A DNA stretch of 64,000 nucleotides from Terriglobales bacterium (GTDB taxonomy: Bacteria; Acidobacteriota; Terriglobia; Terriglobales; Acidobacteriaceae), in NCBI GenBank assembly GCA_963803205.1, contig CAWDLG010000006.1:116977-180976 (forward strand), written 5' to 3'. Below are positions 1 through 64,000 of the stretch, in pieces. Below the pieces are notes generated by a model. It was not told the DNA's origin and did not search any database. It was given only the letters and a program-made list of their open reading frames with translations. How positions within the stretch are numbered: the stretch's first letter is position 1; each line of letters starts with the position of its first letter. The translations under genes and the position numbers were made by a program.

Positions 1-188
1 GTGAGCCAAAGGCGAGTGTCGTTACGGTGAAGTCACTTTCTCCGAAGGCCGGATCCGAGATTCGTTTGCTGGGCGAAAACAAGCCCCTGAAGTGGTCGCA
101 ACAGGGCGATGACATCAAAGTCGAATTGCCTGATAAACTTCCCGGTCACTATGCCTATGTGCTGCGGATCGCAGGGCCGGTATCCTGA
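1..188 (+). CDS. 3' end of a CDS truncated by the window edge; probably the C-terminal beta-sandwich of a secreted glycoside hydrolase (likely a GH29 alpha-L-fucosidase paralog)
   Basis: Frame 3 is open from the window edge to TGA at 186-188. The translation ...KVELPDKLPGHYAYVLRIAGPVS* parallels the C-terminus of the complete GH29 enzyme at 1583-3226 (...HIQVPSQAPGRYAYAFKISLE). It is absent from the ORF track because no start lies in the window. Confidence 0.45.
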   Translation, partial: EPKASVVTVKSLSPKAGSEIRLLGENKPLKWSQQGDDIKVELPDKLPGHYAYVLRIAGPVS

Positions 189-218
189 TGGCTCAAAATC
201 CAGGCAGCCCTAATTCCT

Positions 219-1532
219 ATGCAAATTTCTAACGAAGCCTCGCGAGAAGTCGCGGAGAAACCCAGCCAGCGGCCGCTCTTTCCGGCGGGCCACCTGTTGC
301 CGTTTATTCTGGTCACCGCACTCTTTTTCCTGTGGGGTATCCCCAACAACCTGAACGACGTGCTCATCCGGCAGTTCATGAAATCGTTCGATATCTCGCG
401 ATTTCAGGCGGGCTTGGTGCAGTCAGCGTTTTACATGGGCTATTTCCTCCTGGCCATGCCTGCTGCACTAATCATGCGGAAGCTGGGATACAAGGCCGGT
501 TTCGTGATGGGACTGCTTTTGTTCGGGCTAGGAACGTTCCTCTTCTGGCCGGCGGCGCTCGTGGGAAAATATTGGTTCTTCCTGTGCGCGCTCTTCGTCA
601 TTGCGAGTGGATTGTCCTTTCTGGAAACGGCCTCGAATCCTTTTATCGCGCAGGTGGGAGACCCTGAAACTTCCGAGCGGCGGCTCAATTTCTCTCAAGC
701 ATTCAATCCGCTGGGCGCCATCAGCGGCGTGCTGATTGGCACGGTGTTCATCTTCTCCGGAGTCGAACTAAGTGCCGAACAGGTCGGTTCGCTCAAGGCC
801 CGTCATCTTTATGAAGCGTATATGCGGACTGAGACCCTGCGAGTGGTCAAGCCCTATCTGGTGCTCGGGACCATCGCAGTGTTGTGGGCGTTGCTGATTT
901 TGCGCACGAAGTTCCCTCAGATTCAGAGTGAACACGAAGACGCCGGCGACCACGGTCATTTCGTTGAGTTGTTCAGTTATCCCCACTTCCTTCTGGCGGT
1001 GCTGGCGCAGTTCATGTACGTGGGAGCGCAGGTCGGCACGTGGAGCTATTTCATTCAGTATGTACAGGACTACACCCACCAGCCGGAAAAAGTCGCGGGA
1101 TATTTTTTGACGGGCACGCTGGTGGCTTTTGGCATCGGGCGGTTCCTGTCGGCGTACCTGATGAGATTTGTCGCTCCGCACAAGATGTTGGGTGGCTATG
1201 CGATTGCGAACGTCGCGTTGCTGATCGTCGGAGTGTCGCATCCGGGGTGGATTGGCCTGTGGGCCGTGTTTCTCACCAGTTTCTTCATGTCGCTAATGTT
1301 TCCCACCATCTTCGCGCTTGGCCTGAAAAAGCTCGGGCCAAATACAAAAATTGGCGGATCGCTGCTGGTGATGTCGATCGTTGGAGGCGCGGTACTCACT
1401 CCTATGATGGGCCTCATTGCGGAGACTTACCACAGCATTGCGGCAGCGTACCTGGTTCCGCTCGGGGCATACGTGGTGGTCGGCGGATACGCGCTGTTCG
1501 GGGCTATACCTCGTGGCGAGGCGGCGGCCTGA
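219..1532 (+). CDS. fucP: L-fucose:H+ symporter (MFS, FucP family)
   Basis: 437-aa multi-TM ORF. The block FFLWGIPNNLNDVLIRQFMKSF...FQAGLVQSAFYMGYF, and later AQFMYVGAQVGTWSYFIQY and MFPTIFALGLKKLG, closely track E. coli FucP as I remember it. Confidence 0.9.
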   Translation: MQISNEASREVAEKPSQRPLFPAGHLLPFILVTALFFLWGIPNNLNDVLIRQFMKSFDISRFQAGLVQSAFYMGYFLLAMPAALIMRKLGYKAGFVMGLLLFGLGTFLFWPAALVGKYWFFLCALFVIASGLSFLETASNPFIAQVGDPETSERRLNFSQAFNPLGAISGVLIGTVFIFSGVELSAEQVGSLKARHLYEAYMRTETLRVVKPYLVLGTIAVLWALLILRTKFPQIQSEHEDAGDHGHFVELFSYPHFLLAVLAQFMYVGAQVGTWSYFIQYVQDYTHQPEKVAGYFLTGTLVAFGIGRFLSAYLMRFVAPHKMLGGYAIANVALLIVGVSHPGWIGLWAVFLTSFFMSLMFPTIFALGLKKLGPNTKIGGSLLVMSIVGGAVLTPMMGLIAETYHSIAAAYLVPLGAYVVVGGYALFGAIPRGEAAA

Positions 1533-1582
1533 GCGCCTCGCAGGTTTGCGGCTTAGGTTCATCACACAGTGAGGAAGTGAAA

Positions 1583-3226
1583 ATGCCATCTCGATTCCTG
1601 GCGCGGCAGCTTTGCGGAGTGCTCGGAGTTCTATGCATTCTTCCTTCCGCGCTTCTTGCGCAATCGCCCACAGCGCCGACGGCTTCCCAGGACCCGGCCG
1701 TCATCGACCAGATGTGGCAGCAAACGACCTCCAAATACGACGCTCAGCGAGATTCCATTCTGAAGGAGGTGGACCGCGTCGGCCATGAAGGGCCGTTTCG
1801 TCCTGACTGGGAGTCGCTTCGCAAATACGAGGTGCCCGAGTGGTACAAGGACGCCAAGTTTGGAATCTTCATCCACTGGGGTGTCTATTCGGTTCCTGCT
1901 TTCGGAAACGAGTGGTATCCGCGAAATATGTATCGCGAGGGAACCGATGAATACAAGCATCACCGCGAGACCTATGGGCCGCAGGACAAGTTCGGCTACA
2001 AGGATTTCGTTCCCATGTTCAAGGCCGAACATTTTGATCCGGCTGCGTGGGCTCAGTTGTTTAAGGATGCCGGGGCAAAGTATGTGGTGCCCGTCGCCGA
2101 GCATCACGACGGCTTCGCCATGTACGACAGCGGGCTCAGCGACTGGACAGCGGCGAAAAAGGGGCCGCATCGCGACGTGATCGGCGATTTGGCAAAGGCC
2201 GTGCGGGCCCAGGGTCTTCATTTCGGCGTTTCGTCGCACCGGGTCGAACACAATTTCTTTCTCGGAGTGGGGCGGGCGATTCCCTCCGACATCAACGACC
2301 CAAAGTACGCCGACTTCTACGGTCCCGCGCACAACTGGCTTGAGAACAAGGATCACACGCCGCTTTCCAACGACTTCACCTACGTTTCGCCAAATTGGAC
2401 GAAGGACTGGCTCGCGCGGTCCTCGGAGATCGTGCAGAAATATCATCCCGAGATCATGTATTTCGACTGGTGGATCGGCCAGCCGTATGTGCGGCCTGAC
2501 CTGACGCGTTTCGCAGCCTACTACTACAACGCCTCGCCGAAATGGTCTGAGAAGGTCGGGGTCATCAACTACAAAGAGTATGCGATGGAGGAGCACTCGG
2601 CGGTCCTCGACGTCGAGCGCGGGCAGCTCGGGGATATCCGTCCTCTCTACTGGCAAACCGACACTTCGGTCAGCAACAAGTCCTGGGGAAACATCAAGGA
2701 CGATACCTTCAAGACTCCACAATTCATCATTCACCAGTTGGTCGATATTGTGAGCAAGAACGGAAACCTGCTGTTGAACATCGGGCCGCGATCTGACGGA
2801 ACCATCCCTGACGAAGTGCAGCAGGTGCTGCGCGACGTTGGCGCATGGCTTCGCGTGAATGGCGACGCCATCTATGGCACCCGGCCATGGCACGTTTACG
2901 GCGAAGGCCCCACTAAGGTAGCCGCGGGTGCGTTTCACGACACGGACACGGAGAATTACACGGCTTCTGATTTCCGCTTTACCACGAAGGGCGATGTGCT
3001 CTACGCAATCGAGCTGGGATGGCCTGCGAGTGGAGATGCGGTAGTGAAGTCCCTGGCCAGTTCGGCAGCCGGTAGCCCTAGAGTTCGCTCCGTCTCATTG
3101 CTCGGAGGAAATGGCGATATTCAGTTCAAGCAGGAGGCGGACGGCCTGCACATTCAGGTTCCGTCGCAAGCTCCGGGAAGGTATGCCTACGCCTTCAAAA
3201 TCAGCCTGGAAAATGTCGCGAAATAA
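1583..3226 (+). CDS. secreted alpha-L-fucosidase, GH29
   Basis: The ORF 1040-3226 overlaps fucP at its 5' end. The internal ATG at 1583 gives a Sec signal peptide, MPSRFLARQLCGVLGVLCILPSALLAQS. GH29-type motifs are present: FGIFIHWGVYSVPAFGNEWYPRNMY, VAEHHDGFAMYDS, NGNLLLNIGP. Confidence 0.9.
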   Translation: MPSRFLARQLCGVLGVLCILPSALLAQSPTAPTASQDPAVIDQMWQQTTSKYDAQRDSILKEVDRVGHEGPFRPDWESLRKYEVPEWYKDAKFGIFIHWGVYSVPAFGNEWYPRNMYREGTDEYKHHRETYGPQDKFGYKDFVPMFKAEHFDPAAWAQLFKDAGAKYVVPVAEHHDGFAMYDSGLSDWTAAKKGPHRDVIGDLAKAVRAQGLHFGVSSHRVEHNFFLGVGRAIPSDINDPKYADFYGPAHNWLENKDHTPLSNDFTYVSPNWTKDWLARSSEIVQKYHPEIMYFDWWIGQPYVRPDLTRFAAYYYNASPKWSEKVGVINYKEYAMEEHSAVLDVERGQLGDIRPLYWQTDTSVSNKSWGNIKDDTFKTPQFIIHQLVDIVSKNGNLLLNIGPRSDGTIPDEVQQVLRDVGAWLRVNGDAIYGTRPWHVYGEGPTKVAAGAFHDTDTENYTASDFRFTTKGDVLYAIELGWPASGDAVVKSLASSAAGSPRVRSVSLLGGNGDIQFKQEADGLHIQVPSQAPGRYAYAFKISLENVAK

Positions 3227-3235
3227 AGTTGCCGG

Positions 3236-6200
3236 CTAGCGAAGCTCTTCGCTCGGCTGAAGCGCAGTGGCACGGCGCTTTCTCGAAATCCGCAAGCGCA
3301 GGCGATCCAGATAAAGATAGATCACAGGAGTGGTGAAAAGGGTCAGCGCCTGGCTGACGATCAATCCACCTACGATCGTGATGCCGAGCGGGCGCCGCAG
3401 CTCCGAGCCCGTGCCTGTGCCCAGGGCGAGGGGCAGGCCGCCGAGGAGCGCTGCCATCGTCGTCATCATTATGGGACGGAAGCGGAGAATGCAGGCTTCG
3501 TAGATCGAGTCTCTTGAATTCTTTCCTTCGGTGCGCTCGGCGTCCAGAGCGAAGTCGATCATCATGATCGCGTTCTTCTTCACGATGCCGATGAGAAGAA
3601 TAATGCCGATCAATCCGATCACGTTGAGCTCGTTGTGAGTCAGCAGGAGCGCAAGGATTGCGCCTACGCCCGCCGAAGGCAGCGTCGACAGGATCGTGAT
3701 GGGGTGGATGTAGCTTTCGTACAGAACTCCGAGAACGATGTAAACCGTGACCAGCGCGGCCAGAATGAGCAGCGGCTCACTTTGCAACGAACTCTGGAAT
3801 GCAGCCGCTGTACCCTGGAAGCTCGCGTTGATGGTGGATGGGAAGCCGATCGAGCGCTCAGCCTGTTCAATCATCTCGGTGGCCTCGCCCAGGGATACGC
3901 CGGGAGCAAGATTGAAAGACAGGGTGACTGACGGATATTGCCCCTGATGGCTGACCGCCAGCGGTGTGTTGGTGCTGGCGAAATGGGCGAAGGCAGCCAG
4001 CGGAACCGCAGTCCCTGTGGAGGACCGAACATAGATGTTCTGGAGCGCTTCGGCGCTGCGCGAGAATTCGGGCGCGACTTCCATTATCACGTGGTACTGG
4101 TTCAGCTGGCGATACATGATGGAAACCTGGCGCTGGCCAAAGGCGTCGTAAAGCGCGTTGTCGATATCGGCCGCGGCAAGACCCAGGCGCGCGGCAGTAT
4201 CGCGGTCGACTGCGACGGTGGCTTGCAGGCCTTTATCCTGCTGGTCGGTGTTGACGTCGCGCAGTTGTGGGAGAGAACGCAGCTTCTGCAAGAGGCGCGG
4301 CGACCAGTGATTCAGGTCGTCCAGATTTTCCCCTTGCAGGGTGTATTGGAACTGCGCCTGACTCTGGCGTCCGCCGATGGTGAGATCCTGCGCGGCCTGC
4401 ATATAGAGCGTGGCGCCCGGAACCACGGCGAGCTTGCGTCGCAGGCGCGCGATCACCTGGTCCGCCGAGATCTTCCGCTCGTCCAGCGGCTTGAGGGTGA
4501 TGAACATCCTTCCGGAGTTGGAAGAGGTATTGCCGCCGGCAAAACCCACGATGGTTTGAACCGCCGGATCCTGCATGACCAGGTTCACGAACTGGGTCAT
4601 CTTCTGCTTCATAGCATCGAAGGAAATGTCCTGGGCTGCCTGCACGGATCCGGCCACACGCCCGGTGTCCTGCTGGGGAAAGAACCCCTTGGGGACGATT
4701 ATGTAGAGATAGATGCTCAAAGCGGCGGTGGCCAGCGTGACCACCAGCATGAGGGGCTGATAACGCAGCACCCATTCCAGGCTGTAGCGGTATATGCTGA
4801 GAACCCGGTTGAAAACCCCTTCGCTGAAGTGATAAATGCGACCGTGCTTTTCTTCGTCGAGTGGACGAAGAAACTTGGCGCACATCGCAGGCGTGGTGGT
4901 GAGGGAAACCAGCAGAGAGACGCCGATGGCGATGCTAAGAGTGACGGCAAACTCGCGGAACAGGCGCCCGACGATCCCTCCCATGAGCAGAATCGGGATG
5001 AACACGGCAACGAGCGACGTGCTCATGGAGAGAACGGTAAACCCGATTTCACGCGCGCCGCGAAACGCAGAGGGAACCGGCGCCATGCCCTTTTCCAGGT
5101 AGCGAGTGATGTTTTCCAGCACGACGATGGCGTCATCGACCACAAAACCTGTCGAGATGGCCAGTGCCATCAGCGACAGGTTGTCCAGGCTGTAGCCCAG
5201 CAGATACATGACGCCGAAAGTTCCAATCAGCGACAGCGGGACGGCCACGCTGGGGATCAAAGTAGCGCGAAAGGTTCGCAGGAAGGCGAACACCACCAGA
5301 ATCACCAGGATCACAGAGATGATCAGGGTGATTTCGATGTCGTGCACCGACGCACGCACTGTCGTGGTGCGGTCCATAACCACTTTCAGGTCGATCGCCG
5401 GAGAAATAGAGGATTTCAGCAGGGGCAATTCCGCCCTGACGCGGTCCACGGTGCCGATAATGTTCGCGCCGGGTTGCCGGAAGACGATGACAAGCACCGC
5501 CGGTTTCCCGTTTGCGAGACCGACCACGCGGATGTCTTCTACGGAGTCCTGCACGTCTGCAACGTCCGCCAGGCGGACAGTCGCGCCATCATGAGAAGCG
5601 ACGATCAGGTTGCGATACTGGTCGGCGCGAAAGATCTGATCGTTGGCGGCAATCGTCCAGGCATTTTCAGGTCCAGCCACCTCGCCCTTCGGCCGATTCG
5701 CATTGGCTGCGCCAAGCGCTGTGCGAACAGTATCCAGTCCGAGTCCCAGCTTGTTCAGAAGAGTGGGATTGAGTTCGGCACGCACGGCCGGCCTCGCGCC
5801 GCCGCCTACGAACACCTGTCCCACACCTTCCACCTGCGACAACTTCTGCGCCAGGATGGAATCGGCGGCGTCGTACATCTTGGGCAGAGTCACCAGGTCG
5901 GAGGTTAGAGCGAGAATCATGATCGGCGCGTCCGCCGGGTTGACTTTGCGGTAGGTCGGATTGCCCGGCAGGTTTGCGGGTAGCTGGCTGCGCGCTGCGT
6001 TGATGGCAGCCTGCACGTCTCGTCCGGCCGCGTCGATGTTGCGGTTGAGATCGAACTGCAACGCAATGCTGGTGGAACCAAGCTGGCTGCTCGAGGTCAT
6101 CTGGTTGATGCCCGCGATCCGCCCGAACTGCCGCTCCAGGGGAGTGGCCACGGCAGACGCCATAGTTTCCGGACTGGCTCCCGGCAATCCGGCAAAAACC

Positions 6201-6337
6201 TGGATGACTGGAAACTCCACCTGCGGAAGCGGAGCCACGGGAAGGTAGTTGAAGGCCAGCGCGCCCGCCATCAAGACCGCGATCGTCAGGAGGGAAGTGC
6301 CGATCGGACGTTTGATGAATGGCGCGGAAATGTTCAT
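3236..6337 (-). CDS. mdtC: RND multidrug efflux permease, MdtC-like
   Basis: 1033-aa ORF. The N-terminus LPVAPLPQVEFPVIQVFAGLPGASPETMASAVATPLERQFGRIAG and the blocks [14 protein letters not shown] and [11 protein letters not shown] match the MdtC/AcrB-superfamily pattern. It is the third gene of a co-directional MFP-RND-RND operon. Confidence 0.9.
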   Translation of the reverse strand: MNISAPFIKRPIGTSLLTIAVLMAGALAFNYLPVAPLPQVEFPVIQVFAGLPGASPETMASAVATPLERQFGRIAGINQMTSSSQLGSTSIALQFDLNRNIDAAGRDVQAAINAARSQLPANLPGNPTYRKVNPADAPIMILALTSDLVTLPKMYDAADSILAQKLSQVEGVGQVFVGGGARPAVRAELNPTLLNKLGLGLDTVRTALGAANANRPKGEVAGPENAWTIAANDQIFRADQYRNLIVASHDGATVRLADVADVQDSVEDIRVVGLANGKPAVLVIVFRQPGANIIGTVDRVRAELPLLKSSISPAIDLKVVMDRTTTVRASVHDIEITLIISVILVILVVFAFLRTFRATLIPSVAVPLSLIGTFGVMYLLGYSLDNLSLMALAISTGFVVDDAIVVLENITRYLEKGMAPVPSAFRGAREIGFTVLSMSTSLVAVFIPILLMGGIVGRLFREFAVTLSIAIGVSLLVSLTTTPAMCAKFLRPLDEEKHGRIYHFSEGVFNRVLSIYRYSLEWVLRYQPLMLVVTLATAALSIYLYIIVPKGFFPQQDTGRVAGSVQAAQDISFDAMKQKMTQFVNLVMQDPAVQTIVGFAGGNTSSNSGRMFITLKPLDERKISADQVIARLRRKLAVVPGATLYMQAAQDLTIGGRQSQAQFQYTLQGENLDDLNHWSPRLLQKLRSLPQLRDVNTDQQDKGLQATVAVDRDTAARLGLAAADIDNALYDAFGQRQVSIMYRQLNQYHVIMEVAPEFSRSAEALQNIYVRSSTGTAVPLAAFAHFASTNTPLAVSHQGQYPSVTLSFNLAPGVSLGEATEMIEQAERSIGFPSTINASFQGTAAAFQSSLQSEPLLILAALVTVYIVLGVLYESYIHPITILSTLPSAGVGAILALLLTHNELNVIGLIGIILLIGIVKKNAIMMIDFALDAERTEGKNSRDSIYEACILRFRPIMMTTMAALLGGLPLALGTGTGSELRRPLGITIVGGLIVSQALTLFTTPVIYLYLDRLRLRISRKRRATALQPSEELR

Positions 6338-6340
6338 GGA

Positions 6341-9300
6341 TCAGTCCGCAGAGATATTCTCTCCGGCCGGAACTTCAATTCGATTGCCGATCTGAAAGCC
6401 TGAAAACCGGGTTGCCAGGCGGTCGAACCAGAGATACACGACGGGCGTGGTGTAAAGGGTCAGAAGCTGACTGAGCAGGAGCCCGCCGACGATGGTGATT
6501 CCCAGGGGATGACGCAACTCGGATCCGGTGCCTGTTCCCAGGGCCAGCGGCAGCCCGCCAAGCAGTGCTGCCATCGTTGTCATCATGATCGGGCGGAAGC
6601 GCAGCAGGCAGGCCTGAAAGATGGCTTCCTCCGGTGGCTTGTGCTCCTCGCGCTCGGCTTCCAGGGCAAAATCGATCATCATGATCGCGTTCTTCTTCAC
6701 GATGCCGATCAGGAGGATGATGCCGATCAGGGCGACGACGCCGAGATCATTGCGAGTGAGCAGCAAGGCCAGGATTGCTCCCACTCCGGCCGAGGGAAGC
6801 GTAGACAGAATCGTGACCGGGTGGATGTAGCTTTCGTACAGCACGCCCAGCACGATATAGACGGTAATAATCGCCGCCAGAATCAGCCAGGGCTCGGAAG
6901 AGAGCGAAGTGCGGAAGGCCGCTGCCGTTCCCTGAAAGCTGGTATGCACGCTGGCGGGCAGGTGAATTTCCTGCTCGGCGCGGTCGATGGCCTTGGTCGC
7001 CTCACCCAGGGAAACGCCCGGAGCCAGATTGAAAGACAACGTAACGACCGGGAACTGGCCCTGGTGATTGATCGCGAGCGCGGTATTGGAGGTTTCGAAG
7101 TGGCTGAATGCGGAGAGGGGAACCGGGGTTCCGCTGCCCGATTTCACGTAGATACTTTTCAGCGCGTCCGGGTTCTGCCGGAATTGCGGATCGACCTCCA
7201 GCACCACGTGGTACTGGTTGAGCTGAGTGAAGATCGTGGACACCTGTCGCTGGCCGAAGGAATCGTAGAGCGTGTCATCAATCGCCTGCGGCAGAATGCC
7301 GAGCCGCGAGGCGGTGTCACGATCGATCACCAGATCGGCCTGCAATCCGTTGTTCTGCTGATCGCTGGCGACATCTCGCATTTCGGGTAAAGCTCGAAGC
7401 TTCTCCACCAGCTTCGGCGCGATTGTGCCCAGTTCCTGGGCATCGGCGTCTTCCAACGAATACTGATACTGGGTTCGGCTGATGCGGTCTTCCACGGTGA
7501 GATCCTGCACCGGCTGCATATAAAGGGTGATGCCGGTGACCTTCGCCAGTTCGGGTTGGAGTCGGCGGATGATTTCGCTCGCAGTTGCGCTGCGCTCGTC
7601 GCGCGGCTTGAGGTTGATCTGAATCCGGCCGCTGTTGGGCGTTGTATTCGTCCCGTCAATTCCGATGAACGAAGAAAGATTTTCGACGGCGGGATCGTTC
7701 AGGATGACGTGCGCGAGACTCAACTGGCGCTCGGCCATGGCGCTGAAAGAAACGCTCTGCGGCGCCTCCGAGATACCGAGAATCATGCCGGTGTCCTGCA
7801 CGGGAAAGAAGCCTTTGGGAACGATGACGTAGAGAAACAGCGTCAAAACCAGCGTTCCCGCGGTGACCAGCAGAGTTGCGGTTTGATGCTGCAAGACGAA
7901 TTTCAGGGTCCGCCCGTAGAACTCGATTACGCGGTTGTAGAAATTCTCTGAAGACTTGTAAAACTGGCCATGGCGCTCAGGATCATGCCTTTTCAGTAGC
8001 TTGGCGCACATCATGGGCGTCAGGGTGAGAGATACGACGGCTGAGACCAAAATCGTGACCGCCAACGTGACGGCGAATTCGCGAAAAAGACGGCCGACGA
8101 TATCGCCCATGAACAACAGAGGAATCAGCACCGCGATGAGAGAAACCGTCAGTGAAACAATGGTGAACCCAATCTGTCCTGCGCCCTTCAGCGCGGCTTG
8201 AAACGGTGACTCGCCTTCCTCCAGGAAGCGCTCGATGTTTTCGATCATGACGATGGCATCGTCGACCACGAACCCGGTAGAAATCGTCAACGCCATCAGC
8301 GTCAGGTTGTTCAGGCTGTAGCCGAGCAGATACATCACTCCGAATGTGCCGACGAGCGAAAGCGGCACAGCAACACTTGGAATTACCGTCGCCGAGAGGT
8401 TCCGCAGGAAAAGGAAAATCACCATCACGACCAGGCCGACGGTGAGCATCAGTTCGAACTGAACATCCTTAACCGAGGCGCGGATGGTTTGAGTGCGGTC
8501 GGTGAGAATCTGGACCTTGACCGCCGAAGGTAGCGAAGATTGCAGCACTGGCAGCAACTGCTTGACCCGATCGGCAACGCCGATAATGTTTGCGCCCGGC
8601 TGCCGCTGAATGTTTACGATCACCGCCGGGGTGGTGTTGACCCAGGCGGCCTGCTTCACGTTCTCGGCGCTGTCGACAGCAGTGGCAATATCGGAAAGGC
8701 GAACCGGCGCGCCGTCGCGATAGGCAATGATGACCTCGTTATATTGCTTGCTTGAACTCAGCTGATCGTTTGCGCCGATGGTGTAGGACTGCCGCGGGCC
8801 GTCCAGCACGCCCTTGGCCTGGTTGACGTTGGCCACTGCCAGCGCTGAACGCAGATCTTCGAGGCTCAGTCCGTAGGAGGCCAGCGCGGTAGGATTCGCC
8901 TGGATCCGGACGGCGGGCTTCTGCCCGCCGCTGATTGAAACCAGGCCAACTCCGGGAAGCTGCGAAATCTTCTGCGCCAGCGCGGTGTCCGCCAGGTCTT
9001 CCACTTTGGAGAGCGGAAGAGTGTTTGAGGTCAGGGCGAGAGTAAGAATCGGCGCATCCGCCGGATTCACTTTGCTGTAGATCGGCGGATTGGGGAGATC
9101 GCGCGGCAGATAGGTAGTCGCGGCGTTAATGGCCGCCTGTACCTGCTGCTCTTCGACGTCTATGTTCTGGTCCAGATTGAATTGCAGAGTAATGATCGAG
9201 CTTCCCAGAGAGCTCGTGGAGGTCATCTGGCTCAGGCCAGGGACCTGACCGAACTGGCGTTCCAGCGGCGCAGTAACCGACGAGGCCATCACTTCAGGGT

Positions 9301-9463
9301 TTGCGCCGGGATAGAAGGTGGCGACTTGTATGGTGGGATAATCGACTTCGGGGAGTGCGGAAACAGGCAGTTCGCGGTACGCAACGATTCCCACCAGCAG
9401 CAGCCCGACCATCAGGAGCGTGGTCGCCACTGGGCGAAGAATGAAGATGCGCGACGGACTCAT
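6341..9463 (-). CDS. mdtB: RND multidrug efflux permease, MdtB-like
   Basis: 1040-aa [68 protein letters not shown] is nearly collinear with E. coli MdtB. Its start overlaps the stop of the upstream MFP gene (ATGA at 9460-9463). Confidence 0.9.
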
Positions 9464-10767
9464 GGCGCTCCGCTACCGGAGGGCTGCTGGCTCCGTGCTC
9501 CTGGTGCCGCACCGCTTCGCGGTTCTACCTTCATGTTGGGCTGAAGCTTGTCCTGCCCATCGACGACGACCACGTCGCCGGGCGAAATGCCGCTTTGGAT
9601 TGACGCAAGATTGTCTTCGGTGAGCGCGACTGTAACCGGGCTCACAGCGACCGTATTGTCCTGCTTGACACTGAAAACGTAGGTGCCCTGGGGCCCGCGC
9701 TGCACCGCAGCGGAAGGAATCACGGTGCTGTCCTTGCGCGTTTCCAGCAAAAGCCGCACATTTACGAACTGATTGGGCCAGAGCAGGCGGTCCTTGTTGT
9801 CAAACACTGATTTCAACTTACCGGTCCCGGTGGACGCGTCGATCTGGTTGTCGATCGTAAGCAGCTTGCCGGTCGCCAGCTTTGTCTGGTCGTTCCGGCT
9901 ATATGCATCCACCTCGAGTGTGGAATGCTGCATGTGCTGGGCAACCGTCGGCAACTGATCTTCCGGCAGCGTGAACAGTATGGAGATCGGCTGGAGCTGC
10001 GTTATCACCAGCAGGGGATTGGCGTCGGCGGCGTGGACCATGTTGCCCACATCGACCAGGCGCAAGCCCACTCTGCCGCTGATGGGCGCCGTGATGCGGC
10101 AATAGGTAAGGTTCAGCTTGGCGTTGTCGATAGCGGCGTGGTCGGCGCGCACGGCGCCCTCAAACTGGTCGGCTGCGGCGCGCTGCGTGTCCACCTGCTG
10201 CTGGGACATGGCACCCGAGACCTTGAGCAGTTCTTTATAGCGCTCGTAGTTCAACTGCGCGTCCCGTAATTGCGCCTGATCGCGGAACAAGGAAGCCTGT
10301 GCCTGGCTCAGCGCCACCTCATAGGGCCGGGGGTCGATGGTGATCAGGAGGTCTCCCTGATTCACATACTGGCCCTCTTTGAAGTTGATGTGGTCCAACT
10401 GGCCGTCAACCCGAGCGCGGAGGCTCACGGTGTTAAAGGCCGTCACCGAGCCCAGGCCTTTGAGGTAGACGGGCACGTCCCGGCGTTCAGCCGTCGCGAC
10501 TCCAACCGGAATCGATGACTGCCGGGTCGAGGCACGGGCGGTGTCAGGAGATTTAGAGCCTGAGCATGCAGCGAGAGACAGGCAGCAAACGAGGGAGATC
10601 AAGAAAAATGCGGATGAAAAGCGCCTGGATTGGTGAGACTCGTCGTCGGCTGGAGGCAGGCTGGCACGTGCCGATCCACCATGCACTGCGGATCGCGAAT
10701 TGTTCACTTGGCGGTTCCTCGGGGCGCTGGTTCCTGCGGGAAAGATAACGTTGAACCTAAATCCCAT
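9460..10767 (-). CDS. mdtA: RND efflux membrane-fusion (periplasmic adaptor) lipoprotein, MdtA-like
   Basis: It has a lipobox-like SLAAC after a hydrophobic stretch, then a biotinyl-lipoyl/coiled-coil/beta-barrel adaptor pattern ([11 protein letters not shown]..., [10 protein letters not shown]). The true start is uncertain: the first approx. 50 codons look non-native, and an in-frame GTG near 10680 is possible. Confidence 0.8.
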
Positions 10768-10936
10768 TGGACGTCCCCAAAGTGTAGTGGGTTGCGGATT
10801 ATTTGTCTCTTTACAATACTTTACACTGCTTCAGGACGAAGCGAACGGTGGCCTTTGCCTGTTTCCTTCGGCACCATAACACGCAGGGTCAAGGCAACAA
10901 AAGCACTGCCCAAAGCGGGTAGGAAAGCGCACTTCG

Positions 10937-12160
10937 ATGGATTCCCATTTGAAACAGCAATCCGGAAGCCAGCAGGGTGGCGCCAGGCCCTCGTGGCTGA
11001 ACGGCACGACGCTCGGGATCGGGCTGACCAGCCTTTTCAGTGACTGGAGCCACGAGATTGCGACATCGATCCTGCCCGCTTTTCTGGCATCCCTTGGAGT
11101 CGGGCCGGGATGGCTGGGGGCGATTGAGGGCACCGCTGACGGCCTCTCCAGCTTCACGAAACTACTTGCAGGGCACTATACGGATCGGCTGCAGAAACGA
11201 AAGCCGTTGGTTCTTGGCGGCTACGTCGTTACGACTCTCGCCACGGGAGCCCTGGCCCTGGCTACAAACGCATGGCACGTTCTTACGGCGCGCACGACCG
11301 CCTGGCTGGGCCGCGGCGTTCGAACTCCGGGACGGAAGGCGCTGCTGGCGGCTGCGGTCTCTCCTGAGGCTTACGGACGCGCTTTCGGCTTTGAGCGAAT
11401 GATGGACACGGTAGGGGCGATCGTCGCGCCCCTAACGGCCTTGTGGCTCTTGCAGGTCACCAACCACAACTATCACCGCGTACTGGCATGGACACTGGTT
11501 CCTGGATTTGCCGCCGTAGTTGCGTTTGGTCTGCTCGTCCGGGAATCAACCAGGCCCCAGCCGGCCAAGTCCTCTTTCTGGTTGGGGCTGCGGCAGCTTC
11601 CGCCTTCCTTTCGAAGATTTTTGCTTGCGGTGGGAATCTTCGGCCTCGGCGACTTCTCTCACACACTACTGATCCTGTTCGCCACGCAGGTGCTGACCCC
11701 GGTGCATGGAAAGGCGGCTGCAGCCAGCATCGCCGTGGGACTTTATCTACTGCACAATGTCTTCTACGCCTCTTTTGCCTATCTGGGCGGGTGGCTTTCC
11801 GATCACGTGCGTCGGCGCCGTGTGGTGCTGGCCTCAGGATATGGTCTGGCTGTACTGATGGCGGGGGTTCTCGCCTCTGGTCCGGCAAGTGTCGTTGCGC
11901 TAGCTGCGGTCTTCGCGCTGGCGGGAACATTTGTGGGAGTCGAAGAGGCGCTGGAGGATTCCCTTGCGGCGGAGTTGGTTCCACAGGCGCACCACGGAAT
12001 GGCCTTTGGCACACTTGCGGCGGTCAATGCGGTCGGCGATTTCGCGTCCAGCCTTGTGATCGGCTTGCTCTGGAGCACCGTGTCGCCTTCACTGGCATTT
12101 GGAATTTCGGGCTTCCTGTTTTTGACGGGCGCTCTTCTTGTGCTGCGGGCGAGATCATGA
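10937..12160 (+). CDS. MFS transporter, substrate unknown
   Basis: 407-aa ORF with approx. 12 hydrophobic segments and an MFS loop-2/3-like motif (GHYTDRLQKRKP). It is divergent from the mdt operon. Confidence 0.7.
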   Translation: MDSHLKQQSGSQQGGARPSWLNGTTLGIGLTSLFSDWSHEIATSILPAFLASLGVGPGWLGAIEGTADGLSSFTKLLAGHYTDRLQKRKPLVLGGYVVTTLATGALALATNAWHVLTARTTAWLGRGVRTPGRKALLAAAVSPEAYGRAFGFERMMDTVGAIVAPLTALWLLQVTNHNYHRVLAWTLVPGFAAVVAFGLLVRESTRPQPAKSSFWLGLRQLPPSFRRFLLAVGIFGLGDFSHTLLILFATQVLTPVHGKAAAASIAVGLYLLHNVFYASFAYLGGWLSDHVRRRRVVLASGYGLAVLMAGVLASGPASVVALAAVFALAGTFVGVEEALEDSLAAELVPQAHHGMAFGTLAAVNAVGDFASSLVIGLLWSTVSPSLAFGISGFLFLTGALLVLRARS

Positions 12161-12182
12161 GCCTGGTTGCGGAGGAATTCTG

Positions 12183-12785
12183 ATGGAACGAATCCCGATT
12201 CCCGGCGCCGAGATTTACTACGAAGCTCACTTCCTCGATGCGGAAGAGGCGACTCGCTGGCTCGAGATTTTATTGAAGAAGTGCGAATGGAGCCGCCGCC
12301 AGGGGCCGTTCGGGCATGCTGTGCCGCGGGACGAGGCGTACTACGGCGATCCCGAGACGCGCTACACCTACTCCCGCCGGGAATACAAGCCCCTCGCCTG
12401 GGTTCCGGAACTGCTTTCCTTGAAGCAACTCGTGGAGAGTGCGACTCCGGATACGGCTTATCTCACATCGGGCCTGATGCGAATTCCCTATAATGCAGCG
12501 CTCTGCAACCTCTACCGCGGTGGAAATGACAGCGTCGGACTGCATGCCGATGCCGAACCGGAAATGGGCCCGGTGATTGCGTCGGTCAGCCTCGGTGCGG
12601 AGCGTATTTTCCGGCTCAAGCGCATCGGCGGAAGCGTTGCGTTCAGTGAAAGACTGCCATCCGGCAGCCTGCTGATTATGGCGGGAGAGACGCAGCAACG
12701 CTTCCGACACGAGGTGCCGAAAGAGCCAGCAATCACAGAGCCGCGCATCAACCTCACTTTCCGGCGGATCTCGCGCGATAACTGA
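12183..12785 (+). CDS. alkB: AlkB-family Fe(II)/2-oxoglutarate-dependent nucleic-acid demethylase
   Basis: The ATG at 12183 lies in frame within ORF 12138-12785. Motifs: LYRGGNDSVGLHADAEPE (HxD), RFRHEV (distal His), RINLTFRRI (2OG-binding Arg). Confidence 0.85.
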   Translation: MERIPIPGAEIYYEAHFLDAEEATRWLEILLKKCEWSRRQGPFGHAVPRDEAYYGDPETRYTYSRREYKPLAWVPELLSLKQLVESATPDTAYLTSGLMRIPYNAALCNLYRGGNDSVGLHADAEPEMGPVIASVSLGAERIFRLKRIGGSVAFSERLPSGSLLIMAGETQQRFRHEVPKEPAITEPRINLTFRRISRDN

Positions 12786-12800
12786 CGAAGTTTGTCGACT

Positions 12801-12858
12801 TTCAATAGGCAAATTGTTTGATTTTTTCTTGACACGATCTGATCGCGATTACTACAGT
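12801..12858 (+). promoter_or_regulatory. Putative operator box plus sigma70-type promoter upstream of the GH78 gene
   Basis: TTCAATAGGCAAAT at 12801-12814; TTGACA at 12829-12834; an 18-nt spacer; (C)TACAGT at 12853-12858. The same modules recur at 22444-22532 and 31176-31229. Confidence 0.6.
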
Positions 12859-12909
12859 TCTGCGGTTCGTATTCACATATGACTCCCACGCTCGCCCGAG
12901 GTAAAAACA

Positions 12910-15900
12910 TTGGCTCGTTCCTCTTTCGTCTCCCGACTCCTGCTGGCCGTTCTCTTCCTCATCGCAGCGAATGCGTTTGCCGCTCCAGTTCATTTGCGAG
13001 TGGAGTATCTGGAGAATCCCCTCGGAATTGACGCCGCGAAGCCTCGCTTCTCGTGGCAGAGCGATAACACAGAGCGGAACTGGCGGCAGACGGCCTATCA
13101 GCTGTTTGTGGCCAGCAGCCCGGAGCGCCTCGGCAACCCCGATGTGTGGGACAGTGGCAAGCAGAGTTCAGCGGAGTCAGTCGGCATTGTGTATGGCGGC
13201 CCGAGCCTCGAATCCCGCAGGCGTTATTACTGGTCGGTGCGGGTCTGGGATGCCGATGGAAAAACGTTCGACTCTTCCGAAACGGCCTGGTGGGAAATGG
13301 GATTGTTGGAGAAGGCCGACTGGAAGGGCAAGTGGATCGGCTGGAAAAATCCGGAGAGTGAGGGGGATGAGTCTGGCATCAAGTGGCTGTGGCTGAGTGG
13401 ACAGAATCCTCTGAACGCCACGCCAAAGACCACGGTGGTTTTTCGCACCTCTGCCGACATCAGGCAGAAGCCTCGAGACGCTGCCTTGTTTATCATCGCG
13501 CGCGGTGACTATCAGGTCTCGGTGAACGGCCGGCAGGTCGACACGAAATCGGGATGGAAGTCGTTTGACCGCCACGACATCACTGATCAACTCGTGATTG
13601 GGGCGAATGTTCTCGAGATTTCAGTAAAGGTACCAGAGCCTCCGCAGTATGGTCCCGGGGCGGGCGCGAAAGCCATGACGGCCGGACTCGCGGGGCTGCT
13701 CAAGATTACCGACGCGGACGGGCGGATTACCCGCATTCCCACGAATGATCGCTGGCAGGCTCGCCTTGAGAACGAGCAAAAATGGGGAAAGGCCGGCGTT
13801 TTTTTCTCGTTGAACGACCGCCGCATGGGTGCGCTGCCAGTTCTCCCCCAGCCCGCTGCGCTGCTGCGACACGATTTCGCGGTTTCGCGCAAAGTGCAGT
13901 CCGCGCGTCTCTACAGCACAGCACTTGGCAGCTACCGGGTATTTATCAATGGGCAGAGAGTGGGAAGCGACGTCCTCACTCCGGATTTCACCGATTATCG
14001 CAAACGCCTCTTGTATCAGACGTACGACGTGACCCAATTGCTGATGGACGGAAAGAATGCCATTGCAGCCATGGTTGGCGACGGATGGTATGGCAGTCCG
14101 CTGACGTGGGAAGGAATGCGCTTCTTTCCTGCGCCCGATCGCCTCCTGGTGCAGCTTGAAATCAACTACAGCGATGGCACGCACGATGTAGTCGTCAGCG
14201 ATGGATCGTGGAAGGCTACCAGGTCACCGATTCTTCACTCGGAAATTTATGCCGGTGAACTCTACGACGCGCGACTCGCCGATCCCGCCTGGGACAAGCC
14301 GGAAACGAACGACTCCGGCTGGGCCTCGGCCGCCGTTGCCGAAGCGCCTTCGATCCTGGTCAGCAGCCAGCCCACGGCACCGGTGCACATTTCCCAATCG
14401 CTGCAACCCAGGAAAGTTACGCCTCTGGCAAACGGAGTCTACGTTTACGACATGGGGCAGAACATGGTCGGATGGGTATCTCTGAAGGTGAGCGGTAGTG
14501 CTGGAACGCGAGTTCGCCTTCGCTTCGCGGAGAGATTGAATCCAGATGGCAGCATTTATACGGAGAATCTGCGCAATGCCGATGCGACCGACCGATATGT
14601 GCTCCGTGGCGGCGGAGAGGAAACGTACGAACCGTACTTCACATTTCACGGTTTCCGCTACGTCGAACTTACCGGCTATCCCGGCGAGCCGGGTCTGGAT
14701 GCCATAACCGGCAGAGTCGCCACCAGCCTGACCGGTGGGCCGACGGCAACCCTGGATACCGCCAGTTCGATGGTCAACGACATGTATTCGATTGGCCTCT
14801 GGGGACAACGGGGCAATTTTCTGAGCATTCCGACCGACTGCCCACAGCGTGACGAACGCCTTGGCTGGATGGGGGACGCAGGAGTCTTCTGGCGGACCGG
14901 CGCCTACAACTTCGATATCGCGGCATTCTCCCAAAAATTCATGGATGACGTCTCCGACGCCCAGGGACCGCAAGGGGCGTTCACGAATGTTTCCCCGAAC
15001 GTGCTGCCCTTCGGCGGCGACTCTACGTCAGGAGCCAACGCCTGGAGTGAAGGTATGGTGGGTGCTCCGGGCTGGGGCGACGCCGGCGTCATCGTTCCCT
15101 ATACGACGTGGCTGCAATATGGCGATCGGGAAATCGTCCGCAAGAACTGGGATGCCATGCAGCGATGGATGGAATTCATTCAGGCGGCAAATCCCGATTT
15201 TCTTCGCAAGAAAGGAGTGGGACCCAACTTTGCCGACTGGCTTGCGCCCGACCCGAATACCGACAAGGATATGCTGGCCACGGCCTACTGGGCGCTGATC
15301 GCCAACATGATGCAGGAGATGGCACATGCCATCGGCGAAGAAGATGAAGCCGAGCGTTATTCCGATCTCATCGAGAAAATTCGCACTGCTTTTCAGAAGG
15401 CGTATATCAAAAGCGACGGAGTAGTCGGCACCGGAACGCAGACGTCTTACGTGGTTGCGCTTTACACGAAAATGGCAGCGCCGGCGCTCGAGCCGGCCTT
15501 AGTGAACAATCTGGTGAAAGATATCGAGAAGAGGAACTGGCACCTGTCTACGGGATTTCTAGGCACGCCTTTTCTGCTGTTCACGCTGGCGAATCACGGC
15601 CACGCAGACGTGGCTTACCGCTTGCTTTTGAACGACACGTATCCCTCGTGGGGATACATGCTGGCCAAGGGAGCGACTACCTGGTGGGAGCGCTGGAACG
15701 GCGATAGCGGCGATCCCGCCATGAATTCCTACAACCACTACGCATTCGGGTCGGTGATTGCGTGGGTCTACCGCTACGTGATCGGCATCGACACTTCTCT
15801 CGAGGGGCCGGGCTTCCGCCAGATCGTAATCCATCCGCGGCTCGATTCTCGCATGCCGCGAGCAGGAGGCGAATATGAATCGGTCTACGGCAGGATCGCA

Positions 15901-16098
15901 ACCGATTGGTCCGGAAGCCCAGGCGGTCCGTTTTCTCTGAAAGTTACGATCCCCGCGAACACGACAGCGAAGGTGTTTCTGCCGGCGGGTGAGAACGCGA
16001 AGGCGATGGAAAATGGCTCTCCCATTGATGCGCAGCGGGAGGGCGATTCGTTAGTCGTTCAGATAGGATCCGGCACTTACGATTTCAGCGTTCGATGA
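12910..16098 (+). CDS. secreted alpha-L-rhamnosidase, GH78
   Basis: TTG start. Signal peptide MARSSFVSRLLLAVLFLIAANAFA. GH78 N-terminal signature LRVEYLENPLGIDAAKPRFSWQ and the catalytic (alpha/alpha)6 block IPTDCPQRDERLGWMGDA...WWERW. Confidence 0.9.
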   Translation: MARSSFVSRLLLAVLFLIAANAFAAPVHLRVEYLENPLGIDAAKPRFSWQSDNTERNWRQTAYQLFVASSPERLGNPDVWDSGKQSSAESVGIVYGGPSLESRRRYYWSVRVWDADGKTFDSSETAWWEMGLLEKADWKGKWIGWKNPESEGDESGIKWLWLSGQNPLNATPKTTVVFRTSADIRQKPRDAALFIIARGDYQVSVNGRQVDTKSGWKSFDRHDITDQLVIGANVLEISVKVPEPPQYGPGAGAKAMTAGLAGLLKITDADGRITRIPTNDRWQARLENEQKWGKAGVFFSLNDRRMGALPVLPQPAALLRHDFAVSRKVQSARLYSTALGSYRVFINGQRVGSDVLTPDFTDYRKRLLYQTYDVTQLLMDGKNAIAAMVGDGWYGSPLTWEGMRFFPAPDRLLVQLEINYSDGTHDVVVSDGSWKATRSPILHSEIYAGELYDARLADPAWDKPETNDSGWASAAVAEAPSILVSSQPTAPVHISQSLQPRKVTPLANGVYVYDMGQNMVGWVSLKVSGSAGTRVRLRFAERLNPDGSIYTENLRNADATDRYVLRGGGEETYEPYFTFHGFRYVELTGYPGEPGLDAITGRVATSLTGGPTATLDTASSMVNDMYSIGLWGQRGNFLSIPTDCPQRDERLGWMGDAGVFWRTGAYNFDIAAFSQKFMDDVSDAQGPQGAFTNVSPNVLPFGGDSTSGANAWSEGMVGAPGWGDAGVIVPYTTWLQYGDREIVRKNWDAMQRWMEFIQAANPDFLRKKGVGPNFADWLAPDPNTDKDMLATAYWALIANMMQEMAHAIGEEDEAERYSDLIEKIRTAFQKAYIKSDGVVGTGTQTSYVVALYTKMAAPALEPALVNNLVKDIEKRNWHLSTGFLGTPFLLFTLANHGHADVAYRLLLNDTYPSWGYMLAKGATTWWERWNGDSGDPAMNSYNHYAFGSVIAWVYRYVIGIDTSLEGPGFRQIVIHPRLDSRMPRAGGEYESVYGRIATDWSGSPGGPFSLKVTIPANTTAKVFLPAGENAKAMENGSPIDAQREGDSLVVQIGSGTYDFSVR

Positions 16099-16111
16099 CG
16101 CAGCGGCCGGG

Positions 16112-17302
16112 CTAGGCGTAGGTTGTCACCACGACCGAATTGCGCTGCTTCCGTTCGGCGGTGATGCGCTCAAGATAGCCGCTCTCGCGCAACGCTTTCA
16201 TCGGATCTTCCGGGAGTCCGTGGCTGCGGCGCCAGTCTTTGAGCACCGGTCGGACGTCGGTCCAGAACGCGCCGCGTAAACACTCCTCTGCGTCAACCAG
16301 CGAACAACTCTTCTGGAGCGACGCCAGTCGCGCGTGGTCCACGATCGCGGCCTTCGCGTAAAGCTCCTGCGCGGTGCACACGGTCTGGACCATGGCCTCC
16401 ATCTTGCCCTTGAGATTGTGGCTTTGGTCAACCATGTAAGCAATGTCGGCGCGCCTGCCAATTTCCCATTCATAGACATGGATCTCGTGGAAGATGCGGA
16501 AGATCTGGTAAGGATCAATCGAGCCCAGCGTGAGATCGTCATCCGCATAGCGGCGGTCGTTAAAGTGGAACCCGCCGATCATTCCGTGATGCAGAAGCCA
16601 GGCCACGATTTGCTCGATATTTTGTGCCTGGTAGTGGTGCCCGGTGTCGACGAGCACGAAGGCCTGGGGCCCGGCCTCTCTTGCAAGAAGAAAAGCCATC
16701 CCCCAGTCCGCGATGTCGGTGTGGTAGAAGGCCGGCTCAAATGGCTTGTATTCAACCAGCAGCCTCTGTTTCGGCTCGAGGCGGGAGTGCACCTCCTTCA
16801 GCGCCTGTTCAAACCATGCGATGCGCTGGCGCATGCTCTGCGTGCCGGGATAGTTCGATCCGTCGGCAAACCAGGGCGAGATGTCCCGGCAGCTCAATTC
16901 ATTTGCAATCGCCACACAGTCGAGGATGTGGTCGAGCGCGCGCTTGCGGATGGCGGGGTCCGGATTTCCCAGTGAGCCGTATTTGTAGTCCTGATCCTGA
17001 AAGATGTTCGGGTTGATCGAGCCTGCCTGAACCCCGTACTTCTGGGCAAGGCCCTGGATTTGGCCGACGTCCTTTGATCCGTTCGGCACATCCCACTGAA
17101 CGTGCAGCGCGATGGTGGGACAGGCACCGGTCAACGCATGCACCTGGCCGGCATCGCTGAATTTGTCCTCAAGGGTGACCGCGGCCGCGGCCTGAATAAA
17201 CTTCCCAAAGCGCGTGCCAGTGTTGGCAAAACCCCAGGAGGGGAGTTCGATATTGAAATTGTCCAGCGCGCGATGTATGAGTCCTTCCGGCTTGTCAGTC
17301 AT
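16112..17302 (-). CDS. rhaI: L-rhamnose isomerase, RhaI (xylose-isomerase-like TIM barrel, P. stutzeri/rhizobial subtype)
   Basis: The internal ATG at 17302 gives MTDKPEGLIH... The motif LPSWGFANTGTRFGKF and VDTGHH...FHFNDRRYADDDL are typical of this isomerase family. It is the last gene of the rhaEW-rhaB-rhaI operon. Confidence 0.8.
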   Translation of the reverse strand: MTDKPEGLIHRALDNFNIELPSWGFANTGTRFGKFIQAAAAVTLEDKFSDAGQVHALTGACPTIALHVQWDVPNGSKDVGQIQGLAQKYGVQAGSINPNIFQDQDYKYGSLGNPDPAIRKRALDHILDCVAIANELSCRDISPWFADGSNYPGTQSMRQRIAWFEQALKEVHSRLEPKQRLLVEYKPFEPAFYHTDIADWGMAFLLAREAGPQAFVLVDTGHHYQAQNIEQIVAWLLHHGMIGGFHFNDRRYADDDLTLGSIDPYQIFRIFHEIHVYEWEIGRRADIAYMVDQSHNLKGKMEAMVQTVCTAQELYAKAAIVDHARLASLQKSCSLVDAEECLRGAFWTDVRPVLKDWRRSHGLPEDPMKALRESGYLERITAERKQRNSVVVTTYA

Positions 17303-17325
17303 GATGCCTTCCCATTCTTCAAACT

Positions 17326-18831
17326 TTATTGCGTGATCGCTGATTGTACTTCGCTCACGGTCTCGATGGCCTGACCGGCGAGGCGCCCGGCCCATTCGGC
17401 AACCCGCGAGGCCGAAACCCCCGCTCCACCTGCATCGCCGCTCTCCAAAGCGGCCAACTGAATGGCAAAATTTCCAACCGTGGTGCTTTCCGTCGATCCC
17501 TTCAGCACTTCCAGCCCGGTAGCCTCAGCCGTCAACCGGTTCAACAAGGCATTCCGGCTGCCGCCACCCACAACATAAAGACGCTTCAAAGACTTATTCG
17601 TAATCTCCGCGATGCTGCGCAAGACCGCCGCGTACCTCGCTGCGAGGCTGTGAAAGATGAGATTTGCCATTTGCGGCGCCGCATCGGCCGATACGGGCAC
17701 CGGCCGCTTGCCATTTCTTGCAAGCTGGGCACTGATACGCGCCGGCATACCGGAGGGCAGCACCAGATCGGAATCATCGACGTCCAGCAGATCCTGCGGC
17801 GGCGGGAGGGTCACACATGCCGCGAGCAGATCTTCCACCTTCCACGTATGGCCACCTGCCCGCCAGTCTTCCATGCATTGCTGTAGCAACCACATGCCGT
17901 TAACGTTCTTCAGCAGATAAATTTTTCCTCCAACTCCTCCTTCATTGCTGAAGTTCATCCGACGGGCATCGTCGCCGACGTGTGGCGAGTCGACTACACA
18001 TCCAACAAGGGACCATGTACCCGAACTTATGAACGCCCAATCGTCTCCATCGGCGGGAATGCCAGCGATGGCTGACGCCGTGTCGTGGCAGGCCGGCGCG
18101 ATCAGTCGCGTGGAGCGGAAGGCCGGCAGCGTAGCCAGCGGTCCCGTCATACGGCCGATGTCCGTACCAGGCTTGACCACTGGAGGCGCTGCGGTGACGT
18201 CTAATCCGGTAGCGGTGAAGATCTCGCCGCACCACGCTTGATCGTGAACGCCCAGCAACTGTGTGTTGCTGGCGTTGGTGAACTCCGCAACCCGCTTGCC
18301 GCCGAGATGGTAAAGCACGTATTCAGGCAGATTAAGCCAGGGCAGGGTCTGCTGCCGGGATTCGTCCGCGCACAACTGGTAGAGAGTGTTAAGAGGCAGA
18401 ATCTGGATGCCCGTGAGAGCGTAGAGTCGATCCGCGGGGATGAAGCGGTCGAAGTTCTTCAAGACTTTTGTCGTGCGCTCATCGCGATAGCAGAACGGGT
18501 TGGCGACTGGCTCGCCGTCCGGACCCAGGCGAACGTAGTCGACCGCCCAGCCGTCGACGCCAACCGACGCAATCTCGCCGGATGTGCAGGCCGCGCAGCG
18601 GCGTAGTCCTTCCTCCACGCCTTCGCAGATGCGATGAATATCCCAGCGCAGGCCGTTTTCGCCCTGCCTCGGGGCATTGGGGAAGCGGTACACCAGCTGC
18701 ATCTCCGGCCTGGAGTCGATCCATTTCAGCAATGAGACCCGGCAACTCTCGGCTCCCAGATCGACGGCAGCAAGGGTTTTTCCGCCGGGGCTGGATCGCG
18801 CGCTGCTTCGATCGTGAGGCATCAAATTCAT
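17326..18831 (-). CDS. rhaB: rhamnulokinase (FGGY family)
   Basis: The ATG at 18831 overlaps the stop of the upstream gene (ATGA). FGGY N-terminal motif AAVDLGAESCRVSLL and C-terminal YVVGGGSRNALLNRLTA. Confidence 0.85.
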   Translation of the reverse strand: MNLMPHDRSSARSSPGGKTLAAVDLGAESCRVSLLKWIDSRPEMQLVYRFPNAPRQGENGLRWDIHRICEGVEEGLRRCAACTSGEIASVGVDGWAVDYVRLGPDGEPVANPFCYRDERTTKVLKNFDRFIPADRLYALTGIQILPLNTLYQLCADESRQQTLPWLNLPEYVLYHLGGKRVAEFTNASNTQLLGVHDQAWCGEIFTATGLDVTAAPPVVKPGTDIGRMTGPLATLPAFRSTRLIAPACHDTASAIAGIPADGDDWAFISSGTWSLVGCVVDSPHVGDDARRMNFSNEGGVGGKIYLLKNVNGMWLLQQCMEDWRAGGHTWKVEDLLAACVTLPPPQDLLDVDDSDLVLPSGMPARISAQLARNGKRPVPVSADAAPQMANLIFHSLAARYAAVLRSIAEITNKSLKRLYVVGGGSRNALLNRLTAEATGLEVLKGSTESTTVGNFAIQLAALESGDAGGAGVSASRVAEWAGRLAGQAIETVSEVQSAITQ

Positions 18832-21035
18832 CGCAGGAAAGCTTCTGTCAGACCTCCATCCACGGGGACGATGTGCCCGGTGGTACACGGCGACTTCGGT
18901 CCGGCCAGGAAAAGGATGGCTTCCGCACAATCCCTGGGATCGATGGGACGGTGCGTCAGAGTTCTTTTGGCATAAAACTCCGCCAGCACGCTGCGCAGTT
19001 GATCGTCAGTCGCCGATTCGTCGAACGGAATTTCATACTTCTTGAGAGAAGCGATGACCCGATCGCGAGGGAACATCGTCGATCCCTTGATCACTGTGGC
19101 TGGGCTGATGCCGTTTACGCGAATCTTCGGAGAGAGCGCGATCGCCAGCTCGCGAACCAGATGGCTCAGGGCCGCCTTGCTTACATCGTAGGCCTCGCTG
19201 CCGCGCTTGGCGACGACTGCGTTGGCGGAACTCGTCAGGACGATCGATGCGTTGAGACTCTGGTCGCGCAGGATCTTGGCGGCCTCATCGGCCAGCAGGT
19301 AGTTGGCGGTCACGTTGAGGTCGAGGGTGATGCCCCATTGCTCGTCCGAGATACGGCCGTCGGAAGAGGAAGGGAACAAGGCGGCGGTGTTAATCAGGAT
19401 GTCGATTCCGCCGAAGGACGCAATCAGCTCCCGCAAGGATTGGCGAATGGCTTCTCGTTTGCGGATATCGGCGGAAACTGAGATTGCGCCTTCCTTGCCC
19501 GCGGCGGCCTTGGCCTCCTCCGCTACTTTCTTTGCGGCTTCGCTGTCGCGATCGGCGACCACGACGTGCGCGCCGCGTTCGGCGGCCAGCAAGGCGGCCT
19601 CGCGCCCGATTCCGCTTCCACCGCCCACGATCATGACCACGTGCCGGCTGAGTTCCTTCTCCGGAGGCTGACGGCGAATCTTGGCCTCTTCGAGCGCCCA
19701 GTATTCGATTCGAAACGCTTCCGAGAGCGGCAAGGCGACATAGTTGCAGTGGACCTGGAAAGCGTCAGTGGGAGCGGCATCTCCGGCCTGCGGCAGCGGC
19801 ACCGGAGGCCGACCCGAGTCCAGCGAAGTGGCGCCCTCCATCACGTGAATTGCATTGACATAAAATTCGCCGGTCAAACGCGATTCTGTCTTGCTTTTCC
19901 CGAAGCTGAACATGCCGATGCCGGGAATGAGAACCACTGTGGGATTTGAATCGCGCATGGCCGGTGAGTCCGGCTGGGCGAACGAGCGGTAATAGTCGGC
20001 ATATTCCTTGCGATAGGTTTCGAGCGCCGCGTCAACCTGCTTTTTCAAATCGTCCAGGTTGCCTCCCGGCGTCCAGGCGACAAACAGCGGCCGCACTTTA
20101 GTCCGGATAAAGTGGTCGGGACAACTGGTTCCAAGATGCGCGAGTTGTTTTGCGTCTTTAGAGTTGACGAAGCGCAAAACCTCAGGAAGGTCGGAGAAGC
20201 TGCCAATCATGCGACGCTGGCCGGAGACGCGTCCGCGCAGGAAGGGGAAGATATCAATTGCAAGTTCTCGCCGATTGGGCAGCTCCGCATGCAGCGGACC
20301 GCCAAATAGAGCCGAGCCCTTCTCCTCGACCTCACCTCCTACGAGCTGGCCCAACTGATCGATGATCGCGAGCGTGTTTTCGTAGCACTCCTGCTGAGTG
20401 TCGCCCCACGTAAACAGCCCGTGGCCGCCGAGCACAATTCCGTCACAGCCGGGAGCCTCCTGCACGGCGCGGCGCAACATCATCGCCAACTCGAAACCCG
20501 GCCGCTGCCAAGGCACCCAGATCAAGTGATGGCCGAAACCACGATTGAACTCCTCCATCTTCTGCTTGCCGTTCGCTGAAGCTGCGAGAGCGATGCCCCA
20601 GTCGGGATGGAGGTGGTCGATGTGGCGGAAAGGAAGAAATCCATGAAGCGGAGTATCGATGGAGGTGGCGACGCTGCTTCTGCCGAAAGTACACAGCCAG
20701 TACTGCTCGACCATTTCATCTTCGTGCTCGGCGCCGCGATAGTTGTTCTCCAGCGCGCGCAGCTTCTGAAGATACAGCGTGGCCAGGCCCGATAACTTGA
20801 TGCTGCCCAGGTCTCCGCCACTGCCTTTGATCCAGAGTACTTCCTCCTGCTTTCCGGTCAGCGGATCGGTTTGCAGAATTTTCGAACTGGTGTTGCCGCC
20901 GCCGAAGTTCGTAATGCGGAGATCCGAGCCAAGAAGATTGGAGCGGTAACGGAGCAGTTCCGGTTCGTCGAGAGTGCGCGCGATGCGTTCGTCCCAGCGG
21001 TCTTCGAGATAGCGCAAGCCGGTTTTGACAGCCAT
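18828..21035 (-). CDS. rhaEW: bifunctional L-rhamnulose-1-phosphate aldolase (class II aldolase/adducin domain) / short-chain dehydrogenase (lactaldehyde dehydrogenase-type), RhaEW-like
   Basis: The ATG at 21035 gives MAVKTGLRYLEDRWDE... The N-terminal half has an aldolase_II pattern (NFGGGNTSSK, HLHPDW). The C-terminal half is an SDR (VMIVGGGSGIGREAAL; YDVSKAAL). This architecture is the known one in rhaI-type rhamnose clusters. Confidence 0.85.
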   Translation of the reverse strand: MAVKTGLRYLEDRWDERIARTLDEPELLRYRSNLLGSDLRITNFGGGNTSSKILQTDPLTGKQEEVLWIKGSGGDLGSIKLSGLATLYLQKLRALENNYRGAEHEDEMVEQYWLCTFGRSSVATSIDTPLHGFLPFRHIDHLHPDWGIALAASANGKQKMEEFNRGFGHHLIWVPWQRPGFELAMMLRRAVQEAPGCDGIVLGGHGLFTWGDTQQECYENTLAIIDQLGQLVGGEVEEKGSALFGGPLHAELPNRRELAIDIFPFLRGRVSGQRRMIGSFSDLPEVLRFVNSKDAKQLAHLGTSCPDHFIRTKVRPLFVAWTPGGNLDDLKKQVDAALETYRKEYADYYRSFAQPDSPAMRDSNPTVVLIPGIGMFSFGKSKTESRLTGEFYVNAIHVMEGATSLDSGRPPVPLPQAGDAAPTDAFQVHCNYVALPLSEAFRIEYWALEEAKIRRQPPEKELSRHVVMIVGGGSGIGREAALLAAERGAHVVVADRDSEAAKKVAEEAKAAAGKEGAISVSADIRKREAIRQSLRELIASFGGIDILINTAALFPSSSDGRISDEQWGITLDLNVTANYLLADEAAKILRDQSLNASIVLTSSANAVVAKRGSEAYDVSKAALSHLVRELAIALSPKIRVNGISPATVIKGSTMFPRDRVIASLKKYEIPFDESATDDQLRSVLAEFYAKRTLTHRPIDPRDCAEAILFLAGPKSPCTTGHIVPVDGGLTEAFLR

Positions 21036-21127
21036 AGCGGAACCACCTTGGAGTTTGGGGGAGAGGAGCACAAACCGGCGGCGTGGCCGGGCGGCCTCCC
21101 AAGGCACCCCACATCATAACCCAGCGA

Positions 21128-21155
21128 TGCAATAGGGCAACAATTTCTATTCGAA
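21128..21155 (-). promoter_or_regulatory. Putative palindromic operator upstream of rhaEW-rhaB-rhaI
   Basis: The plus strand reads TGCAATAGGGCAACAATTTCTATTCGAA. This is an inverted pair CAATAG-N11-CTATT. The minus-strand reading TTCGAATAGAAATTG resembles the TTCAATAGGCAAATTG box at 12801. A possible TATGAT -10 lies on the minus strand at 21113-21118. Confidence 0.5.
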
Positions 21156-21219
21156 AATATGGCTTCGCCGCCGAACGGCTGCAAGCCGCACTTGTCACCT
21201 TGCCTAGATGGGGGAAGGG

Positions 21220-22341
21220 CTAGGCGCGATTCAATTCCCGAGCGGACGAAGCTGTCATCAGCTCATGCTCTACGTAGTTATAAGGAGCGACCCGCTGTCC
21301 GCTGAGCAGGGCCAGCCCGAGGTGAATCAGCCGAGGGCCGTAGGTATGAGCCTGATGCGACACTGAGCCGATAAGTGGACTGTTTCCCTGGCGCATTTCT
21401 TCGAGTGCTTCCGCGATGCAGTCCTGGCCGACAATGGCCACCTGCTTTTCGCGTTTCAGTTCGCGTACAGCCTGCACCGCGCCGAGCGCGCTGGTATCGG
21501 TGGCGGCGGCAATCAGAATGCCCTTATCCCGCGGGTGCCGCCGGAGAAAATCGTGGACCAGCTGATAGCTCCGGTCGCGCATCCCCCGGCCGTCCATTCG
21601 CAGAAAAGCGTCCTCGGGTAAAGATCGCAGCTTCGAGCGGATTGCCTCGAAGGCGCCGGTGACCCGGCTGCGGACGAGCGGCCCGGCCTCATCAATGTCG
21701 AGTCCGAGCGCCCACTTCGCCTTGCCGCCCCAGGCCTTCTTTGCATACTGGGCCAGGCATTCCCCGGCTTCGAAACCCACGCGGTAGTTATTGACCCCGA
21801 AGAAGGTCGCATGGGGGTGGGGGATGTCCACTGCAATGAAAGGGATACTGGCCCCGTCGATCTTATCCGCCAGGACCGGCGCCACATGCTGATCGATCTG
21901 AAATTCGATCAGCAGATCCACGCGATTGCGCACGAATTCATCGGCATTGCGCAGCGCAGTGGGGCCGTCGTATCGGTTGTCGAGCACGATCAGATCCACG
22001 CCTGCGGCGGAAGCGGCGCTCTTGAGGCTATCGGTCACGGCTTCGGAGAAGGGCATCTCCGCGGACTGGCTGCCAAATCCGAATCTTGCTTTTTTGGGGC
22101 GCGCCACCAGGCGGTACAGGCCGTCCTGCGACTGCGCCAGGTATCCGCGGTGCAGGAAGGTTTTCAGAATTCGATAAACGGTCGTTTTCGAGATGTTGGT
22201 CTTCTGGTAGATCGCTTCCAGCGTGAGGGCGCCGCGCTCATTTTGCAGAAGCTCCAGGATGTCGAGAGCCTTGGAAAGAACCGGAATCAGATACAGGCGC
22301 TTCGGAGCGGACCGGGTCAATGGACGTAGCCTCTTTGGCAA
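21220..22341 (-). CDS. transcriptional regulator: N-terminal winged HTH (IclR/DeoR-like) fused to a type-I periplasmic-binding-protein (LacI/RbsB-like) sugar-binding domain
   Basis: TTG start, which is uncertain. wHTH: LSKALDILELLQNERGALTLEAIYQKTNISKTTVYRILKTFLHRGYL. The remainder has the alternating beta-alpha PBP1 pattern (DLIVLDNRYD..., IPFIAVDIP..., ILIAAATDTSALGAVQAV..., AIVGQD). It lies between the rha catabolic operon and the TonB receptor. Confidence 0.7.
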   Translation of the reverse strand: MPKRLRPLTRSAPKRLYLIPVLSKALDILELLQNERGALTLEAIYQKTNISKTTVYRILKTFLHRGYLAQSQDGLYRLVARPKKARFGFGSQSAEMPFSEAVTDSLKSAASAAGVDLIVLDNRYDGPTALRNADEFVRNRVDLLIEFQIDQHVAPVLADKIDGASIPFIAVDIPHPHATFFGVNNYRVGFEAGECLAQYAKKAWGGKAKWALGLDIDEAGPLVRSRVTGAFEAIRSKLRSLPEDAFLRMDGRGMRDRSYQLVHDFLRRHPRDKGILIAAATDTSALGAVQAVRELKREKQVAIVGQDCIAEALEEMRQGNSPLIGSVSHQAHTYGPRLIHLGLALLSGQRVAPYNYVEHELMTASSARELNRA

Positions 22342-22443
22342 AGATCAAGGGCCTTATGACTATAGCGTGAAATCGCGAATCTGTTCCACAGAGGGGCGCC
22401 GACGTAGATCGCGCCGAAGCTCCAGCGAGCACAGCCGGAGGAT

Positions 22444-22532
22444 ATCAATACGGGAACTATTCTCCCTAAGTATTCAATAGGGAAACAAGTTCAACTTTTT
22501 TCTTGACAAGTATGATTCGATCTCGCTACAGT
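22444..22532 (+). promoter_or_regulatory. Two direct operator-like boxes plus a sigma70-type promoter upstream of the TonB-dependent receptor; the region is shared with the divergent regulator gene
   Basis: ATCAATACGGGAAC at 22444-22457 and TTCAATAGGGAAAC at 22473-22486; TTGACA at 22503-22508; an 18-nt spacer; (C)TACAGT at 22527-22532. Confidence 0.6.
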
Positions 22533-22647
22533 GCGCGGCGGATCGAGGGAAACCTCTAAGCCGCGGACCCCTGCCATCTCAGGAGGGGCGGGAATTGTCG
22601 AGTCCGCCTGCGGCTTCTTACTCACCGGAGAACGTGCAGGAGGAAAT

Positions 22648-25600
22648 ATGACCACGAAGATCCGCAGTCTTCTATCGGGTTTGGTATTGCTCCTCTCAGC
22701 CAACCTGCTCTTTGCACAAGGCGGCGCAGTCGGAACTATTCTCGGAACGGTAGCCGACAACACGGGCGCGGTGGTGGCCAAGGCGGACGTTGAAGTCAGC
22801 AACGTGGCCACCGGCAGCAGCCAGCGCACCCAAACCAACGAGTCCGGCACATTCACCGTTCCCTATCTGAAGCCGGGAACTTACAAGGTTTCGGTTTCGG
22901 CTCCCGGCTTCCAGAAGTCGGTAGTGGATCAAGTTCCGCTCGTGGTGGCGCAACAGGCCCGCGTGGACGTAGTCATGAAGCCGGGGGCCGTCACAGAGCA
23001 GGTCGAAGTGACTGCCAACGCTGTTGCTCTCGATACCGACAGTGCGGCTGTTTCGCAGTTAATCAGCAATCGCCAAGTCGAGGAGCTGCCCCTGAACGGG
23101 CGAAACTTCCTGAGTCTGATCTTTCTGGGCGCGGGGGCAGTGCAGACAACGGGTGAGCAGGGAGCGATGCGGCAGGGCGAAGGAGACGCGATCAGCATCA
23201 ACGGCTCGCGTCCTACCTCAAACAACTACATGCTCGACGGGCTGGTGAACACGGACGTGGCGCTGAATACGCCAGCCGTGATTCCGTCTCTCGACGCGCT
23301 GCAGGAATTCAAGGAGCAGACCTCGAACTACTCGGCTGAATACGGATTCAGCGCCAACCAGATCAACATAGCTACTAAGGGCGGAACCAATACGCTGCAC
23401 GGCGCGGGTTTCTGGTTTGGCCGAAACGACTACCTCGACGCCCGAAACTTCTTTGAGGATCCGAGCCAGCCCAAGGCGGTGCTGCGGCAGAACCAGTTCG
23501 GTTATGTGGCCAGTGGTCCGGTCTACATTCCGAAGCTCTACGACGGCCGCAACAAGACCTTCTGGATGGCAAACTACGAGGGCGGGCGGATCAGGCGTGG
23601 GTCGATTCAAGCCCTGATTGTGCCCGACCCGGCCCAGTTGGGCGGAGACTTCTCTGGAGCGACCCTTCCCGCGTTCGGCAGTGAGGCCTGCAACAACTCC
23701 GACCCCAGCAACCTGGGCGCCCTGCAAAGGGGGAACCCATGCATGCCGATCGATCCGCAGACCGGGGCGCCTTTCGCGGGGAACCAGATTCCGTCGACCC
23801 GATTCTCCCGTCTGGCACAAGTGGCGATGTCAGCTGGACTATTTCCAGCTCCGAATTCCACGCCCACGGCGACCGACCCAGTGAATTTCCGGCAGGTTGT
23901 GACCCTCCCCAATGACACCAACCAGCAGACCTATCGCCTGGATCAGTCTCTCGGGCGCTGGGGATCCCTGTTCGGCCGGTTCACGCGGGCTACTTACAAG
24001 TCCAGCAATCTGCAAACGGGCTCAGTTCCGTGGGGCTCTGCGACCTTTGACGAGGAATCGAGCACCTGGGCAATTTCCCACACGATCACTCTCGGCCAGC
24101 ACAACGTGAACAACTTCCGCTTCGGCCGGCTTGAGCCGAAGGCGAATCAGGGAGGCGTGGGGGCGCCGCAGTCTGACATCGATGCCCTCGGCCTGTCGGG
24201 CGTATTCACCGGTCTCCCCAGCTTCACGAACACTTATCCGGGGATCGGGCTGGCCAACTTCGCCGCCGTGGGAAGCCCGGTGAACGACGTAACTACCAGC
24301 TACATTCCGATGTGGGAGTTCGCCGACTCGGTGACCATGGTGCGCGGAAACCACACGTTCGGAGTGGGTTTTGATTATCGCCGCTGGGTACAGAACCGGA
24401 ACCTGGCCAATGACTACAACGGTCAGTTCAACTTCACCAACAGCCTGGTGATTTCTTCGCAAACCACCTGTCCGACACCGCAGTGCGGCACCGGCAATGC
24501 TGTTGCCGACTTCCTGCTCGGGTACTACGACAATTCCAGCACCTTCCAGCCTGGTCCGTTCAGCATCCAGGGCGAGCCCGGCAACCTGAATCAATATCAT
24601 TTCCTGTACTTTGCGCCTTATATCCAGGACGACTGGAAAGTAACGCCGCGCCTCACTCTCAACCTCGGTGTTCGCTGGGATTACCGGAACGTGCCCTACG
24701 AAGAGCACAACAAGATGGGATGGCTGGACGTCACCAATCCTAACGGCGGATTGTGCGTTGCTGACCAGAGGCTGATTGACGAGGGAATCGCCGACCCAAC
24801 CCCGCAGTTCGGGCAGTTCTACAGCTACTGCGGGCGTAAGAACCCGGCGGATGGTTCAAAGAAGCCGTTTGCGCCCCGATTGGGCGTGGCTTGGCGCCCG
24901 TTCGGCGAAAAGACGGTCATTCGCGGCGGTTACGGAATCTTCTTCGATTCCTCGGAAGGCCGCGAGATCGACGACTCTGGCGACATCTATCCTTACCTGG
25001 TTCGCAGCAGCGTCGATCCCAAGAGCCAGGAGACGGCTCCCAAGGTGACCGATCAGCTCTTCCCGGCGGTTGTTCTTGGGCCAGTGAATCCGGCCACTAC
25101 GGGCAATTTCTTTGCCGTCATCATCTCGGAGCGGCCGCGCAACCCTTATGTGCAGCAGTGGTCGTTATCGGTGCAGCATGAACTGTTCCGCAACACCACT
25201 CTGGAACTCAACTACATCGGCAATCGTGGGGTGCACCTGCTCACGCGAAACAACATCGCCCAGGCGCTGGCTCCTTCCGACCCAGCCTTCTGCCAGGCCA
25301 ACCCGACCGATACTTCCTGCCTGGTAGCCACTCGCAGACCGTATCCCAACTTCACCAACGTCTATATCAACAGCGTGTGGGAGGGATACTCCAGCTACAA
25401 CGCCGGAAACGTCAAACTGGAGCACCGCAGCCACAGCCTGGTGCTCCAGACGGTCTATACCTGGGCCAAGAGCCTGGATGACAAGTCAGCGGCGGCCGGC
25501 ATCGGCGACGCGGCCATCGGCTGGCAAGGCTTCATGGACAATCACAATCCGCGGCTGGACTACGGGCGTTCCGACTTCGACGTGGATCACCGTCTGGTGA

Positions 25601-26136
25601 GCAGCTTCGTATATGAACTACCGTTCGGCAGGGGCAAGCGCTTCGGCGGCGGCCTGAACCGGGCGGTTGATGTCGCATTTGGAGGCTGGCAGGTGAATGG
25701 CGTGGTTACGTTCCAGCGCGGCTTCCCGTACTCAGTTTTCGCCGCCGATCCAGGAGGCGTGCTGAACGTCATTTTCGGAAGCGGCAACCGGGCTGATCTC
25801 GTGGGTGATCCAAATAGTGGGCCCCAAACGATCGACCACTGGTTCAACACGGATGCCTTTACTCAGCCAGCTCCCTTCCTTTACGGCGGTTCTTCGCGGA
25901 ACCTTCTGCGCGGGCCCGGCCTCAACAACTGGGACCTGAGCCTGTTCAAGAACATGAAGTTTACCGAACGGCTGAACCTGCAATTGCGGCTCGAGGCCTT
26001 CAACGCCTTCAACCATCCGCAGTTCAACAACCCGCCAAGCAACGCGGGCAACAACATCAACGACCCGCAATATGGGCACATCACTTCGGCGCGAGATCCG
26101 CGAGAAGTGCAGCTCGGCGTGAAAATGATTTTCTGA
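22648..26136 (+). CDS. TonB-dependent outer-membrane receptor with an N-terminal carboxypeptidase-regulatory-like domain
   Basis: ATG at 22648, preceded by AGGAGG (22638-22643). Signal peptide MTTKIRSLLSGLVLLLSANLLFAQ. CarboxypepD_reg pattern GTVADNTGAVVAKADVEVSNVATG...SGTFTVPYLKPGTYKV. Plug-like LPLNGRNFLSL. C-terminal beta-barrel ending in ...VQLGVKMIF. Confidence 0.9.
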   Translation: MTTKIRSLLSGLVLLLSANLLFAQGGAVGTILGTVADNTGAVVAKADVEVSNVATGSSQRTQTNESGTFTVPYLKPGTYKVSVSAPGFQKSVVDQVPLVVAQQARVDVVMKPGAVTEQVEVTANAVALDTDSAAVSQLISNRQVEELPLNGRNFLSLIFLGAGAVQTTGEQGAMRQGEGDAISINGSRPTSNNYMLDGLVNTDVALNTPAVIPSLDALQEFKEQTSNYSAEYGFSANQINIATKGGTNTLHGAGFWFGRNDYLDARNFFEDPSQPKAVLRQNQFGYVASGPVYIPKLYDGRNKTFWMANYEGGRIRRGSIQALIVPDPAQLGGDFSGATLPAFGSEACNNSDPSNLGALQRGNPCMPIDPQTGAPFAGNQIPSTRFSRLAQVAMSAGLFPAPNSTPTATDPVNFRQVVTLPNDTNQQTYRLDQSLGRWGSLFGRFTRATYKSSNLQTGSVPWGSATFDEESSTWAISHTITLGQHNVNNFRFGRLEPKANQGGVGAPQSDIDALGLSGVFTGLPSFTNTYPGIGLANFAAVGSPVNDVTTSYIPMWEFADSVTMVRGNHTFGVGFDYRRWVQNRNLANDYNGQFNFTNSLVISSQTTCPTPQCGTGNAVADFLLGYYDNSSTFQPGPFSIQGEPGNLNQYHFLYFAPYIQDDWKVTPRLTLNLGVRWDYRNVPYEEHNKMGWLDVTNPNGGLCVADQRLIDEGIADPTPQFGQFYSYCGRKNPADGSKKPFAPRLGVAWRPFGEKTVIRGGYGIFFDSSEGREIDDSGDIYPYLVRSSVDPKSQETAPKVTDQLFPAVVLGPVNPATTGNFFAVIISERPRNPYVQQWSLSVQHELFRNTTLELNYIGNRGVHLLTRNNIAQALAPSDPAFCQANPTDTSCLVATRRPYPNFTNVYINSVWEGYSSYNAGNVKLEHRSHSLVLQTVYTWAKSLDDKSAAAGIGDAAIGWQGFMDNHNPRLDYGRSDFDVDHRLVSSFVYELPFGRGKRFGGGLNRAVDVAFGGWQVNGVVTFQRGFPYSVFAADPGGVLNVIFGSGNRADLVGDPNSGPQTIDHWFNTDAFTQPAPFLYGGSSRNLLRGPGLNNWDLSLFKNMKFTERLNLQLRLEAFNAFNHPQFNNPPSNAGNNINDPQYGHITSARDPREVQLGVKMIF

Positions 26137-26153
26137 CCCACACCCTTGTCAAT

Positions 26154-26190
26154 CCCGCCAGGCATGGCTTGCCTGGCGGGTCTTTTTTTT
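26154..26190 (+). terminator. Rho-independent terminator after the TonB receptor gene
   Basis: The 10-bp stem CCCGCCAGGC / GCCTGGCGGG has a 7-nt loop and is followed by TCTTTTTTTT. Confidence 0.8.
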
Positions 26191-26206
26191 GAGGTACACT
26201 TCTGCG

Positions 26207-27433
26207 ATGGTTCCCCGCGCTGGTCATTTCCTCGAAAGCGCAATCCTCCTTCTTTGTTGTTCGGTCCTGATGCTGATACCAGCCGCCCCCAATCTCAAGG
26301 CGCAGACCTCCGCGGATGCGCAGCGGTACTACGCCGAAGGGGAGCGAGCCTTGGCGGCTGGGCAGTATGAGGAAGCAGAGCAAGCGTACGAGAACCTCCG
26401 CAAGCTCGATCCCGGAACGGCTGAGGTCTATGGTCGACTCGGCCTGATTTACTTCCAGGAAGGCAAATATGAGCAGGCAGTGCCGGTGTTACGGCAGGCC
26501 CTGAAGCTCAAACCCAGTTTGCCGAGAACAGATACGCTCCTGGCGATGTCGCTGTCCGAGTTGGGGCGCTACCAGGAAGCCCTCCCGGGGCTCGAGAAGG
26601 GATTCAAGTCTTCAGACCAGGCAATCCGGCGCATGTGCGGCTTGCAACTGGAGCGGGCCTACACCGGACTGAAGCGCGACAGCAAGGCGGTGGAGGTAGC
26701 GTTGCAACTCAACCAGCTTTATCCGGACGATCCCGAGGTGCTCTACCACACGGGCCAGCTATTCGGGAATTTTGCCTACCTCTCCATGCACAAGCTGGCG
26801 GAAGTTGCTCCCGATTCTGTGTGGCGGCACCAAGCTTTGGCAGAGGCTTACGAGAGCCAGGGATCGAACGATGCGGCGATCGAGGAGTTCCGCAAGGTGC
26901 TGTCGATGACTCCGCATCGCGCCGGAATCCACTACCGGCTGGGCCGCACGCTGCTGGCACGATCCAGGCAGACTACGTCCGCTGCGGACACCTCGGAAGC
27001 GGCCAAAGAGTTCCAGCAGGAACTGGACATTGATCCCAGCAATGCCAATGCGGACTATGAACTGGGCGAAATCCACCGCAATGCCGGAGAGTTTGACGAA
27101 GCACAAAAGTATTTTGAGATGGCCCTCAAGCATTACCCGGACTTCGAAGAGGCGCACCTGGGCCTGGCGGCGGTACTCGTCTCACAACAAAAACCGGCAC
27201 TCGCGCTGCCGCATCTACAAAAAGCCATCGCCCTGAATAAGGAGAATGAAGTGGCCTGGTACCGGCTCTCGCAGGTGCAGGGAATGCTGGGGAATGCCGC
27301 CGAGCGCCAGAACGCATTTGCGGAATTCCAACGCCTCAAGGGCCAGAAATCTGCGCAGCAGGAGGCAGAAAAACAAACGTTTTCGCCAAACGAAGTTACC
27401 CGGCAGGAAGTTGGCCCGGAAACAGCGCAATAA
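26207..27433 (+). CDS. secreted tetratricopeptide (TPR) repeat protein
   Basis: ATG at 26207; the TTG at 26189 lies inside the terminator T-tract. It has a signal-like N-terminus and multiple TPR units (A..YE.A...Y...L.L.P....A...LG..Y...G.Y..A). Confidence 0.8.
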   Translation: MVPRAGHFLESAILLLCCSVLMLIPAAPNLKAQTSADAQRYYAEGERALAAGQYEEAEQAYENLRKLDPGTAEVYGRLGLIYFQEGKYEQAVPVLRQALKLKPSLPRTDTLLAMSLSELGRYQEALPGLEKGFKSSDQAIRRMCGLQLERAYTGLKRDSKAVEVALQLNQLYPDDPEVLYHTGQLFGNFAYLSMHKLAEVAPDSVWRHQALAEAYESQGSNDAAIEEFRKVLSMTPHRAGIHYRLGRTLLARSRQTTSAADTSEAAKEFQQELDIDPSNANADYELGEIHRNAGEFDEAQKYFEMALKHYPDFEEAHLGLAAVLVSQQKPALALPHLQKAIALNKENEVAWYRLSQVQGMLGNAAERQNAFAEFQRLKGQKSAQQEAEKQTFSPNEVTRQEVGPETAQ

Positions 27434-27435
27434 TT

Positions 27436-29190
27436 CTAGGATTTCTGAAAACCAAGGCCAGGGACGATTCCGCTTCCTTCCTTAACTGTGACGAGCCGGT
27501 TTGCCTCTACGTCGGCCAGAGTCTGCCAGATGCCATTGGGCCAGCGGACGCGCACCTCTGCTGTCTTCGCCGATCCCAGCCCGAAGTGCAGACGCGGATC
27601 GTTGCACGACAGAAAGCTCGACTGGCTCTGCACTTCCTGAGTTTGAGTAGAGGTCTGGGTTTTCACAATCACGCGGGCGCCAATCGCGCTGCGATTCGAT
27701 TTCGTGCCTACGAGTTTCACCTTCAGCCAGTTGTGCCCAGCCTTCAGATCGTTTCTCAAAAGAGATGGCGGCTCGTTCAGATTCACGATCAGAATGTCCA
27801 TATCTCCGTCGTTATCGAAGTCCCCAAATGCGCAGCCTCGGCTCACGTGGGATTCCGCAAGCGCCGGACCGGCGCCCTCCAGCAGTTCTTCGAACTTCCC
27901 CTTGCCCAGGTTGCGGAACAGGAGCCTGGGTGAGCGCGCAGGATACCCGGAATATTTCTTCTCGATCTCAGGAAACACGTGGCCAGTCACCGCGAAGAGA
28001 TCGGGCAGGCCGTCGTTATCGAGATCAACGATGCCCGCACCCCAGCCTACAAAGCGATTGTCGACCGCAAGGCCGGTGCGGCGGGTGGCTTCCTCGAAAT
28101 TGGCCTTGCCAAGATTGCGGTAGAGGTTCGGCGTGTCGTCGGCGAAGTTGGTCTTAAAGATGTCGAGGTGCCCATCCAGATCGAAGTCGCCGGCGGCTAC
28201 TCCCATACCAGCCTGCTCCTGGCCGTCCTCGCTGTAGGCCACGCCGCGAATGGCAGCTTCCTCGCGGAAGGTTCCGTCACGATTGTTGAGAAAGAGCAGG
28301 CTGGGTGTTGAATCGCACGCGACGTAAATGTCGGGCCATCCGTCGTCGTCGAAGTCGCCGGCGATTGCGGTCAGGCCATAGCTGTTCTTCGCGTTGGCGA
28401 TTCCCGATGTTGTGCTGACGTCCGTGAAAGTCCCGTCTCCGTTGTTGCGGTAGAGGCTGTGGCGGCCGAACGGAAAGCCCCGGGGGCCGCAATTGACGGG
28501 CATCCCGGACCAGCGGCAGTTTGCCGTCTGTCCGGGCTTGGGGGTTTTTGCCAGGTCAAATTCGAGGTAGTTCGAAACAAACAGGTCGAGGTGTCCGTCG
28601 CGGTTGTAGTCGATGAATGTGCAGCCCGATCCCCAGCGGGGAGCAGCCTCGAGCAAGCCTGCCGCGCGAGTTACATCGGTGAAGGTTCCGTCGCCGTTGT
28701 TGCGGTAGAGAACGTTCTGGCCCCAGTAGGTAACGAACAGATCTTCGAAGCCATCGTTGTTGTAATCGCCGACGCAAACGCCGCAGGCCCAGCCCGTTTT
28801 CAGTAAGCCTGCTTTCTCCGTTACGTCGGTAAAGGTTCCGTCGCGGTTGTTTTTGTACAGCCGGTTGCTGGCGCCTTCCGGGGCGTCGGCCAGGCGCGTG
28901 CCCGAAAGCAGAAAGATGTCGAGCCAGCCGTCGTTGTCGTAGTCAATAAACGCGCAGCCGCAGCCGATGGTCTCGAGAATGTACTCTTTGTGGTCTGCGG
29001 GGCCGTAAATAACGCTGGCTTTCAAGCCGGCCTGCGGGGCGATGTCGGTGAAGCGAGCGTCGAAGGGTAGCCCGGACGGCTTTCCGCGGGGTTGCACCTG
29101 CGCTTTGTGAGTGGAAACGCCCTGGCCCAGGCACGCGGCCGCCGATGCGCTGAAAAGGCCAGAGAGAAACAGTCGCCGGGAAGTGTCCAT
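27436..29190 (-). CDS. CRTAC1-family protein (FG-GAP/VCBS repeats plus a C-terminal ASPIC/UnbV domain), with a Tat-like signal
   Basis: The N-terminus MDTSRRLFLSGLFSASAAAC resembles a twin-arginine motif. There are repeated D.DNDGWLD / GDYNNDGFEDLF / NRDGHLDLF / DFDDDGWPDI / DLDGHLDIF / DLDNDGLPDLF / DFDNDGDMD FG-GAP calcium-binding loops. The C-terminal GARV...SQSSFLS..DPRLHFGLG is the ASPIC/UnbV signature. Confidence 0.85.
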   Translation of the reverse strand: MDTSRRLFLSGLFSASAAACLGQGVSTHKAQVQPRGKPSGLPFDARFTDIAPQAGLKASVIYGPADHKEYILETIGCGCAFIDYDNDGWLDIFLLSGTRLADAPEGASNRLYKNNRDGTFTDVTEKAGLLKTGWACGVCVGDYNNDGFEDLFVTYWGQNVLYRNNGDGTFTDVTRAAGLLEAAPRWGSGCTFIDYNRDGHLDLFVSNYLEFDLAKTPKPGQTANCRWSGMPVNCGPRGFPFGRHSLYRNNGDGTFTDVSTTSGIANAKNSYGLTAIAGDFDDDGWPDIYVACDSTPSLLFLNNRDGTFREEAAIRGVAYSEDGQEQAGMGVAAGDFDLDGHLDIFKTNFADDTPNLYRNLGKANFEEATRRTGLAVDNRFVGWGAGIVDLDNDGLPDLFAVTGHVFPEIEKKYSGYPARSPRLLFRNLGKGKFEELLEGAGPALAESHVSRGCAFGDFDNDGDMDILIVNLNEPPSLLRNDLKAGHNWLKVKLVGTKSNRSAIGARVIVKTQTSTQTQEVQSQSSFLSCNDPRLHFGLGSAKTAEVRVRWPNGIWQTLADVEANRLVTVKEGSGIVPGLGFQKS

Positions 29191-29205
29191 CGCCTGAGTC
29201 TCAGC

Positions 29206-29523
29206 CTACTCCAGGTAGAAGACCTCTTTCATCATGGCGAAACGCTCCCCGGGTCGAAGATCGGGAACGGGCTCAAAGTACTTCGACATTTCCTCCTGCC
29301 AGCGGAGGTTGACGGGATCCTTCGCGAGCTCGTCCCAGGCCTTGTCGAAATCCGCGACTTTCATGACCAGAAACAAGTCCCGGTCGCGGCGAAATACCGA
29401 ATAGTCGGAGATGCCGACTTCCTTCAGCTTCGCCCGCAATTCGGGCCATACGTTCAGGTGGTCGCGGTCATAACCCTCGATTGCATCGGGCTTGAGACGC
29501 AGGCGAAATGCCATGCGCGGCAT
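29206..29523 (-). CDS. rhaM: L-rhamnose mutarotase
   Basis: 105-aa ORF collinear with E. coli RhaM/YiiL: ...YDRDHLNVWPELRAKLKEVGISDYSVF...RWQEEMSKYF...EVFYLE. Confidence 0.9.
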   Translation of the reverse strand: MPRMAFRLRLKPDAIEGYDRDHLNVWPELRAKLKEVGISDYSVFRRDRDLFLVMKVADFDKAWDELAKDPVNLRWQEEMSKYFEPVPDLRPGERFAMMKEVFYLE

Positions 29524-29558
29524 GAGAACAGTCCTCCATCAGAGTTTCCGCAGGCGGC

Positions 29559-31073
29559 TCATGGCAGTGTCACGGCTGCCACCTCGAATCCGCCGAGCGT
29601 GATCGTATCGCTGTCCATTTTCGCAGAGGCCGGCGGATCGAAGGCCGTTTTCTGGTCGACGTATTCCACCTGTGCGCCGGATGCTCCATCGATCGTAACC
29701 TTCATCTCGCGGTCGCGTTTGTTCACCAGCAGAACGCGCTTCTTGCCGTCCCTGGTGACGATCGGCAGTGAGTACAGATAGGGAGACGGAGAGCCTCCAG
29801 CACCGGCGATGCCGACCACCTTATCGCCGGGGCCAAAATTGTCGTGCAGGAGCTTCAGCACCCAGTAGCGCGCATTAGGCTTGCCATTGGTCCAGTCCAC
29901 CATGGAAACGCTCGGGAACTGCGTGGGATAGCCGACCAGTTGTGACTCGCCCGCTACATCCACTCCGATGGTGGTCAACTCGCCGAAAATGTAGGCATAC
30001 ATCGCTCCTGCCAGGTTCCAGTAGGAATTAGGAATCGGCTCGGCGACATACCCCGGCTGGCCTTGCTTCAGATCATCGGCAGAAATGCTGCCGATTTCAT
30101 TGATCGTGGTTCTGGTCTCCGGTGAAAGGCGCTTACGGATGCTCTCGATGTAACGCACGACGTTGAGGAACCCATCCGCCTGTGTGAAGAAGGTGTACTG
30201 CTGCACTTCGGAAGTCTGGTCGGGGGTGGGCACGGCGTAGAAGTGATAAGAGATGAAATCCAGCGGAACGCCTGCCTTGTGGTTCTTGTGATTCAGGAAG
30301 TACTCGAAGAATTCCGGATGCCCTGAGGGGAAGGCCAGCGACCCGCCCACGAATTTCGTCTGCGGCTGCACCTTCTTCATGGCAGTCACCACGGCGTCAT
30401 AAATCTTTGTGTATTTTTCGCCCGTGAGGTTGCGCTCGAGGTCCGGTTCGTTGAGAACCTCCCAGTAGGGAATCGAGTAGTGATGGTCCGACTCGTGCCG
30501 CTTTCCAAGTTCGTCGGTGAAGCCGCCCTGCGTGTACCACGCGAGCAGTCGAGCGTAGTAGTCGCCCACTTCTTTGTAGGTGGGATCGCGAAACTCGCTG
30601 CCTTTCTCGTAGTCCCATGTGACCTCATCTGGATCGGCTGGGTAGGAGGAGGGCTGATCGGACTTGAACATCCACTGCGGAATCGTGCTGAAGTTCAGGA
30701 CTACGGAGTGCCCCTTGGTGGCTTCGAGGAAATCGATGGTCATGGGATCGATGAGCGAAAAATCCCACGAAGTCTTGCCATCCTTGAGGGGCTCCAATTC
30801 GGCTACGCCAAGTCTCGGGTAAGGCAGCCATGGAACATAGCGCACGTAGTCGGCGCCGAGATCCTTCAAAGCCTGAAAAGCGTTGTCGTGAACTGGAGTG
30901 CCGCGACGCAGCGGCGGGTTCACAACTACCTGGAGGGTAGGAGTTGTTTGTGAGATGCGAACCTGGTTTCCCCACTCGACTTTGAGTTGGACGGGTTCAT
31001 CGGCAGCCGCCCCGACCGCAGGCAGGAGTACCAGGCAGGCCATTACGCACCACATCCAGAATGCACGTTTCAT
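29559..31073 (-). CDS. secreted clan GH-A glycoside hydrolase, GH39-like
   Basis: The ATG at 31073 gives the signal peptide MKRAFWMWCVMACLVLLPAVGAAA. The acid/base-type motif YWEVLNEPDL and DFISYHFY resemble the GH39 blocks (WNEPN; DF.S.H.Y). The family assignment is tentative. Confidence 0.6.
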   Translation of the reverse strand: MKRAFWMWCVMACLVLLPAVGAAADEPVQLKVEWGNQVRISQTTPTLQVVVNPPLRRGTPVHDNAFQALKDLGADYVRYVPWLPYPRLGVAELEPLKDGKTSWDFSLIDPMTIDFLEATKGHSVVLNFSTIPQWMFKSDQPSSYPADPDEVTWDYEKGSEFRDPTYKEVGDYYARLLAWYTQGGFTDELGKRHESDHHYSIPYWEVLNEPDLERNLTGEKYTKIYDAVVTAMKKVQPQTKFVGGSLAFPSGHPEFFEYFLNHKNHKAGVPLDFISYHFYAVPTPDQTSEVQQYTFFTQADGFLNVVRYIESIRKRLSPETRTTINEIGSISADDLKQGQPGYVAEPIPNSYWNLAGAMYAYIFGELTTIGVDVAGESQLVGYPTQFPSVSMVDWTNGKPNARYWVLKLLHDNFGPGDKVVGIAGAGGSPSPYLYSLPIVTRDGKKRVLLVNKRDREMKVTIDGASGAQVEYVDQKTAFDPPASAKMDSDTITLGGFEVAAVTLP

Positions 31074-31175
31074 AAGGAGTCCTCTGTTAGCTGGAACGCT
31101 TCGCGGCGCCCAATATGTGCCGTAACACAGTGCAGAAAGTGTGGCGTGCCATTGTGCATCGCCCGCCCGCGTGTT

Positions 31176-31229
31176 TTCAATAGGCAAATTAACTTACTAT
31201 TGACAAATCCCGGCGGGCGCAGCTACAGT
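31176..31229 (+). promoter_or_regulatory. Palindromic operator plus divergent promoters between the GH39-like/rhaM operon and the isomerase-rhaT operon
   Basis: TTCAATAGGCAAAT at 31176-31189 is one arm of TCAATAG-N13-CTATTGA (31177-31203). On the plus strand: TTGACA at 31200-31205, an 18-nt spacer, (C)TACAGT at 31224-31229. On the minus strand: TTGAAA (31175-31180), an 18-nt spacer, CACAAT (31151-31156). Confidence 0.6.
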
Positions 31230-31318
31230 TCATGCGCTTTAAAGGATTTGCCTGCGGCGCCGGGCCTGAACCATCGAACAGCCCTCCCGGGAAGCTCCGC
31301 CAATTTAGAATTCCTTCC

Positions 31319-32761
31319 ATGCCGGGCAAAACTGCAAATCACGGATTCAAAGTCGGGCTGTTCGGCATTGGGCTGGATGCCTACTGGCCACAATTCGAAG
31401 GTCTCGAAGACAGACTGAAAGGTTTCATCCGGCAGGTAGAGACGAAAATCGGCAGCGAGGGCGCCGAAGTAGTGAACCTCGGCCTGATCGACACGCCGGA
31501 AAAGGCGGTCGACGCGGGACACCGGTTTCGTCAGGCCGACGTCGATCTGATTTTTCTTCACGTCACAACCTACGCTCTATCATCGACGGTGCTGCCGGTC
31601 GTACGGCGCGCCAAAGTGCCGGTCATCATCCTCAATCTTTCGCCGGACGCCGCCATCGACTACAAGACGTTCAATCGCCTGGGTGACCGCATCAGAATGA
31701 CCGGTGAATGGCTGGCATATTGCCAGGCGTGTCCGGTGCCCGAGATTGCGAACGTATTCAATCGCTGCCACATCCCCTTCTTCCAGGTTACCGGCATGCT
31801 GGAAAACGATCCGGTTGCGTGGACCGAAATTTCCCAATGGGTGCAAGCAGGCCGCGTGGCGAACATCATGGAGCACAATCGCCTGGGCGTGATGGGTCAC
31901 TATTACGGAGGAATGCTCGACATCTACTCCGACCTCACGCAGCAGTGCTCGTATTTTGGCGGACACATCGAGGTCGTGGAAGTGGATGAACTCGCAGCCT
32001 TGCGCAAGAACGTGAGCGAAGAGCAGGCCTGCGAGCGGGTCACCGAATTCAGGCGGGTGTTCGACGTGCAGCCCGACTGCTCAAATGACGAACTGGTGAG
32101 GGCGGCCAAGACTTCACTCGCTCTCGACCGCCTGGTTGAGGGCCACAATCTCGGCTCGCTTGCCTACTACTACCAGGGGACCGGCAACGCAGAGAACGAG
32201 GATGCCATCAGCTCGATTATTCTCGGTAACAGTCTGCTGACAGCGCGCGGCATTCCGATAGCCGGGGAGTATGAAATCAAGAACGCCCAGGCGATGAAGA
32301 TCATGGATTGCTTCGGCGCCGGCGGATCGTTTACAGAGTATTACGCGGCGGATTTCAACGACGACGTAGTGCTGATGGGGCACGATGGCCCCGGCCACAT
32401 CGCCATTGCCGAGGGAAAAACCAAGGTGCGGCCGCTGAAGGTTTATCACGGCAAGGTCGGCAGGGGACTCTCGGTTGAAATGTCGGTGAAGCATGGACCG
32501 GTGACCCTGCTTTCCGTAGTGCAGACGGTGGACGGAAAGCTGAAGCTGCTGACGGCGGAAGGCGAGTCGGTGCCGGGTCCCATTCTCGAGATCGGAAACA
32601 CCAACAGCCGCTACCGTTTTTCGTTGGGTGCGCGAAATTTCATGAACGAATGGAATTCACATGGACCTGCGCACCACTGCGCCGTGGGTGTCGGGCATAT
32701 TGTCGGCAAGCTGAAGAAACTGGGTTCGCTGCTCGGCATGGAGTGCGCGCAGGTGTGCTGA
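31319..32761 (+). CDS. L-arabinose/L-fucose isomerase family protein (AraA/FucI-like)
   Basis: ATG at 31319 within ORF 31232-32761. The Rossmann-like N-terminal domain pattern is FKVGLFGIGLDAYWPQFEGL...ADVDLIFLHVTTYA...VPVIILNL. Mid and C-terminal blocks are GVMGHYYGGMLDIYSD and VLMGHDGPGH. The length is approx. 480 aa, as for AraA. Confidence 0.7.
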   Translation: MPGKTANHGFKVGLFGIGLDAYWPQFEGLEDRLKGFIRQVETKIGSEGAEVVNLGLIDTPEKAVDAGHRFRQADVDLIFLHVTTYALSSTVLPVVRRAKVPVIILNLSPDAAIDYKTFNRLGDRIRMTGEWLAYCQACPVPEIANVFNRCHIPFFQVTGMLENDPVAWTEISQWVQAGRVANIMEHNRLGVMGHYYGGMLDIYSDLTQQCSYFGGHIEVVEVDELAALRKNVSEEQACERVTEFRRVFDVQPDCSNDELVRAAKTSLALDRLVEGHNLGSLAYYYQGTGNAENEDAISSIILGNSLLTARGIPIAGEYEIKNAQAMKIMDCFGAGGSFTEYYAADFNDDVVLMGHDGPGHIAIAEGKTKVRPLKVYHGKVGRGLSVEMSVKHGPVTLLSVVQTVDGKLKLLTAEGESVPGPILEIGNTNSRYRFSLGARNFMNEWNSHGPAHHCAVGVGHIVGKLKKLGSLLGMECAQVC

Positions 32762-32789
32762 TCGAAGTTGAGACGTCTCGAAGGAGCCT

Positions 32790-33965
32790 ATGAATCCAAA
32801 TCCCGCAATTGGAGTCGTCTATCACTGGCTGGGCGGACTGGCCTCCGGCAGCTTTTACGTACCCTATCGCGGCGTCAAAGGCTGGGCCTGGGAAACGTTC
32901 TGGCTGGCGGGAGGATTTTTCAGCTGGATCATCGCCCCCTGGCTTCTGGCGGGCCTTCTGACCAAGGACTTGATGGCGGTTCTTCACGAAGCTCCAGCCA
33001 GCAGCCTGTTCTGGGCGTGCTTTTTCGGATTGCTGTGGGGCGTGGGAGGACTGACCTTCGGCCTTACGATGCGTTATCTCGGCCTGTCTCTGGGGATGGC
33101 GATGGTGCTTGGGCTTTGCGCCGCCTTCGGTACTCTGATGCCGCCGATTTTCAGCGGTGAGTTCATGAGCCACGTGGTGGGCACGAGCTCAGGGCGAGTG
33201 ATTCTTCTAGGAATATTGGTCTGTCTGCTCGGAATCGCCGTGGCGGGCTTGGCGGGTATTTCCAAAGAACGCAATATGTCGGCGGAAGAAAAGCAGGCGG
33301 TGATCAAGGAGTTTGATCTGAAGAAGGGAACCGGGGTCGCCATCCTGTCGGGAGTGATGAGCGCGTGTTTTGCCTACGGCCTCGCGGCCGGAGACCCGAT
33401 CAAAGCGATCACCCTGAAGCACGGAACCTCGACGCTATGGCAGGGATTGCCGGTGCTGATCGTCGTACTGATAGGAGGCTTCACCACCAATTTCATCTGG
33501 TGCGTCTGGTTGAACGTGCGGAACCGGACGGGACATCAGTATTTCACTTCAAAACCGACTCAGACGAGCGGGGATGGCAGGGTCCTGGAGACGGCCGTGG
33601 ACGCGCCAAGCCGCGAGATGGTCGAACACGCACCCTCGCGAGTGGCGGTGCTGGAGCGTACGGCAAGCACGGAGCGCGTCCCCATGCTGAGGAATTACCT
33701 GCTCTGCGCCCTTGCCGGCACCACCTGGTATTTCCAGTTCTTTTTCTACACCATGGGCGAAACCCAGATGGGGCGCTTCAAGTTCTCCAGTTGGACGCTG
33801 CACATGGCGAGCATCATTATCTTCAGCAGCCTGTGGGGCATCGGGCTGAAGGAATGGAAGGGCGCGGGCAACCGGGCAGGAGCCTTGCTGGCTCTGGCCC
33901 TGCTGATGCTGGTGGGATCAACCGTCATCGTCGGCTACGGAAATTTCCTGGGACTGCGGCAGTAA
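32790..33965 (+). CDS. rhaT: L-rhamnose/H+ symporter family transporter (RhaT)
   Basis: 10-TM DMT-type protein. The N-terminus GVVYHWLGGLASGSFYVPYRGVKGWAWETFWL and the C-terminal half TWYFQFFFYTMGETQMG...SWTLHMASIIIFS match the RhaT pattern. There is a long hydrophilic central loop. Confidence 0.85.
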   Translation: MNPNPAIGVVYHWLGGLASGSFYVPYRGVKGWAWETFWLAGGFFSWIIAPWLLAGLLTKDLMAVLHEAPASSLFWACFFGLLWGVGGLTFGLTMRYLGLSLGMAMVLGLCAAFGTLMPPIFSGEFMSHVVGTSSGRVILLGILVCLLGIAVAGLAGISKERNMSAEEKQAVIKEFDLKKGTGVAILSGVMSACFAYGLAAGDPIKAITLKHGTSTLWQGLPVLIVVLIGGFTTNFIWCVWLNVRNRTGHQYFTSKPTQTSGDGRVLETAVDAPSREMVEHAPSRVAVLERTASTERVPMLRNYLLCALAGTTWYFQFFFYTMGETQMGRFKFSSWTLHMASIIIFSSLWGIGLKEWKGAGNRAGALLALALLMLVGSTVIVGYGNFLGLRQ

Positions 33966-34042
33966 AGGCGGTTGTGGGCGAGCATGCTATACCGTCTTCA
34001 AAGTTTTCCGAAACCGACTTCCACAGTGCATAATTGTCTGCC

Positions 34043-35257
34043 ATGAGCAGGGTGTCGCGGGCGGTCTCACCATCACGGGCGGTCAATATTGAAGACCTGC
34101 GGCGGAGCGCCAAAGCCCGCCTCCCTCGCATCGTATTCGACTACCTGGATGGCGGGGCGGAAGACGAAGTCACACTTCGCGCTAACCGCCAGGCGTTCGA
34201 CACGCTCACCTTCCGCCCAAGACATGCCGTCGCGGTTCCAAACTGCGATACGCGGGTTCGGGTCCTTGGTTTTGATCTGTCCTTCCCGGCAATCCTTGCC
34301 CCGGTCGGTTACAGCCGGCTGATGCATCCTGAAGGCGAAGTTGGCGCAGCGCGAGCCGCAGGCCTTGCCGGAACCGGCTACATTCTCTCGACCATCTCAG
34401 GGCACCCCCTCGAACACGTCAAGGGCGGAACCCGCGGTTTCGCCTGGTATCAGCTTTACTTGATGGGAGGCCGCGAAGCCGCCGAAGCCAGCATCGACCG
34501 GGCGAAAAGGGCAGGCTTTTCCGCACTGGTGGTGACGATCGATACGGCGGTTGCGGGGATGCGCGAGAAGGACTTTCGCAACGGCATGAAGGAGCTGATG
34601 ACGGGGAACATCCTGTCGAAGATCCCCTTCCTCCCTCAGTTGCTTGTCCGCCCACGCTGGCTTGCCGGTTTCATTCTCGACGGAGGCGTACCGAAGCTGC
34701 CAAACGTCGTCATTCCCGGTGAGGGGCCAATGGAGTTGGTTGATGTGGCGGTCGCCCTGGCACGCGCGGCGGTCAAATGGGAAGACTTGCGCTGGATCAA
34801 AGAGGTCTGGGGCGGTCCCATCATCGTGAAAGGCGTGCTGATCGGTGATGACGCGCGGCGCGCGGTCGACGAAGGAGCCGCGGCTGTCGTAGTCTCGAAC
34901 CACGGCGGACGCCAGCTCGATGGAGTGGCAGCTTCTTTGCGCGCCCTCCCAGAGGTGGTGAAGGCAGTGAACGGACAGGTCGAGATCTTAATGGACGGCG
35001 GAGTCCGGCGCGGCACCGACATCGTAAAAGCCATCTGCCTCGGCGCCCAGGCCGTTCTCATCGGGCGTGCTTACGCTTACGGGCTGGCGACGGCGGGACA
35101 GGCCGGCGTGACCCGCGCCCTGCAAATATTGCAGACGGATGTGGAACGAACGCTCAAGCTGCTGGGATGCAACTCGATCGCGGAGTTGAACCAGTCCTAC
35201 GTGGAAGCCTCGTCGCCATTCGCCCTGGAAGACAAACTCTCCGAAGTATTCAGCTAG
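34043..35257 (+). CDS. FMN-dependent alpha-hydroxy-acid dehydrogenase/oxidase (L-lactate dehydrogenase LldD / glycolate oxidase family)
   Basis: ATG at 34043 (TTG at 34034 is also possible). Motifs: PRIVFDYLDGGAEDEVTLRAN, ILAPVG, WYQLY, VVTIDTAV, VVSNHGGRQLD, DGGVRRGTDIVKA. Confidence 0.85.
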   Translation: MSRVSRAVSPSRAVNIEDLRRSAKARLPRIVFDYLDGGAEDEVTLRANRQAFDTLTFRPRHAVAVPNCDTRVRVLGFDLSFPAILAPVGYSRLMHPEGEVGAARAAGLAGTGYILSTISGHPLEHVKGGTRGFAWYQLYLMGGREAAEASIDRAKRAGFSALVVTIDTAVAGMREKDFRNGMKELMTGNILSKIPFLPQLLVRPRWLAGFILDGGVPKLPNVVIPGEGPMELVDVAVALARAAVKWEDLRWIKEVWGGPIIVKGVLIGDDARRAVDEGAAAVVVSNHGGRQLDGVAASLRALPEVVKAVNGQVEILMDGGVRRGTDIVKAICLGAQAVLIGRAYAYGLATAGQAGVTRALQILQTDVERTLKLLGCNSIAELNQSYVEASSPFALEDKLSEVFS

Positions 35258-35267
35258 CCAGCGAGAT

Positions 35268-36038
35268 TCACATCCAGCCGCCATCGGCGATATAACTCTG
35301 GCCAGTGATAGCGCTGCTGTCATCGGCGGCCAGGAAGAGAACCAGTCGCGCGATTTCGTCTGCGGTAAGGTGGCGTTTCAGGGCCTGCCGTTCGAGAATC
35401 TCCGCGCTGTATTCGGGCGTGTACCACAAACGTTTCTGGCGATCCGTCAGAATCGCTCCGGGCAGAACCGCATTCACGCGAATATTACTTGGTCCAAGCT
35501 CGCGGGAAAGAGTGCGCGTAAGCCCGACAATAGCAGCCTTTGCCGCGACGTACACAGGCATGCCGGTAGCCGGGATCATCCAGCTGATTGAACTCATATT
35601 GATGATGCAGCCCCGCCCGGCCTTCTTCATCGCGGGAATGACCGCCTGCGCGGCAAAGAACTGATGGCGCACATTCACCGCGCTGCAACGGTCCCAGTAC
35701 TCCGGGGTCACGTCCTCCGTAGCATGGCGCTCGTCGTTAGCCGCGTTATTCACGAGAACATCCACCGATCCCAGATCATGAATGATCTTCTGCACGCAGG
35801 CGCGGAGCGCGGCCAGATCGGTGAGGTCGCAGTGCTGGTAGGAAAGCTTTCCGTCTTCCGGGGAAGGCCGCGAGCGTACCAATTCTTCCGCGGCCGTATC
35901 CTGGATGTCCAGAAAAACAACCCGCGAGCCCTGCTGCACGAAATGAGTGACTATCTGCTCCCCAATACCGCTGGCGCCGCCGGTGACGATGACCGACCGC
36001 CCCTGGAGGCTGGGATAAGAGGCAAATTCATTGGGCAT
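35268..36038 (-). CDS. SDR-family NAD(P)-dependent oxidoreductase (sugar / 2-keto-3-deoxy-sugar-acid dehydrogenase-like)
   Basis: TGGASGIGEQIV glycine motif, NNAA, the catalytic S...YVAAKAA, and the C-terminal ITGQSYIADGGW. Confidence 0.85.
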   Translation of the reverse strand: MPNEFASYPSLQGRSVIVTGGASGIGEQIVTHFVQQGSRVVFLDIQDTAAEELVRSRPSPEDGKLSYQHCDLTDLAALRACVQKIIHDLGSVDVLVNNAANDERHATEDVTPEYWDRCSAVNVRHQFFAAQAVIPAMKKAGRGCIINMSSISWMIPATGMPVYVAAKAAIVGLTRTLSRELGPSNIRVNAVLPGAILTDRQKRLWYTPEYSAEILERQALKRHLTADEIARLVLFLAADDSSAITGQSYIADGGWM

Positions 36039-36136
36039 GCCGGGAGTCCTCGGGTAAGGCGCAGGTGCAAATCATAGCGCCTAGTCTGGATGGTGACAAA
36101 ACCCAGCGGAACGAAGGTCGAATCCCCGAAGCGTTC

Positions 36137-36550
36137 CTATTTGCTCGCTTTCTTCTTTTGCGCGGCAACTTCCGCGACGGTGACCGGGCCGCCCTTGTTG
36201 CCCCAGGAACTGCGCACGAAGGTGAGGACATCGGCGACTTCCTGATCGGTGAGCTCGACACGTAACATCTGGCTGTCGTACTTGGCGCCTTTTACCACCA
36301 TCTCCCCCTGGGTGCCGTGCAGAGCGATATCGATGGAGCGAGCCTTGTTGGCCATGAGGTAGTCGGAGCCCGCGAGCGGCGGAAACACATCCTTGATGCC
36401 TTCTCCGTTCTCTCCGTGGCAGGTGACGCACGTTCGGCTGTAAACCTCCTTGCCCCGTTCTTTCGAGGTGCCGGTCTTGCCTTGCCAGCCGTAGACAGCG
36501 GTCGCCACAGCCATGACCGCCAGCAGCGCAGGGATGTGCTTCTTCGTCAT
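36137..36550 (-). CDS. monoheme class-I c-type cytochrome, secreted or membrane-anchored
   Basis: N-terminal hydrophobic segment MTKKHIPALLAVMAVATAVYG. A single CVTCHG heme-binding site, and a distal Met candidate in GTQGEMVV/DSQM. It lies 27 nt downstream of the GMC gene. Confidence 0.8.
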   Translation of the reverse strand: MTKKHIPALLAVMAVATAVYGWQGKTGTSKERGKEVYSRTCVTCHGENGEGIKDVFPPLAGSDYLMANKARSIDIALHGTQGEMVVKGAKYDSQMLRVELTDQEVADVLTFVRSSWGNKGGPVTVAEVAAQKKKASK

Positions 36551-36577
36551 TTCAGTTCCTCTCGGAAAACCTGGAAA

Positions 36578-38260
<1,683 letters not shown>

Positions 38261-38268
38261 GAATTGTC

Positions 38269-38928
38269 CTATGTGTGCTTGGCGTCCGCGTGCTGGCAAC
38301 CCTGGAATGGGCCGTGAGTGAAGCTGCCATCCCACCCGAGTTCCTTTTCGCCGATCTCGGAGCTGTAGTAGGCGCCGGCGATGAGGCTCTTCAGATGCTC
38401 GAAATGCTTGCGACCTTCATCGGGACTATCTCCACCCTTCCAGAAGCTCACCTGAAGCGGGTAGGCAAGCGGGCGCAGCAGATCGGTTTGATCCTGTACG
38501 GAAAGCGAGACGAAGTCCGACTTGAACTGGCGCTTGCTCTCTTCATCAATGTAGGTCAGGCTGGCGATGAATTCATCCTGTTCGGCCTTCGGCTCAGCAG
38601 CAAAAAGCAGATCGAGGAAGCGGTTGACCAGCGCTTCTTTCGCTCCCGGAGTGTCGGTGGCGGGGATGATCAGGTCGCTTAGCGCGATCAGCGTCTCGTT
38701 CTGATGGCTGTTCAGAAACGCCGGCTTCCAGTCTGCCCCCAAGAGTTCCTTGGAAAAGTCCTCGCCGCGCTGAGCGGCCGTTAGCTCCGAGGTTTTTTGC
38801 GCGAACGAGAGCCTGCTGCCCAGTGCGACCGAGGCTCCGGTCATAAAGGCGGTGCGGATGAGGTCTCTTCGGTTGATTAATGGAGCAGTGGAAGGCTTAT
38901 CTGGGCTGGGCGGGTTCGAGGGGGCCAT
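38269..38928 (-). CDS. gluconate 2-dehydrogenase subunit-3-family small subunit with a Tat signal
   Basis: Twin-arginine leader ...LINRRDLIRTAFMTGASVALG. The size (219 aa) and the position immediately upstream of a GMC flavoprotein (8-nt gap) match the gamma/hitch-hiker subunits of membrane-associated flavoprotein dehydrogenases. Confidence 0.7.
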   Translation of the reverse strand: MAPSNPPSPDKPSTAPLINRRDLIRTAFMTGASVALGSRLSFAQKTSELTAAQRGEDFSKELLGADWKPAFLNSHQNETLIALSDLIIPATDTPGAKEALVNRFLDLLFAAEPKAEQDEFIASLTYIDEESKRQFKSDFVSLSVQDQTDLLRPLAYPLQVSFWKGGDSPDEGRKHFEHLKSLIAGAYYSSEIGEKELGWDGSFTHGPFQGCQHADAKHT

Positions 38929-39077
38929 CTCTTTGAATGATAATTGGTTACAGAACGCATCTCAATCAGAAAAGTATGTGGGGGGCGGTCTCGCCTGAGG
39001 CCGCGCCCAGGATGGCCGTTGCGGGCGAGGGAACGGCCCGCTATGCTTTTTAGTCGTCGCCGCTCAAAGGAGGCGCC

Positions 39078-40853
39078 TTGATTTCCAGACTTAGCCTGCT
39101 TTTCCTGACTATCGCCCTGATCTCGTCTCCCCTGCCGAGGGGGAGCGCAGAGCCCAGTTGGATCGAGACCAGCAACAGTTACACGCACATGCTGCTAACT
39201 GTCGCCATGAAGCATCATCCGGAGATCGGATCGGATCAGGGGCTGAGCGATTACGACACCGAGATCGCGCAGCCGACCCTGGCGGATGAAGATCGCGAAC
39301 GCGAGGAGAACGAGGCGGTGGTTTCCAAGCTGAAGGCCGCTGCGGGACAGGATCAGCAGAAGGACGTCGCGCAGGACTTGCAGATCATGATCCGCAAGAC
39401 GGAACTTCAGTTCAAGGAAGACGATTTCGAGCGGGCCCACGAAGTGCCTTTCCTGAATGCGAGTGGCACGGTCTTTCGCGGGCTGCGGATTCTCCTCGAT
39501 GAACAGACTCCCAGCGAACGGCGGGCCGCGGCGGTGGTTCGAATCCGAAAGTATGCGGGGCTGGAACAGGGCTACAAGCCCATCACCGAAATTCTGAAGC
39601 AGCGCGCAGTTGAGCAGATGGCTAAGCCGGGCGTGTTTTATCCGTCAAAAACCCAGATTGAGACCGAGCTGGGACGAAATTCTAATTATGTTGACGGAAT
39701 TGCGGCGCTGCTGGAGAAGTACAAGCTCAGCGGCTGGCAGGAGCCTTTTGGAAAACTGAAGGCTCAGCTCAGCGATTACGATGCCTGGGTCCGGTCCACG
39801 ATCCTCCCAAAAGCCAGAACAGACTTCCGCCTTCCTCCCGAAGAGTACGCGCTCAACCTGGAAGACTACGGCATCGATATACCGCCCGCGCAGGTCGCGG
39901 CCATGGCGCACTCGGCATTCGAGGAAATCCAGGCTGAGATGAAACCGATCGCGGCGAAGATTGCCGCCGAGCGCCATCTGCCCTCCAGCGACTATCGCGA
40001 TGTAATCCGGGAACTGAAGAAGAAGCAGCTCGTCGGCGATGCGATTCTGCCGTTCTACGAAGACCGATTGAAGCAGATCGAGAAAATCATCACAGACAAG
40101 CAAATCGTAAGCCTGCCGGACCGTCCGGCGCGCATTCGCATCGCGACTGCGGCTGAAACCGCCCAGCAGCCGGCGCCGCACATGTCGCCGCCACCATTTC
40201 TGCACAATACCGGGCAGAAAGGCGAGTTTGTCCTGCCCCTGAATATTCCTTCCTCACCCGGGCATCCGAATGCCGAGAAGTACGACGATTTCACTTTCGA
40301 TGCCGCCGCCTGGACCCTCACGGCGCATGAGGCACGGCCCGGGCACGAGCTGCAGTTCGACTCCATGCTGGAGCACGGTGTTTCCCTTGCCAGGATTCGC
40401 TATGCCTTCAATAGCACCAACGTGGAGGGCTGGGGGCTATATTCCGAGTACCTGATCCGGCCTTACATGCCGCTTGAGGGCCAACTGGTGTCCCTGGACT
40501 ACCGGCTTCTGCGGGCGGCTCGCGCGTTCCTGGATCCCGAGCTGCAAGCAGGCAAAATTCAGCCCGAGGATGCCTTCCGCGTGCTGGAGAACGACGTGGT
40601 GCAGTCGCACGCCTTTGCCCAGGAGGAGGTCGAGCGCTACACCTATCGCGCGCCGGGCCAGGCCAATAGCTACTTCTACGGCTACACCAAGCTTCTCGCT
40701 CTAAGGAAAGACGTGGAGGCGGCGCTCGGGCCTAAGTTCAATCAAAAGAAGTTCCACGATTTCATCCTGGCTCAAGGTCTGTTGCCGCCCGACCTGATGC
40801 GGAAAGCTGTAATGGAGGATTTTGTTCAGGTGAAACCGGACGCCGGCAACTGA
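39078..40853 (+). CDS. secreted DUF885-family protein (metallopeptidase-like fold)
   Basis: TTG start preceded by AAGGAGG (39067-39073). It has a signal peptide. The DUF885-type core motif is TAHEARPGHELQFD...EGWGLYSE. Confidence 0.7.
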   Translation: MISRLSLLFLTIALISSPLPRGSAEPSWIETSNSYTHMLLTVAMKHHPEIGSDQGLSDYDTEIAQPTLADEDREREENEAVVSKLKAAAGQDQQKDVAQDLQIMIRKTELQFKEDDFERAHEVPFLNASGTVFRGLRILLDEQTPSERRAAAVVRIRKYAGLEQGYKPITEILKQRAVEQMAKPGVFYPSKTQIETELGRNSNYVDGIAALLEKYKLSGWQEPFGKLKAQLSDYDAWVRSTILPKARTDFRLPPEEYALNLEDYGIDIPPAQVAAMAHSAFEEIQAEMKPIAAKIAAERHLPSSDYRDVIRELKKKQLVGDAILPFYEDRLKQIEKIITDKQIVSLPDRPARIRIATAAETAQQPAPHMSPPPFLHNTGQKGEFVLPLNIPSSPGHPNAEKYDDFTFDAAAWTLTAHEARPGHELQFDSMLEHGVSLARIRYAFNSTNVEGWGLYSEYLIRPYMPLEGQLVSLDYRLLRAARAFLDPELQAGKIQPEDAFRVLENDVVQSHAFAQEEVERYTYRAPGQANSYFYGYTKLLALRKDVEAALGPKFNQKKFHDFILAQGLLPPDLMRKAVMEDFVQVKPDAGN

Positions 40854-40968
40854 CGCTGACGGCTGGATCGCCGGTCAGTCAGTAACTCCGATTTCCGCAG
40901 TATTACTTCCGTAAGCCAAAAGTACCTTTTGACGCCGCCAGAGCGACGGTAAACTGCTTCATAAAATC

Positions 40969-42189
40969 GTGTCTCTGAATCTGGTATCAGGCAATTCGAC
41001 ATTCGAAGTCGGGACTAGGCAGCGGAAGGTGGAGCTTCGTGTCTTGTTCCTGCTGCTCGCCGGTCTGGTCGCGCTGGCGGCCCTTTCCACGGTTTTCTAC
41101 CGCGAGGCGGCGGAACTCCTTGTCCTGGGTGTCACGCACCGTAGCCGGGAATTTACCGTCCTCAATCCGTTCGTCATTGCTGGCTTTTCCCTCATCGTCC
41201 TGCTGGCGTGCTCCATCTGCTCCTGGCTAATTCTCACCCATCTGAAGAAAGGGGAAGAAAACCGGGAATTGCTTGCCGAGAGCCAGGAGGAGTACCGGGA
41301 ACTGTGCGACAGCGCGCATGACCTGATCGATGTGCTCACGCCCGACGGCAAGGTGCTGTACGCGAATGCCGCCTGGCAGCATGCCCTGGGTTACACGGCG
41401 GAAGAAGTCTCGGGATTGACGCTGAGAGATGTGGTGCATCCGGATGATTGGCCGCAGGCCGAGGAAGGGCTGCAGCGCCTGGCGGCCGGAATCGGCCGCA
41501 GCCGTTTCGAGGTGCGATTCCGCGCGAAAGATGGCTCGACAATCTTCCTCGAGGGTACCGTCAGCTGCCGACGGGTTGAAGGCAAGCCGGTGGTCATCCG
41601 CGGCATTCTGCGCGATATCACCGAGCGGAAGCGGTCCGAATTACAGGTGCAACAGCTGCAACAACGGCTGAAGGAGTCCCTGGCGAAGGAACAGGAACTG
41701 GCCCGGATCGATCCCTTAACCCACGTCGCAAACCGGCGCGCATTCTACGAGGTGGCCGAAGCAGAATCGGCGCGGGCCAGGCGGTACCGCCGCCCGATCA
41801 GCGTCGCCTATCTCGATATCGATGACTTCAAGCGGGTGAATGACACGCTCGGCCACTCGAGCGGCGATGCCCTCCTGGTGAGCGTCGCCAGCACCCTGCG
41901 CAGCCAGTTGCGGACCACCGATGTGGTCGCGCGTATGGGGGGAGATGAATTTGCCCTCATGCTGCCGGAAACTGATGCCTCATCGGCACAGGTCGTGCTG
42001 GAAAAGCTGCAACGCGCCCTGCTCGAAACCGTGCGGGCCAGCGACTGGCAGGTGACCTTCAGCATTGGCGCTGCCAGTTTTGCCGTTCCTCCTGACTCCC
42101 TCGACACCATGCTCCGGTTGGCGGACGAAAAGATGTACGCCATCAAGGCCCAGGGCAAGAATCGGATTTCCGTTTCCGTAGAGGGCTGA
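40969..42189 (+). CDS. membrane-anchored PAS-GGDEF diguanylate cyclase
   Basis: GTG start. It has two N-terminal TM segments, a PAS domain (DLIDVLTPDGKVLYANAAWQHALGYTAEEV...), a coiled-coil linker, and a GGDEF domain with RMGGDEFALML and an RxxD-like I-site region. Confidence 0.85.
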   Translation: MSLNLVSGNSTFEVGTRQRKVELRVLFLLLAGLVALAALSTVFYREAAELLVLGVTHRSREFTVLNPFVIAGFSLIVLLACSICSWLILTHLKKGEENRELLAESQEEYRELCDSAHDLIDVLTPDGKVLYANAAWQHALGYTAEEVSGLTLRDVVHPDDWPQAEEGLQRLAAGIGRSRFEVRFRAKDGSTIFLEGTVSCRRVEGKPVVIRGILRDITERKRSELQVQQLQQRLKESLAKEQELARIDPLTHVANRRAFYEVAEAESARARRYRRPISVAYLDIDDFKRVNDTLGHSSGDALLVSVASTLRSQLRTTDVVARMGGDEFALMLPETDASSAQVVLEKLQRALLETVRASDWQVTFSIGAASFAVPPDSLDTMLRLADEKMYAIKAQGKNRISVSVEG

Positions 42190-42334
42190 CGTTTTCTGTT
42201 TTCCTCCGCATCATTCAGTCCGCTGGGATACCTCGCAGCTCTAAATCAGACCGTCAAATCGATTTGGACATCCCCAGCGCGAACAGGACCATCTGAGGGC
42301 TGCTACAAAATTTCTCCCGTAGGGGTTTTCGAAA

Positions 42335-42586
42335 ATGCCAAACGAGCCAAATCAAGGTCAGCAGTCGGATCAAGGACAACCGAAGCAGCAGGACCAGAAG
42401 AACCCGAACACTGGCCAGCAGTCTGAGCGCCAGAATCCTTCCGGCGGACAGCCGTTCAACGAGGAACAACAGCGGCGCGCTCCGGGCAGCGAGCAGGAAA
42501 ATGAGGGGAATCAGGAGCGTCGGGCTCCGGGCGGCACCGAGGATGCTGATGAGGGCGACCAGGAAAGGCGCAGAAAGAGCGCTTAA
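42335..42586 (+). CDS. small (83 aa) highly hydrophilic Q/E/N/G-rich protein, predicted to be disordered; function unknown
   Basis: It is the only long ORF in an otherwise empty 450-bp interval and is followed 22 nt later by a strong intrinsic terminator. It has no hydrophobic core and carries an internal repeat QQRRAPGSE / NQERRAPGGTE. Confidence 0.5.
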   Translation: MPNEPNQGQQSDQGQPKQQDQKNPNTGQQSERQNPSGGQPFNEEQQRRAPGSEQENEGNQERRAPGGTEDADEGDQERRRKSA

Positions 42587-42608
42587 GCAGCACCCGTCTC
42601 AGGATCGA

Positions 42609-42641
42609 GACCCCTCGTTTTTGAAACGAGGGGTCTTTTTT
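42609..42641 (+). terminator. Rho-independent terminator after the small hydrophilic ORF
   Basis: The 11-bp stem GACCCCTCGTT / AACGAGGGGTC has a 5-nt loop and is followed by TTTTTT. The T-tract abuts the stop codon of the convergent AsmA gene. Confidence 0.75.
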
Positions 42642-44272
42642 CACTTCTTTTCCTGCTTCTTCCTGCCGAACAGCCCGCCGATCTTGCCGAAAATCCCGCC
42701 GCCAGACTTGCCGTTGTCCTGCAAACTCTTTTGCAGCTGGTTTTGGATCTGGCTGTTTACTATGCCCTTCACATCCGGCACGAACGTCGGGTTGGACGTG
42801 GTGCCCTTGACGAAAAATGGCAGGCTGGCGCCCTTGTTTCCCAAGCCGGCCATTTGGGTGAGTCCGGTGACCGCGCTGCCCGCCAGATTGGCGTTCATCT
42901 TGTAATCCATCTCGCCTCCGGGGCTGATGGTTCCACTCCCGGTAAGAACGCCCAGGGCGGGGACCGTCAGGTTGATGTCGTGGGTCTGGATGCCGGACGG
43001 AGAGAAACGCAAGTCGGTGCTGAGGTTCTGGATGGAGGTATCCGGCCCCGTCTGGCTGCTGCCGCTCAGCTTGGAGATCGCGGCGAGCTTGGAACCAAGG
43101 TTGAAGCCCGCGAGCTTGCTATCGGAGAGGCGAATTGGGCCGGTGATGACCAGCTTATCCGTGCTGCCCGAAATTCCCAGCGTGGTGGAGAGCGTACCGC
43201 CGTTCAATGACGAGCCCGGCGGCAGAGTGATCCCTACGGCCGGCAACATAGCCTGGAGATCGTTTACGGGCATGGACTGGCCGCTCAACTTCATGTTCAG
43301 GAAGGTCGAATCGCCCTGCATGCGATAGGTTCCGCCAAGCTGTGCCAGCGCCTTGCCCATGATCACGTTCCCCTGGGTGAGCTGGCCGGATTGCTTCTGC
43401 AGGTCATGCTCGATGGCGTATTTGACCTGTACGGGGCGTCCTGCAGGTGCGCCCTTCGGAACCAGCTTGAGCCGGTCAGCATTCACGGTGCCGCTGCTGT
43501 GCATCACGCTTCCGTCCGACTTCAGGGTTCCGTCGAAGTCCGCCACACCAGAAATGCCAGAGCTGGGTTCGACGAATCCGGACGCCCCCAGATCCAGCCG
43601 CTTGACGTCGACTTTGGCTTCCAGGGGCGTAAGCGACGCGTCGCTTGGGCTAATCGGTCCGGCTGTGCCGTCCAGGTTCAGTTCTCCTCCGCCGGGCAGG
43701 CCGGCGGAAAGCGTGAACGGGAACTGGGAGGCGAAGGAGAAATTCTTCACCGTGACATTCACCTTGTCATAGGTGTGAAGCTTCTTGTCGGATCCGGCGT
43801 TTCCTATTGAGACGCTGCCATTGCTAACCCTGAGTTTGGCGACCGACAGGTTGGGATTGGTGGAACTTTGCGACGTCGACTTCGAGCCGCCCAGGCTGGA
43901 AAAGTTCCATGTTCCAGACGTGGAACGCAGCAGCACAACCTGCGGCTCGTCCAGCGTCAGATCGGTAATCCGCAGAGTCTTGGAGAAGATCAGCGGCATC
44001 AGCTCCACGCCGACTTTCAACGATTTGGCGCGGATGAAGGGATCCGTGCTGAACGCCGGATCGTCGGCGATGGAGATGTTCTCCGCCGCGATGCCCCCCG
44101 ACAGAATGGACAAATCGAGATTTCCCACCTTGACCTGGCGGCCGAGCGCCGAGGACAGCTCAGACTCCAGCTTGGGACGGAAGCTGTTTACGTTCAGTGT
44201 GAAGGGAAGCGCGATCAGCGCCACGATCAGGACGGCAAGAACGATTCCAATGATTTTGAGCGCCCGTTTCAT
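42641..44272 (-). CDS. AsmA-family outer-membrane biogenesis protein
   Basis: The ATG at 44272 gives the N-terminal anchor MKRALKIIGIVLAVLIVALIALPFTLNVNSFRPKLESELSSALGRQVKVGNLDLS (the canonical AsmA start). The body is long and beta-rich, with a basic C-terminal tail. Confidence 0.8.
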   Translation of the reverse strand: MKRALKIIGIVLAVLIVALIALPFTLNVNSFRPKLESELSSALGRQVKVGNLDLSILSGGIAAENISIADDPAFSTDPFIRAKSLKVGVELMPLIFSKTLRITDLTLDEPQVVLLRSTSGTWNFSSLGGSKSTSQSSTNPNLSVAKLRVSNGSVSIGNAGSDKKLHTYDKVNVTVKNFSFASQFPFTLSAGLPGGGELNLDGTAGPISPSDASLTPLEAKVDVKRLDLGASGFVEPSSGISGVADFDGTLKSDGSVMHSSGTVNADRLKLVPKGAPAGRPVQVKYAIEHDLQKQSGQLTQGNVIMGKALAQLGGTYRMQGDSTFLNMKLSGQSMPVNDLQAMLPAVGITLPPGSSLNGGTLSTTLGISGSTDKLVITGPIRLSDSKLAGFNLGSKLAAISKLSGSSQTGPDTSIQNLSTDLRFSPSGIQTHDINLTVPALGVLTGSGTISPGGEMDYKMNANLAGSAVTGLTQMAGLGNKGASLPFFVKGTTSNPTFVPDVKGIVNSQIQNQLQKSLQDNGKSGGGIFGKIGGLFGRKKQEKK

Positions 44273-44393
44273 GATGAGTTTCCTTCCTGTTACCGCAGAT
44301 GATTGGATGACGGTTAGCGGAAAACGGTGGGCGAGGCAGCGCACAGTTTACCAAAAGCCATCCCGCCGATCGCAAGGCCGGACTCCCGCGATC

Positions 44394-45542
44394 CTATGAG
44401 TACTGAACCTTCACCCAGCGGCGTTCGCGTGAACTGAGTGCGATGGCGTCGCACAGAATCATCTCGTCGTGTCCGGTTTCGAAAGTGGGGAAGGTTCGCG
44501 CGGCCGCGAAGTCTCCCACGGACACATAAGCGTAAAAGTCCTTGAAGAGTTGCGCGAACGTGTCCGGATATCCTTCCTGGTGGCCGCCCGGATAGGCCGA
44601 ATAGCCTCGCGCCTCGGGACTCATGATGGAAGGATCCTTGGGCATTTCCCGGCTGGGCTGGCTCCGCTGCCCGATCCAGAGAATATTAGGCGACTCGGAA
44701 TTCCATGCCAGCGAACCCTTCGAGCCGTCGACCTCCCACCAGAGACGGGTTTTACGCCCGGCGCTGACCTGCGAAACGGTCATGGCTCCGTGCATTCCGC
44801 CTTCGAGATGAAGCAAGACGGAGGCGTAGTCGTCGGTTTCGATCTTAATTTCATCGTAGGCGCCCTCAGTCCGCTGAAAAGTTTCGACGCGCCCCCGTGG
44901 CTTTTGCCGCACCGGAATAACGGTGCCGAGATCGGCGCATAGCTCCGTAACCTTGCGCCCGGTGATCCACGTGACCATATCGAGCCAGTGGGTGCCGATA
45001 TCGGCGACAACCCGCAGGTCGCCGCCCGCCTTAGGCTCGAGGCGCCAGTTCCAGTCCGTGGGGTAGAGCAGCCAATCCTGCAGGAAGCTGCCATGCACCA
45101 GGAGCGGCTCTCCGATATCCCCACGAGCGACGATCGTGTGCGCCTCCTGGCAGAGGGGATAGAAGCGGAGGTTGTAGGCGACGCCGCCAACGCGTTTGCT
45201 CTTGCGGCAGATATCAATCAGGCCGGCGCTTTCCCGGGTGTCCATCGCGAGAGGCTTTTCGCACATGACGTGCTTGCCTGCTTCGAGACAACTCTTGGCC
45301 TGATCGAAGTGGACGTTGTTGGGAGTGCAGAGGTGAACCACATCGACGGTCTTGTCGCCCGCGAGCTCAGCCAGCGACTGGTAAGCGCGTTCCACGTTCA
45401 GGACGCCAGCGGCTTCCTTCGTCCTCTCCGGACTGCTGCCCAGGATCCCCTGAACCGGAATGCCGCGCCGCCGCAAGGACTCCAGGTGCGCTCTGCCTAC
45501 AAATCCGACACCGACCACCGCTGCTCTTATGTTTGGCACCAT
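44394..45542 (-). CDS. Gfo/Idh/MocA-family NAD(P)-dependent oxidoreductase
   Basis: N-terminal Rossmann fold IRAAVVGVGFVGRAHLESL and the EKP motif (VMCEKPLA), typical of this family. Confidence 0.85.
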   Translation of the reverse strand: MVPNIRAAVVGVGFVGRAHLESLRRRGIPVQGILGSSPERTKEAAGVLNVERAYQSLAELAGDKTVDVVHLCTPNNVHFDQAKSCLEAGKHVMCEKPLAMDTRESAGLIDICRKSKRVGGVAYNLRFYPLCQEAHTIVARGDIGEPLLVHGSFLQDWLLYPTDWNWRLEPKAGGDLRVVADIGTHWLDMVTWITGRKVTELCADLGTVIPVRQKPRGRVETFQRTEGAYDEIKIETDDYASVLLHLEGGMHGAMTVSQVSAGRKTRLWWEVDGSKGSLAWNSESPNILWIGQRSQPSREMPKDPSIMSPEARGYSAYPGGHQEGYPDTFAQLFKDFYAYVSVGDFAAARTFPTFETGHDEMILCDAIALSSRERRWVKVQYS

Positions 45543-45624
45543 TCACCTCGAAGGAGAAAGCAGTGTACCGCAACAATGGAATCCACGGATTCCGGCCCAG
45601 ACCCGACTTAGAGATCAGGATTTT

Positions 45625-46827
45625 TCAGCCCACCTCTGCGTGCTGCGGCGTAGCCTTGACGACAGTTAAGGCATGCTCCAGGTCGGCGATGAGGTCGTCG
45701 GCGCTCTCGATTCCGACCGAGAGCCTCACCAATTGGTCGGTAACGCCCATCCTGGCGCGCTGTTCGGGCAGAATCATGGCGTGGGAGGTCAGCGCCGGAA
45801 TCGTAACCAGGGAATCGACCCCGCCCAGGGAGGGAGCGAGTGAGAAAAGCCGCAGCGATTCGGCCAGCCGGCAGGCGTCTTTGCCGCTGCCTTCCACCTC
45901 GAAGCTGAGGACGCCGCCTCCCCCGCGCATCTGCTCGGCAGCCACCGCACCCTGCGGGTGTCCGGCCAGAAACGGATAGTTCACGCTTCGCACCCTCGGA
46001 TGCGCCCGCAGATACTCAGCCACCCGCAGCGCATTTTCATTCTGCCGCTGCACCCTCACGGCCAGTGTCTTGATGCCCCGCAGCAACAGCCAGGCGGCGT
46101 GCGGGTCCATCGTCCCGCCAAGAGTGGTGCGGGTTTCCTTGATCCGGGCGATCAGGTCGGCACTTCCCGCGACGATTCCGCAAATGAGATCGGTGTGCCC
46201 GCCAAAGTATTTTGTGCCGGAGTGCATGACGAGGTCGATGCCGAAGTCCAGGGGCCGCTGGTTGATGGGAGTCGCAAAGGTGCTGTCGATAAACGTTGTG
46301 ATCCCATGCTGCTTCGCGAGGCTCGTAACTTTTTTGAGATCCACGACCCGCAAAGTCGGGTTGGTCGGCGACTCCAGGTAGAGCAGTTTCGTCGTGGGCC
46401 GGATCGCCCGCGCGTGCTGGTCGTACTCCGTTGTATCCACAAATGTGGTTTCAACTCCCAGCTTGGGCAGCCACTGGCTGAGGAATTTTGTCCCTCCTCC
46501 GTAGATGTCCCGCTGCGCCACGATGTGATCGCCGCTCCGGGTGAGGGCAAGGACAGAGGTCGTGATCGCGGACATTCCCGAGGCGAACAACAGCGCGGCG
46601 TCGGCGCCTTCCAGTTCCGCGACGGCTTTCTCGGCGACAGTGTGCGTGGGATTGCCGTAGCGCGTGTAAAACATGTCCGTCGGAGTCGCCCGGACCTGCT
46701 GCTCGGTATCGGTTACTTCGAAGGTCGACGTCTGGTAGATGGGAGTGACCAGCGGCGCGTTCTTCTTGCTGAGGTCCTGGCCTCCGCGCACAGCTTCGGT
46801 CTCCGGACGGTGCTCGTGGGGCTTCAT
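45625..46827 (-). CDS. Cys/Met-metabolism PLP-dependent enzyme (cystathionine gamma-synthase / gamma-lyase / methionine gamma-lyase family)
   Basis: Motifs: TPIYQTSTF, YTRYGNPT, HSGTKYFGGHTD (PLP-lysine motif), LGGVDSLV...PALTSH. The exact specificity cannot be read from sequence. Confidence 0.85.
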   Translation of the reverse strand: MKPHEHRPETEAVRGGQDLSKKNAPLVTPIYQTSTFEVTDTEQQVRATPTDMFYTRYGNPTHTVAEKAVAELEGADAALLFASGMSAITTSVLALTRSGDHIVAQRDIYGGGTKFLSQWLPKLGVETTFVDTTEYDQHARAIRPTTKLLYLESPTNPTLRVVDLKKVTSLAKQHGITTFIDSTFATPINQRPLDFGIDLVMHSGTKYFGGHTDLICGIVAGSADLIARIKETRTTLGGTMDPHAAWLLLRGIKTLAVRVQRQNENALRVAEYLRAHPRVRSVNYPFLAGHPQGAVAAEQMRGGGGVLSFEVEGSGKDACRLAESLRLFSLAPSLGGVDSLVTIPALTSHAMILPEQRARMGVTDQLVRLSVGIESADDLIADLEHALTVVKATPQHAEVG

Positions 46828-46942
46828 TTCGATATCCTCGCGGTCGGATCGCTTCGAACTCTCTTAGCCTAACGTCCGCTTTGGAAGCGGGCAAGGCTTA
46901 CGGCACAATATTCCCGCTTGCTGCCGCTATAATTTCCTGGCG

Positions 46943-47731
46943 ATGGATTTAGGCCTCAAGAATCGCGTTGTGCTCGTGGCAGCCTCCAGCCAGGGCATCG
47001 GGCTGGCAACCGCCCAGGCCTTCGCGGCCGAAGGTTGCCGGGTGGCGATGTGCGCCCGTAACCAGGAGACGCTCGCCAAGGCCGCGGACGGTATTCGGAA
47101 GCAATCCGGGGGCGACGTGTTTTACAAAGCCGTCGACGTCACTGACCCCGGGGCGGTGCGCGAACTGGTGAATGAGGTCGCTGCGAAATTCGGAGGCGTC
47201 GATATCTGCGTGGTAAACGCCGGCGGGCCTCCCGCCAAAGGATTCCTTTCTGCCGAGGTCGAAGAGTGGCGGAGGGCGCTGGACGCCAATTTTCTCAGCG
47301 CAGTCTACTTCGCCCGCGAGGTGATTCCCCACATGCAGCGAAAGCATTGGGGGCGGATTATCACCATCACATCGATCACGACGAAGCAGCCGATTGCCGA
47401 TCTGGTGCTCTCCAACGCCGCGCGGGCCGCGGTGGTAGGGCTGGTGAAGAGCCTTTCCAATGAATTCGGCAAAGATGGAATCCTGGTCAATAACGTCGGC
47501 CCGGGGTTCACTGCTACGGACCGATTGAAAGAACTGGCGGCAAGCCGCGCTTCGTCGCTGGGAAAGACAGAACAGGAAATTTTTGACGGATGGGCCGTCG
47601 ACTCCGCGCTGAAGAGACTGGCGGAACCGCGCGAAGTCGCTGAAACTATTGTCTGGCTTGCCTCGGAACGCGCATCCTATATTACCGGCCAGACCATACT
47701 CGTGGATGGCGGGTCATATAAGGGGCTTTAG
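46943..47731 (+). CDS. SDR-family oxidoreductase (FabG-like)
   Basis: VAASSQGIGLATA glycine motif, NAGG, and GPGFTATDR. The classical Tyr of YxxxK appears to be replaced (LSNAARAAVVG), as in some divergent SDRs. C-terminal YITGQTILVDGG. Confidence 0.8.
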   Translation: MDLGLKNRVVLVAASSQGIGLATAQAFAAEGCRVAMCARNQETLAKAADGIRKQSGGDVFYKAVDVTDPGAVRELVNEVAAKFGGVDICVVNAGGPPAKGFLSAEVEEWRRALDANFLSAVYFAREVIPHMQRKHWGRIITITSITTKQPIADLVLSNAARAAVVGLVKSLSNEFGKDGILVNNVGPGFTATDRLKELAASRASSLGKTEQEIFDGWAVDSALKRLAEPREVAETIVWLASERASYITGQTILVDGGSYKGL

Positions 47732-47752
47732 CAGATCCGGAAGGAGAATTCC

Positions 47753-48220
47753 ATGGTGAAAGCGAAGAGAAAAAAATCGTCACCGGCCCGTACGAAGGCC
47801 CGTCCGAAGCGGAAGGCGTCGGGCAAAAGCGAACTGAAGTATGTGCCCTGGAACGGAGTGGAACTGGAGACCCTGAATCCTCTCCTCCAGCGGCAGTTCA
47901 TGTACGGGCAGGACGTGATGCTGGCCCGCGTACTGCTGAAGAAAGGGTGCATCGTTCCGCTGCACAGCCATCATAACGAGCAGGTTGCGTACGTTCTCGA
48001 GGGAGCGTTGAAGTTCTGGATTGACGGGAAGGAAATTGTCGTCAAGGCAGGCGAGGTGCTGGCGATTCCCCCGCACATGCCGCACAAGGCCGAAGCCATG
48101 GAGGACACGGTGGACCTGGACGTTTTTACTCCGCCGCGCGCCGACTGGATCGCCAAGACCGATCAATATCTGCGGGATGAGAAGAGCAAACTGGCGAAAT
48201 CCCCACACATCGTCGGGTAA
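47753..48220 (+). CDS. cupin-domain protein with a polybasic N-terminal tail
   Basis: ATG preceded by GGAAGGAG. Cupin motifs PLHSHHNEQVAYVLEG and GEVLAIPPHMPH. The first approx. 27 residues are Lys/Arg-rich (MVKAKRKKSSPARTKARPKRKASGKSE). Confidence 0.75.
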   Translation: MVKAKRKKSSPARTKARPKRKASGKSELKYVPWNGVELETLNPLLQRQFMYGQDVMLARVLLKKGCIVPLHSHHNEQVAYVLEGALKFWIDGKEIVVKAGEVLAIPPHMPHKAEAMEDTVDLDVFTPPRADWIAKTDQYLRDEKSKLAKSPHIVG

Positions 48221-48301
48221 CCGCCCCGCAGTGCCGAAAAAACCAAATCCGCTCGCATCAGTCTGATATCCTGTGGCACCATTTTCCACACAGGCAGAAA
48301 C

Positions 48302-49675
48302 TTGAAGTCCGAATCACAACTCGACGATACCCTGCTGCGTTGCATCGGGTGCGGCGCGGTGACCGCGGTTTCCGACTCGGGCTTATCCTGCGCTACTTGT
48401 GGCGATTTGCTGGAGATTGTCTTTCCGCAGTCGAGCGCTTACGGCCAGAAGCGGGAGTTCGAATTCACGCCGGCGGCGCTCAAGGTGCTGTGGCACGAGC
48501 GCCGAAGCTCGCAGCTTGCCGAGGACCAGAGCGGAGTCTGGCGATTTCGAGAAGTTCTTCCTCCGCTCGGACACGGCCATGCGGCGATCACCCTGCATGA
48601 GGGCAACACCCCGCTATACGAACTCTCGCTTTGCGCCCGGATCGCCGGAGTGCGCAACCTTCATGCCAAGCACCAGGGAATGAACCCCACGGGATCATTC
48701 AAGGACACCGGCATGACCGTGGCGGCGTCCTTCGCCCGCAAGGATGGGTTCCGCTGGGTGGCCTGCGCCTCCACCGGAAATACATCGGCTTCCATGGCGG
48801 CCTACGCGGCGCGGGGAGGCATGCGCAGTCTGGTCCTGATTCCCGAAGGCAAGATTTCCTGGAGCAAACTTTCGCAGTCTCTCGACTACGGCGCGGTGAC
48901 CTGCCAGCTCAAGACGGATTTCGACGGCTGTGTGCGGGTGCTGAACGAAATCGTCCAGCGGATGCCGATCTACCTGCTGAATTCGATCAACCCTTTTCGG
49001 GTCGAAGGGCAGAAGACCGTCGCTTTCGAGTTGATGGAGCAGTTCGGATGGTCCGTGCCCGACCACATCATCGTTCCCGGAGGCAATCTGGGAAATTGTT
49101 CGGCGTTGGGCAAGGCATTCCTCGAGATGGTGGAGATCGGGCTGATCCGACATTTGCCGAAGATCTCGGTCATTCAGGCGGAAGGGGCGAATGCCCTGCT
49201 CCGGACATTGCGTGAAAAGCATGGGAAGGAACTGGTAAGAGTGCGGGCGGAGACCATGGCCACGGCCATTCGCATCGGCAGTCCCGCATCGTGGAAAAAA
49301 GCCATCCGCATTCTGGAGGCTACCGGAGGCGTGGTCGAGCAGGTCTCGGAGGTCGAGATCGCGCTTGCCAAGGCGGAAATCGGGGCGGATGGCATCGGCT
49401 GTGAGCCGGCGTCTGCGGTAACGCTCGCCGGATTGAAGAAACTGGTCAAGCAGGGTTTTGTGAAGCCGAACGAGAGAGTGGTTCTGGTGCTCACCGGTCA
49501 CCTGCTGAAGGATCCGGACTTCATTCTGAAGTTTCACCGGGGCGACCTGTTCACCGGCACCGCATACGAACAGCAGGCCGCGATTCTGGCCCCGCGGCAG
49601 CGCGCGCCCATCGTGCTGGATGCGTCCGCTGACGCTGTTCTCAGGACGCTCGAAGCGGCCGAGAAAGCATCCTGA
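48302..49675 (+). CDS. thrC: threonine synthase
   Basis: TTG start. N-terminal CxxC...CxxC zinc-ribbon-like segment. PLP motif NPTGSFKDTGM, GNTSASMAAYAA, and GGNLGN. It is followed by thrB. Confidence 0.9.
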   Translation: MKSESQLDDTLLRCIGCGAVTAVSDSGLSCATCGDLLEIVFPQSSAYGQKREFEFTPAALKVLWHERRSSQLAEDQSGVWRFREVLPPLGHGHAAITLHEGNTPLYELSLCARIAGVRNLHAKHQGMNPTGSFKDTGMTVAASFARKDGFRWVACASTGNTSASMAAYAARGGMRSLVLIPEGKISWSKLSQSLDYGAVTCQLKTDFDGCVRVLNEIVQRMPIYLLNSINPFRVEGQKTVAFELMEQFGWSVPDHIIVPGGNLGNCSALGKAFLEMVEIGLIRHLPKISVIQAEGANALLRTLREKHGKELVRVRAETMATAIRIGSPASWKKAIRILEATGGVVEQVSEVEIALAKAEIGADGIGCEPASAVTLAGLKKLVKQGFVKPNERVVLVLTGHLLKDPDFILKFHRGDLFTGTAYEQQAAILAPRQRAPIVLDASADAVLRTLEAAEKAS

Positions 49676-49751
49676 TCGAAGGCCGCCGGTTCGTTGCTCC
49701 TTCGCGAGCTGCTCTTATCCCCGGCTGCATTTCTTGAGTCAGTTTCACGCG

Positions 49752-50711
49752 ATGAAACGCAGAAGATTCCAATCGCGAAGGGCAGCGGAGTTCGCATTTC
49801 CCGCGACATCCGCCAACCTTGGCCCGGCTTTTGACGCGGCGGCGCTGGCTTTTGGGCTCGAGCTTAAGGTCCGGGCTCGTTTGGCAGATGACTTTTCGAT
49901 TACCGCTCGGGGCCGCGACTCCGATATCTGCGGCTGCCTGCAAGACCATCTGATCCTGACCACTTACCGAGACGTCCTGGGCTCCGAAGGAAAAACGTCG
50001 CAACCGCTGGAGATCGAGATCGACAACCAGATTCCCATCGGCAAGGGCTGCGGATCATCGGCATCGGCGCGGTTGGCCGGCATCTCCCTGGCGGTACACT
50101 TCGGCGGTCTGCGCTGGAGCGACAGCCGCATCATCGGAGAGGCGTCGCGACGGGAACATCATCCCGACAACGCCTCTGCCTGCTGGATGGGCGGTTTAAC
50201 CGTGGCCAAAATGCTGGGCGAGAGCGAAGCACAGGTCGTGGATGTAGCCCCGAAGGGAAAGTGGCCGTTGCTGCTCGCTGTCCCCGACGCTCCGCTTGCC
50301 ACGGAAGAAGCGCGCAGGGTGCTCCCGGCTCAATATTCACGCGCGGATGCGGTGGCTAACATTCAGAACTCCATGCTGCTGCTGGCGGCGTTTGCGCAGG
50401 GGCGTGGTGAGGTGCTCGCCTCGGCGCTGGAAGACCGCATTCACCAGCCGTATCGAGCGCCGTTGTGTCCGCTTCTGCCAGCCTTACAGGAGTTGGCGGG
50501 CACGCCGGGGATCTTGGGGGCCGCTTTGAGCGGTGCCGGCCCGTCGGTCCTGATATTTCTGGACCCCAAAAAAGGGACTGCCAGAACGCAGCGCATGGTT
50601 GCCGATCACTTGCGGAAGCGGGGACTAAGTGCAGAGTTGATTCCTACCGCCATAACGGCTCGTGGAGGACGCCATTCAAAAGCCTTGTCTGGCAGGCCCA
50701 GCCGCCGATAG
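49752..50711 (+). CDS. thrB: homoserine kinase (GHMP family)
   Basis: ATG at 49752 within ORF 49620-50711. Motifs: PATSANLGPAFDA, the GHMP motif PIGKGCGSSAS, and LSGAGPSV. Confidence 0.85.
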   Translation: MKRRRFQSRRAAEFAFPATSANLGPAFDAAALAFGLELKVRARLADDFSITARGRDSDICGCLQDHLILTTYRDVLGSEGKTSQPLEIEIDNQIPIGKGCGSSASARLAGISLAVHFGGLRWSDSRIIGEASRREHHPDNASACWMGGLTVAKMLGESEAQVVDVAPKGKWPLLLAVPDAPLATEEARRVLPAQYSRADAVANIQNSMLLLAAFAQGRGEVLASALEDRIHQPYRAPLCPLLPALQELAGTPGILGAALSGAGPSVLIFLDPKKGTARTQRMVADHLRKRGLSAELIPTAITARGGRHSKALSGRPSRR

Positions 50712-50848
50712 CACGGTTCCGGCCCTATTGCCCGCCACTCAGGCCATTATTTATGGTGATGGCTGGAAAGACGCTGTTCCCGAACCCATGTTCTTGTTAA
50801 AATTGCCGTTCTGAGAGAGTGCCGCAACATCAGGGAGACTGACCGCTT

Positions 50849-51109
50849 ATGGCATATGTGATTGCAGAACCGTGCATCGGAACCAAAGATACCGCCTGCG
50901 TGGATGCCTGCCCGGTAGATTGCATCCATCCCAAGAAGGACGAGGAGGGCTACGCCGCCGACGAGATGCTTTACATCGATCCGGTGGAGTGTATCGATTG
51001 CGGCGCCTGCGTTCCGGTTTGCCCGGTCTCAGCCATCTTTGTGCTCGATGACCTGCCAGAAAAGTGGAAGAACTTCACTCAGCGCAACGCTGAATACTAC
51101 GGGCGCTAA
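50849..51109 (+). CDS. fdxA: ferredoxin (3Fe-4S/4Fe-4S, FdxA-like)
   Basis: MAYVIAEPCIGTKDTACVDACPVDCIHP... followed by CIDCGACVPVCPVSAI. Confidence 0.9.
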   Translation: MAYVIAEPCIGTKDTACVDACPVDCIHPKKDEEGYAADEMLYIDPVECIDCGACVPVCPVSAIFVLDDLPEKWKNFTQRNAEYYGR

Positions 51110-51287
51110 GTCCATCCCAGATTTCCTCAGGGCGCAAGTGTGCGTGATGGCGCCGGCAGTCAGTCCCTGCACCTCCGCCCGCAGTGCCTAACGTGAATTG
51201 CTGCAAGCGGATGGCCCAGGTTTTTGGCTCCTGCTGACTGCCAAGCGCCGCTTCCGATACAATCAGGGATTAAACTGCTGGGCTTCC

Positions 51288-52034
51288 ATGGCACTGAAGG
51301 AGTCGGAAGCGATCATCCTGCGGACCTATCCTTTGCGTGAGGCCGACCTGCTGGTCACGTTGTTCACTCGCACGGAAGGAAAAGTACGGGGCGTGGCGCG
51401 CTCCGCCAAGAGGTCTAAAAAGCGGTTTGGGGGCGCGCTGGAGCCGCTGACTTACGTCCGGGCGTACTACGAGGACAAGGAGCGCCAGGAGCTTGCGAGG
51501 CTGGATTCCTGTGAAGTGCTGGAGTCCCCTCTGGCGACCCAGGTAACGTATCCCAGGGCTGTGGCCTTGGGCCACGTGGCGGAACTTCTGGATGAGCTGC
51601 TGCCCGACAGGGAAGCCAACGACGACGTGTTCCGGCTGGCGCTGGCGGTGCTTGCGGGTTTGCGGGGTTCCGAGGTCTGGCTTCCGGTTACGTATTTCGA
51701 GCTGTGGCTGACCCGCCTGATGGGGTATCTGCCCGAGTTTTCCGAATGCGTGGTCTGCGGACGGGCACTGAACGGGGACCGCGCGTATTTTCACGCGCTG
51801 TCTGACGGGCTGATGTGCGGCGAAGACAAGCGGCTCGCGTCCTCGGAGATATCGGCTGAATCAAGGGCGCTGGCCAGGCAAATGTTCCGCGCGCCGATGG
51901 AAAGCCTCGCTGGTTCGTCGTGGCCGAAGGAGCGGGGAGCCGACTTACGGAAGCTTTTGATACAGATCCTTCAGCGCCACATCGAGAAGAAGCTGATTAC
52001 AGCCGGAATGCTGGAGAAGATCAGCAGTTGTTGA
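51288..52034 (+). CDS. recO: DNA repair protein RecO
   Basis: The ATG at 51288 gives [41 protein letters not shown] (the RecO OB-fold start). It has a zinc-finger-like CVVCG...C. Confidence 0.85.
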
Positions 52035-52074
52035 ACCCACGCGGGCAATTGCAAAGAGGGGTCTGACGGCAAAA

Positions 52075-53109
52075 ATGCCGATCGCGCCTTCCAACTCGCC
52101 GACCTTTCAGGAGTTGATCCTGCGCCTGCAGGCATTCTGGGCGGAGCGGGGCTGCGTGCTTCAACAGCCCTACGACGTCGAAGTCGGTGCAGGCACCATG
52201 GCCCCGGAGACGTTTCTTCGCGTGCTCGGGCCAAGACCCTACAAAGTGGCCTATGTTCAGCCTTCGCGGCGCCCCGCGGACGGGAGATACGGCGAGAACC
52301 CCAATCGCTTGTTCAAGCACATGCAGCTTCAAGTCATCCTGAAGCCTCCGCCGGAGAATGTGCAGGAGCTTTATTTGGAGTCACTGGCCGCCATGGGGAT
52401 CGACTTGCGCCAGCATGACATCAAGTTTGAGGAGGACAACTGGGAATCCCCCACGCTTGGCGCCTGGGGAATTGGCTGGCAGGTGATGCTGGACGGGCTG
52501 GAGATTACGCAGTTCACCTACTTTCAGCAGTGCGGCGGCGTCGACCTGGAGCCGATTTCCGCGGAGCTGACCTACGGGCTGGAGCGGATCGCCGCGTTTT
52601 TACAGGATGTCGATTCGATCTACGACATCGTGTGGTCGCGCGATCCGGAGAGCGGGAAGGTTGTCACCTGCGGCGATGTGCGGCTGGCGGACGAACTCCA
52701 GTTTTCGGTTTACAACTTCGAATTTGCGGACGTCGAGAAGGCGTGGAAGCACTTCGAGCTCTACGAGTCCGAGTGCAAGGCTCTCCTGGAAAAATATTCC
52801 GCGTTGGCTCAGAGCAAAGAGGTCTCCGCTTCCGAAAAGGCGAGGTTTCCCTTGCTCGGCGCCTACGATCTTTGCTTGAAGTGCTCGCACTTGTTTAACA
52901 TCCTCGACGCCCGCGGCGCGATCTCGGTGACCGAACGCGTCGGGGTGATTGCCCGGGTTCGTGCTCTTGCTGTGGCAATCGCCAAGGCGTACGTCGATCA
53001 GCAGAGCGGACCCAAGGCTGAGGATCAACACCAAGCTGCGGCGGGGAAGAAGGCCAGGACGCCCGAAAACCGGCCCCAGAAACAGAAGCTGACTCCCGTA
53101 GTCAACTGA
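52075..53109 (+). CDS. glyQ: glycine--tRNA ligase alpha subunit
   Basis: [43 protein letters not shown]...[14 protein letters not shown]...GWEV. It carries an approx. 40-aa hydrophilic C-terminal extension. Confidence 0.95.
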
Positions 53110-53176
53110 GGCTGTTTACCAGCTCAAAACAGGAGATGAAGGCTCTGTCTTGTGGCGCATGTTGTAAAGGTTTACG

Positions 53177-55321
53177 ATGCCCGATCTTTTGGTGGAAATC
53201 GGTTGTGAGGAAATCCCGGCGCGGATGATCGCCGGCGCCTCGCAGGAGCTTGGCAAGCGCGTAGGAGACCTGCTGCGCCGCGAACGCCTTTCTTCGGGCA
53301 CGGTAATCTCGTTGGACACGCCCAGGCGGCTGGCCGTTATCGGCTCTTCGATTTCCGCGGAACAGCCGAGTGTGACCGAGCAATTGACTGGTCCGGCAGT
53401 CAGTATTGCCTTCAAGGACGGCCAGCCCACAGGCGCCGCACTGGCGTTCGCCAAGAAGGCCGGGGTCGAAGTTGCGCAACTGGAGAAGGTCACGACGCCG
53501 AAGGGGGAATACCTCGCGGCAACCGTCAGCCGAAAAGGCAGGCACGCGGCGGAAATTCTTGGGGAACTTCTTCCCAAGGAAATCAACTCTCTCTACTGGC
53601 CGAAATCCATGTACTGGCAGCGGCCGAGCGAGCGTTTCATTCGTCCGATCCGCTGGGTCGTTGCCATGCTCGACGGTCAGGTAGTTCCGCTTGAGATCGA
53701 CGGCGTCCGCGCGGGGAACGCGTCGCGAGGCCATCGCGTCATCGGGCCGGCGCAGATTTCGATTCTCAACGCTTCCTCTTATGCGGATACATTGCGGGGC
53801 GCTAAGGTCCTGGGGGCGGAGGAGCGGCTGCGCCAGATCCGGCAGTCTCTCGACGCCGCCACGCGGACGGTTTCCGGCGCGCGCTGGCGTGAGGACACCC
53901 TTCTGCTCGATACCGTCGTCAACCTCACGGAGTTTCCCTGCGCGATCCTCGGCGGCTTCGATCCCGAATTCCTGACCCTGCCTGAGGAAGTCCTGGTCAC
54001 CGTGATGCGGGATCACCAGAAGTATTTCGCGGTCGAGGACTCCAGCGGCAAGCTGCTGCCTTATTTTCTGGCGGTGCTGAACACCGACGGCGACCCCCAG
54101 GGAATCATTCGCCACGGCCACGAGCGGGTGCTGCGTGCCCGCTTTAACGATGCCCGTTTCTTCTGGGAGACCGATCAGAAACACCCGTTGCGCGAGCGAT
54201 TTCAGTGGCTCAAAAAAGTCACGTTCCAGAAAGATCTCGGCAACTATCACGAGAAGATGCTGCGCGTGCAGCGCCTGTGCAGCTGGATTTCACAGATCCT
54301 GAAGCAGGGCAACTTTCCGATTCGCCCCGGTGTGGTTCACAAAGCGGCGCTCCTGGCCAAGACCGACCTCACGACCGAACTGGTCAAGGAATTCACCGAG
54401 CTTCAGGGGGTGGTCGGCGGCCTGTATGCGCGGGTGCAGGAACTGGACAGCGGCCTGGCCGATGAAACGCGGGCGGCCATCGCCACCGCCGTCTACGATC
54501 ACTACAAACCGGTTTCCATGGAAGATCCCGTCCCCCGGACCACCGAGGGCGCGGTGCTCTCGATTGCCGACAAGGCCGACAGTATCGTCGGAATGTTTGG
54601 GCTTGGGTTGCAGCCTACCGGTTCGAAGGACCCGTTTGCGCTGCGCCGGCAAGCCAATGGGATCGTGCGCATCATCGCCGAGCACAAGCTGCCCCTGCGG
54701 CTGGACCAGCTCTTCGAAGACGCCCGCGAAGCTTACCGTGGCTCGTCGGCAGAAAAGAAGTTTTCGGCGGCCGACAGTTCCAGGCAGATCGCCGAATTCC
54801 TGCGCGAGCGGGTCGAGTTCTACCTGCGCGAAGGCCTCGGATTCAAGTACGATGTTGTGAACGCCGTGCTGGCCGCTGATTCTGACGACGTGGTGGATGC
54901 GGCGGCGCGGGCGGGAGCGGTTTCCGCCGTACGCGCATCAGCCGATTTCGAGTCGATTTCCGTTGCCTTCAAGCGGGTCAAGAATATCCTCCGGCAGGCG
55001 CGTGAAAGCGGCAAAGAAATCGGGGGGGCCGTCGACTCCTCGGCGCTGACGGAAGACGCCGAGAAGGAACTGGCTGCACAGATTCCCCAAACCGTGGAAG
55101 CGGTGGAAGCATTCCGCGGGGACAAGAAGTACGACGAGGCGCTACTGGAGGTCTCACGGCTGCGCGGTCCTGTGGACAGGTTTTTCGACAAGGTGATGGT
55201 GATGGTCGACGACCAGCGCGTGCGGGCGAACCGCCTGGCGCTGTTGCAGACGCTGCTGAAAGAGTTCTCCACCATCGCCGATTTCTCTGAGATTGTGACC
55301 GAAGGTACAAAAGAATCTTAA
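53177..55321 (+). CDS. glyS: glycine--tRNA ligase beta subunit
   Basis: MPDLLVEIGCEEIPARM..., the central QKDLGNYHEKMLRV, ELQGVVGG.YA, and FALRR. It is adjacent to glyQ. Confidence 0.95.
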   Translation: MPDLLVEIGCEEIPARMIAGASQELGKRVGDLLRRERLSSGTVISLDTPRRLAVIGSSISAEQPSVTEQLTGPAVSIAFKDGQPTGAALAFAKKAGVEVAQLEKVTTPKGEYLAATVSRKGRHAAEILGELLPKEINSLYWPKSMYWQRPSERFIRPIRWVVAMLDGQVVPLEIDGVRAGNASRGHRVIGPAQISILNASSYADTLRGAKVLGAEERLRQIRQSLDAATRTVSGARWREDTLLLDTVVNLTEFPCAILGGFDPEFLTLPEEVLVTVMRDHQKYFAVEDSSGKLLPYFLAVLNTDGDPQGIIRHGHERVLRARFNDARFFWETDQKHPLRERFQWLKKVTFQKDLGNYHEKMLRVQRLCSWISQILKQGNFPIRPGVVHKAALLAKTDLTTELVKEFTELQGVVGGLYARVQELDSGLADETRAAIATAVYDHYKPVSMEDPVPRTTEGAVLSIADKADSIVGMFGLGLQPTGSKDPFALRRQANGIVRIIAEHKLPLRLDQLFEDAREAYRGSSAEKKFSAADSSRQIAEFLRERVEFYLREGLGFKYDVVNAVLAADSDDVVDAAARAGAVSAVRASADFESISVAFKRVKNILRQARESGKEIGGAVDSSALTEDAEKELAAQIPQTVEAVEAFRGDKKYDEALLEVSRLRGPVDRFFDKVMVMVDDQRVRANRLALLQTLLKEFSTIADFSEIVTEGTKES

Positions 55322-55336
55322 AGACAAAGGACGGAT

Positions 55337-58075
55337 ATGGCGACCAGCACTCTCTCCGCAACTGACGAACAGCAGACTCCGACGAAGGGCACGAAGTATG
55401 TCTATTCATTCGGCGGCGGCAAAGCCGATGGGCACGGCAAGATGAAAGAGGAACTCGGCGGCAAGGGCGCCGGACTGGCAGAGATGACCAACGCCGCGCT
55501 GCCGGTGCCTCCGGGATTCACCATCCAGACCGAGGCCTGTCGTGAGTACATGCGTAAGAACGGTGTCTCAGCCGAAGTGGATCGCCAGATGGAAGAAGCT
55601 TTGCACCGGCTGGAAGAGTTGCAAGGCCAGAAACTCGGAAAGGGCGAGAATCCGCTGCTGGTGAGCGTGCGCTCGGGCGCGAAGTTCTCCATGCCGGGCA
55701 TGATGGACACCATTCTGAACCTCGGACTCAATGACAACAGCGTCGAGGCTTTGGCCAAGCGCGCCAAAAATCCGCGGTTTGCTTACGACTCCTACCGCCG
55801 CCTGATTCAGATGTTCGGAAATGTGGTGCTGGAGATTCCCAAGCACGCGTTCGATGAAGTGTTCGACGCCAAGAAAAAACAGAAGAAGGCCAAACTGGAC
55901 ACCGATCTCGACGCCAAGGCCCTGAAGGAAGTCATCGAGGAGTACAAGAAGGTCGTCAAGAAGCACACCAAGCGCGACTTTCCGCAGGATTCGAACGAGC
56001 AACTGGTGATGGCGCGCGACGCCGTCTTCCGCTCCTGGCAGAACGACCGGGCCAAGCACTACCGCCGCATCAACAACATCGACGACATGCTGGGCACCGC
56101 CGTGAATGTGCAGGCCATGGTGTTCGGCAATCTTGGCGATACCAGCGGCACCGGCGTCGGTTTCACCCGCAACCCCGCCACCGGCGTAAAGGAGTTTTAT
56201 GGTGAGTTCCTGATGAATGCCCAGGGCGAGGATGTGGTGGCGGGAATCAGAACGCCGGTCCCGATTCTCGAATTGCAGAAGATCATGCCCAAGGTCTACG
56301 ACCAGCTGCGGGAGATTACCAGCCGCCTGGAAAATCACTATCGCGACATGCAGGATTTCGAGTTCACCATCCAGGAAGGCAAGCTTTACATGCTGCAAAC
56401 CCGCAACGGCAAGCGGACAGGCTTGGCCGCGGTGCGAGTGGCGATTCAGATGGTTGATGAAGGGCTGATCACGAAGGAAGAGGCAATCTTCCGCGTCGAG
56501 CCAAACCAGCTCTACGACTTCCTGGTTCCCCGCCTGGATGAGAAGAAGACCAAGGTGGAAGTGCTCGCAACGGGCTTGCCCGCCTCACCCGGCGCAGCTG
56601 TCGGTCAGATCGTTTTCACGGCGGATGAAGCTGTCGAGAAGGCCGGCCACGGCGCAAAGAAGAATCCCGTCATCCTGGTTCGTGCCGAGACCACTCCGGA
56701 AGACATTCACGGAATGGAAGTGGCGGCAGGAATTCTTACTTCGCGCGGCGGCATGACCAGCCACGCTGCTGTCGTGACCCGCGGCATGGGCAAGTGCTGC
56801 GTGGCAGGGGCGGGCGATATCCACGTCAGCGAAAAGAACCGCGAGATGCAGGTGAAAGGGCAAGTGTTCAAGGGGGGAGACTGGATTTCTCTCGACGGCA
56901 CCACCGGGCGCGTCATCAAGGGCAAGCTCGACACTCTGCCGCCGAAGGCGGACGATCCCGAATTGCAAAAGCTGATGGGCTGGGCGGAACCGTTCCGCAA
57001 GCTGAAAGTGCGCGCCAATGCCGACATTCCGCGCGATGCCATCCAGGCCCGGGCATTCGGCGCCGAAGGCATTGGACTGTGCCGAACCGAGCACATGTTC
57101 TTCGGCGAGAAGAAACTGCCGCACATGCGGGCCATGATTCTCGCTAACAACGAGAAGGATCGCCGTGCAGCTTTGAAGAAGCTGCTTCCCCTGCAACGGG
57201 AGGACTTCATCGGTGTTTTCCGCGCCATGGACGGCTTCCCGGTGACCATCCGCACCCTGGATCCGCCTCTGCATGAGTTCCTGCCTCGGCGCGAAGACCT
57301 CATGGTCGAGATCGCGGTGCTCGAAGCCACCAAGCCGAAGAGCGGCAAACTCAAGGAACTGAGAACTCTCCTCCGCCGCGTGGAGGAACTGCACGAGTTC
57401 AATCCCATGCTCGGCCATCGCGGTTGTCGTCTCGGCATTACCTATCCGGAAATCACCGAGATGCAGGCTCGCGCTATCTTCGAGGCTGCGGTTGCGGTCG
57501 CGAAGGACGGAGTAAAAGTTTTTCCCGAAGTCATGATTCCGCTGACGGCCACGCTGAAGGAAATGGCGAACCAGGCCGCGATCGTGAATCGCGTGGCTCA
57601 GGAAGTATTCAAGGAAAAGGAAAGGACTGTCGACTACCTGGTCGGCACGATGATTGAGTTGCCGCGCGCTGCCCTGGTGGCGGATGAAATCGCGAAAGAG
57701 GCGCAGTTCTTCTCCTTCGGGACAAACGACCTCACCCAGACCACTTTCGGCTTTTCGCGCGACGACGTCAACAAGGTCCTCCCCACCTATCTCGAAGAGG
57801 GGATTCTGAAGCAGGATCCCTTTGCGGTGCTCGATCGCGAGGGCGTCGGCCAGTTGGTGAAGATGGCAACTGAACGGGGCCGCAAGACTCGGCCTGACCT
57901 GAAAGTCGGAATCTGCGGCGAACATGGTGGCGAGCCTTCGTCCGTCGAGTTCTGCCACCAGACTGGTCTGAACTACGTGTCCTGCTCGCCGTTCCGGGTG
58001 CTTACCGCGCGTCTGGCGGCGGCTCAGGCTTCAGCGACCGAAAAGCTGAAAGTTGAGGGCGGACGGACGAAATAG
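55337..58075 (+). CDS. ppdK: pyruvate, phosphate dikinase
   Basis: 912 aa. Motifs: GGKGAGLAEMT, the phospho-His motif GGMTSHAAVVTRGMGK, the PEP-utilizing C-terminal GLCRTEHMF, and FFSFGTNDLTQ. Confidence 0.95.
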   Translation: MATSTLSATDEQQTPTKGTKYVYSFGGGKADGHGKMKEELGGKGAGLAEMTNAALPVPPGFTIQTEACREYMRKNGVSAEVDRQMEEALHRLEELQGQKLGKGENPLLVSVRSGAKFSMPGMMDTILNLGLNDNSVEALAKRAKNPRFAYDSYRRLIQMFGNVVLEIPKHAFDEVFDAKKKQKKAKLDTDLDAKALKEVIEEYKKVVKKHTKRDFPQDSNEQLVMARDAVFRSWQNDRAKHYRRINNIDDMLGTAVNVQAMVFGNLGDTSGTGVGFTRNPATGVKEFYGEFLMNAQGEDVVAGIRTPVPILELQKIMPKVYDQLREITSRLENHYRDMQDFEFTIQEGKLYMLQTRNGKRTGLAAVRVAIQMVDEGLITKEEAIFRVEPNQLYDFLVPRLDEKKTKVEVLATGLPASPGAAVGQIVFTADEAVEKAGHGAKKNPVILVRAETTPEDIHGMEVAAGILTSRGGMTSHAAVVTRGMGKCCVAGAGDIHVSEKNREMQVKGQVFKGGDWISLDGTTGRVIKGKLDTLPPKADDPELQKLMGWAEPFRKLKVRANADIPRDAIQARAFGAEGIGLCRTEHMFFGEKKLPHMRAMILANNEKDRRAALKKLLPLQREDFIGVFRAMDGFPVTIRTLDPPLHEFLPRREDLMVEIAVLEATKPKSGKLKELRTLLRRVEELHEFNPMLGHRGCRLGITYPEITEMQARAIFEAAVAVAKDGVKVFPEVMIPLTATLKEMANQAAIVNRVAQEVFKEKERTVDYLVGTMIELPRAALVADEIAKEAQFFSFGTNDLTQTTFGFSRDDVNKVLPTYLEEGILKQDPFAVLDREGVGQLVKMATERGRKTRPDLKVGICGEHGGEPSSVEFCHQTGLNYVSCSPFRVLTARLAAAQASATEKLKVEGGRTK

Positions 58076-58087
58076 GTCTTCGTTATG

Positions 58088-58128
58088 GGGAAGCACAGCG
58101 GGCGACCTGTGCTTCCCTCGATTTTTTT
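58088..58128 (+). terminator. Rho-independent terminator after ppdK
   Basis: The 11-bp stem GGGAAGCACAG / CTGTGCTTCCC has an 8-nt loop, followed by TCGATTTTTTT. The T-tract overlaps the stop codon of the convergent gene. Confidence 0.75.
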
Positions 58129-58717
58129 ATTGAATTCTTTGCAGTCTTGAGATCAGTTTCTGCGCCAGGCTCTCGCCCGACTCTGACCATAGCAAGCGCG
58201 CATTCGCTCCTGACGCTTGCTCGAGCTTGACACTGAATTCCACTAACTTGTGGACATTCGCCTTCACGCGCTCCTCGGCCTCAAGTGTTAGCTGCACCTC
58301 TTCGTGCAAAAACGGCGTGTCCAATCCCAGATCGACCTGAACGTGGCCTTCCTGTTCGTACGCGCCTTCGTCGAACTGCTCTCCCCGGGCGATAAACCTG
58401 ACGCCCGAGGGCAGCAGCTTCCATTCCCGGGTTTCCGTGAGAATCCAGAGATCCCACGCCGCTTCGAAGCAATACCCGTAGTCGTCGTGCAGGGCGTCGG
58501 AGGCGATTAAAACGGCTTCCTCCGGCCTCACTCCGGGCCGGAAACGCTGTTCGAGCGTCGTTGGCTCATTCCATGACACCGGATGCAGCGCCAGGTAGCT
58601 GATGCCCGGCTGCTCGGCGGAAAACGGAAACTGGCGCATCACCGAGAGCGCATGCGGCAGGACGTCCTCCACATCGAACTCGGGAAACCACAAGCTGAGA
58701 TAGAGAGGGTCGGCCAT
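58127..58717 (-). CDS. hypothetical acidic cytoplasmic protein (196 aa); I recognise no family
   Basis: ATG-initiated ORF with GC-rich third codon positions like its neighbours. The only competing ORF is the spurious 5' extension of the mqnE-like gene. It has no TM segment or signal peptide. Confidence 0.55.
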   Translation of the reverse strand: MADPLYLSLWFPEFDVEDVLPHALSVMRQFPFSAEQPGISYLALHPVSWNEPTTLEQRFRPGVRPEEAVLIASDALHDDYGYCFEAAWDLWILTETREWKLLPSGVRFIARGEQFDEGAYEQEGHVQVDLGLDTPFLHEEVQLTLEAEERVKANVHKLVEFSVKLEQASGANARLLWSESGESLAQKLISRLQRIQ

Positions 58718-58825
58718 GTCAGGATTTACCGCTTCGAACTCCCCTTTTTATCACGGATGGGCCTCCGTTCCTGTCCTCGCGCTGGCCAATACCTCTATTG
58801 CGCGGCTGCGGTATCATCAGTAGAG

Positions 58826-59956
58826 ATGGCTGCTGCACATCCATTCCAGACCGACGATCCGCGGTTAGGACCTATCCATGACCGCGTGATGGCCGGCCAA
58901 CGGCTCGGCTACGAGGACGCACTGGCCGTGTACCGTACGGGCGACATCCTTGCGGTTGGCTGGCTGGCAAATGCAGTGCGCGAGCGGATACACGGCAACC
59001 GCACGTATTTCAACGTCAACCGTCACATCAATCCGACCAACGTCTGCGTGGCGGCCTGCCGCCTTTGCGCCTTTGGGCGCAAGAAGGACAGCCCCGGCGC
59101 CTACACGATGGCTCTCGACGAGGCCTTTCAGACAGCCGCCACCGGATACAGCGAAGCGGTCACGGAATTCCACATCGTCGGCGGTCTGCATCCCGATCTG
59201 CCGTTCCAATATTTTCTCGATCTGATCTCCGGCCTGAAGGAGCGCTTCCCACAGGTTCATCTCAAAGCTTTCACGATGGTCGAGGTGGCTTACCTGGCGA
59301 AGCGAGCCAAGCTCTCCATCCTTGAAACTTTGCAGCAGATGAAAGACGCCGGCGTCGATTCCTTGCCCGGCGGCGGCGCCGAGATTTTCGCCGACCGCGT
59401 GCGGCACATCATTTGCGATCACAAGATTGACGGCGCCCAATGGCTTGAGACGGCCCGGACTGCCCACAGGATTGGGCTCAAGTCGAACGCCACCATGCTT
59501 TATGGTCACGTCGAAAATGACGAAGACCGCGTCGACCACCTTCTCAAGCTGCGTGACCTCCAGGATGAAACCGGCGGCTTCCAGACCTACATTCCGCTGG
59601 CGTTTCATCCGGACAACACGCCCCTGCAGCACCTGCCCAAAACGACGGGCATGCTTGACATCAAGCAGATCGCCGTTGGAAGGCTGGTGCTCGACAACTT
59701 CCCCCACATTAAGTCCTACTGGCAGATGATGACGCCGAAGATCGCCCAGATCTCGCTGCGCTTCGGGGCCGACGACATCGACGGCACGGTGGTCGAGGAG
59801 AAGATCTATCACGACGCCGGGGCCACGACCCCGCAAGGCATGCGCCGAGAGGAACTCGTGCGCCTGATCACGGAAGCCGGCCGCGAACCGGTCGAGCGCG
59901 ATACTCTTTACCGGCCAGTCACCCGCACAGAGACCTCTGTCACCGTAGCCGTCTAG
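58826..59956 (+). CDS. mqnE: futalosine-pathway radical SAM enzyme, MqnE/MqnC family (aminofutalosine synthase more likely)
   Basis: ATG at 58826 within ORF 58583-59956. Radical SAM cluster NRHINPTNVCVAACRLCAF (Cx3Cx2C). The overall length (376 aa) and the blocks FHIVGGLHPD and MLYGHVE are typical of the family. Discriminating MqnE from MqnC by eye is uncertain. Confidence 0.75.
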   Translation: MAAAHPFQTDDPRLGPIHDRVMAGQRLGYEDALAVYRTGDILAVGWLANAVRERIHGNRTYFNVNRHINPTNVCVAACRLCAFGRKKDSPGAYTMALDEAFQTAATGYSEAVTEFHIVGGLHPDLPFQYFLDLISGLKERFPQVHLKAFTMVEVAYLAKRAKLSILETLQQMKDAGVDSLPGGGAEIFADRVRHIICDHKIDGAQWLETARTAHRIGLKSNATMLYGHVENDEDRVDHLLKLRDLQDETGGFQTYIPLAFHPDNTPLQHLPKTTGMLDIKQIAVGRLVLDNFPHIKSYWQMMTPKIAQISLRFGADDIDGTVVEEKIYHDAGATTPQGMRREELVRLITEAGREPVERDTLYRPVTRTETSVTVAV

Positions 59957-60097
59957 CCCTGGCTCCCGGCCCGATTTTTCCTGTTTTTGCGGGATGAATT
60001 GACCTCCGGATTTCGTTTTTCTCCATACCACGGGGTGTAGAATCGATGTGCAGGACGAAAGCTTCAGGGGATCCGCTCCCCTTTTCCGAGGCCTCGA

Positions 60098-61144
60098 ATG
60101 AACGTCCATATCAGTTATCGGGTTCAAAAAACTCCAGACATCGAAAAAGAAATCACTCATATCGTAGGCAAGCTGCAAAAAAGGCTGCAATTCTTCCGTC
60201 CGGAACTGGTGCACCTGAAAGGGCTGGTGGAAAAGAACTCTCCGCGCAAGGGAATCACTGTCGCTTTGAACCTGCGACTGCCTTCCGGCCAGATGGCGGC
60301 CCAGGAATCGGCGCCGGTTGCCACGGCGGCAATCAAGGGCGCATTCAGTGAGCTGCTGCAACAGGTCAGCAAGCACAAGGCCCTTCTCAGGAACTCCCAC
60401 AAGTGGGCCCGCCACCGCCGCGAGCCGGGCGCGCCCCCGGAAACGCACATGCCGTTTGAAAAAACACTGGCGGCCGTGCAGACGCCGGCGGTCTCTGCGG
60501 AAGATATCCGTTCCTATGTCAACGCCAGTCTGGGACGGCTGGAGCGCTTCGTGGAGCGGGAGCTCTTCATCCGTGAGGCCAGCGCCGAGATCTCCTCCGA
60601 CGCCGTGAGCAGGGAAGAAGTCATTGACGAGGTCATTGTCCGGGCCCTGGGCGATGGAGAGGAAAAACCGGAGCGGATTAGGCTGGAGCCGTGGCTCTAT
60701 CGCCTGGCCATCGCCTCGATTGACGACCTCGCGGCACGCGGGGAGGATAGCGTCGGCAGTGTTCCTTTGGAGGAATCGGCGCGTAAGCAGAACGTGCGGG
60801 CAAGCGATGAGGCCGGGTTGCAATTTCACCAGCCGGACGAGATGCTCACCGAAGAAAGCATAATTCCGGACCGCCGGGTCTCTACTCCCGAGGACATTGC
60901 CTATTCCGACGAGATGGTCGGACTGGTTCAGTATGCCTTGGCTGGCTCCGGGCGGGTGGATCGCGAGGCCTTCATTCTGCACACGATTGAGGGGTTTTCG
61001 ATCGAAGAAATTGCCGTAATCACAGATCGCAAAGATGACGAGATACGTACGTCGATCACGGCTGCCCGGCAGCACGTTCGCCGCTTTGCCCGCCTGCCCG
61101 AGAGCGTCCGCCAGCGCGGGTTGCAGAAGACGGGTACGACCTGA
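60098..61144 (+). CDS. fusion protein: N-terminal HPF/RaiA (S30AE, ribosome hibernation) domain plus C-terminal ECF-sigma-like region 2 and region 4
   Basis: Residues 1-100 are MNVHISYRVQKTPDIEKEITHIVGKLQKRLQFF...VALNLRLPSGQMAAQESAPVATAAIKGAFSELLQQVSKHKALLR. They are collinear with E. coli HPF (MQLNITG...[40 protein letters not shown]). Residues approx. 190-235, EEVIDEVIVRAL...EPWLYRLAIASIDDLAAR, look like sigma70 region 2. Residues approx. 285-335, REAFILHTIEGFSIEEIAVITDRKDDEIRTSITAARQHVR, look like a region 4 HTH. Confidence 0.7.
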   Translation: MNVHISYRVQKTPDIEKEITHIVGKLQKRLQFFRPELVHLKGLVEKNSPRKGITVALNLRLPSGQMAAQESAPVATAAIKGAFSELLQQVSKHKALLRNSHKWARHRREPGAPPETHMPFEKTLAAVQTPAVSAEDIRSYVNASLGRLERFVERELFIREASAEISSDAVSREEVIDEVIVRALGDGEEKPERIRLEPWLYRLAIASIDDLAARGEDSVGSVPLEESARKQNVRASDEAGLQFHQPDEMLTEESIIPDRRVSTPEDIAYSDEMVGLVQYALAGSGRVDREAFILHTIEGFSIEEIAVITDRKDDEIRTSITAARQHVRRFARLPESVRQRGLQKTGTT

Positions 61145-61218
61145 TTTCTTCGCGATTCATGTAGGAGGGGCGCTGCCTGAAAACTCCCATCTCGCGGGAC
61201 GCGTCCACGAACCATGCA

Positions 61219-61240
61219 GGCACGGGCGTCCTCGCCCGTG
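61219..61240. terminator. GC-rich hairpin between convergent genes; a possible factor-dependent or bidirectional termination element with no U-tract
   Basis: GCACGGGCG-TCCT-CGCCCGTGC is a perfect 9-bp stem. No T-run follows on either strand. Confidence 0.35.
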
Positions 61241-61267
61241 CAAAGGCTAGTTTGAGTTAGGAGGTAA

Positions 61268-62860
61268 TTACCGGTTGAGTGCGTGCCCGCTGCTGCGCTC
61301 GGCAATGATTCGCTTGGCATTATCTGCCAGCGCCTTTGCTTGCGGCAGCAACTCGAGCGCCTTTGTGACCTGCGGATCGTTCTCCGCCCGCACCTTCAGG
61401 CCCTCTTCCTGACCGAATTCGTCGACGAAGACCTCGCTCTTGATGCTGGAGCGCAGCCAGTCGTTGTTTTCGAGGAAGTCCTGCTCGGTGTAGGGAATCT
61501 TCTCTGCATCCAGAAACTTGCGAAAGTCCTGCATGACTACATCATCCACCTGGAAGCTTTGGGTGGCATGATGGGTCGACGTGTAGTGTTTTGCGAAGTT
61601 AAAGAACGCGTAGTGCTGAAGCAGCGAGTCCTGGAACTTGTTGCTCTTCACCGGCGGAATCTTCACATCGGGGAGAATTCCACCGCCGCCATACACCGGG
61701 CGTCCGCTGTCCGTCAGCTTGATCTCGTGATTGTTGTTGTCGCTGGTTTCGCGGTTGAAGTAGTAGTCGTAGAGCGAAACGTTCGAGTAGTCGCGCTGGA
61801 TCAGCCTTCCGCTGGGGGTGTAGTACTTCGCCGTCGTCAGCGCCAGGCCGGTGTTCTCAGACAGCGGATAAACCGTCTGCACCAGGCCCTTGCCAAAGGT
61901 GCTCTCGCCGACAATCAGGCCGCGGTCGTGATCCTGGATCGCCCCGGAGACAATCTCCGCGGCCGAAGCCGTGCCCCGGTTGACCAGGACGACCAGCGGG
62001 TATTCCTTGCCGCCGTTTCCGTGCGTGGCGACGTAGCGCTTCTCTGACGAAGCCCGGCCATGATGCGAAACGATGAGCTGGCCTTTACGCAGGAACTTGT
62101 CCGCGACGCCCACGCCCTCGCTTAGCAGGCCGCCGGGATTCTGGCGAAGGTCGAGGATCAGGCCCTTCAGATCTCCCATTTCGTCCAGAGCCTGCGATAC
62201 CTCGTGCTCAGTGGTCTCATTGAAGCCGGAGATGTGCAGGTACCCGATTCCCGGCCTGATCATGAAGTGCAGGTCCACGCTGTAGCGGGGAATCTCGTCG
62301 CGAACCACCGCAAACTCGAGGGGTTTGTCGCTGCCTTCCCGCAGGATGGTGATGTGAACCGTCGTCCCTTTGGGTCCCTTGAGCAGGTCGGCCACATCGC
62401 CCGTGCTCATATTGTCGGTTGGCTTGCCGTCCACAGCCGCGATGATGTCCCCGGGGTGGATTCCGGCGCGATACGCCGGGGTGCCGGCAAACGGCGCAAT
62501 CACAATCACTTTGTTGTTGCGCGGGCCCACTGTCATGCCGACGCCGTAGTACTTGCCCCGCTGATCTTCCTTCAGGAGCGAATAAGCCTTTGGATCGAAG
62601 AAGTTAGAGTGGGGATCGAGCACGTGCAGCATGCCCGGAATGGCGCCGTTGTAGATCGCCTTGTCCGGATTGACCGGTTCCGCGTAGTTCTGCTCCACCA
62701 CGTCATAAACCTGGGTAAATTGCCGCAGGCTGTCGCGCACGTCGGCATCGCTGCCGGCGGCGGCCGCGGGCGTCTTCTGGGCAAACAGCATGCCCAGGCA
62801 TCCACAGGCGATCAAAAGCAGGACAATGGCAAGAAGAGCTCGGCGAGAACTGCGGACCAT
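61268..62860 (-). CDS. ctpA: S41-family carboxyl-terminal processing protease with a PDZ domain
   Basis: The ATG at 62860 gives an N-terminal anchor MVRSSRRALLAIVLLLIACGCLG. PDZ block AGIHPGDIIAAVDG. Catalytic blocks LILDLRQNPGG, VLVNRGTASAAEI and FGKGLVQ. Confidence 0.9.
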   Translation of the reverse strand: MVRSSRRALLAIVLLLIACGCLGMLFAQKTPAAAAGSDADVRDSLRQFTQVYDVVEQNYAEPVNPDKAIYNGAIPGMLHVLDPHSNFFDPKAYSLLKEDQRGKYYGVGMTVGPRNNKVIVIAPFAGTPAYRAGIHPGDIIAAVDGKPTDNMSTGDVADLLKGPKGTTVHITILREGSDKPLEFAVVRDEIPRYSVDLHFMIRPGIGYLHISGFNETTEHEVSQALDEMGDLKGLILDLRQNPGGLLSEGVGVADKFLRKGQLIVSHHGRASSEKRYVATHGNGGKEYPLVVLVNRGTASAAEIVSGAIQDHDRGLIVGESTFGKGLVQTVYPLSENTGLALTTAKYYTPSGRLIQRDYSNVSLYDYYFNRETSDNNNHEIKLTDSGRPVYGGGGILPDVKIPPVKSNKFQDSLLQHYAFFNFAKHYTSTHHATQSFQVDDVVMQDFRKFLDAEKIPYTEQDFLENNDWLRSSIKSEVFVDEFGQEEGLKVRAENDPQVTKALELLPQAKALADNAKRIIAERSSGHALNR

Positions 62861-63122
62861 TCTTTTTTCCCTCTGATGGGGCACGTGGGCTACCCCGAGC
62901 ACGGCATATTTGCGGAGTATAGCATGCTTAATAAAGGCTAAAGGTTAGCCCCTGGCCCCCGCAAGTAACCAAACAATTAAGCCCTTAGTGACCAAAGGAT
63001 CTGCCTGCCAGCCTAGCTATAGGATGCTCGTTTCACCCGGCAGGTTCCATAATCAAGATGCGTGGCGCCGTGGGAATCCCGGCTACATTGATGGCAAAGG
63101 ACTCTGGCAGTATCATGGACCT

Positions 63123-63545
63123 ATGAATCTGGGCTTTCCCGAGATGATTTTTCTCTTTCTGCTGGCGCTCCTGATCTTCGGGCCCAAGAAGCTGCCCGAA
63201 GTGGGACGCCAGATCGGGCGCGCGCTGAACGAATTCAAGCGTGCTTCCAACGAATTTAAGGCTCAGATCGAGAACGAGATCTCCAATCTGGACATTGGCG
63301 TCGACCACACCATCTTTTCGCCGACGCAGTCTCCCGCCGGGGCGGTGGCCGCTCTTTCGCTGGGCCCGGAGCCGCCACTTCTCGAGGCCGAACCGGTTCA
63401 CGCCGAGCCCGTCTACGTCGAGCCTGCCCATGTCGAACCTGCACATGCGGCCGTAGAGGCACAGCCCGCCACTCACTCCGAGCCGCAGGCGGTCCACCAG
63501 GAACCAATCGAGCAGCACTCTGAGTCCAAAGGCCACGATGCCTGA
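63123..63545 (+). CDS. tatA: twin-arginine translocase TatA/TatB-family protein with a repetitive acidic tail
   Basis: ATG at 63123 within ORF 62988-63545. The N-terminus is MNLGFPEMIFLFLLALLIFGPKKLPEVGRQIGRALNEFKRA (a TM helix plus an amphipathic helix). The tail contains EPVHAEPVYVEPAHVEPAHA. Confidence 0.85.
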   Translation: MNLGFPEMIFLFLLALLIFGPKKLPEVGRQIGRALNEFKRASNEFKAQIENEISNLDIGVDHTIFSPTQSPAGAVAALSLGPEPPLLEAEPVHAEPVYVEPAHVEPAHAAVEAQPATHSEPQAVHQEPIEQHSESKGHDA

Positions 63546-64000
63546 AGTCGCGGCAGAATTGCCTTCCGGCGATCACGACGACATGCCCGCAATGAGCTTC
63601 CTCGAGCATCTCGAGGAGCTCAGGATGCGGATCATTTACTCCATCATCGCGGTCGCGGTGGGCTTCGGACTGTGCTGGGGGTATGCCGAAAAGATCTTCG
63701 CCCTGATGCAGGAACCCGTGATGTTTGCGCTGAAGCGCAACGGGCTACCCGAGCGGCTCGTTTACCTCAGCCCTACCGAGCCCTTCAACCTTTACCTGAA
63801 AGTCGGTTTGATGGCCGGCGTATTTGTGGCCTCGCCTTTTGTCCTGTACCAGGTGTGGATGTTCATCTCCCCGGGCCTGTACCGCCATGAGCAGCGTTAC
63901 GTCATGCCGTTCATGTTTTCGACGATCCTCCTGTTTCTCGGAGGGGGTTATTTCGGCTACAGAATCGTCTATCCGGCTGCCCTCGACTTCCTGATCAGCT
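63538..64000 (+). CDS. tatC: twin-arginine translocase subunit TatC (5' part, truncated by the window end)
   Basis: The ATG at 63538 overlaps the tatA stop. The translation MPEVAAELPSGDHDDMPAMSFLEHLEELRMRIIYSIIAVAVGFGLCW...PTEPFNLYLKVGLMAGVFVASPFVLYQVWMFISPGLY matches the TatC N-terminal pattern. It is open to the window end and is not in the ORF track. Confidence 0.85.
   Translation, partial: MPEVAAELPSGDHDDMPAMSFLEHLEELRMRIIYSIIAVAVGFGLCWGYAEKIFALMQEPVMFALKRNGLPERLVYLSPTEPFNLYLKVGLMAGVFVASPFVLYQVWMFISPGLYRHEQRYVMPFMFSTILLFLGGGYFGYRIVYPAALDFLIS

Follow-up and report, generated by a model that had tools for sequence, protein, structure and literature searches.

A conserved palindromic operator and its candidate winged-helix, sugar-binding regulator in the rhamnose locus of Terriglobales

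AraR of Bacillus subtilis combines a winged helix of the GntR type with a LacI-like sugar domain and is an experimentally proven repressor, which governs a pentose and plant-polysaccharide regulon from multiple operators, some of them in tandem, and is released by sugar. For rhamnose utilization, a study of six other phyla, with Acidobacteriota outside its coverage, described only regulators of the AraC, DeoR and LacI families, among them the DeoR-family RhaR of Rhizobiales, Bacillales, Chloroflexales and Thermotogales and the AraC-family RhaS/RhaR of Enterobacteria and Bacteroides (Rodionova et al. 2013, PMC3870299). The box of E. coli IclR is TGGAAATNATTTCCA, and boxes of the IclR/KdgR/AllR group are A/T-rich (PMC8222616).

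The rhamnose locus considered here lies in a window of 64 kb, by which we mean the whole stretch of DNA analysed, from a Terriglobales bacterium. Acidobacteria belong to the most abundant bacteria in soil and play an important part in the degradation of plant polymers; to our knowledge, almost nothing is known about their transcription regulation, and we know of no rhamnose regulator or operator described for them. Also the original prediction knew of no described operator for an acidobacterial rhamnose regulon, and the literature searched contained none, nor any description of this regulator or operator. Operator and regulator form a genuine variant, not described before, of a type of system that is already known, and from the sequence it is probable that the regulator encoded at 21220-22320 binds the operators as a sugar-released repressor of five transcription units.

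A conserved dyad before rhamnose and pectin genes

The four sites at which a cassette of operator box and promoter had been predicted are all present in the sequence (Table 1). The promoter pattern TTGACA-N18-TACAGT occurs three times in the 64 kb, always on the plus strand, and 100 dinucleotide shuffles gave 0 matches (0 expected vs 3). Also the opposite-strand promoter TTGAAA-18-CACAAT (31180..31151) was recovered by a consensus promoter scan, which in addition picks TTGCCC-16-TATGAT on the minus strand (21140..21113). The 12-nt box TCAATAGGSAAA, exact at 12802, 22474 and 31177 and with two mismatches at 21129 and 22445, is real and repeated, but the whole site is longer: the box forms just the left arm of a 27-29 bp imperfect palindrome with the consensus TTCAATAG-G-GAAAT-A-ATTTC-n-CTATTGAA, in which the left arm is well conserved and the right arm degenerate at most sites. 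When the columns are compared for symmetry, r is 0.76 about motif position 15 and at most 0.34 about every other centre. Most of the information sits in the outer arms TCAATAG/CTATTGA, which have no counterpart in the IclR-box consensus, and the inner core GGAAAT-A-ATTTC, symmetric about position 15, resembles TGGAAATNATTTCCA (compared with Table 1 of PMC8222616) and in this respect groups the operator with the A/T-rich palindromes of IclR, KdgR and AllR. At rhaEW, the arms are better described by an N11 than by an N13 dyad.

Across the window, a scan with a 23-nt matrix yields just four strong sites, all of them intergenic and in the rhamnose locus, which begin at 12801, 21128, 22473 and 31176, the last with a reverse-strand image at 31182; besides the weak site at 22444 there is no further site of at least 10 bits across the 64 kb. 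The bare hexamer CAATAG is not enriched in the window (13 found, 13 expected), and the signal thus resides in the longer motif. A two-mismatch match to the box at 43799 was rejected as a chance hit, as it lies within a 567-aa ORF and scores less than 8 bits.

Table 1. Operators, candidate promoters and genes of the rhamnose locus (positions in the 64-kb window; scores from the 23-nt matrix)
Feature	Position	Strand	Description
GH78 operator, TTCAATAGGCAAATTGTTTGATTTTTTCT	12801..12829	+	28.0 bits; left arm strong, right arm degenerate; ends at the -35
GH78 promoter	12829..12858	+	TTGACA (12829-12834), 18-nt spacer, TACAGT (12853-12858)
GH78 alpha-L-rhamnosidase gene	ORF 12910-16098	+	predicted to be driven by the 12829..12858 promoter
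rhaEW, rhaB, rhaI catabolic operon	16112..21107	-	Pfam and NCBIfam matches
Putative rhaEW promoter	21113..21140	-	TTGCCC (21140..21135), 16-nt spacer, TATGAT (21118..21113)
rhaEW-rhaB-rhaI operator, TGCAATAGGGCAACAATTTCTAT	21128..21150	+	29.5 bits; inverted relative to the direction of transcription
Regulator gene	21220..22320	-	366 aa in the public call; longest ORF extends to 22341
Weak auxiliary operator, ATCAATACGGGAACTATTCTCCC	22444..22466	+	14.5 bits; precedes the main TonB-receptor operator by 29 bp
Main TonB-receptor operator, TTCAATAGGGAAACAAGTTCAACTTTTTT	22473..22501	+	29.5 bits; in the divergent regulator/receptor intergenic region
TonB-receptor promoter	22503..22532	+	TTGACA, 18-nt spacer, TACAGT
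GH39-like/rhaM (and FG-GAP/ASPIC) promoter	31151..31180	-	TTGAAA, 18-nt spacer, CACAAT
Palindromic operator, TCAATAG-N13-CTATTGA	31176..31204	both	27.9 bits (+), 24.1 bits (-); near-perfect
Isomerase-like gene/rhaT/FMN dehydrogenase operon promoter	31200..31229	+	TTGACA, 18-nt spacer, TACAGT

Conservation was followed in 80 independent Terriglobales loci of soil Acidobacteria, which were all collected through the orthologue of the regulator, so that co-occurrence of motif and regulator is partly given by construction and the set has no regulator-free rha loci as a negative control, and many of which come from closely related metagenome-assembled genomes, so that counts do not represent independent events. 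In one of them (L042), the regulator is present but neither sites nor rha genes are detectable. When just the four window sites are used for the matrix, it gives 209 matches of at least 16 bits in the 80 loci vs 7 in Markov simulations, and at 20 bits 166 are observed vs 0.5 expected; 75 of the 80 loci have matches. Nearly all of these sites are intergenic and precede genes for rhamnose or rhamnogalacturonan, namely rhaEW-rhaB-rhaI, rhaT, rhaM, GH78, GH106, GH39-like, TonB receptor, GH88, GH28 and KduI. Of the 80 regulator-bearing loci, 75-77 retain the motif at orthologous promoters. A refined matrix yields 310 sites in the locus set, only 5 of them inside recognised coding matches; 263 of the 310 are at most 400 nt away from where a homologue of one of the window's rha genes starts, and most of the remaining ones precede GH106 rhamnosidase, GH88, GH28 or KduI genes. 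Operator columns carry 1.6-1.9 bits per position vs 0.2-0.4 in the 40 nt upstream. In the related loci the sites are almost confined to intergenic DNA before rhamnose and pectin genes, and the motif has the properties of an operator of a regulon: it is over-represented, it is kept at orthologous promoters, and the genes that it precedes are functionally related. This conservation and near-confinement argue for the proposed single regulon under one DNA-binding protein. Sigma-70-type hexamers and spacing are present and conserved at the candidate promoters, with TTGACA-N18-TAnAGT at 87 operator-linked places across the loci; the 18-nt spacer and the TAnAGT -10 are conserved regulon-wide across species and not peculiar to this genome.

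The single sites are conserved as well. In the rhaEW operator, CAATAGGGCAACAATTTCTAT is nearly invariant in about 60 loci, and the TATGATA of the promoter is conserved across loci. An operator is present at rhaEW as predicted, but with a separate putative promoter that has a TATGAT -10, and it lies inverted: its centre is about 24 nt upstream of the -10, and the -35 and the spacer are therefore covered. The operon encodes a rhamnulose-1-P aldolase/lactaldehyde dehydrogenase (RhaEW, NF006189, 997 bits), an FGGY kinase (RhaB) and L-rhamnose isomerase (RhaI) according to Pfam and NCBIfam, and as the public gene call of rhaEW has 735 aa, its start is probably near 21035. The orthologous site of the TonB receptor, whose gene ends at 26136 and probably starts near 22596, is found as TTCAATAGAGAAAYAARTTCACTWTTTTC in about 32 distinct loci, and tandem upstream sites at a distance of 26-30 bp exist also in five other loci (L032, L034, L040, L044, L046). 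The operator at 31176..31204 is common to two divergent promoters, with each arm overlapping one -35, and is conserved in at least 21 loci, as is GCACAATGCTGC at the GH39-like/rhaM promoter in 21 loci.

Spacers and flanks are wholly different among the window copies. Across species whose regulators are 68-86% identical, every copy has been kept at the promoter orthologous to its own, but the DNA that flanks it has not. The motif occurs also without a TTGACA-N18 promoter, at rhaEW and rhaI, no bounding repeats or target-site duplications were seen, and the footprint pattern contradicts a mere copying event. It is thus extremely improbable that the similarity reflects a recent duplication of a promoter cassette or small repeat without regulatory meaning, even though three window copies share identical hexamers and spacer lengths and L046 carries a duplicated upstream segment of about 57 nt.

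The candidate regulator and its proposed mode of action

The N-terminus of the regulator (residues ~20-78) is an IclR-type winged helix, with a Pfam match to PF09339 HTH_IclR at residues 22-70 (E = 4e-14, 52.5 bits vs a cut-off of 22); NCBIfam matches of this part are to PcaR/PcaU, BhcR and KdgR, all far under their full-length cut-offs. Residues ~86-365 are a Peripla_BP_4/RbsB-like sugar-binding domain (Pfam: Peripla_BP_4 83.9 bits, Peripla_BP_1 36 bits), for which Foldseek gives target-normalised TM-scores of 0.80-0.85 to ribose-binding proteins, and among solved sequences and folds, those of ribose-, galactose- and arabinose-binding proteins come nearest. The Pfam matches include neither the C-terminal effector/multimerisation domain of IclR proteins, which have about 250 aa, nor a GntR domain, DeoR domains or, at E <= 0.001, a LacI-type HTH. 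The regulator fits no curated family and no solved full-length structure, and its full-length paralogues form about 60 clusters at 29-45% identity.

Its candidacy, already proposed from its position, is supported by the motif, as the core is of the type bound by IclR winged helices. Although the loci are extensively rearranged, the gene stays beside rha genes in nearly all 80 of them, and the rha locus of the window has no other regulator-like gene. The recognition helix ISKTTVYRILKT of the protein and the CAATAG half-site are both invariant across loci. Several loci have sites directly before the regulator gene, which is consistent with autoregulation. All this leaves little probability to the idea that the operator, though genuine, is bound by a transcription factor encoded elsewhere and that the winged-helix protein recognises something else, for which the collection of the loci through the regulator and the site-free locus L042 could be quoted.

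For the binding protein, its effector, the direction of control and the starts of transcription we infer the following arrangement. Most likely, this regulator binds the operator as a dimer or as a pair of dimers. In the absence of sugar, it would sit at near-consensus sigma-70-type promoters (TTGACA-N18-TAnAGT), on operators next to or overlapping the -35, and at rhaEW on the -35 and the spacer, and would thereby block RNA polymerase, until L-rhamnose or a close derivative enters the sugar domain and the regulator is released. Under such control would be GH78, rhaEW-rhaB-rhaI, the TonB receptor (possibly with a TPR gene), the GH39-like gene with rhaM (possibly with FG-GAP/ASPIC), and the isomerase-like gene with rhaT and FMN dehydrogenase.

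Whether the box serves a repressor or an activator had been left open, and it is the range of operator positions that favours a sugar-released repressor. At the GH78, TonB-receptor and isomerase/rhaT promoters, the box is upstream of or barely overlaps the -35, as predicted, and for three of the five promoters in the window most of the operator is upstream of the -35, with its centre at about -46 to -51. Such a position could suit an activator too, and the 18-nt spacer and the TAnAGT in place of TATAAT, sub-optimal by E. coli standards, could weaken the promoters and call for activation. Activators exist among IclR-type and other sugar regulators, and E. coli RhaS/RhaR as well as several IclR members (PobR, PcaU) activate from sites reaching the -35. 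The same protein might thus be a rhamnose-dependent activator, or have a dual function, and recruit RNA polymerase from upstream of the -35, but this is unlikely: the operator-to--35 distance has three values, 24, 27 and 29 nt, and with this 5-bp variation the helical phase is not kept and the sites are on different helix faces; the -35 is a perfect TTGACA, so that an activator seems unneeded; and other operators are in positions unworkable for an activator. The rhaEW operator is centred near -36. In L001-type loci, the operator of the GH78 promoters overlaps a TACAAT -10, and in L041 and L045 an operator is downstream of the -10. In Acidobacteriaceae loci, an operator is immediately next to the ribosome-binding site of rhaI, and in L054, L060 and L069 one is 13-16 nt away from the start codon of the regulator. 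At several promoters the operator thus overlaps the core promoter or the leader, which is the geometry expected of a repressor.

Significance and relation to known systems

With repression as the preferred mode, the analysis provides a precise operator model with five mapped candidate promoters, and a candidate regulator whose domain combination is absent from curated families and solved structures. The regulon couples the catabolism of rhamnose to its liberation from rhamnogalacturonan (GH78, GH106, GH28, GH88) and to uptake across the outer membrane by the TonB receptor. It is also a concrete basis from which inducible expression could be developed in cultured relatives, for example Granulicella and Paracidobacterium. 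The regulator would join seven or more known types of rhamnose regulators as another non-orthologous one, with no new principle of regulation. A wider reading is conceivable, albeit somewhat doubtful, in which the regulator is the first member of an uncharacterised family of sugar sensors of the one-component type (IclR winged helix plus RbsB-like protein) with a composite operator and a portable promoter unit. A dimer of dimers would then read nested inner (IclR-like) and outer (TCAATAG) half-sites, and as the outer half-site shares TTGA with the -35, operator and near-consensus promoter would travel as one compact unit, placed before many CAZyme and transport genes across Terriglobales. If true, a phylum without genetic tools would have in this unit a ready-made switch that rhamnose induces.

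The LacI-family regulators RhaR (Actinomycetales), RhmR and RhiR likewise control local regulons of catabolism, transport and rhamnosidases (PMC3870299), and share the type I periplasmic-binding-protein effector fold, which is typical of LacI/GalR sugar domains, and palindromic operators before several operons; unlike in LacI-family RhaR, the DNA-binding part here is an IclR-type winged helix and not a LacI HTH, and the operator has 27-29 bp with TCAATAG arms instead of a 20-bp LacI-type palindrome. IclR, KdgR and AllR have a winged helix of the same type, and their boxes resemble the core, here GGAAAT-N-ATTTC (PMC8222616). KdgR also controls pectin degradation, and tandem sites and tetramers are common in the IclR family, but here an RbsB-like domain replaces the IclR C-terminal effector domain and the operator has the extra outer arms TCAATAG/CTATTGA. 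DeoR-family RhaR and AraC-family RhaS/RhaR serve rhaEW/rhaB/rhaI- or rhaBAD-type genes from promoter-adjacent sites (PMC3870299). These proteins, of which DeoR-family RhaR has a DeoR HTH and a DeoR C-terminal sensor, belong to families unrelated to the regulator described here, and in place of its dyad they use direct repeats with a 10-11 bp period or AraC-type tandem repeats. AraR has a winged helix of another family and a different motif, but it shares with the candidate regulator the chimeric layout of winged helix and periplasmic-binding-protein domain and the multiple operators, some of them in tandem.

Predicted operator sites and promoters of the rhamnose locus

At all four sites for which the original prediction had proposed a repeated box, the sequence is as described, and the promoter pattern TTGACA-N18-TACAGT is present at 12829, 22503 and 31200 of the window (0 matches across 100 shuffles). 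Exact copies of TCAATAGGSAAA are found in the window at 12802, 22474 and 31177, and copies with two mismatches at 21129 and 22445. The CAATAG hexamer alone occurs there at the frequency expected by chance, so the signal is a longer pattern, and the bare, unenriched hexamer was rejected. A 23-nt weight matrix, scanned over the 64 kb of the window, gave the five matches listed in the table and no further site of at least 10 bits. A candidate sixth site, TCAATAGGAAAC at 43799-43810 (-), has two mismatches to the box, lies in coding sequence (a 567-aa ORF, 42641-44344), does not reach 8 bits when the full matrix is applied and was dismissed as a chance occurrence.

In the frequency matrix, the axis of symmetry is position 15, with a mean correlation between a column and the complement of its mirrored column of 0.76, as against at most 0.34 for all other centres. 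The predicted box is therefore a real recurrent sequence, but not the unit itself; it covers the left arm and some of the core of a longer dyad, a putative operator with the consensus TTCAATAG-G-GAAAT-A-ATTTC-n-CTATTGAA. As the column symmetry picks centre 15, two other readings were rejected: a direct repeat (TTCA..., period 17) and a palindrome of the inner part only, with its centre at 19.5. The left arm is almost invariant (about 1.3-2.3 bits per position), and most sites have a degenerate right arm. In type, the inner core corresponds to the E. coli IclR box TGGAAATNATTTCCA (PMC8222616 Table 1), which fits the IclR-type DNA-binding domain of the predicted regulator, and it is quite improbable that a different protein binds the operator. 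The outer arms have a centre-to-centre distance of 20 bp, and it may be speculated that such an arrangement, with inner half-sites nested within outer ones, would accommodate a dimer of dimers. At the TonB-receptor promoter, a second, weaker site lies 26-30 bp upstream, in the window as well as in five other loci.

Features of the rhamnose locus in the window (gene identities from Pfam and NCBIfam) and operator places before GH106, GH88, KduI or GH28 genes in related loci (L handles)
Feature	Position	Strand	Remarks
GH78 alpha-L-rhamnosidase	12910-16098	+
RhaI	16112-17395	-
RhaB	17326-18930	-
RhaEW	18828-21107	-
Regulator	21220-22341	-
TonB-dependent receptor	end 26136	+
TPR protein	26189-27433	+
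FG-GAP/ASPIC protein	27436-29190	-
RhaM	29206-29523	-
GH39-like protein	29559-31187	-
AraA/FucI-like isomerase homologue	31232-32761	+
RhaT	32790-33965	+
FMN-dependent dehydrogenase	34034-35257	+
Operator match	12801		28.0 bits, 23-nt matrix
Operator match	21128		29.5 bits, 23-nt matrix
Operator match	22473		29.5 bits, 23-nt matrix
Operator match	31176		27.9 bits, opposite-strand image 24.1 bits, 23-nt matrix
Weak operator match	22444		14.5 bits, 23-nt matrix
Operator, L009	~20577
Operator, L002	~20040
Operator, L072	~14311
Operator, L059	3265 and 13994
Operator, L079	3102

The first in-frame starts of the TonB-receptor (22531), isomerase-like (31232), rhaEW (21107) and GH39-like (31187) ORFs lie inside or adjoin promoters or operators, and the true starts of all four must be downstream of these codons. 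Public gene calls have shorter proteins for the regulator (366 aa), RhaEW (735 aa) and RhaB (501 aa). Between the TonB-receptor and TPR genes, which are conserved neighbours, a strong intrinsic-terminator-like hairpin (26154-26180, +) has 11 base pairs, of which 9 are G-C, and precedes a T8 run, and the two genes may thus not be fully co-transcribed. The isomerase-like gene codes for a second isomerase-like protein besides the bona fide RhaI and shares a predicted transcript with rhaT and the LldD-like FMN dehydrogenase gene. Its product has Fucose_iso_C/Arabinose_Iso_C domains and a weak similarity, far under cut-off, to the sulfoquinovose isomerase SftI and AraA, and the gene is conserved beside the operator in more than 20 loci. 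An Rfam scan of the 5' UTRs gave no match to riboswitches or leaders.

Conservation in related loci and extent of the predicted regulon

By way of the regulator, 80 loci of Terriglobales/Acidobacteriaceae were collected from a scan of species-representative genomes, mostly metagenome-assembled but also including Paracidobacterium acidisoli and Granulicella rosea. The regulators encoded there share 68-86% identity with that of the window and in nearly all loci adjoin rhaEW, rhaB, rhaI, rhaT, rhaM, GH78, the GH39-like gene or the TonB receptor, with the arrangement differing widely. Close relatives are frequent among these loci and the counts therefore overstate independent events; with this proviso, a matrix built from the four window sites alone found 209 matches of at least 16 bits where 7 were expected, and 166 at 20 bits where 0.5 were expected, with matches in 75 of the 80 loci. 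A refined matrix, trained on the loci it scanned and thus subject to a circularity of which the window-only matrix is free, gave 310 matches at 250 distinct places, window included. Of the 310, no more than 5 fall within recognised coding hits, and 263 are at most 400 nt from where a homologue of one of the window's rha genes starts. The majority of the remainder is found upstream of GH106 alpha-L-rhamnosidase, GH88, GH28 or KduI genes, so that in these loci the matches concentrate before rhamnose and pectin genes. The GH106 (about 1133 aa), GH88, KduI and GH28 genes that follow an operator in relatives are missing from the window locus. Judged by this placement of the motif, the predicted regulon comprises rhamnose catabolism and uptake and, reaching into rhamnogalacturonan breakdown, the release of rhamnose from this polymer.

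Scanning the same loci (1.56 Mb) for TTGACA-N17/18/19-TAnnnT gave 101 operator-linked promoter matches, 87 of them with an 18-nt spacer. Promoters of the type TTGACA-N18-TAnnnT are nearly all operator-linked in these loci, and their conserved -10 is TAnAGT, not TATAAT. By hexamer, the -10 counts are 42 for TACAGT, 27 for TAAAGT and 20 for TAGAGT. Nine N18 promoters were first taken as box-free; for most of them a linked operator was then recognised in a different geometry, and genuinely operator-free examples are too few for judging the usual spacer of the clade. The distance from operator start to -35 falls into classes of 24 nt (isomerase/rhaT promoter, with TTGACA overlapped by the right arm, CTATTGA), 27 nt (GH106) and 29 nt (TonB receptor), and in each class operator and hexamers carry 1.6-1.9 bits per position versus 0.2-0.4 in the unconserved flanks. 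The operator at 31176-31204 is common to the opposite predicted promoter TTGAAA-18-CACAAT, the -10 of which is kept in 21 loci. Unlike the others, the predicted rhaEW promoter is TTGCCC-16-TATGAT (- strand), with an inverted operator whose centre is about 24 nt upstream of this -10; the whole block is almost invariant in about 60 loci. As the spacers and flanks of the copies are unrelated, and as each copy is conserved at its own orthologous position, it is hardly conceivable that the boxes are a meaningless duplicated cassette.

The regulator and its likely mode of action

The regulator has an IclR-type winged helix at residues 22-70 (52.5 bits) and a Peripla_BP_4 domain at about 86-365. No NCBIfam model approaches its cut-off; partial matches are to PcaR, KdgR and BhcR at the N-terminus and to RbsB, AlsB and MglB at the C-terminus. 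Sequence and fold searches found no PDB chain spanning both parts, only isolated binding proteins or isolated IclR N-termini, and the AlphaFold model (pLDDT 77.7) resembles ribose-, galactose- and arabinose-binding proteins in its C-terminal part only (target-normalised TM-score 0.80-0.85). The regulator is therefore a chimera in which an IclR-type DNA-binding head is joined to a sugar pocket of the transporter type, and it belongs to none of the IclR, LacI, GntR/AraR and DeoR families in the strict sense. Among 1.84 billion cluster representatives, 252 relatives were found at E <= 1e-30, about 60 of which are clusters of full-length paralogues with 29-45% identity. Other relatives from a protein library search, of about 560-600 aa, carry the homologous sugar-binding domain C-terminally (about 270-555) in a different architecture.

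About 39 nt upstream of the regulator start codon, a conserved TATAGT (22359-22364, -; GTTATAGTC in relatives) is a candidate -10 of the regulator's own promoter, and in the window neither a consensus -35 nor a strong operator overlaps it. In loci with the regulator and rhaT in divergent orientation, the palindromic operator is at a distance of 44-91 nt from the start of the regulator. In locus L046, a 40%-identical paralogue (11159-12259, -) stands tail to tail with the orthologue, and the same sequence of about 57 nt with a variant box, TACAATAGCTAAATCGTTTTTTT, precedes both genes (9830 +, 12428 -), which looks like a duplication of the regulator together with its promoter.

The box had been placed upstream of or overlapping the -35, which holds for some promoters, where the operator abuts or overlaps this hexamer, but the operator also covers -35 and spacer (rhaEW), overlaps a TACAAT -10 (GH78 in loci of the L001 type), lies downstream of the -10 (loci L041 and L045), abuts the ribosome-binding site of rhaI in some loci, or is 13-16 nt away from the start codon of the regulator itself in others. 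Because of these varied positions, a helical phase relative to the -35 that is not kept, a -35 of perfect consensus and the sugar-binding effector domain, a repressor is favoured, and the regulator is probably one that rhamnose or a close metabolite releases: bound in the sugar domain, the ligand would make the regulator leave its operator. The 18-nt spacer and the three window operators of which the greater part is upstream of the -35 would suit an activator or a dual role, which is nevertheless unlikely given the same unkept phase and perfect -35. Covariation of recognition helix and half-site was uninformative as a test of the pairing, since both are invariant. The transcription starts of the promoters, like the effector and oligomeric state of the probable repressor, are inferred.

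Rhamnose regulons of six phyla have been reconstructed, their regulators being of the AraC, DeoR and LacI types (Rodionova et al. 2013, PMC3870299), a study whose coverage does not extend to Acidobacteria and which describes no wHTH-PBP regulator. The literature searched had nothing on an acidobacterial rhamnose regulator, this operator or IclR-PBP fusions, in keeping with the earlier statement that no described operator was known for such a regulon. As far as this literature goes, both the architecture of the regulator and its operator are undescribed, in a phylum the regulation of which is essentially unexplored. In its logic, the system is an ordinary local sugar regulon. By function, it is closest to the actinobacterial LacI-type RhaR and to AraR of B. 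subtilis, and in DNA recognition the closest analogue is the IclR/KdgR group.

Follow-up and report, generated by a model that had tools for sequence, protein, structure and literature searches.

Fusions of an HPF domain to SigE domains, often encoded beside Balon genes, were described in November 2025 (bioRxiv 10.1101/2025.11.04.686544). That preprint is a survey in which the chimeras are read simply as hibernation factors, without an experiment on a chimera; they were reported to coexist with canonical HPF, which suggests that the chimera is an extra, specialised factor. The architecture is therefore not new, and the sequence-only reading of the DNA studied here, which knew of no such family, is outdated in this respect, all the more so as public annotation names both halves. 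Among other related systems, Balon binds the ribosomal A site together with RaiA, and RaiA, chaperones and alternative sigma factors are encoded in the same operons as Balon (PMC10901736), while ECF sigma factors with fused regulatory extensions, C-terminal in the ECF41/42 type and N-terminal in BldN and SigC, are well known (PMC7826278).

Here, we analyzed a gene of this kind within a 64-kb window, the term we use for the whole stretch of DNA under study:

60098..61144, + strand: ORF for an HPF-sigma fusion protein (domain matches, homologues, identical protein elsewhere, dN/dS)

Like the SigE-HPF chimeras of the preprint (10.1101/2025.11.04.686544), the protein combines an HPF N-domain that lacks a dimerisation domain with SigE-type domains, and both groups occupy variable loci, often near Balon, and include plasmid copies; the chimeras of the preprint lie away from the canonical hpf operon. 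The window copy has no adjoining eRF1-like gene. The present analysis adds to the preprint the family in Terriglobia, its occurrence as split genes or as a sigma module by itself, and its association with dnaK-clpB and tLST-like neighbourhoods. With the long HPF of S. aureus, B. subtilis and Listeria and with short HPF/RaiA, the fusion shares an S30AE domain that aligns over its full length, has the same fold and is followed by a basic flexible linker; unlike in long HPF, the dimerisation domain is replaced by an ECF-like sigma2-sigma4 module. Extended ECF sigma factors (PMC7826278) likewise carry a sigma2-sigma4 core and a possible gating domain on one polypeptide and have no adjacent anti-sigma gene, but the extension of the fusion is N-terminal and has a ribosome-binding fold, its region 2 lies beyond the reach of PF04542, and no autoregulated ECF promoter was found. 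Stress operons with Hsp20, DnaK/J, HdeD and alternative sigma factors, in which an eRF1-like gene sits beside an HPF-family gene, are known for Balon or baeRF-1 with RaiA (PMC10901736; PMC6514570); in the family described here, however, a single polypeptide is both the HPF-family protein and the 'alternative sigma', and the partner belongs to baeRF family 10 and matches aRF1. Genes annotated "alternative sigma factor" and "RaiA" beside Balon-type genes can thus be one gene. HibA, an archaeal fusion of CBS and HPF/RaiA domains (PMC13324472), differs in partner domain, domain order and kingdom.

We read the window protein as a two-module stress protein in which an HPF-type ribosome plug and an ECF-type sigma module are linked in their activities, the ribosome acting as a sequestering anti-sigma, and we assign this reading a probability of roughly 40%.

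The ORF starts with ATG, is preceded by a GAGG Shine-Dalgarno sequence 6 nt 5' of the start and encodes a complete protein of 348 aa. Full-length homologues fall into more than 4,000 clusters. The fusion gene is present in 32 of 32 Terriglobia genome loci, in 31 of them as a single full-length ORF of 341-360 aa (the copy in locus L030 is frameshifted). An identical protein is encoded in one independent assembly, and a 96%-identical version occurs on four further contigs. Overall dN/dS is 0.053, with neither stop nor frameshift; the HPF part shows 0 non-synonymous versus 21 synonymous changes, and dN/dS of the sigma part is 0.064. The two modules of the fusion are genuine, and selection acts on each of them. 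An assembly or frameshift artefact uniting two distinct genes, which the sequence-only reading had asked to have checked, could at best point to one distant clade that does have separate HPF-like and sigma ORFs. It is rejected, and for practical purposes refuted, by the homologues, the independent assemblies and the purifying selection on both halves; close orthologues are all single ORFs. Profiles, orthologues and selection likewise uphold the proposed domain assignment and the covalent joining of an HPF/RaiA domain to an ECF-like sigma module in a single ORF. A long ORF on the opposite strand (58865..61075) is not a gene but results from the high GC content.

The N-terminal part of the protein comprises two features:

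60098..60403, + strand: HPF/RaiA (S30AE) domain, aa 1-102, beta-alpha-beta-beta-beta-alpha, net charge +10 (PF02482, profile alignment, Foldseek, basic positions)
60404..60496, + strand: basic tail, aa 103-112, conserved (W103, R105, R108); then a linker, aa 113-133, disordered and of low conservation (pLDDT, conservation)

In a Pfam search, PF02482 (Ribosomal_S30AE) matched aa 8-95 of the window protein with 30.5 bits (cut-off 23.7), and the domain is kept in all 60 diverse family members; the NCBIfam yfiA equivalog scored 22.1 for the window protein and stayed under its cut-off of 40.9. Positions 1-100 of the family profile align end to end with HPF from E. coli and Listeria (E 1e-9 to 1e-10). 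The alignment includes the terminal helix, where the KHK..LR motif of the family lines up with KHKDKLK of E. coli HPF, and the initial assignment of the first ~100 residues to an HPF-like domain, terminal helix included, therefore holds. AlphaFold predicts the N-domain with a pLDDT of about 85-90, and Foldseek superimposes the model on the RaiA/HPF structures 8rd8_D, 6h4n_x, 2rql and 4hei with TM values of 0.82-0.84 and an rmsd of 2.2-2.6 Å. Basic residues are conserved at positions 8, 25, 28, 50, 94 and 98 (R8, K25, K28, R50, K94, R98), and K25, K28, K94 and R98 are K or R in at least 80% of the family. In HPF, these basic residues of the helices face and contact 16S rRNA. Judged from sequence and model, the domain retains features expected for RNA binding, namely basic helices, a basic tail and superposition on ribosome-bound RaiA/HPF, and it would thus be expected to bind ribosomes. 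Together with the tail, its net charge is +12. Conservation drops from 0.55 in the tail to 0.34 in the linker, and pLDDT lies below 50 for aa 103-130 in the full-length model; in relatives with split genes, the ORF boundary falls exactly at this tail/linker region. The linker of approximately 80 aa that had been proposed shrinks to a disordered stretch of about 30 aa (103-133), since aa 134-161 already form the first long sigma2-like helix.

The C-terminal part can be divided as follows:

60497..60751, + strand: divergent sigma region-2-like domain, aa 134-218, three helices, region 2.2-like EVIDEVIVRAL, invariant W199, net charge -9 (TIGR02937 alignment, weak AlgU/sigmaE alignment, model)
60752..60886, + strand: sigma2-sigma4 linker, aa 219-263, predicted disordered, low pLDDT (conservation, models)
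60818-60895, + strand: acidic motif LQFHQPDE-L-EE-IPD----TPED, aa 241-266, beginning inside the sigma2-sigma4 linker
60887..61090, + strand: sigma region 4 helix-turn-helix domain, aa 264-331 (PF08281, PF22233, profile, Foldseek)

Residues 134-331 thus form a compact ECF-type module of sigma2, linker and sigma4, in which sigma4 is canonical and sigma2 is divergent. The dimerisation domain of long HPF is absent: in aa 131-348 Pfam finds sigma matches only, and the fold is that of an ECF sigma factor. PF08281 (Sigma70_r4_2) covers aa 288-326 with 28.8 bits against a cut-off of 25.7, and region 4 is kept in 57 of the 60 diverse members. The family profile retrieves sigmaE, AlgU, SigW and SigH with E values of about 1e-12 to 1e-13, and Foldseek places the region 4 model on sigmaE region 4 bound to -35 DNA and on SigR region 4 with TM values of 0.76-0.82. 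The helix-turn-helix resembling region 4 that had been noticed in the sequence is confirmed by the Pfam match above cut-off and the profile matches to ECF sigma factors. The region-2-like block stands in part. PF04542 (sigma region 2) does not match the window protein and matches only three of the 60 family members, TIGR02937 reaches 28.5 bits versus a cut-off of 42.9, though its alignment spans aa 155-329, and the alignment to regions 2.2-2.4 of sigmaE and AlgU is in the right register but amounts to just 8-10 bits. The family does not conserve the N/D/R residues that are usual in region 2.4. While support from sequence is weak, the fold of the C-terminal module and its sigma-factor neighbours argue for the assignment.

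Modelled in isolation, the C-terminal module reached a pLDDT of 80.6 and a pTM of 0.70. All 50 best neighbours in the PDB are sigma factors, ECF types first, among them EcfG, SigW, CnrH, SigL, sigmaE and SigH; approximately 200 columns align with EcfG, SigW and CnrH at TM values of 0.66-0.69. The predicted model corresponds to a sigma2-sigma4 fold of two domains that lacks regions 1.1 and 3, and contains three helices in region 2, where ECF sigma factors usually have four. It adopts a closed conformation as in anti-sigma complexes, the nearest closed-state structure being EcfG-NepR. The acidic linker motif is the best-conserved segment of the protein (mean identity 0.59) and aligns with the region 3.2/4.1 junction of WhiG (PDB 6pfj). 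Such conservation is expected of a linker that threads through RNA polymerase, and we infer that the module binds this enzyme. Promoter recognition is doubtful, because basic residues are scarce in the region 4 recognition helix within the Terriglobia clade and the C-terminal module as a whole is acidic, with a net charge of about -17. The full-length AlphaFold model has a pTM of 0.48, so the arrangement of the two domains relative to each other is not predicted.

These data also bear on a comparison with PhyR, the anti-anti-sigma of the general stress response in alphaproteobacteria, which resembles the fusion in combining a sigma-like module that has a degenerate region 2 with a sensory domain. 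By analogy, the sigma-like module could serve as a decoy that takes up an anti-sigma factor in response to the ribosome state sensed by the HPF domain, thereby freeing a separate ECF sigma factor, with no binding to RNA polymerase. We regard this as very unlikely. PF22233 (PhyR_sigma-like) does exceed its cut-off (30 versus 27 bits) and EcfG-NepR is the closest closed-state structure, but the PF22233 match overlaps the generic region 4 match, true ECF sigma factors outrank PhyR in the profile comparison (52 bits versus 35 bits or less), and no PhyR occurs among the 50 best folds. The fusion lacks a receiver domain as well as nepR and ecfG neighbours. The 64-kb window holds no second HPF or sigma, and a further ECF-like ORF lies nearby in only two of 120 loci. 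Among the neighbours of the family, we found neither a conserved anti-sigma-like gene nor a conserved nepR-like partner.

The region upstream of the gene was searched for promoter elements, one of which is conserved:

60034..60043, + strand: conserved -10-like promoter motif GGTGTAGAAT, about 55 nt 5' of the start codon

In 30 of 32 Terriglobia loci, the consensus GGTGTAnAAT stands at the same distance 5' of the orthologue, once per 13-kb locus, and its one exact copy in the window precedes the fusion gene. It resembles, as far as its letters tell, the -10 element of a housekeeping sigma factor and not an ECF promoter. A simple scan upstream of the fusion gene yielded no -35 element, and an autoregulated promoter of the ECF type was not found there. 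Nor did a regulon or target promoter emerge, GGTGTAnAAT being confined to the fusion gene in the window and in each 13-kb locus. A palindrome, TGACGCA-N6-TGCGTCA, occurs 5' of some distant copies, in just three of 120 loci.

The family reaches well past Terriglobia into other phyla and onto proteobacterial plasmids, and occurs in three forms that share the same gene contexts: fused, split into two genes, and sigma-only. The split form is restricted to one distant clade, where the stop and start codons of the ORF pairs overlap in ATGA. This translational coupling supports a functional link between the two parts rather than an artefact. Relatives that consist of the sigma module without an HPF domain occupy the same slot, after clpB and before the gene for baeRF family 10. 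In 29-30 of the 32 Terriglobia loci, an eRF1-like gene of baeRF family 10 (Balon-type) is located 12-65 nt behind the fusion gene; it is missing next to the window copy. By sequence, baeRF family 10 could not be linked to Balon, the only match being archaeal aRF1. Among 51 loci of other clades that have 3 kb or more of flanking sequence, 29 contain ClpB, DnaK, DnaJ, GrpE, Hsp20 or Lon, 13 contain baeRF, and 37 contain a member of this chaperone/Lon set, baeRF or rhomboid-NfeD. Plasmid copies reside in a tLST-like heat-resistance island or adjoin groESL-dnaK, and the proteases rhomboid-NfeD, M50-CBS, Lon and FtsH recur near fusion genes. These neighbours indicate a connection with stress on ribosomes and proteostasis, and they lend plausibility to the proposal of the sequence-only reading that the fusion may couple transcription to an arrest of translation or anchor a sigma module on ribosomes. 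When the Brucella plasmid copy served as a DNA query against E. coli genomes, no match was obtained, so the E. coli plasmid example of the preprint was not recovered, and the tLST review does not mention the fusion ORF.

The same neighbourhood can be accommodated by a plain, stress-specific hibernation factor without any role in transcription, in which the sigma-like module replaces the lost dimerisation domain of long HPF and could join two ribosomes, attach to the 30S platform or interact with the Balon-type partner. We consider this possible but rather unlikely. It agrees with the interpretation in the preprint, where chimeras coexist with canonical HPF and adjoin Balon genes, and with the tight operon formed with the eRF1-like ribosome factor; the degenerate region 2, the acidic C-terminal module and the failure to find an ECF-type promoter or an anti-sigma also fit. 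The linker of the window protein is, moreover, comparable in length to that of long HPF. A spacer or dimeriser, on the other hand, needs neither the complete sigma2-linker-sigma4 layout nor a canonical region 4 helix-turn-helix in 57 of 60 members, nor would it call for a sigma-specific, 3.2/4.1-like motif as the best-conserved segment. Since sigma-only relatives fill the same clpB/baeRF family 10 slot, the sigma module appears to have a function of its own.

Conversely, the protein could be an ordinary ECF-type sigma factor for heat or proteotoxic stress whose HPF-like domain no longer binds ribosomes and has become a cis-acting regulatory or anti-sigma domain, possibly removed by proteolysis as in pro-sigma factors. 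Fused regulatory extensions have precedents in ECF sigma factors (PMC7826278), the basic N-domain (+12) and the acidic C-terminal module (-17) could clamp together, the latter is modelled in the closed state, the split forms look like sigma/anti-sigma gene pairs, and proteases recur in the neighbourhood. This explanation is nevertheless improbable in our view, given that the full S30AE signature, including the basic helix residues common to ribosome-bound HPF/RaiA, is maintained in 60 of 60 members, that the partner gene encodes a factor of the ribosomal A-site type, and that AlphaFold does not dock the N-domain on the sigma module with confidence.

Starting from the observed domain identities, from a fusion that is real and conserved, and from its gene contexts, our preferred reading of a two-module stress protein can be put in mechanistic terms. 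The N-terminal module would plug the tRNA/mRNA channel of vacant 30S or 70S ribosomes and, in most relatives, would act beside the Balon-type, eRF1-like A-site factor encoded by the next gene downstream. Beyond a flexible linker of about 30 aa, the sigma module would contact the RNA polymerase core via the region 2.2-like helix, the acidic linker and region 4. Binding to the ribosome and to RNA polymerase would most likely be mutually exclusive, such that idle ribosomes, as an anti-sigma, could sequester the protein and control the share of free sigma module, or the reverse. On physical grounds, a sigma factor tethered to a 2.5-MDa ribosome would be unable to search promoters, and therefore only sequestration is attractive. 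Sigma-dependent transcription of genes for proteostasis and ribosome rescue would then report the number of vacant or damaged ribosomes. In its most specific form, the ECF-type sigma would be inactive while the HPF domain occupies vacant 30S decoding centres and would be freed when ribosomes are engaged, damaged or depleted; we advance this version tentatively and deem it unlikely as it stands. Counted against the two-module reading as a whole were the degenerate region 2, the acidic C-terminal module, the failure to find an ECF promoter or regulon, the pTM of the full-length model, the physical limit on a ribosome-tethered sigma factor, the plain hibernation reading of the preprint and the missing Balon-type partner in the window.

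Provided that both modules are active, the family would be the first known case of a protein that binds RNA polymerase as a sigma factor and also occupies the ribosomal decoding centre, and thus a link on one polypeptide between translational state and stress transcription. Should the ribosome indeed act as anti-sigma, transcription of chaperone and ribosome-rescue genes would read ribosome occupancy directly, which would put the long-standing 'ribosome as stress sensor' idea into physical terms. Soil Acidobacteria carry the family in abundance, and it is also found on proteobacterial plasmids in heat-resistance islands; what it does therefore matters for soil dormancy and for stress tolerance that can be transmitted. 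Even as a plain hibernation factor with a borrowed domain, the fusion would define a large subclass of HPF.

Two candidate RNA-level elements flank the coding region:

60061..60092, + strand: 5' UTR element in which GCUUC (60061-60065) can pair with the Shine-Dalgarno sequence GAGGC (60088-60092), enclosing an inner hairpin at 60066-60082 (folding, covariance model)
61220..61241, no strand assigned: GC-rich hairpin GCACGGGCG-TCCT-CGCCCGTGC, read from the sequence, between the convergent genes for the HPF-sigma protein and an S41 protease

For 21 orthologous UTRs, most minimum-free-energy folds sequester the Shine-Dalgarno sequence by base pairing, but with z-scores near zero. RNAalifold detected no structure in the MAFFT-aligned 5' UTRs, and no Rfam family matches; after realignment with a covariance model, the outer stem does not vary and two covarying pairs lend weak support to the inner stem. 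Downstream, a terminator scan gave only a weaker site at 61131-61143. The hairpin at 61220..61241 is not followed by a U-tract; judged from its sequence and its position between convergent genes, it is the likely end of the transcript.

The gene considered here is a single ORF that fuses an N-terminal HPF/RaiA (S30AE) domain to a C-terminal ECF-sigma-like module:

60098..61144, + strand, HPF-sigma ORF, ATG start, 348 aa

This architecture, pointed out in the sequence-only reading, is confirmed by Pfam, profile searches, AlphaFold models and homologues. A Shine-Dalgarno sequence (GAGG) lies 6 nt 5' of the ATG. Ribosomal_S30AE (PF02482) matches residues 8-95 with 30.5 bits, above the curated Pfam cut-off of 23.7, and positions 1-100 of an N-terminal 112-residue profile align with E. 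coli and Listeria HPF (E 1e-9 to 1e-10), which bears out the alignment, including the KHK helix, that had been made by eye. The full-length family profile matches HPFs (E ~1e-10) as well as the solved ECF sigmas AlgU, sigmaE, SigW and SigH (E ~1e-12 to 1e-13). An NCBIfam search found no specific family covering the whole protein; the general ECF model TIGR02937 aligns with residues 155-329, its score of 28.5 lying below the cut-off of 42.9.

The fusion is real. A homologue search of a 90%-identity database returned 4,498 matches, the best 120 of which are all full length (341-364 aa), and a 50%-identity library yielded 840 clusters (E <=1e-3) with many full-length members as low as 24-30% identity. 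It was also found in 32 species genomes (Terriglobales, Sulfotelmatobacter, Korobacter), as one uninterrupted ORF of full length (341-360 aa) in 31 and frameshifted in the 32nd, L030. One independent assembly encodes the identical protein, and four further contigs carry a version with 96% identity. Comparison of the window copy with the 96%-identical relative gave a dN/dS of 0.053, with 0 non-synonymous against 21 synonymous changes in the HPF part and a dN/dS of 0.064 in the sigma part; both parts are under purifying selection. The assembly or frameshift artefact that had been considered initially is ruled out by the thousands of homologues, the independent assembly and the dN/dS value. Two assemblies, L030 (5956-7045) and the other-clade locus L110 (701-1541), have the orthologue disrupted across two frames, probably by frameshift error or because it is a pseudogene; the split genes described below, by contrast, are cleanly coupled by ATGA. 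One further ORF overlaps the gene; it was rejected as a high-GC by-product without support:

58865-61075, - strand, antisense ORF of 736 aa spanning the whole HPF-sigma gene and part of its neighbour

The full-length AlphaFold model (mean pLDDT 75.6, pTM 0.48) comprises the following parts:

aa 1-106, N-domain, beta-alpha-beta-beta-beta-alpha
aa 103-130, first disordered stretch
aa 134-218, three helices
aa 218-262, second disordered stretch
C-terminal to aa 218-262, four-helix domain

Because the full-length pTM is low, no fixed arrangement of the HPF and sigma modules is predicted. The N-domain has a genuine HPF fold and signature: overlaying its model on ribosome-bound RaiA/HPF gives TM 0.82-0.84 and an rmsd of 2.2-2.6 A, and the best structural neighbour is PDB 8rd8, a 70S ribosome with both Balon and RaiA (Helena-Bueno et al., PMC10901736). 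That the HPF-like domain instead acts as a non-ribosomal, cis-regulatory domain appears unlikely.

The C-module has a genuine ECF-like fold in which region 4 is canonical and region 2 divergent. Modelled alone (aa 131-348; pLDDT 80.6, pTM 0.70), it has sigma factors as all 50 of its 50 best PDB neighbours, led by the closed, anti-sigma-bound ECF sigmas EcfG-NepR, SigW-RsiW and CnrH-CnrY (TM 0.66-0.69), and region 4 by itself resembles SigR region 4 and the -35 DNA-bound region 4 of sigmaE (TM 0.76-0.82). Of the two sigma-like blocks proposed from the sequence, region 4 stood up in Pfam (Sigma70_r4_2, aa 288-326, 28.8 bits against a curated cut-off of 25.7), and region 2 did not, with no PF04542 match in the window protein or in 57 of 60 diverse relatives. 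PhyR_sigma-like also scores above its Pfam cut-off (30 versus 27 bits), overlapping the Sigma70_r4_2 match; PhyR structures are absent among the 50 best PDB neighbours of the C-module, and a PhyR-like decoy seems very improbable. Region 2 aligns with AlgU/sigmaE in the correct register at only 8-10 bits in profile searches. It retains a region 2.2-like helix, EVIDEVIVRAL, with an almost invariant D177, and an invariant W199 in WLYRLA; the relatives do not conserve the N/D/R residues typical of region 2.4. The most conserved segment of the whole protein is the acidic sigma2-sigma4 linker motif LxFxQPDE-L-LED-PD----PE (aa 241-266), which aligns in profile searches with the region 3.2/4.1 junction of WhiG (6pfj). 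Charge is strongly polarised, with +10 in the N-domain and a further +2 in the basic tail, as opposed to -9 in the sigma2 part, -5 in the linker motif and -3 in sigma4. The degenerate region 2 and the acidity of the C-module speak for the main rival explanation, a hibernation factor in which the sigma-like part only stands in structurally for the dimerisation domain.

A phyletic survey of the fusion found members in other phyla and on plasmids as well. Distant members occur in Blastocatellia, Nitrospirae, Candidatus Tectimicrobiota and Verrucomicrobiae, and plasmid or megaplasmid members in Brucella anthropi, Paracoccus, Shinella, Cupriavidus, Burkholderia, Sphingomonas and Methylorubrum (33 plasmid records, 26-31% identity, full length for most, both domains confirmed by Pfam in two copies). 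Among 88 other-clade loci, 80 found by metagenome scan and 8 by protein look-up, the great majority are fused; the others are split, their HPF-like and sigma ORFs lying in separate frames, or sigma-only:

4525..4878, L116, HPF-like ORF, 117 aa, S30AE
4875..5621, L116, sigma ORF, 248 aa, region 2 and region 4 matches significant, below Pfam cut-offs
8055..8753, L117, sigma-only relative, 232 aa, between clpB and baeRF family 10

The split point is exactly the disordered linker of the fused protein. The L116 ORFs overlap by ATGA, as do those of L112, L114, L115 and L118-L120; in this one soil clade the overlap predicts translational coupling, and the gene pair is the fusion in a naturally divided form. 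Further sigma-only relatives of ~220-232 aa, without an HPF domain, are found in L103, L105, L106, L108, L109 and L111. A perfect palindrome, TGACGCA-N6-TGCGTCA, lies ~100-150 nt upstream of split-gene copies (L110:281, L114:7730, L119:1764), has imperfect relatives in L059-L062 and could be an operator.

Housekeeping genes flank the HPF-sigma gene in the window: a MqnC/CofH-like radical SAM gene upstream, whose synteny is kept in 22 of the 32 loci, and a convergent S41 protease gene and tatA downstream. In 30 of the 32 related loci the next downstream gene encodes a protein of ~390 aa that hits Pfam baeRF_family10 at E 6e-17; it starts 12-65 nt past the HPF-sigma stop in 29 and 332 nt past it in the frameshifted 30th. 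This protein matches archaeal aRF1 (E 4e-5) and lacks GGQ at the aligned site. No baeRF family 10 gene occurs anywhere in the 64-kb window:

7072-8250, baeRF family 10 gene of the related locus L001, compared with window 61145-61267, which holds no such gene

In L121-L125, the closest relatives, every contig breaks off just past the HPF-sigma gene, a hint that the downstream region is rearranged or repeated.

In other clades, the gene recurs directly after dnaK-grpE-dnaJ-merR(hspR-like)-clpB, near dnaK-grpE-hsp20, after rhomboid-NfeD, or adjoining baeRF family 10 or 12. At least 3 kb of flanking sequence was available for 51 of these loci: chaperone or Lon genes occur in 29, baeRF genes in 13, and any of chaperone/Lon, baeRF or rhomboid-NfeD in 37. 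On Brucella anthropi pOANT01 (2884-21804) the homologue sits within a tLST/LHR-like heat-resistance island (three Hsp20, FtsH, ClpK/G-like, HdeD, YfdX1/2, TrxC, KefB), and on the Paraburkholderia symbiosis plasmid pSYMBR3459 between three Hsp20 genes and groES-groEL-dnaK. Plasmid homologues are annotated as sigma-70 family factor and in other records as FliA or sigma-28, the latter probably a mis-annotation. A second ECF-like ORF nearby is absent in 118 of 120 loci. The family is strongly linked to ribosome A-site factors and proteostasis genes. baeRF-1 families persistently neighbour HPF (Burroughs and Aravind, PMC6514570), and Balon, an aeRF1-like A-site hibernation factor, has operons containing RaiA, Hsp20, DnaK/J, HdeD and "alternative sigma70 factors" (Helena-Bueno et al., PMC10901736).

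The fusion is unmentioned in the main text of the ECF reclassification (PMC7826278), in the archaeal HibA paper and in the tLST review. A preprint reports chimeric HPF isoforms with fused Csp, SigE or CBS domains, found alongside canonical HPF at variable loci often adjoining Balon, and also on plasmids (bioRxiv 10.1101/2025.11.04.686544). The sequence-only reading was right about a real fusion; its remark that it knew of no such described family is superseded, HPF-SigE chimeras having already been noted. The gene belongs to this recently noted kind of HPF chimera.

We infer putative ribosome binding by the N-domain, putative RNA polymerase binding by the C-module and a coupling of the two. 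We tentatively favour, at a probability of roughly 40%, a model in which idle ribosomes would hold the protein via its HPF domain, and this sequestration would determine how much of a stress sigma is free, because the sigma module is complete, no part of the protein is more constrained than the linker motif and sigma-only relatives sit in the same operons. The hibernation factor with a sigma-like stand-in is somewhat less probable; it is favoured by the preprint's own reading of the chimeras and by the lack of any ECF-type promoter. The mechanism could be striking.

Three minor features lie around the gene:

58583-59956, + strand, MqnC/CofH-like radical SAM ORF, overlapping the next ORF at its listed start
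58127-58717, - strand, ORF of 196 aa between the pyruvate phosphate dikinase and radical SAM genes
61220-61241, GC-rich hairpin with a 9-bp stem, in the gap where the HPF-sigma and S41 protease genes converge

The listed radical SAM start is probably too early and the true one near 58826; the L121 gene has 376 aa. The 196-aa ORF has no Pfam match, and L121 has a called gene matching it in size and position. The hairpin is without a U-tract and has weak, sub-threshold Rfam matches only. The stretch just upstream of the HPF-sigma gene (window 60034-60097) comprises a nearly invariant GGTGTAnAAT motif, found at the same position in L001-L032, and after it a 5' leader of ~55 nt. Within this leader, base pairing of GCUUC with GAGGC of the Shine-Dalgarno sequence would enclose a small hairpin. 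The leader could be a thermometer-like translational control element, although its stability z-scores lie close to zero and the covariation is weak.
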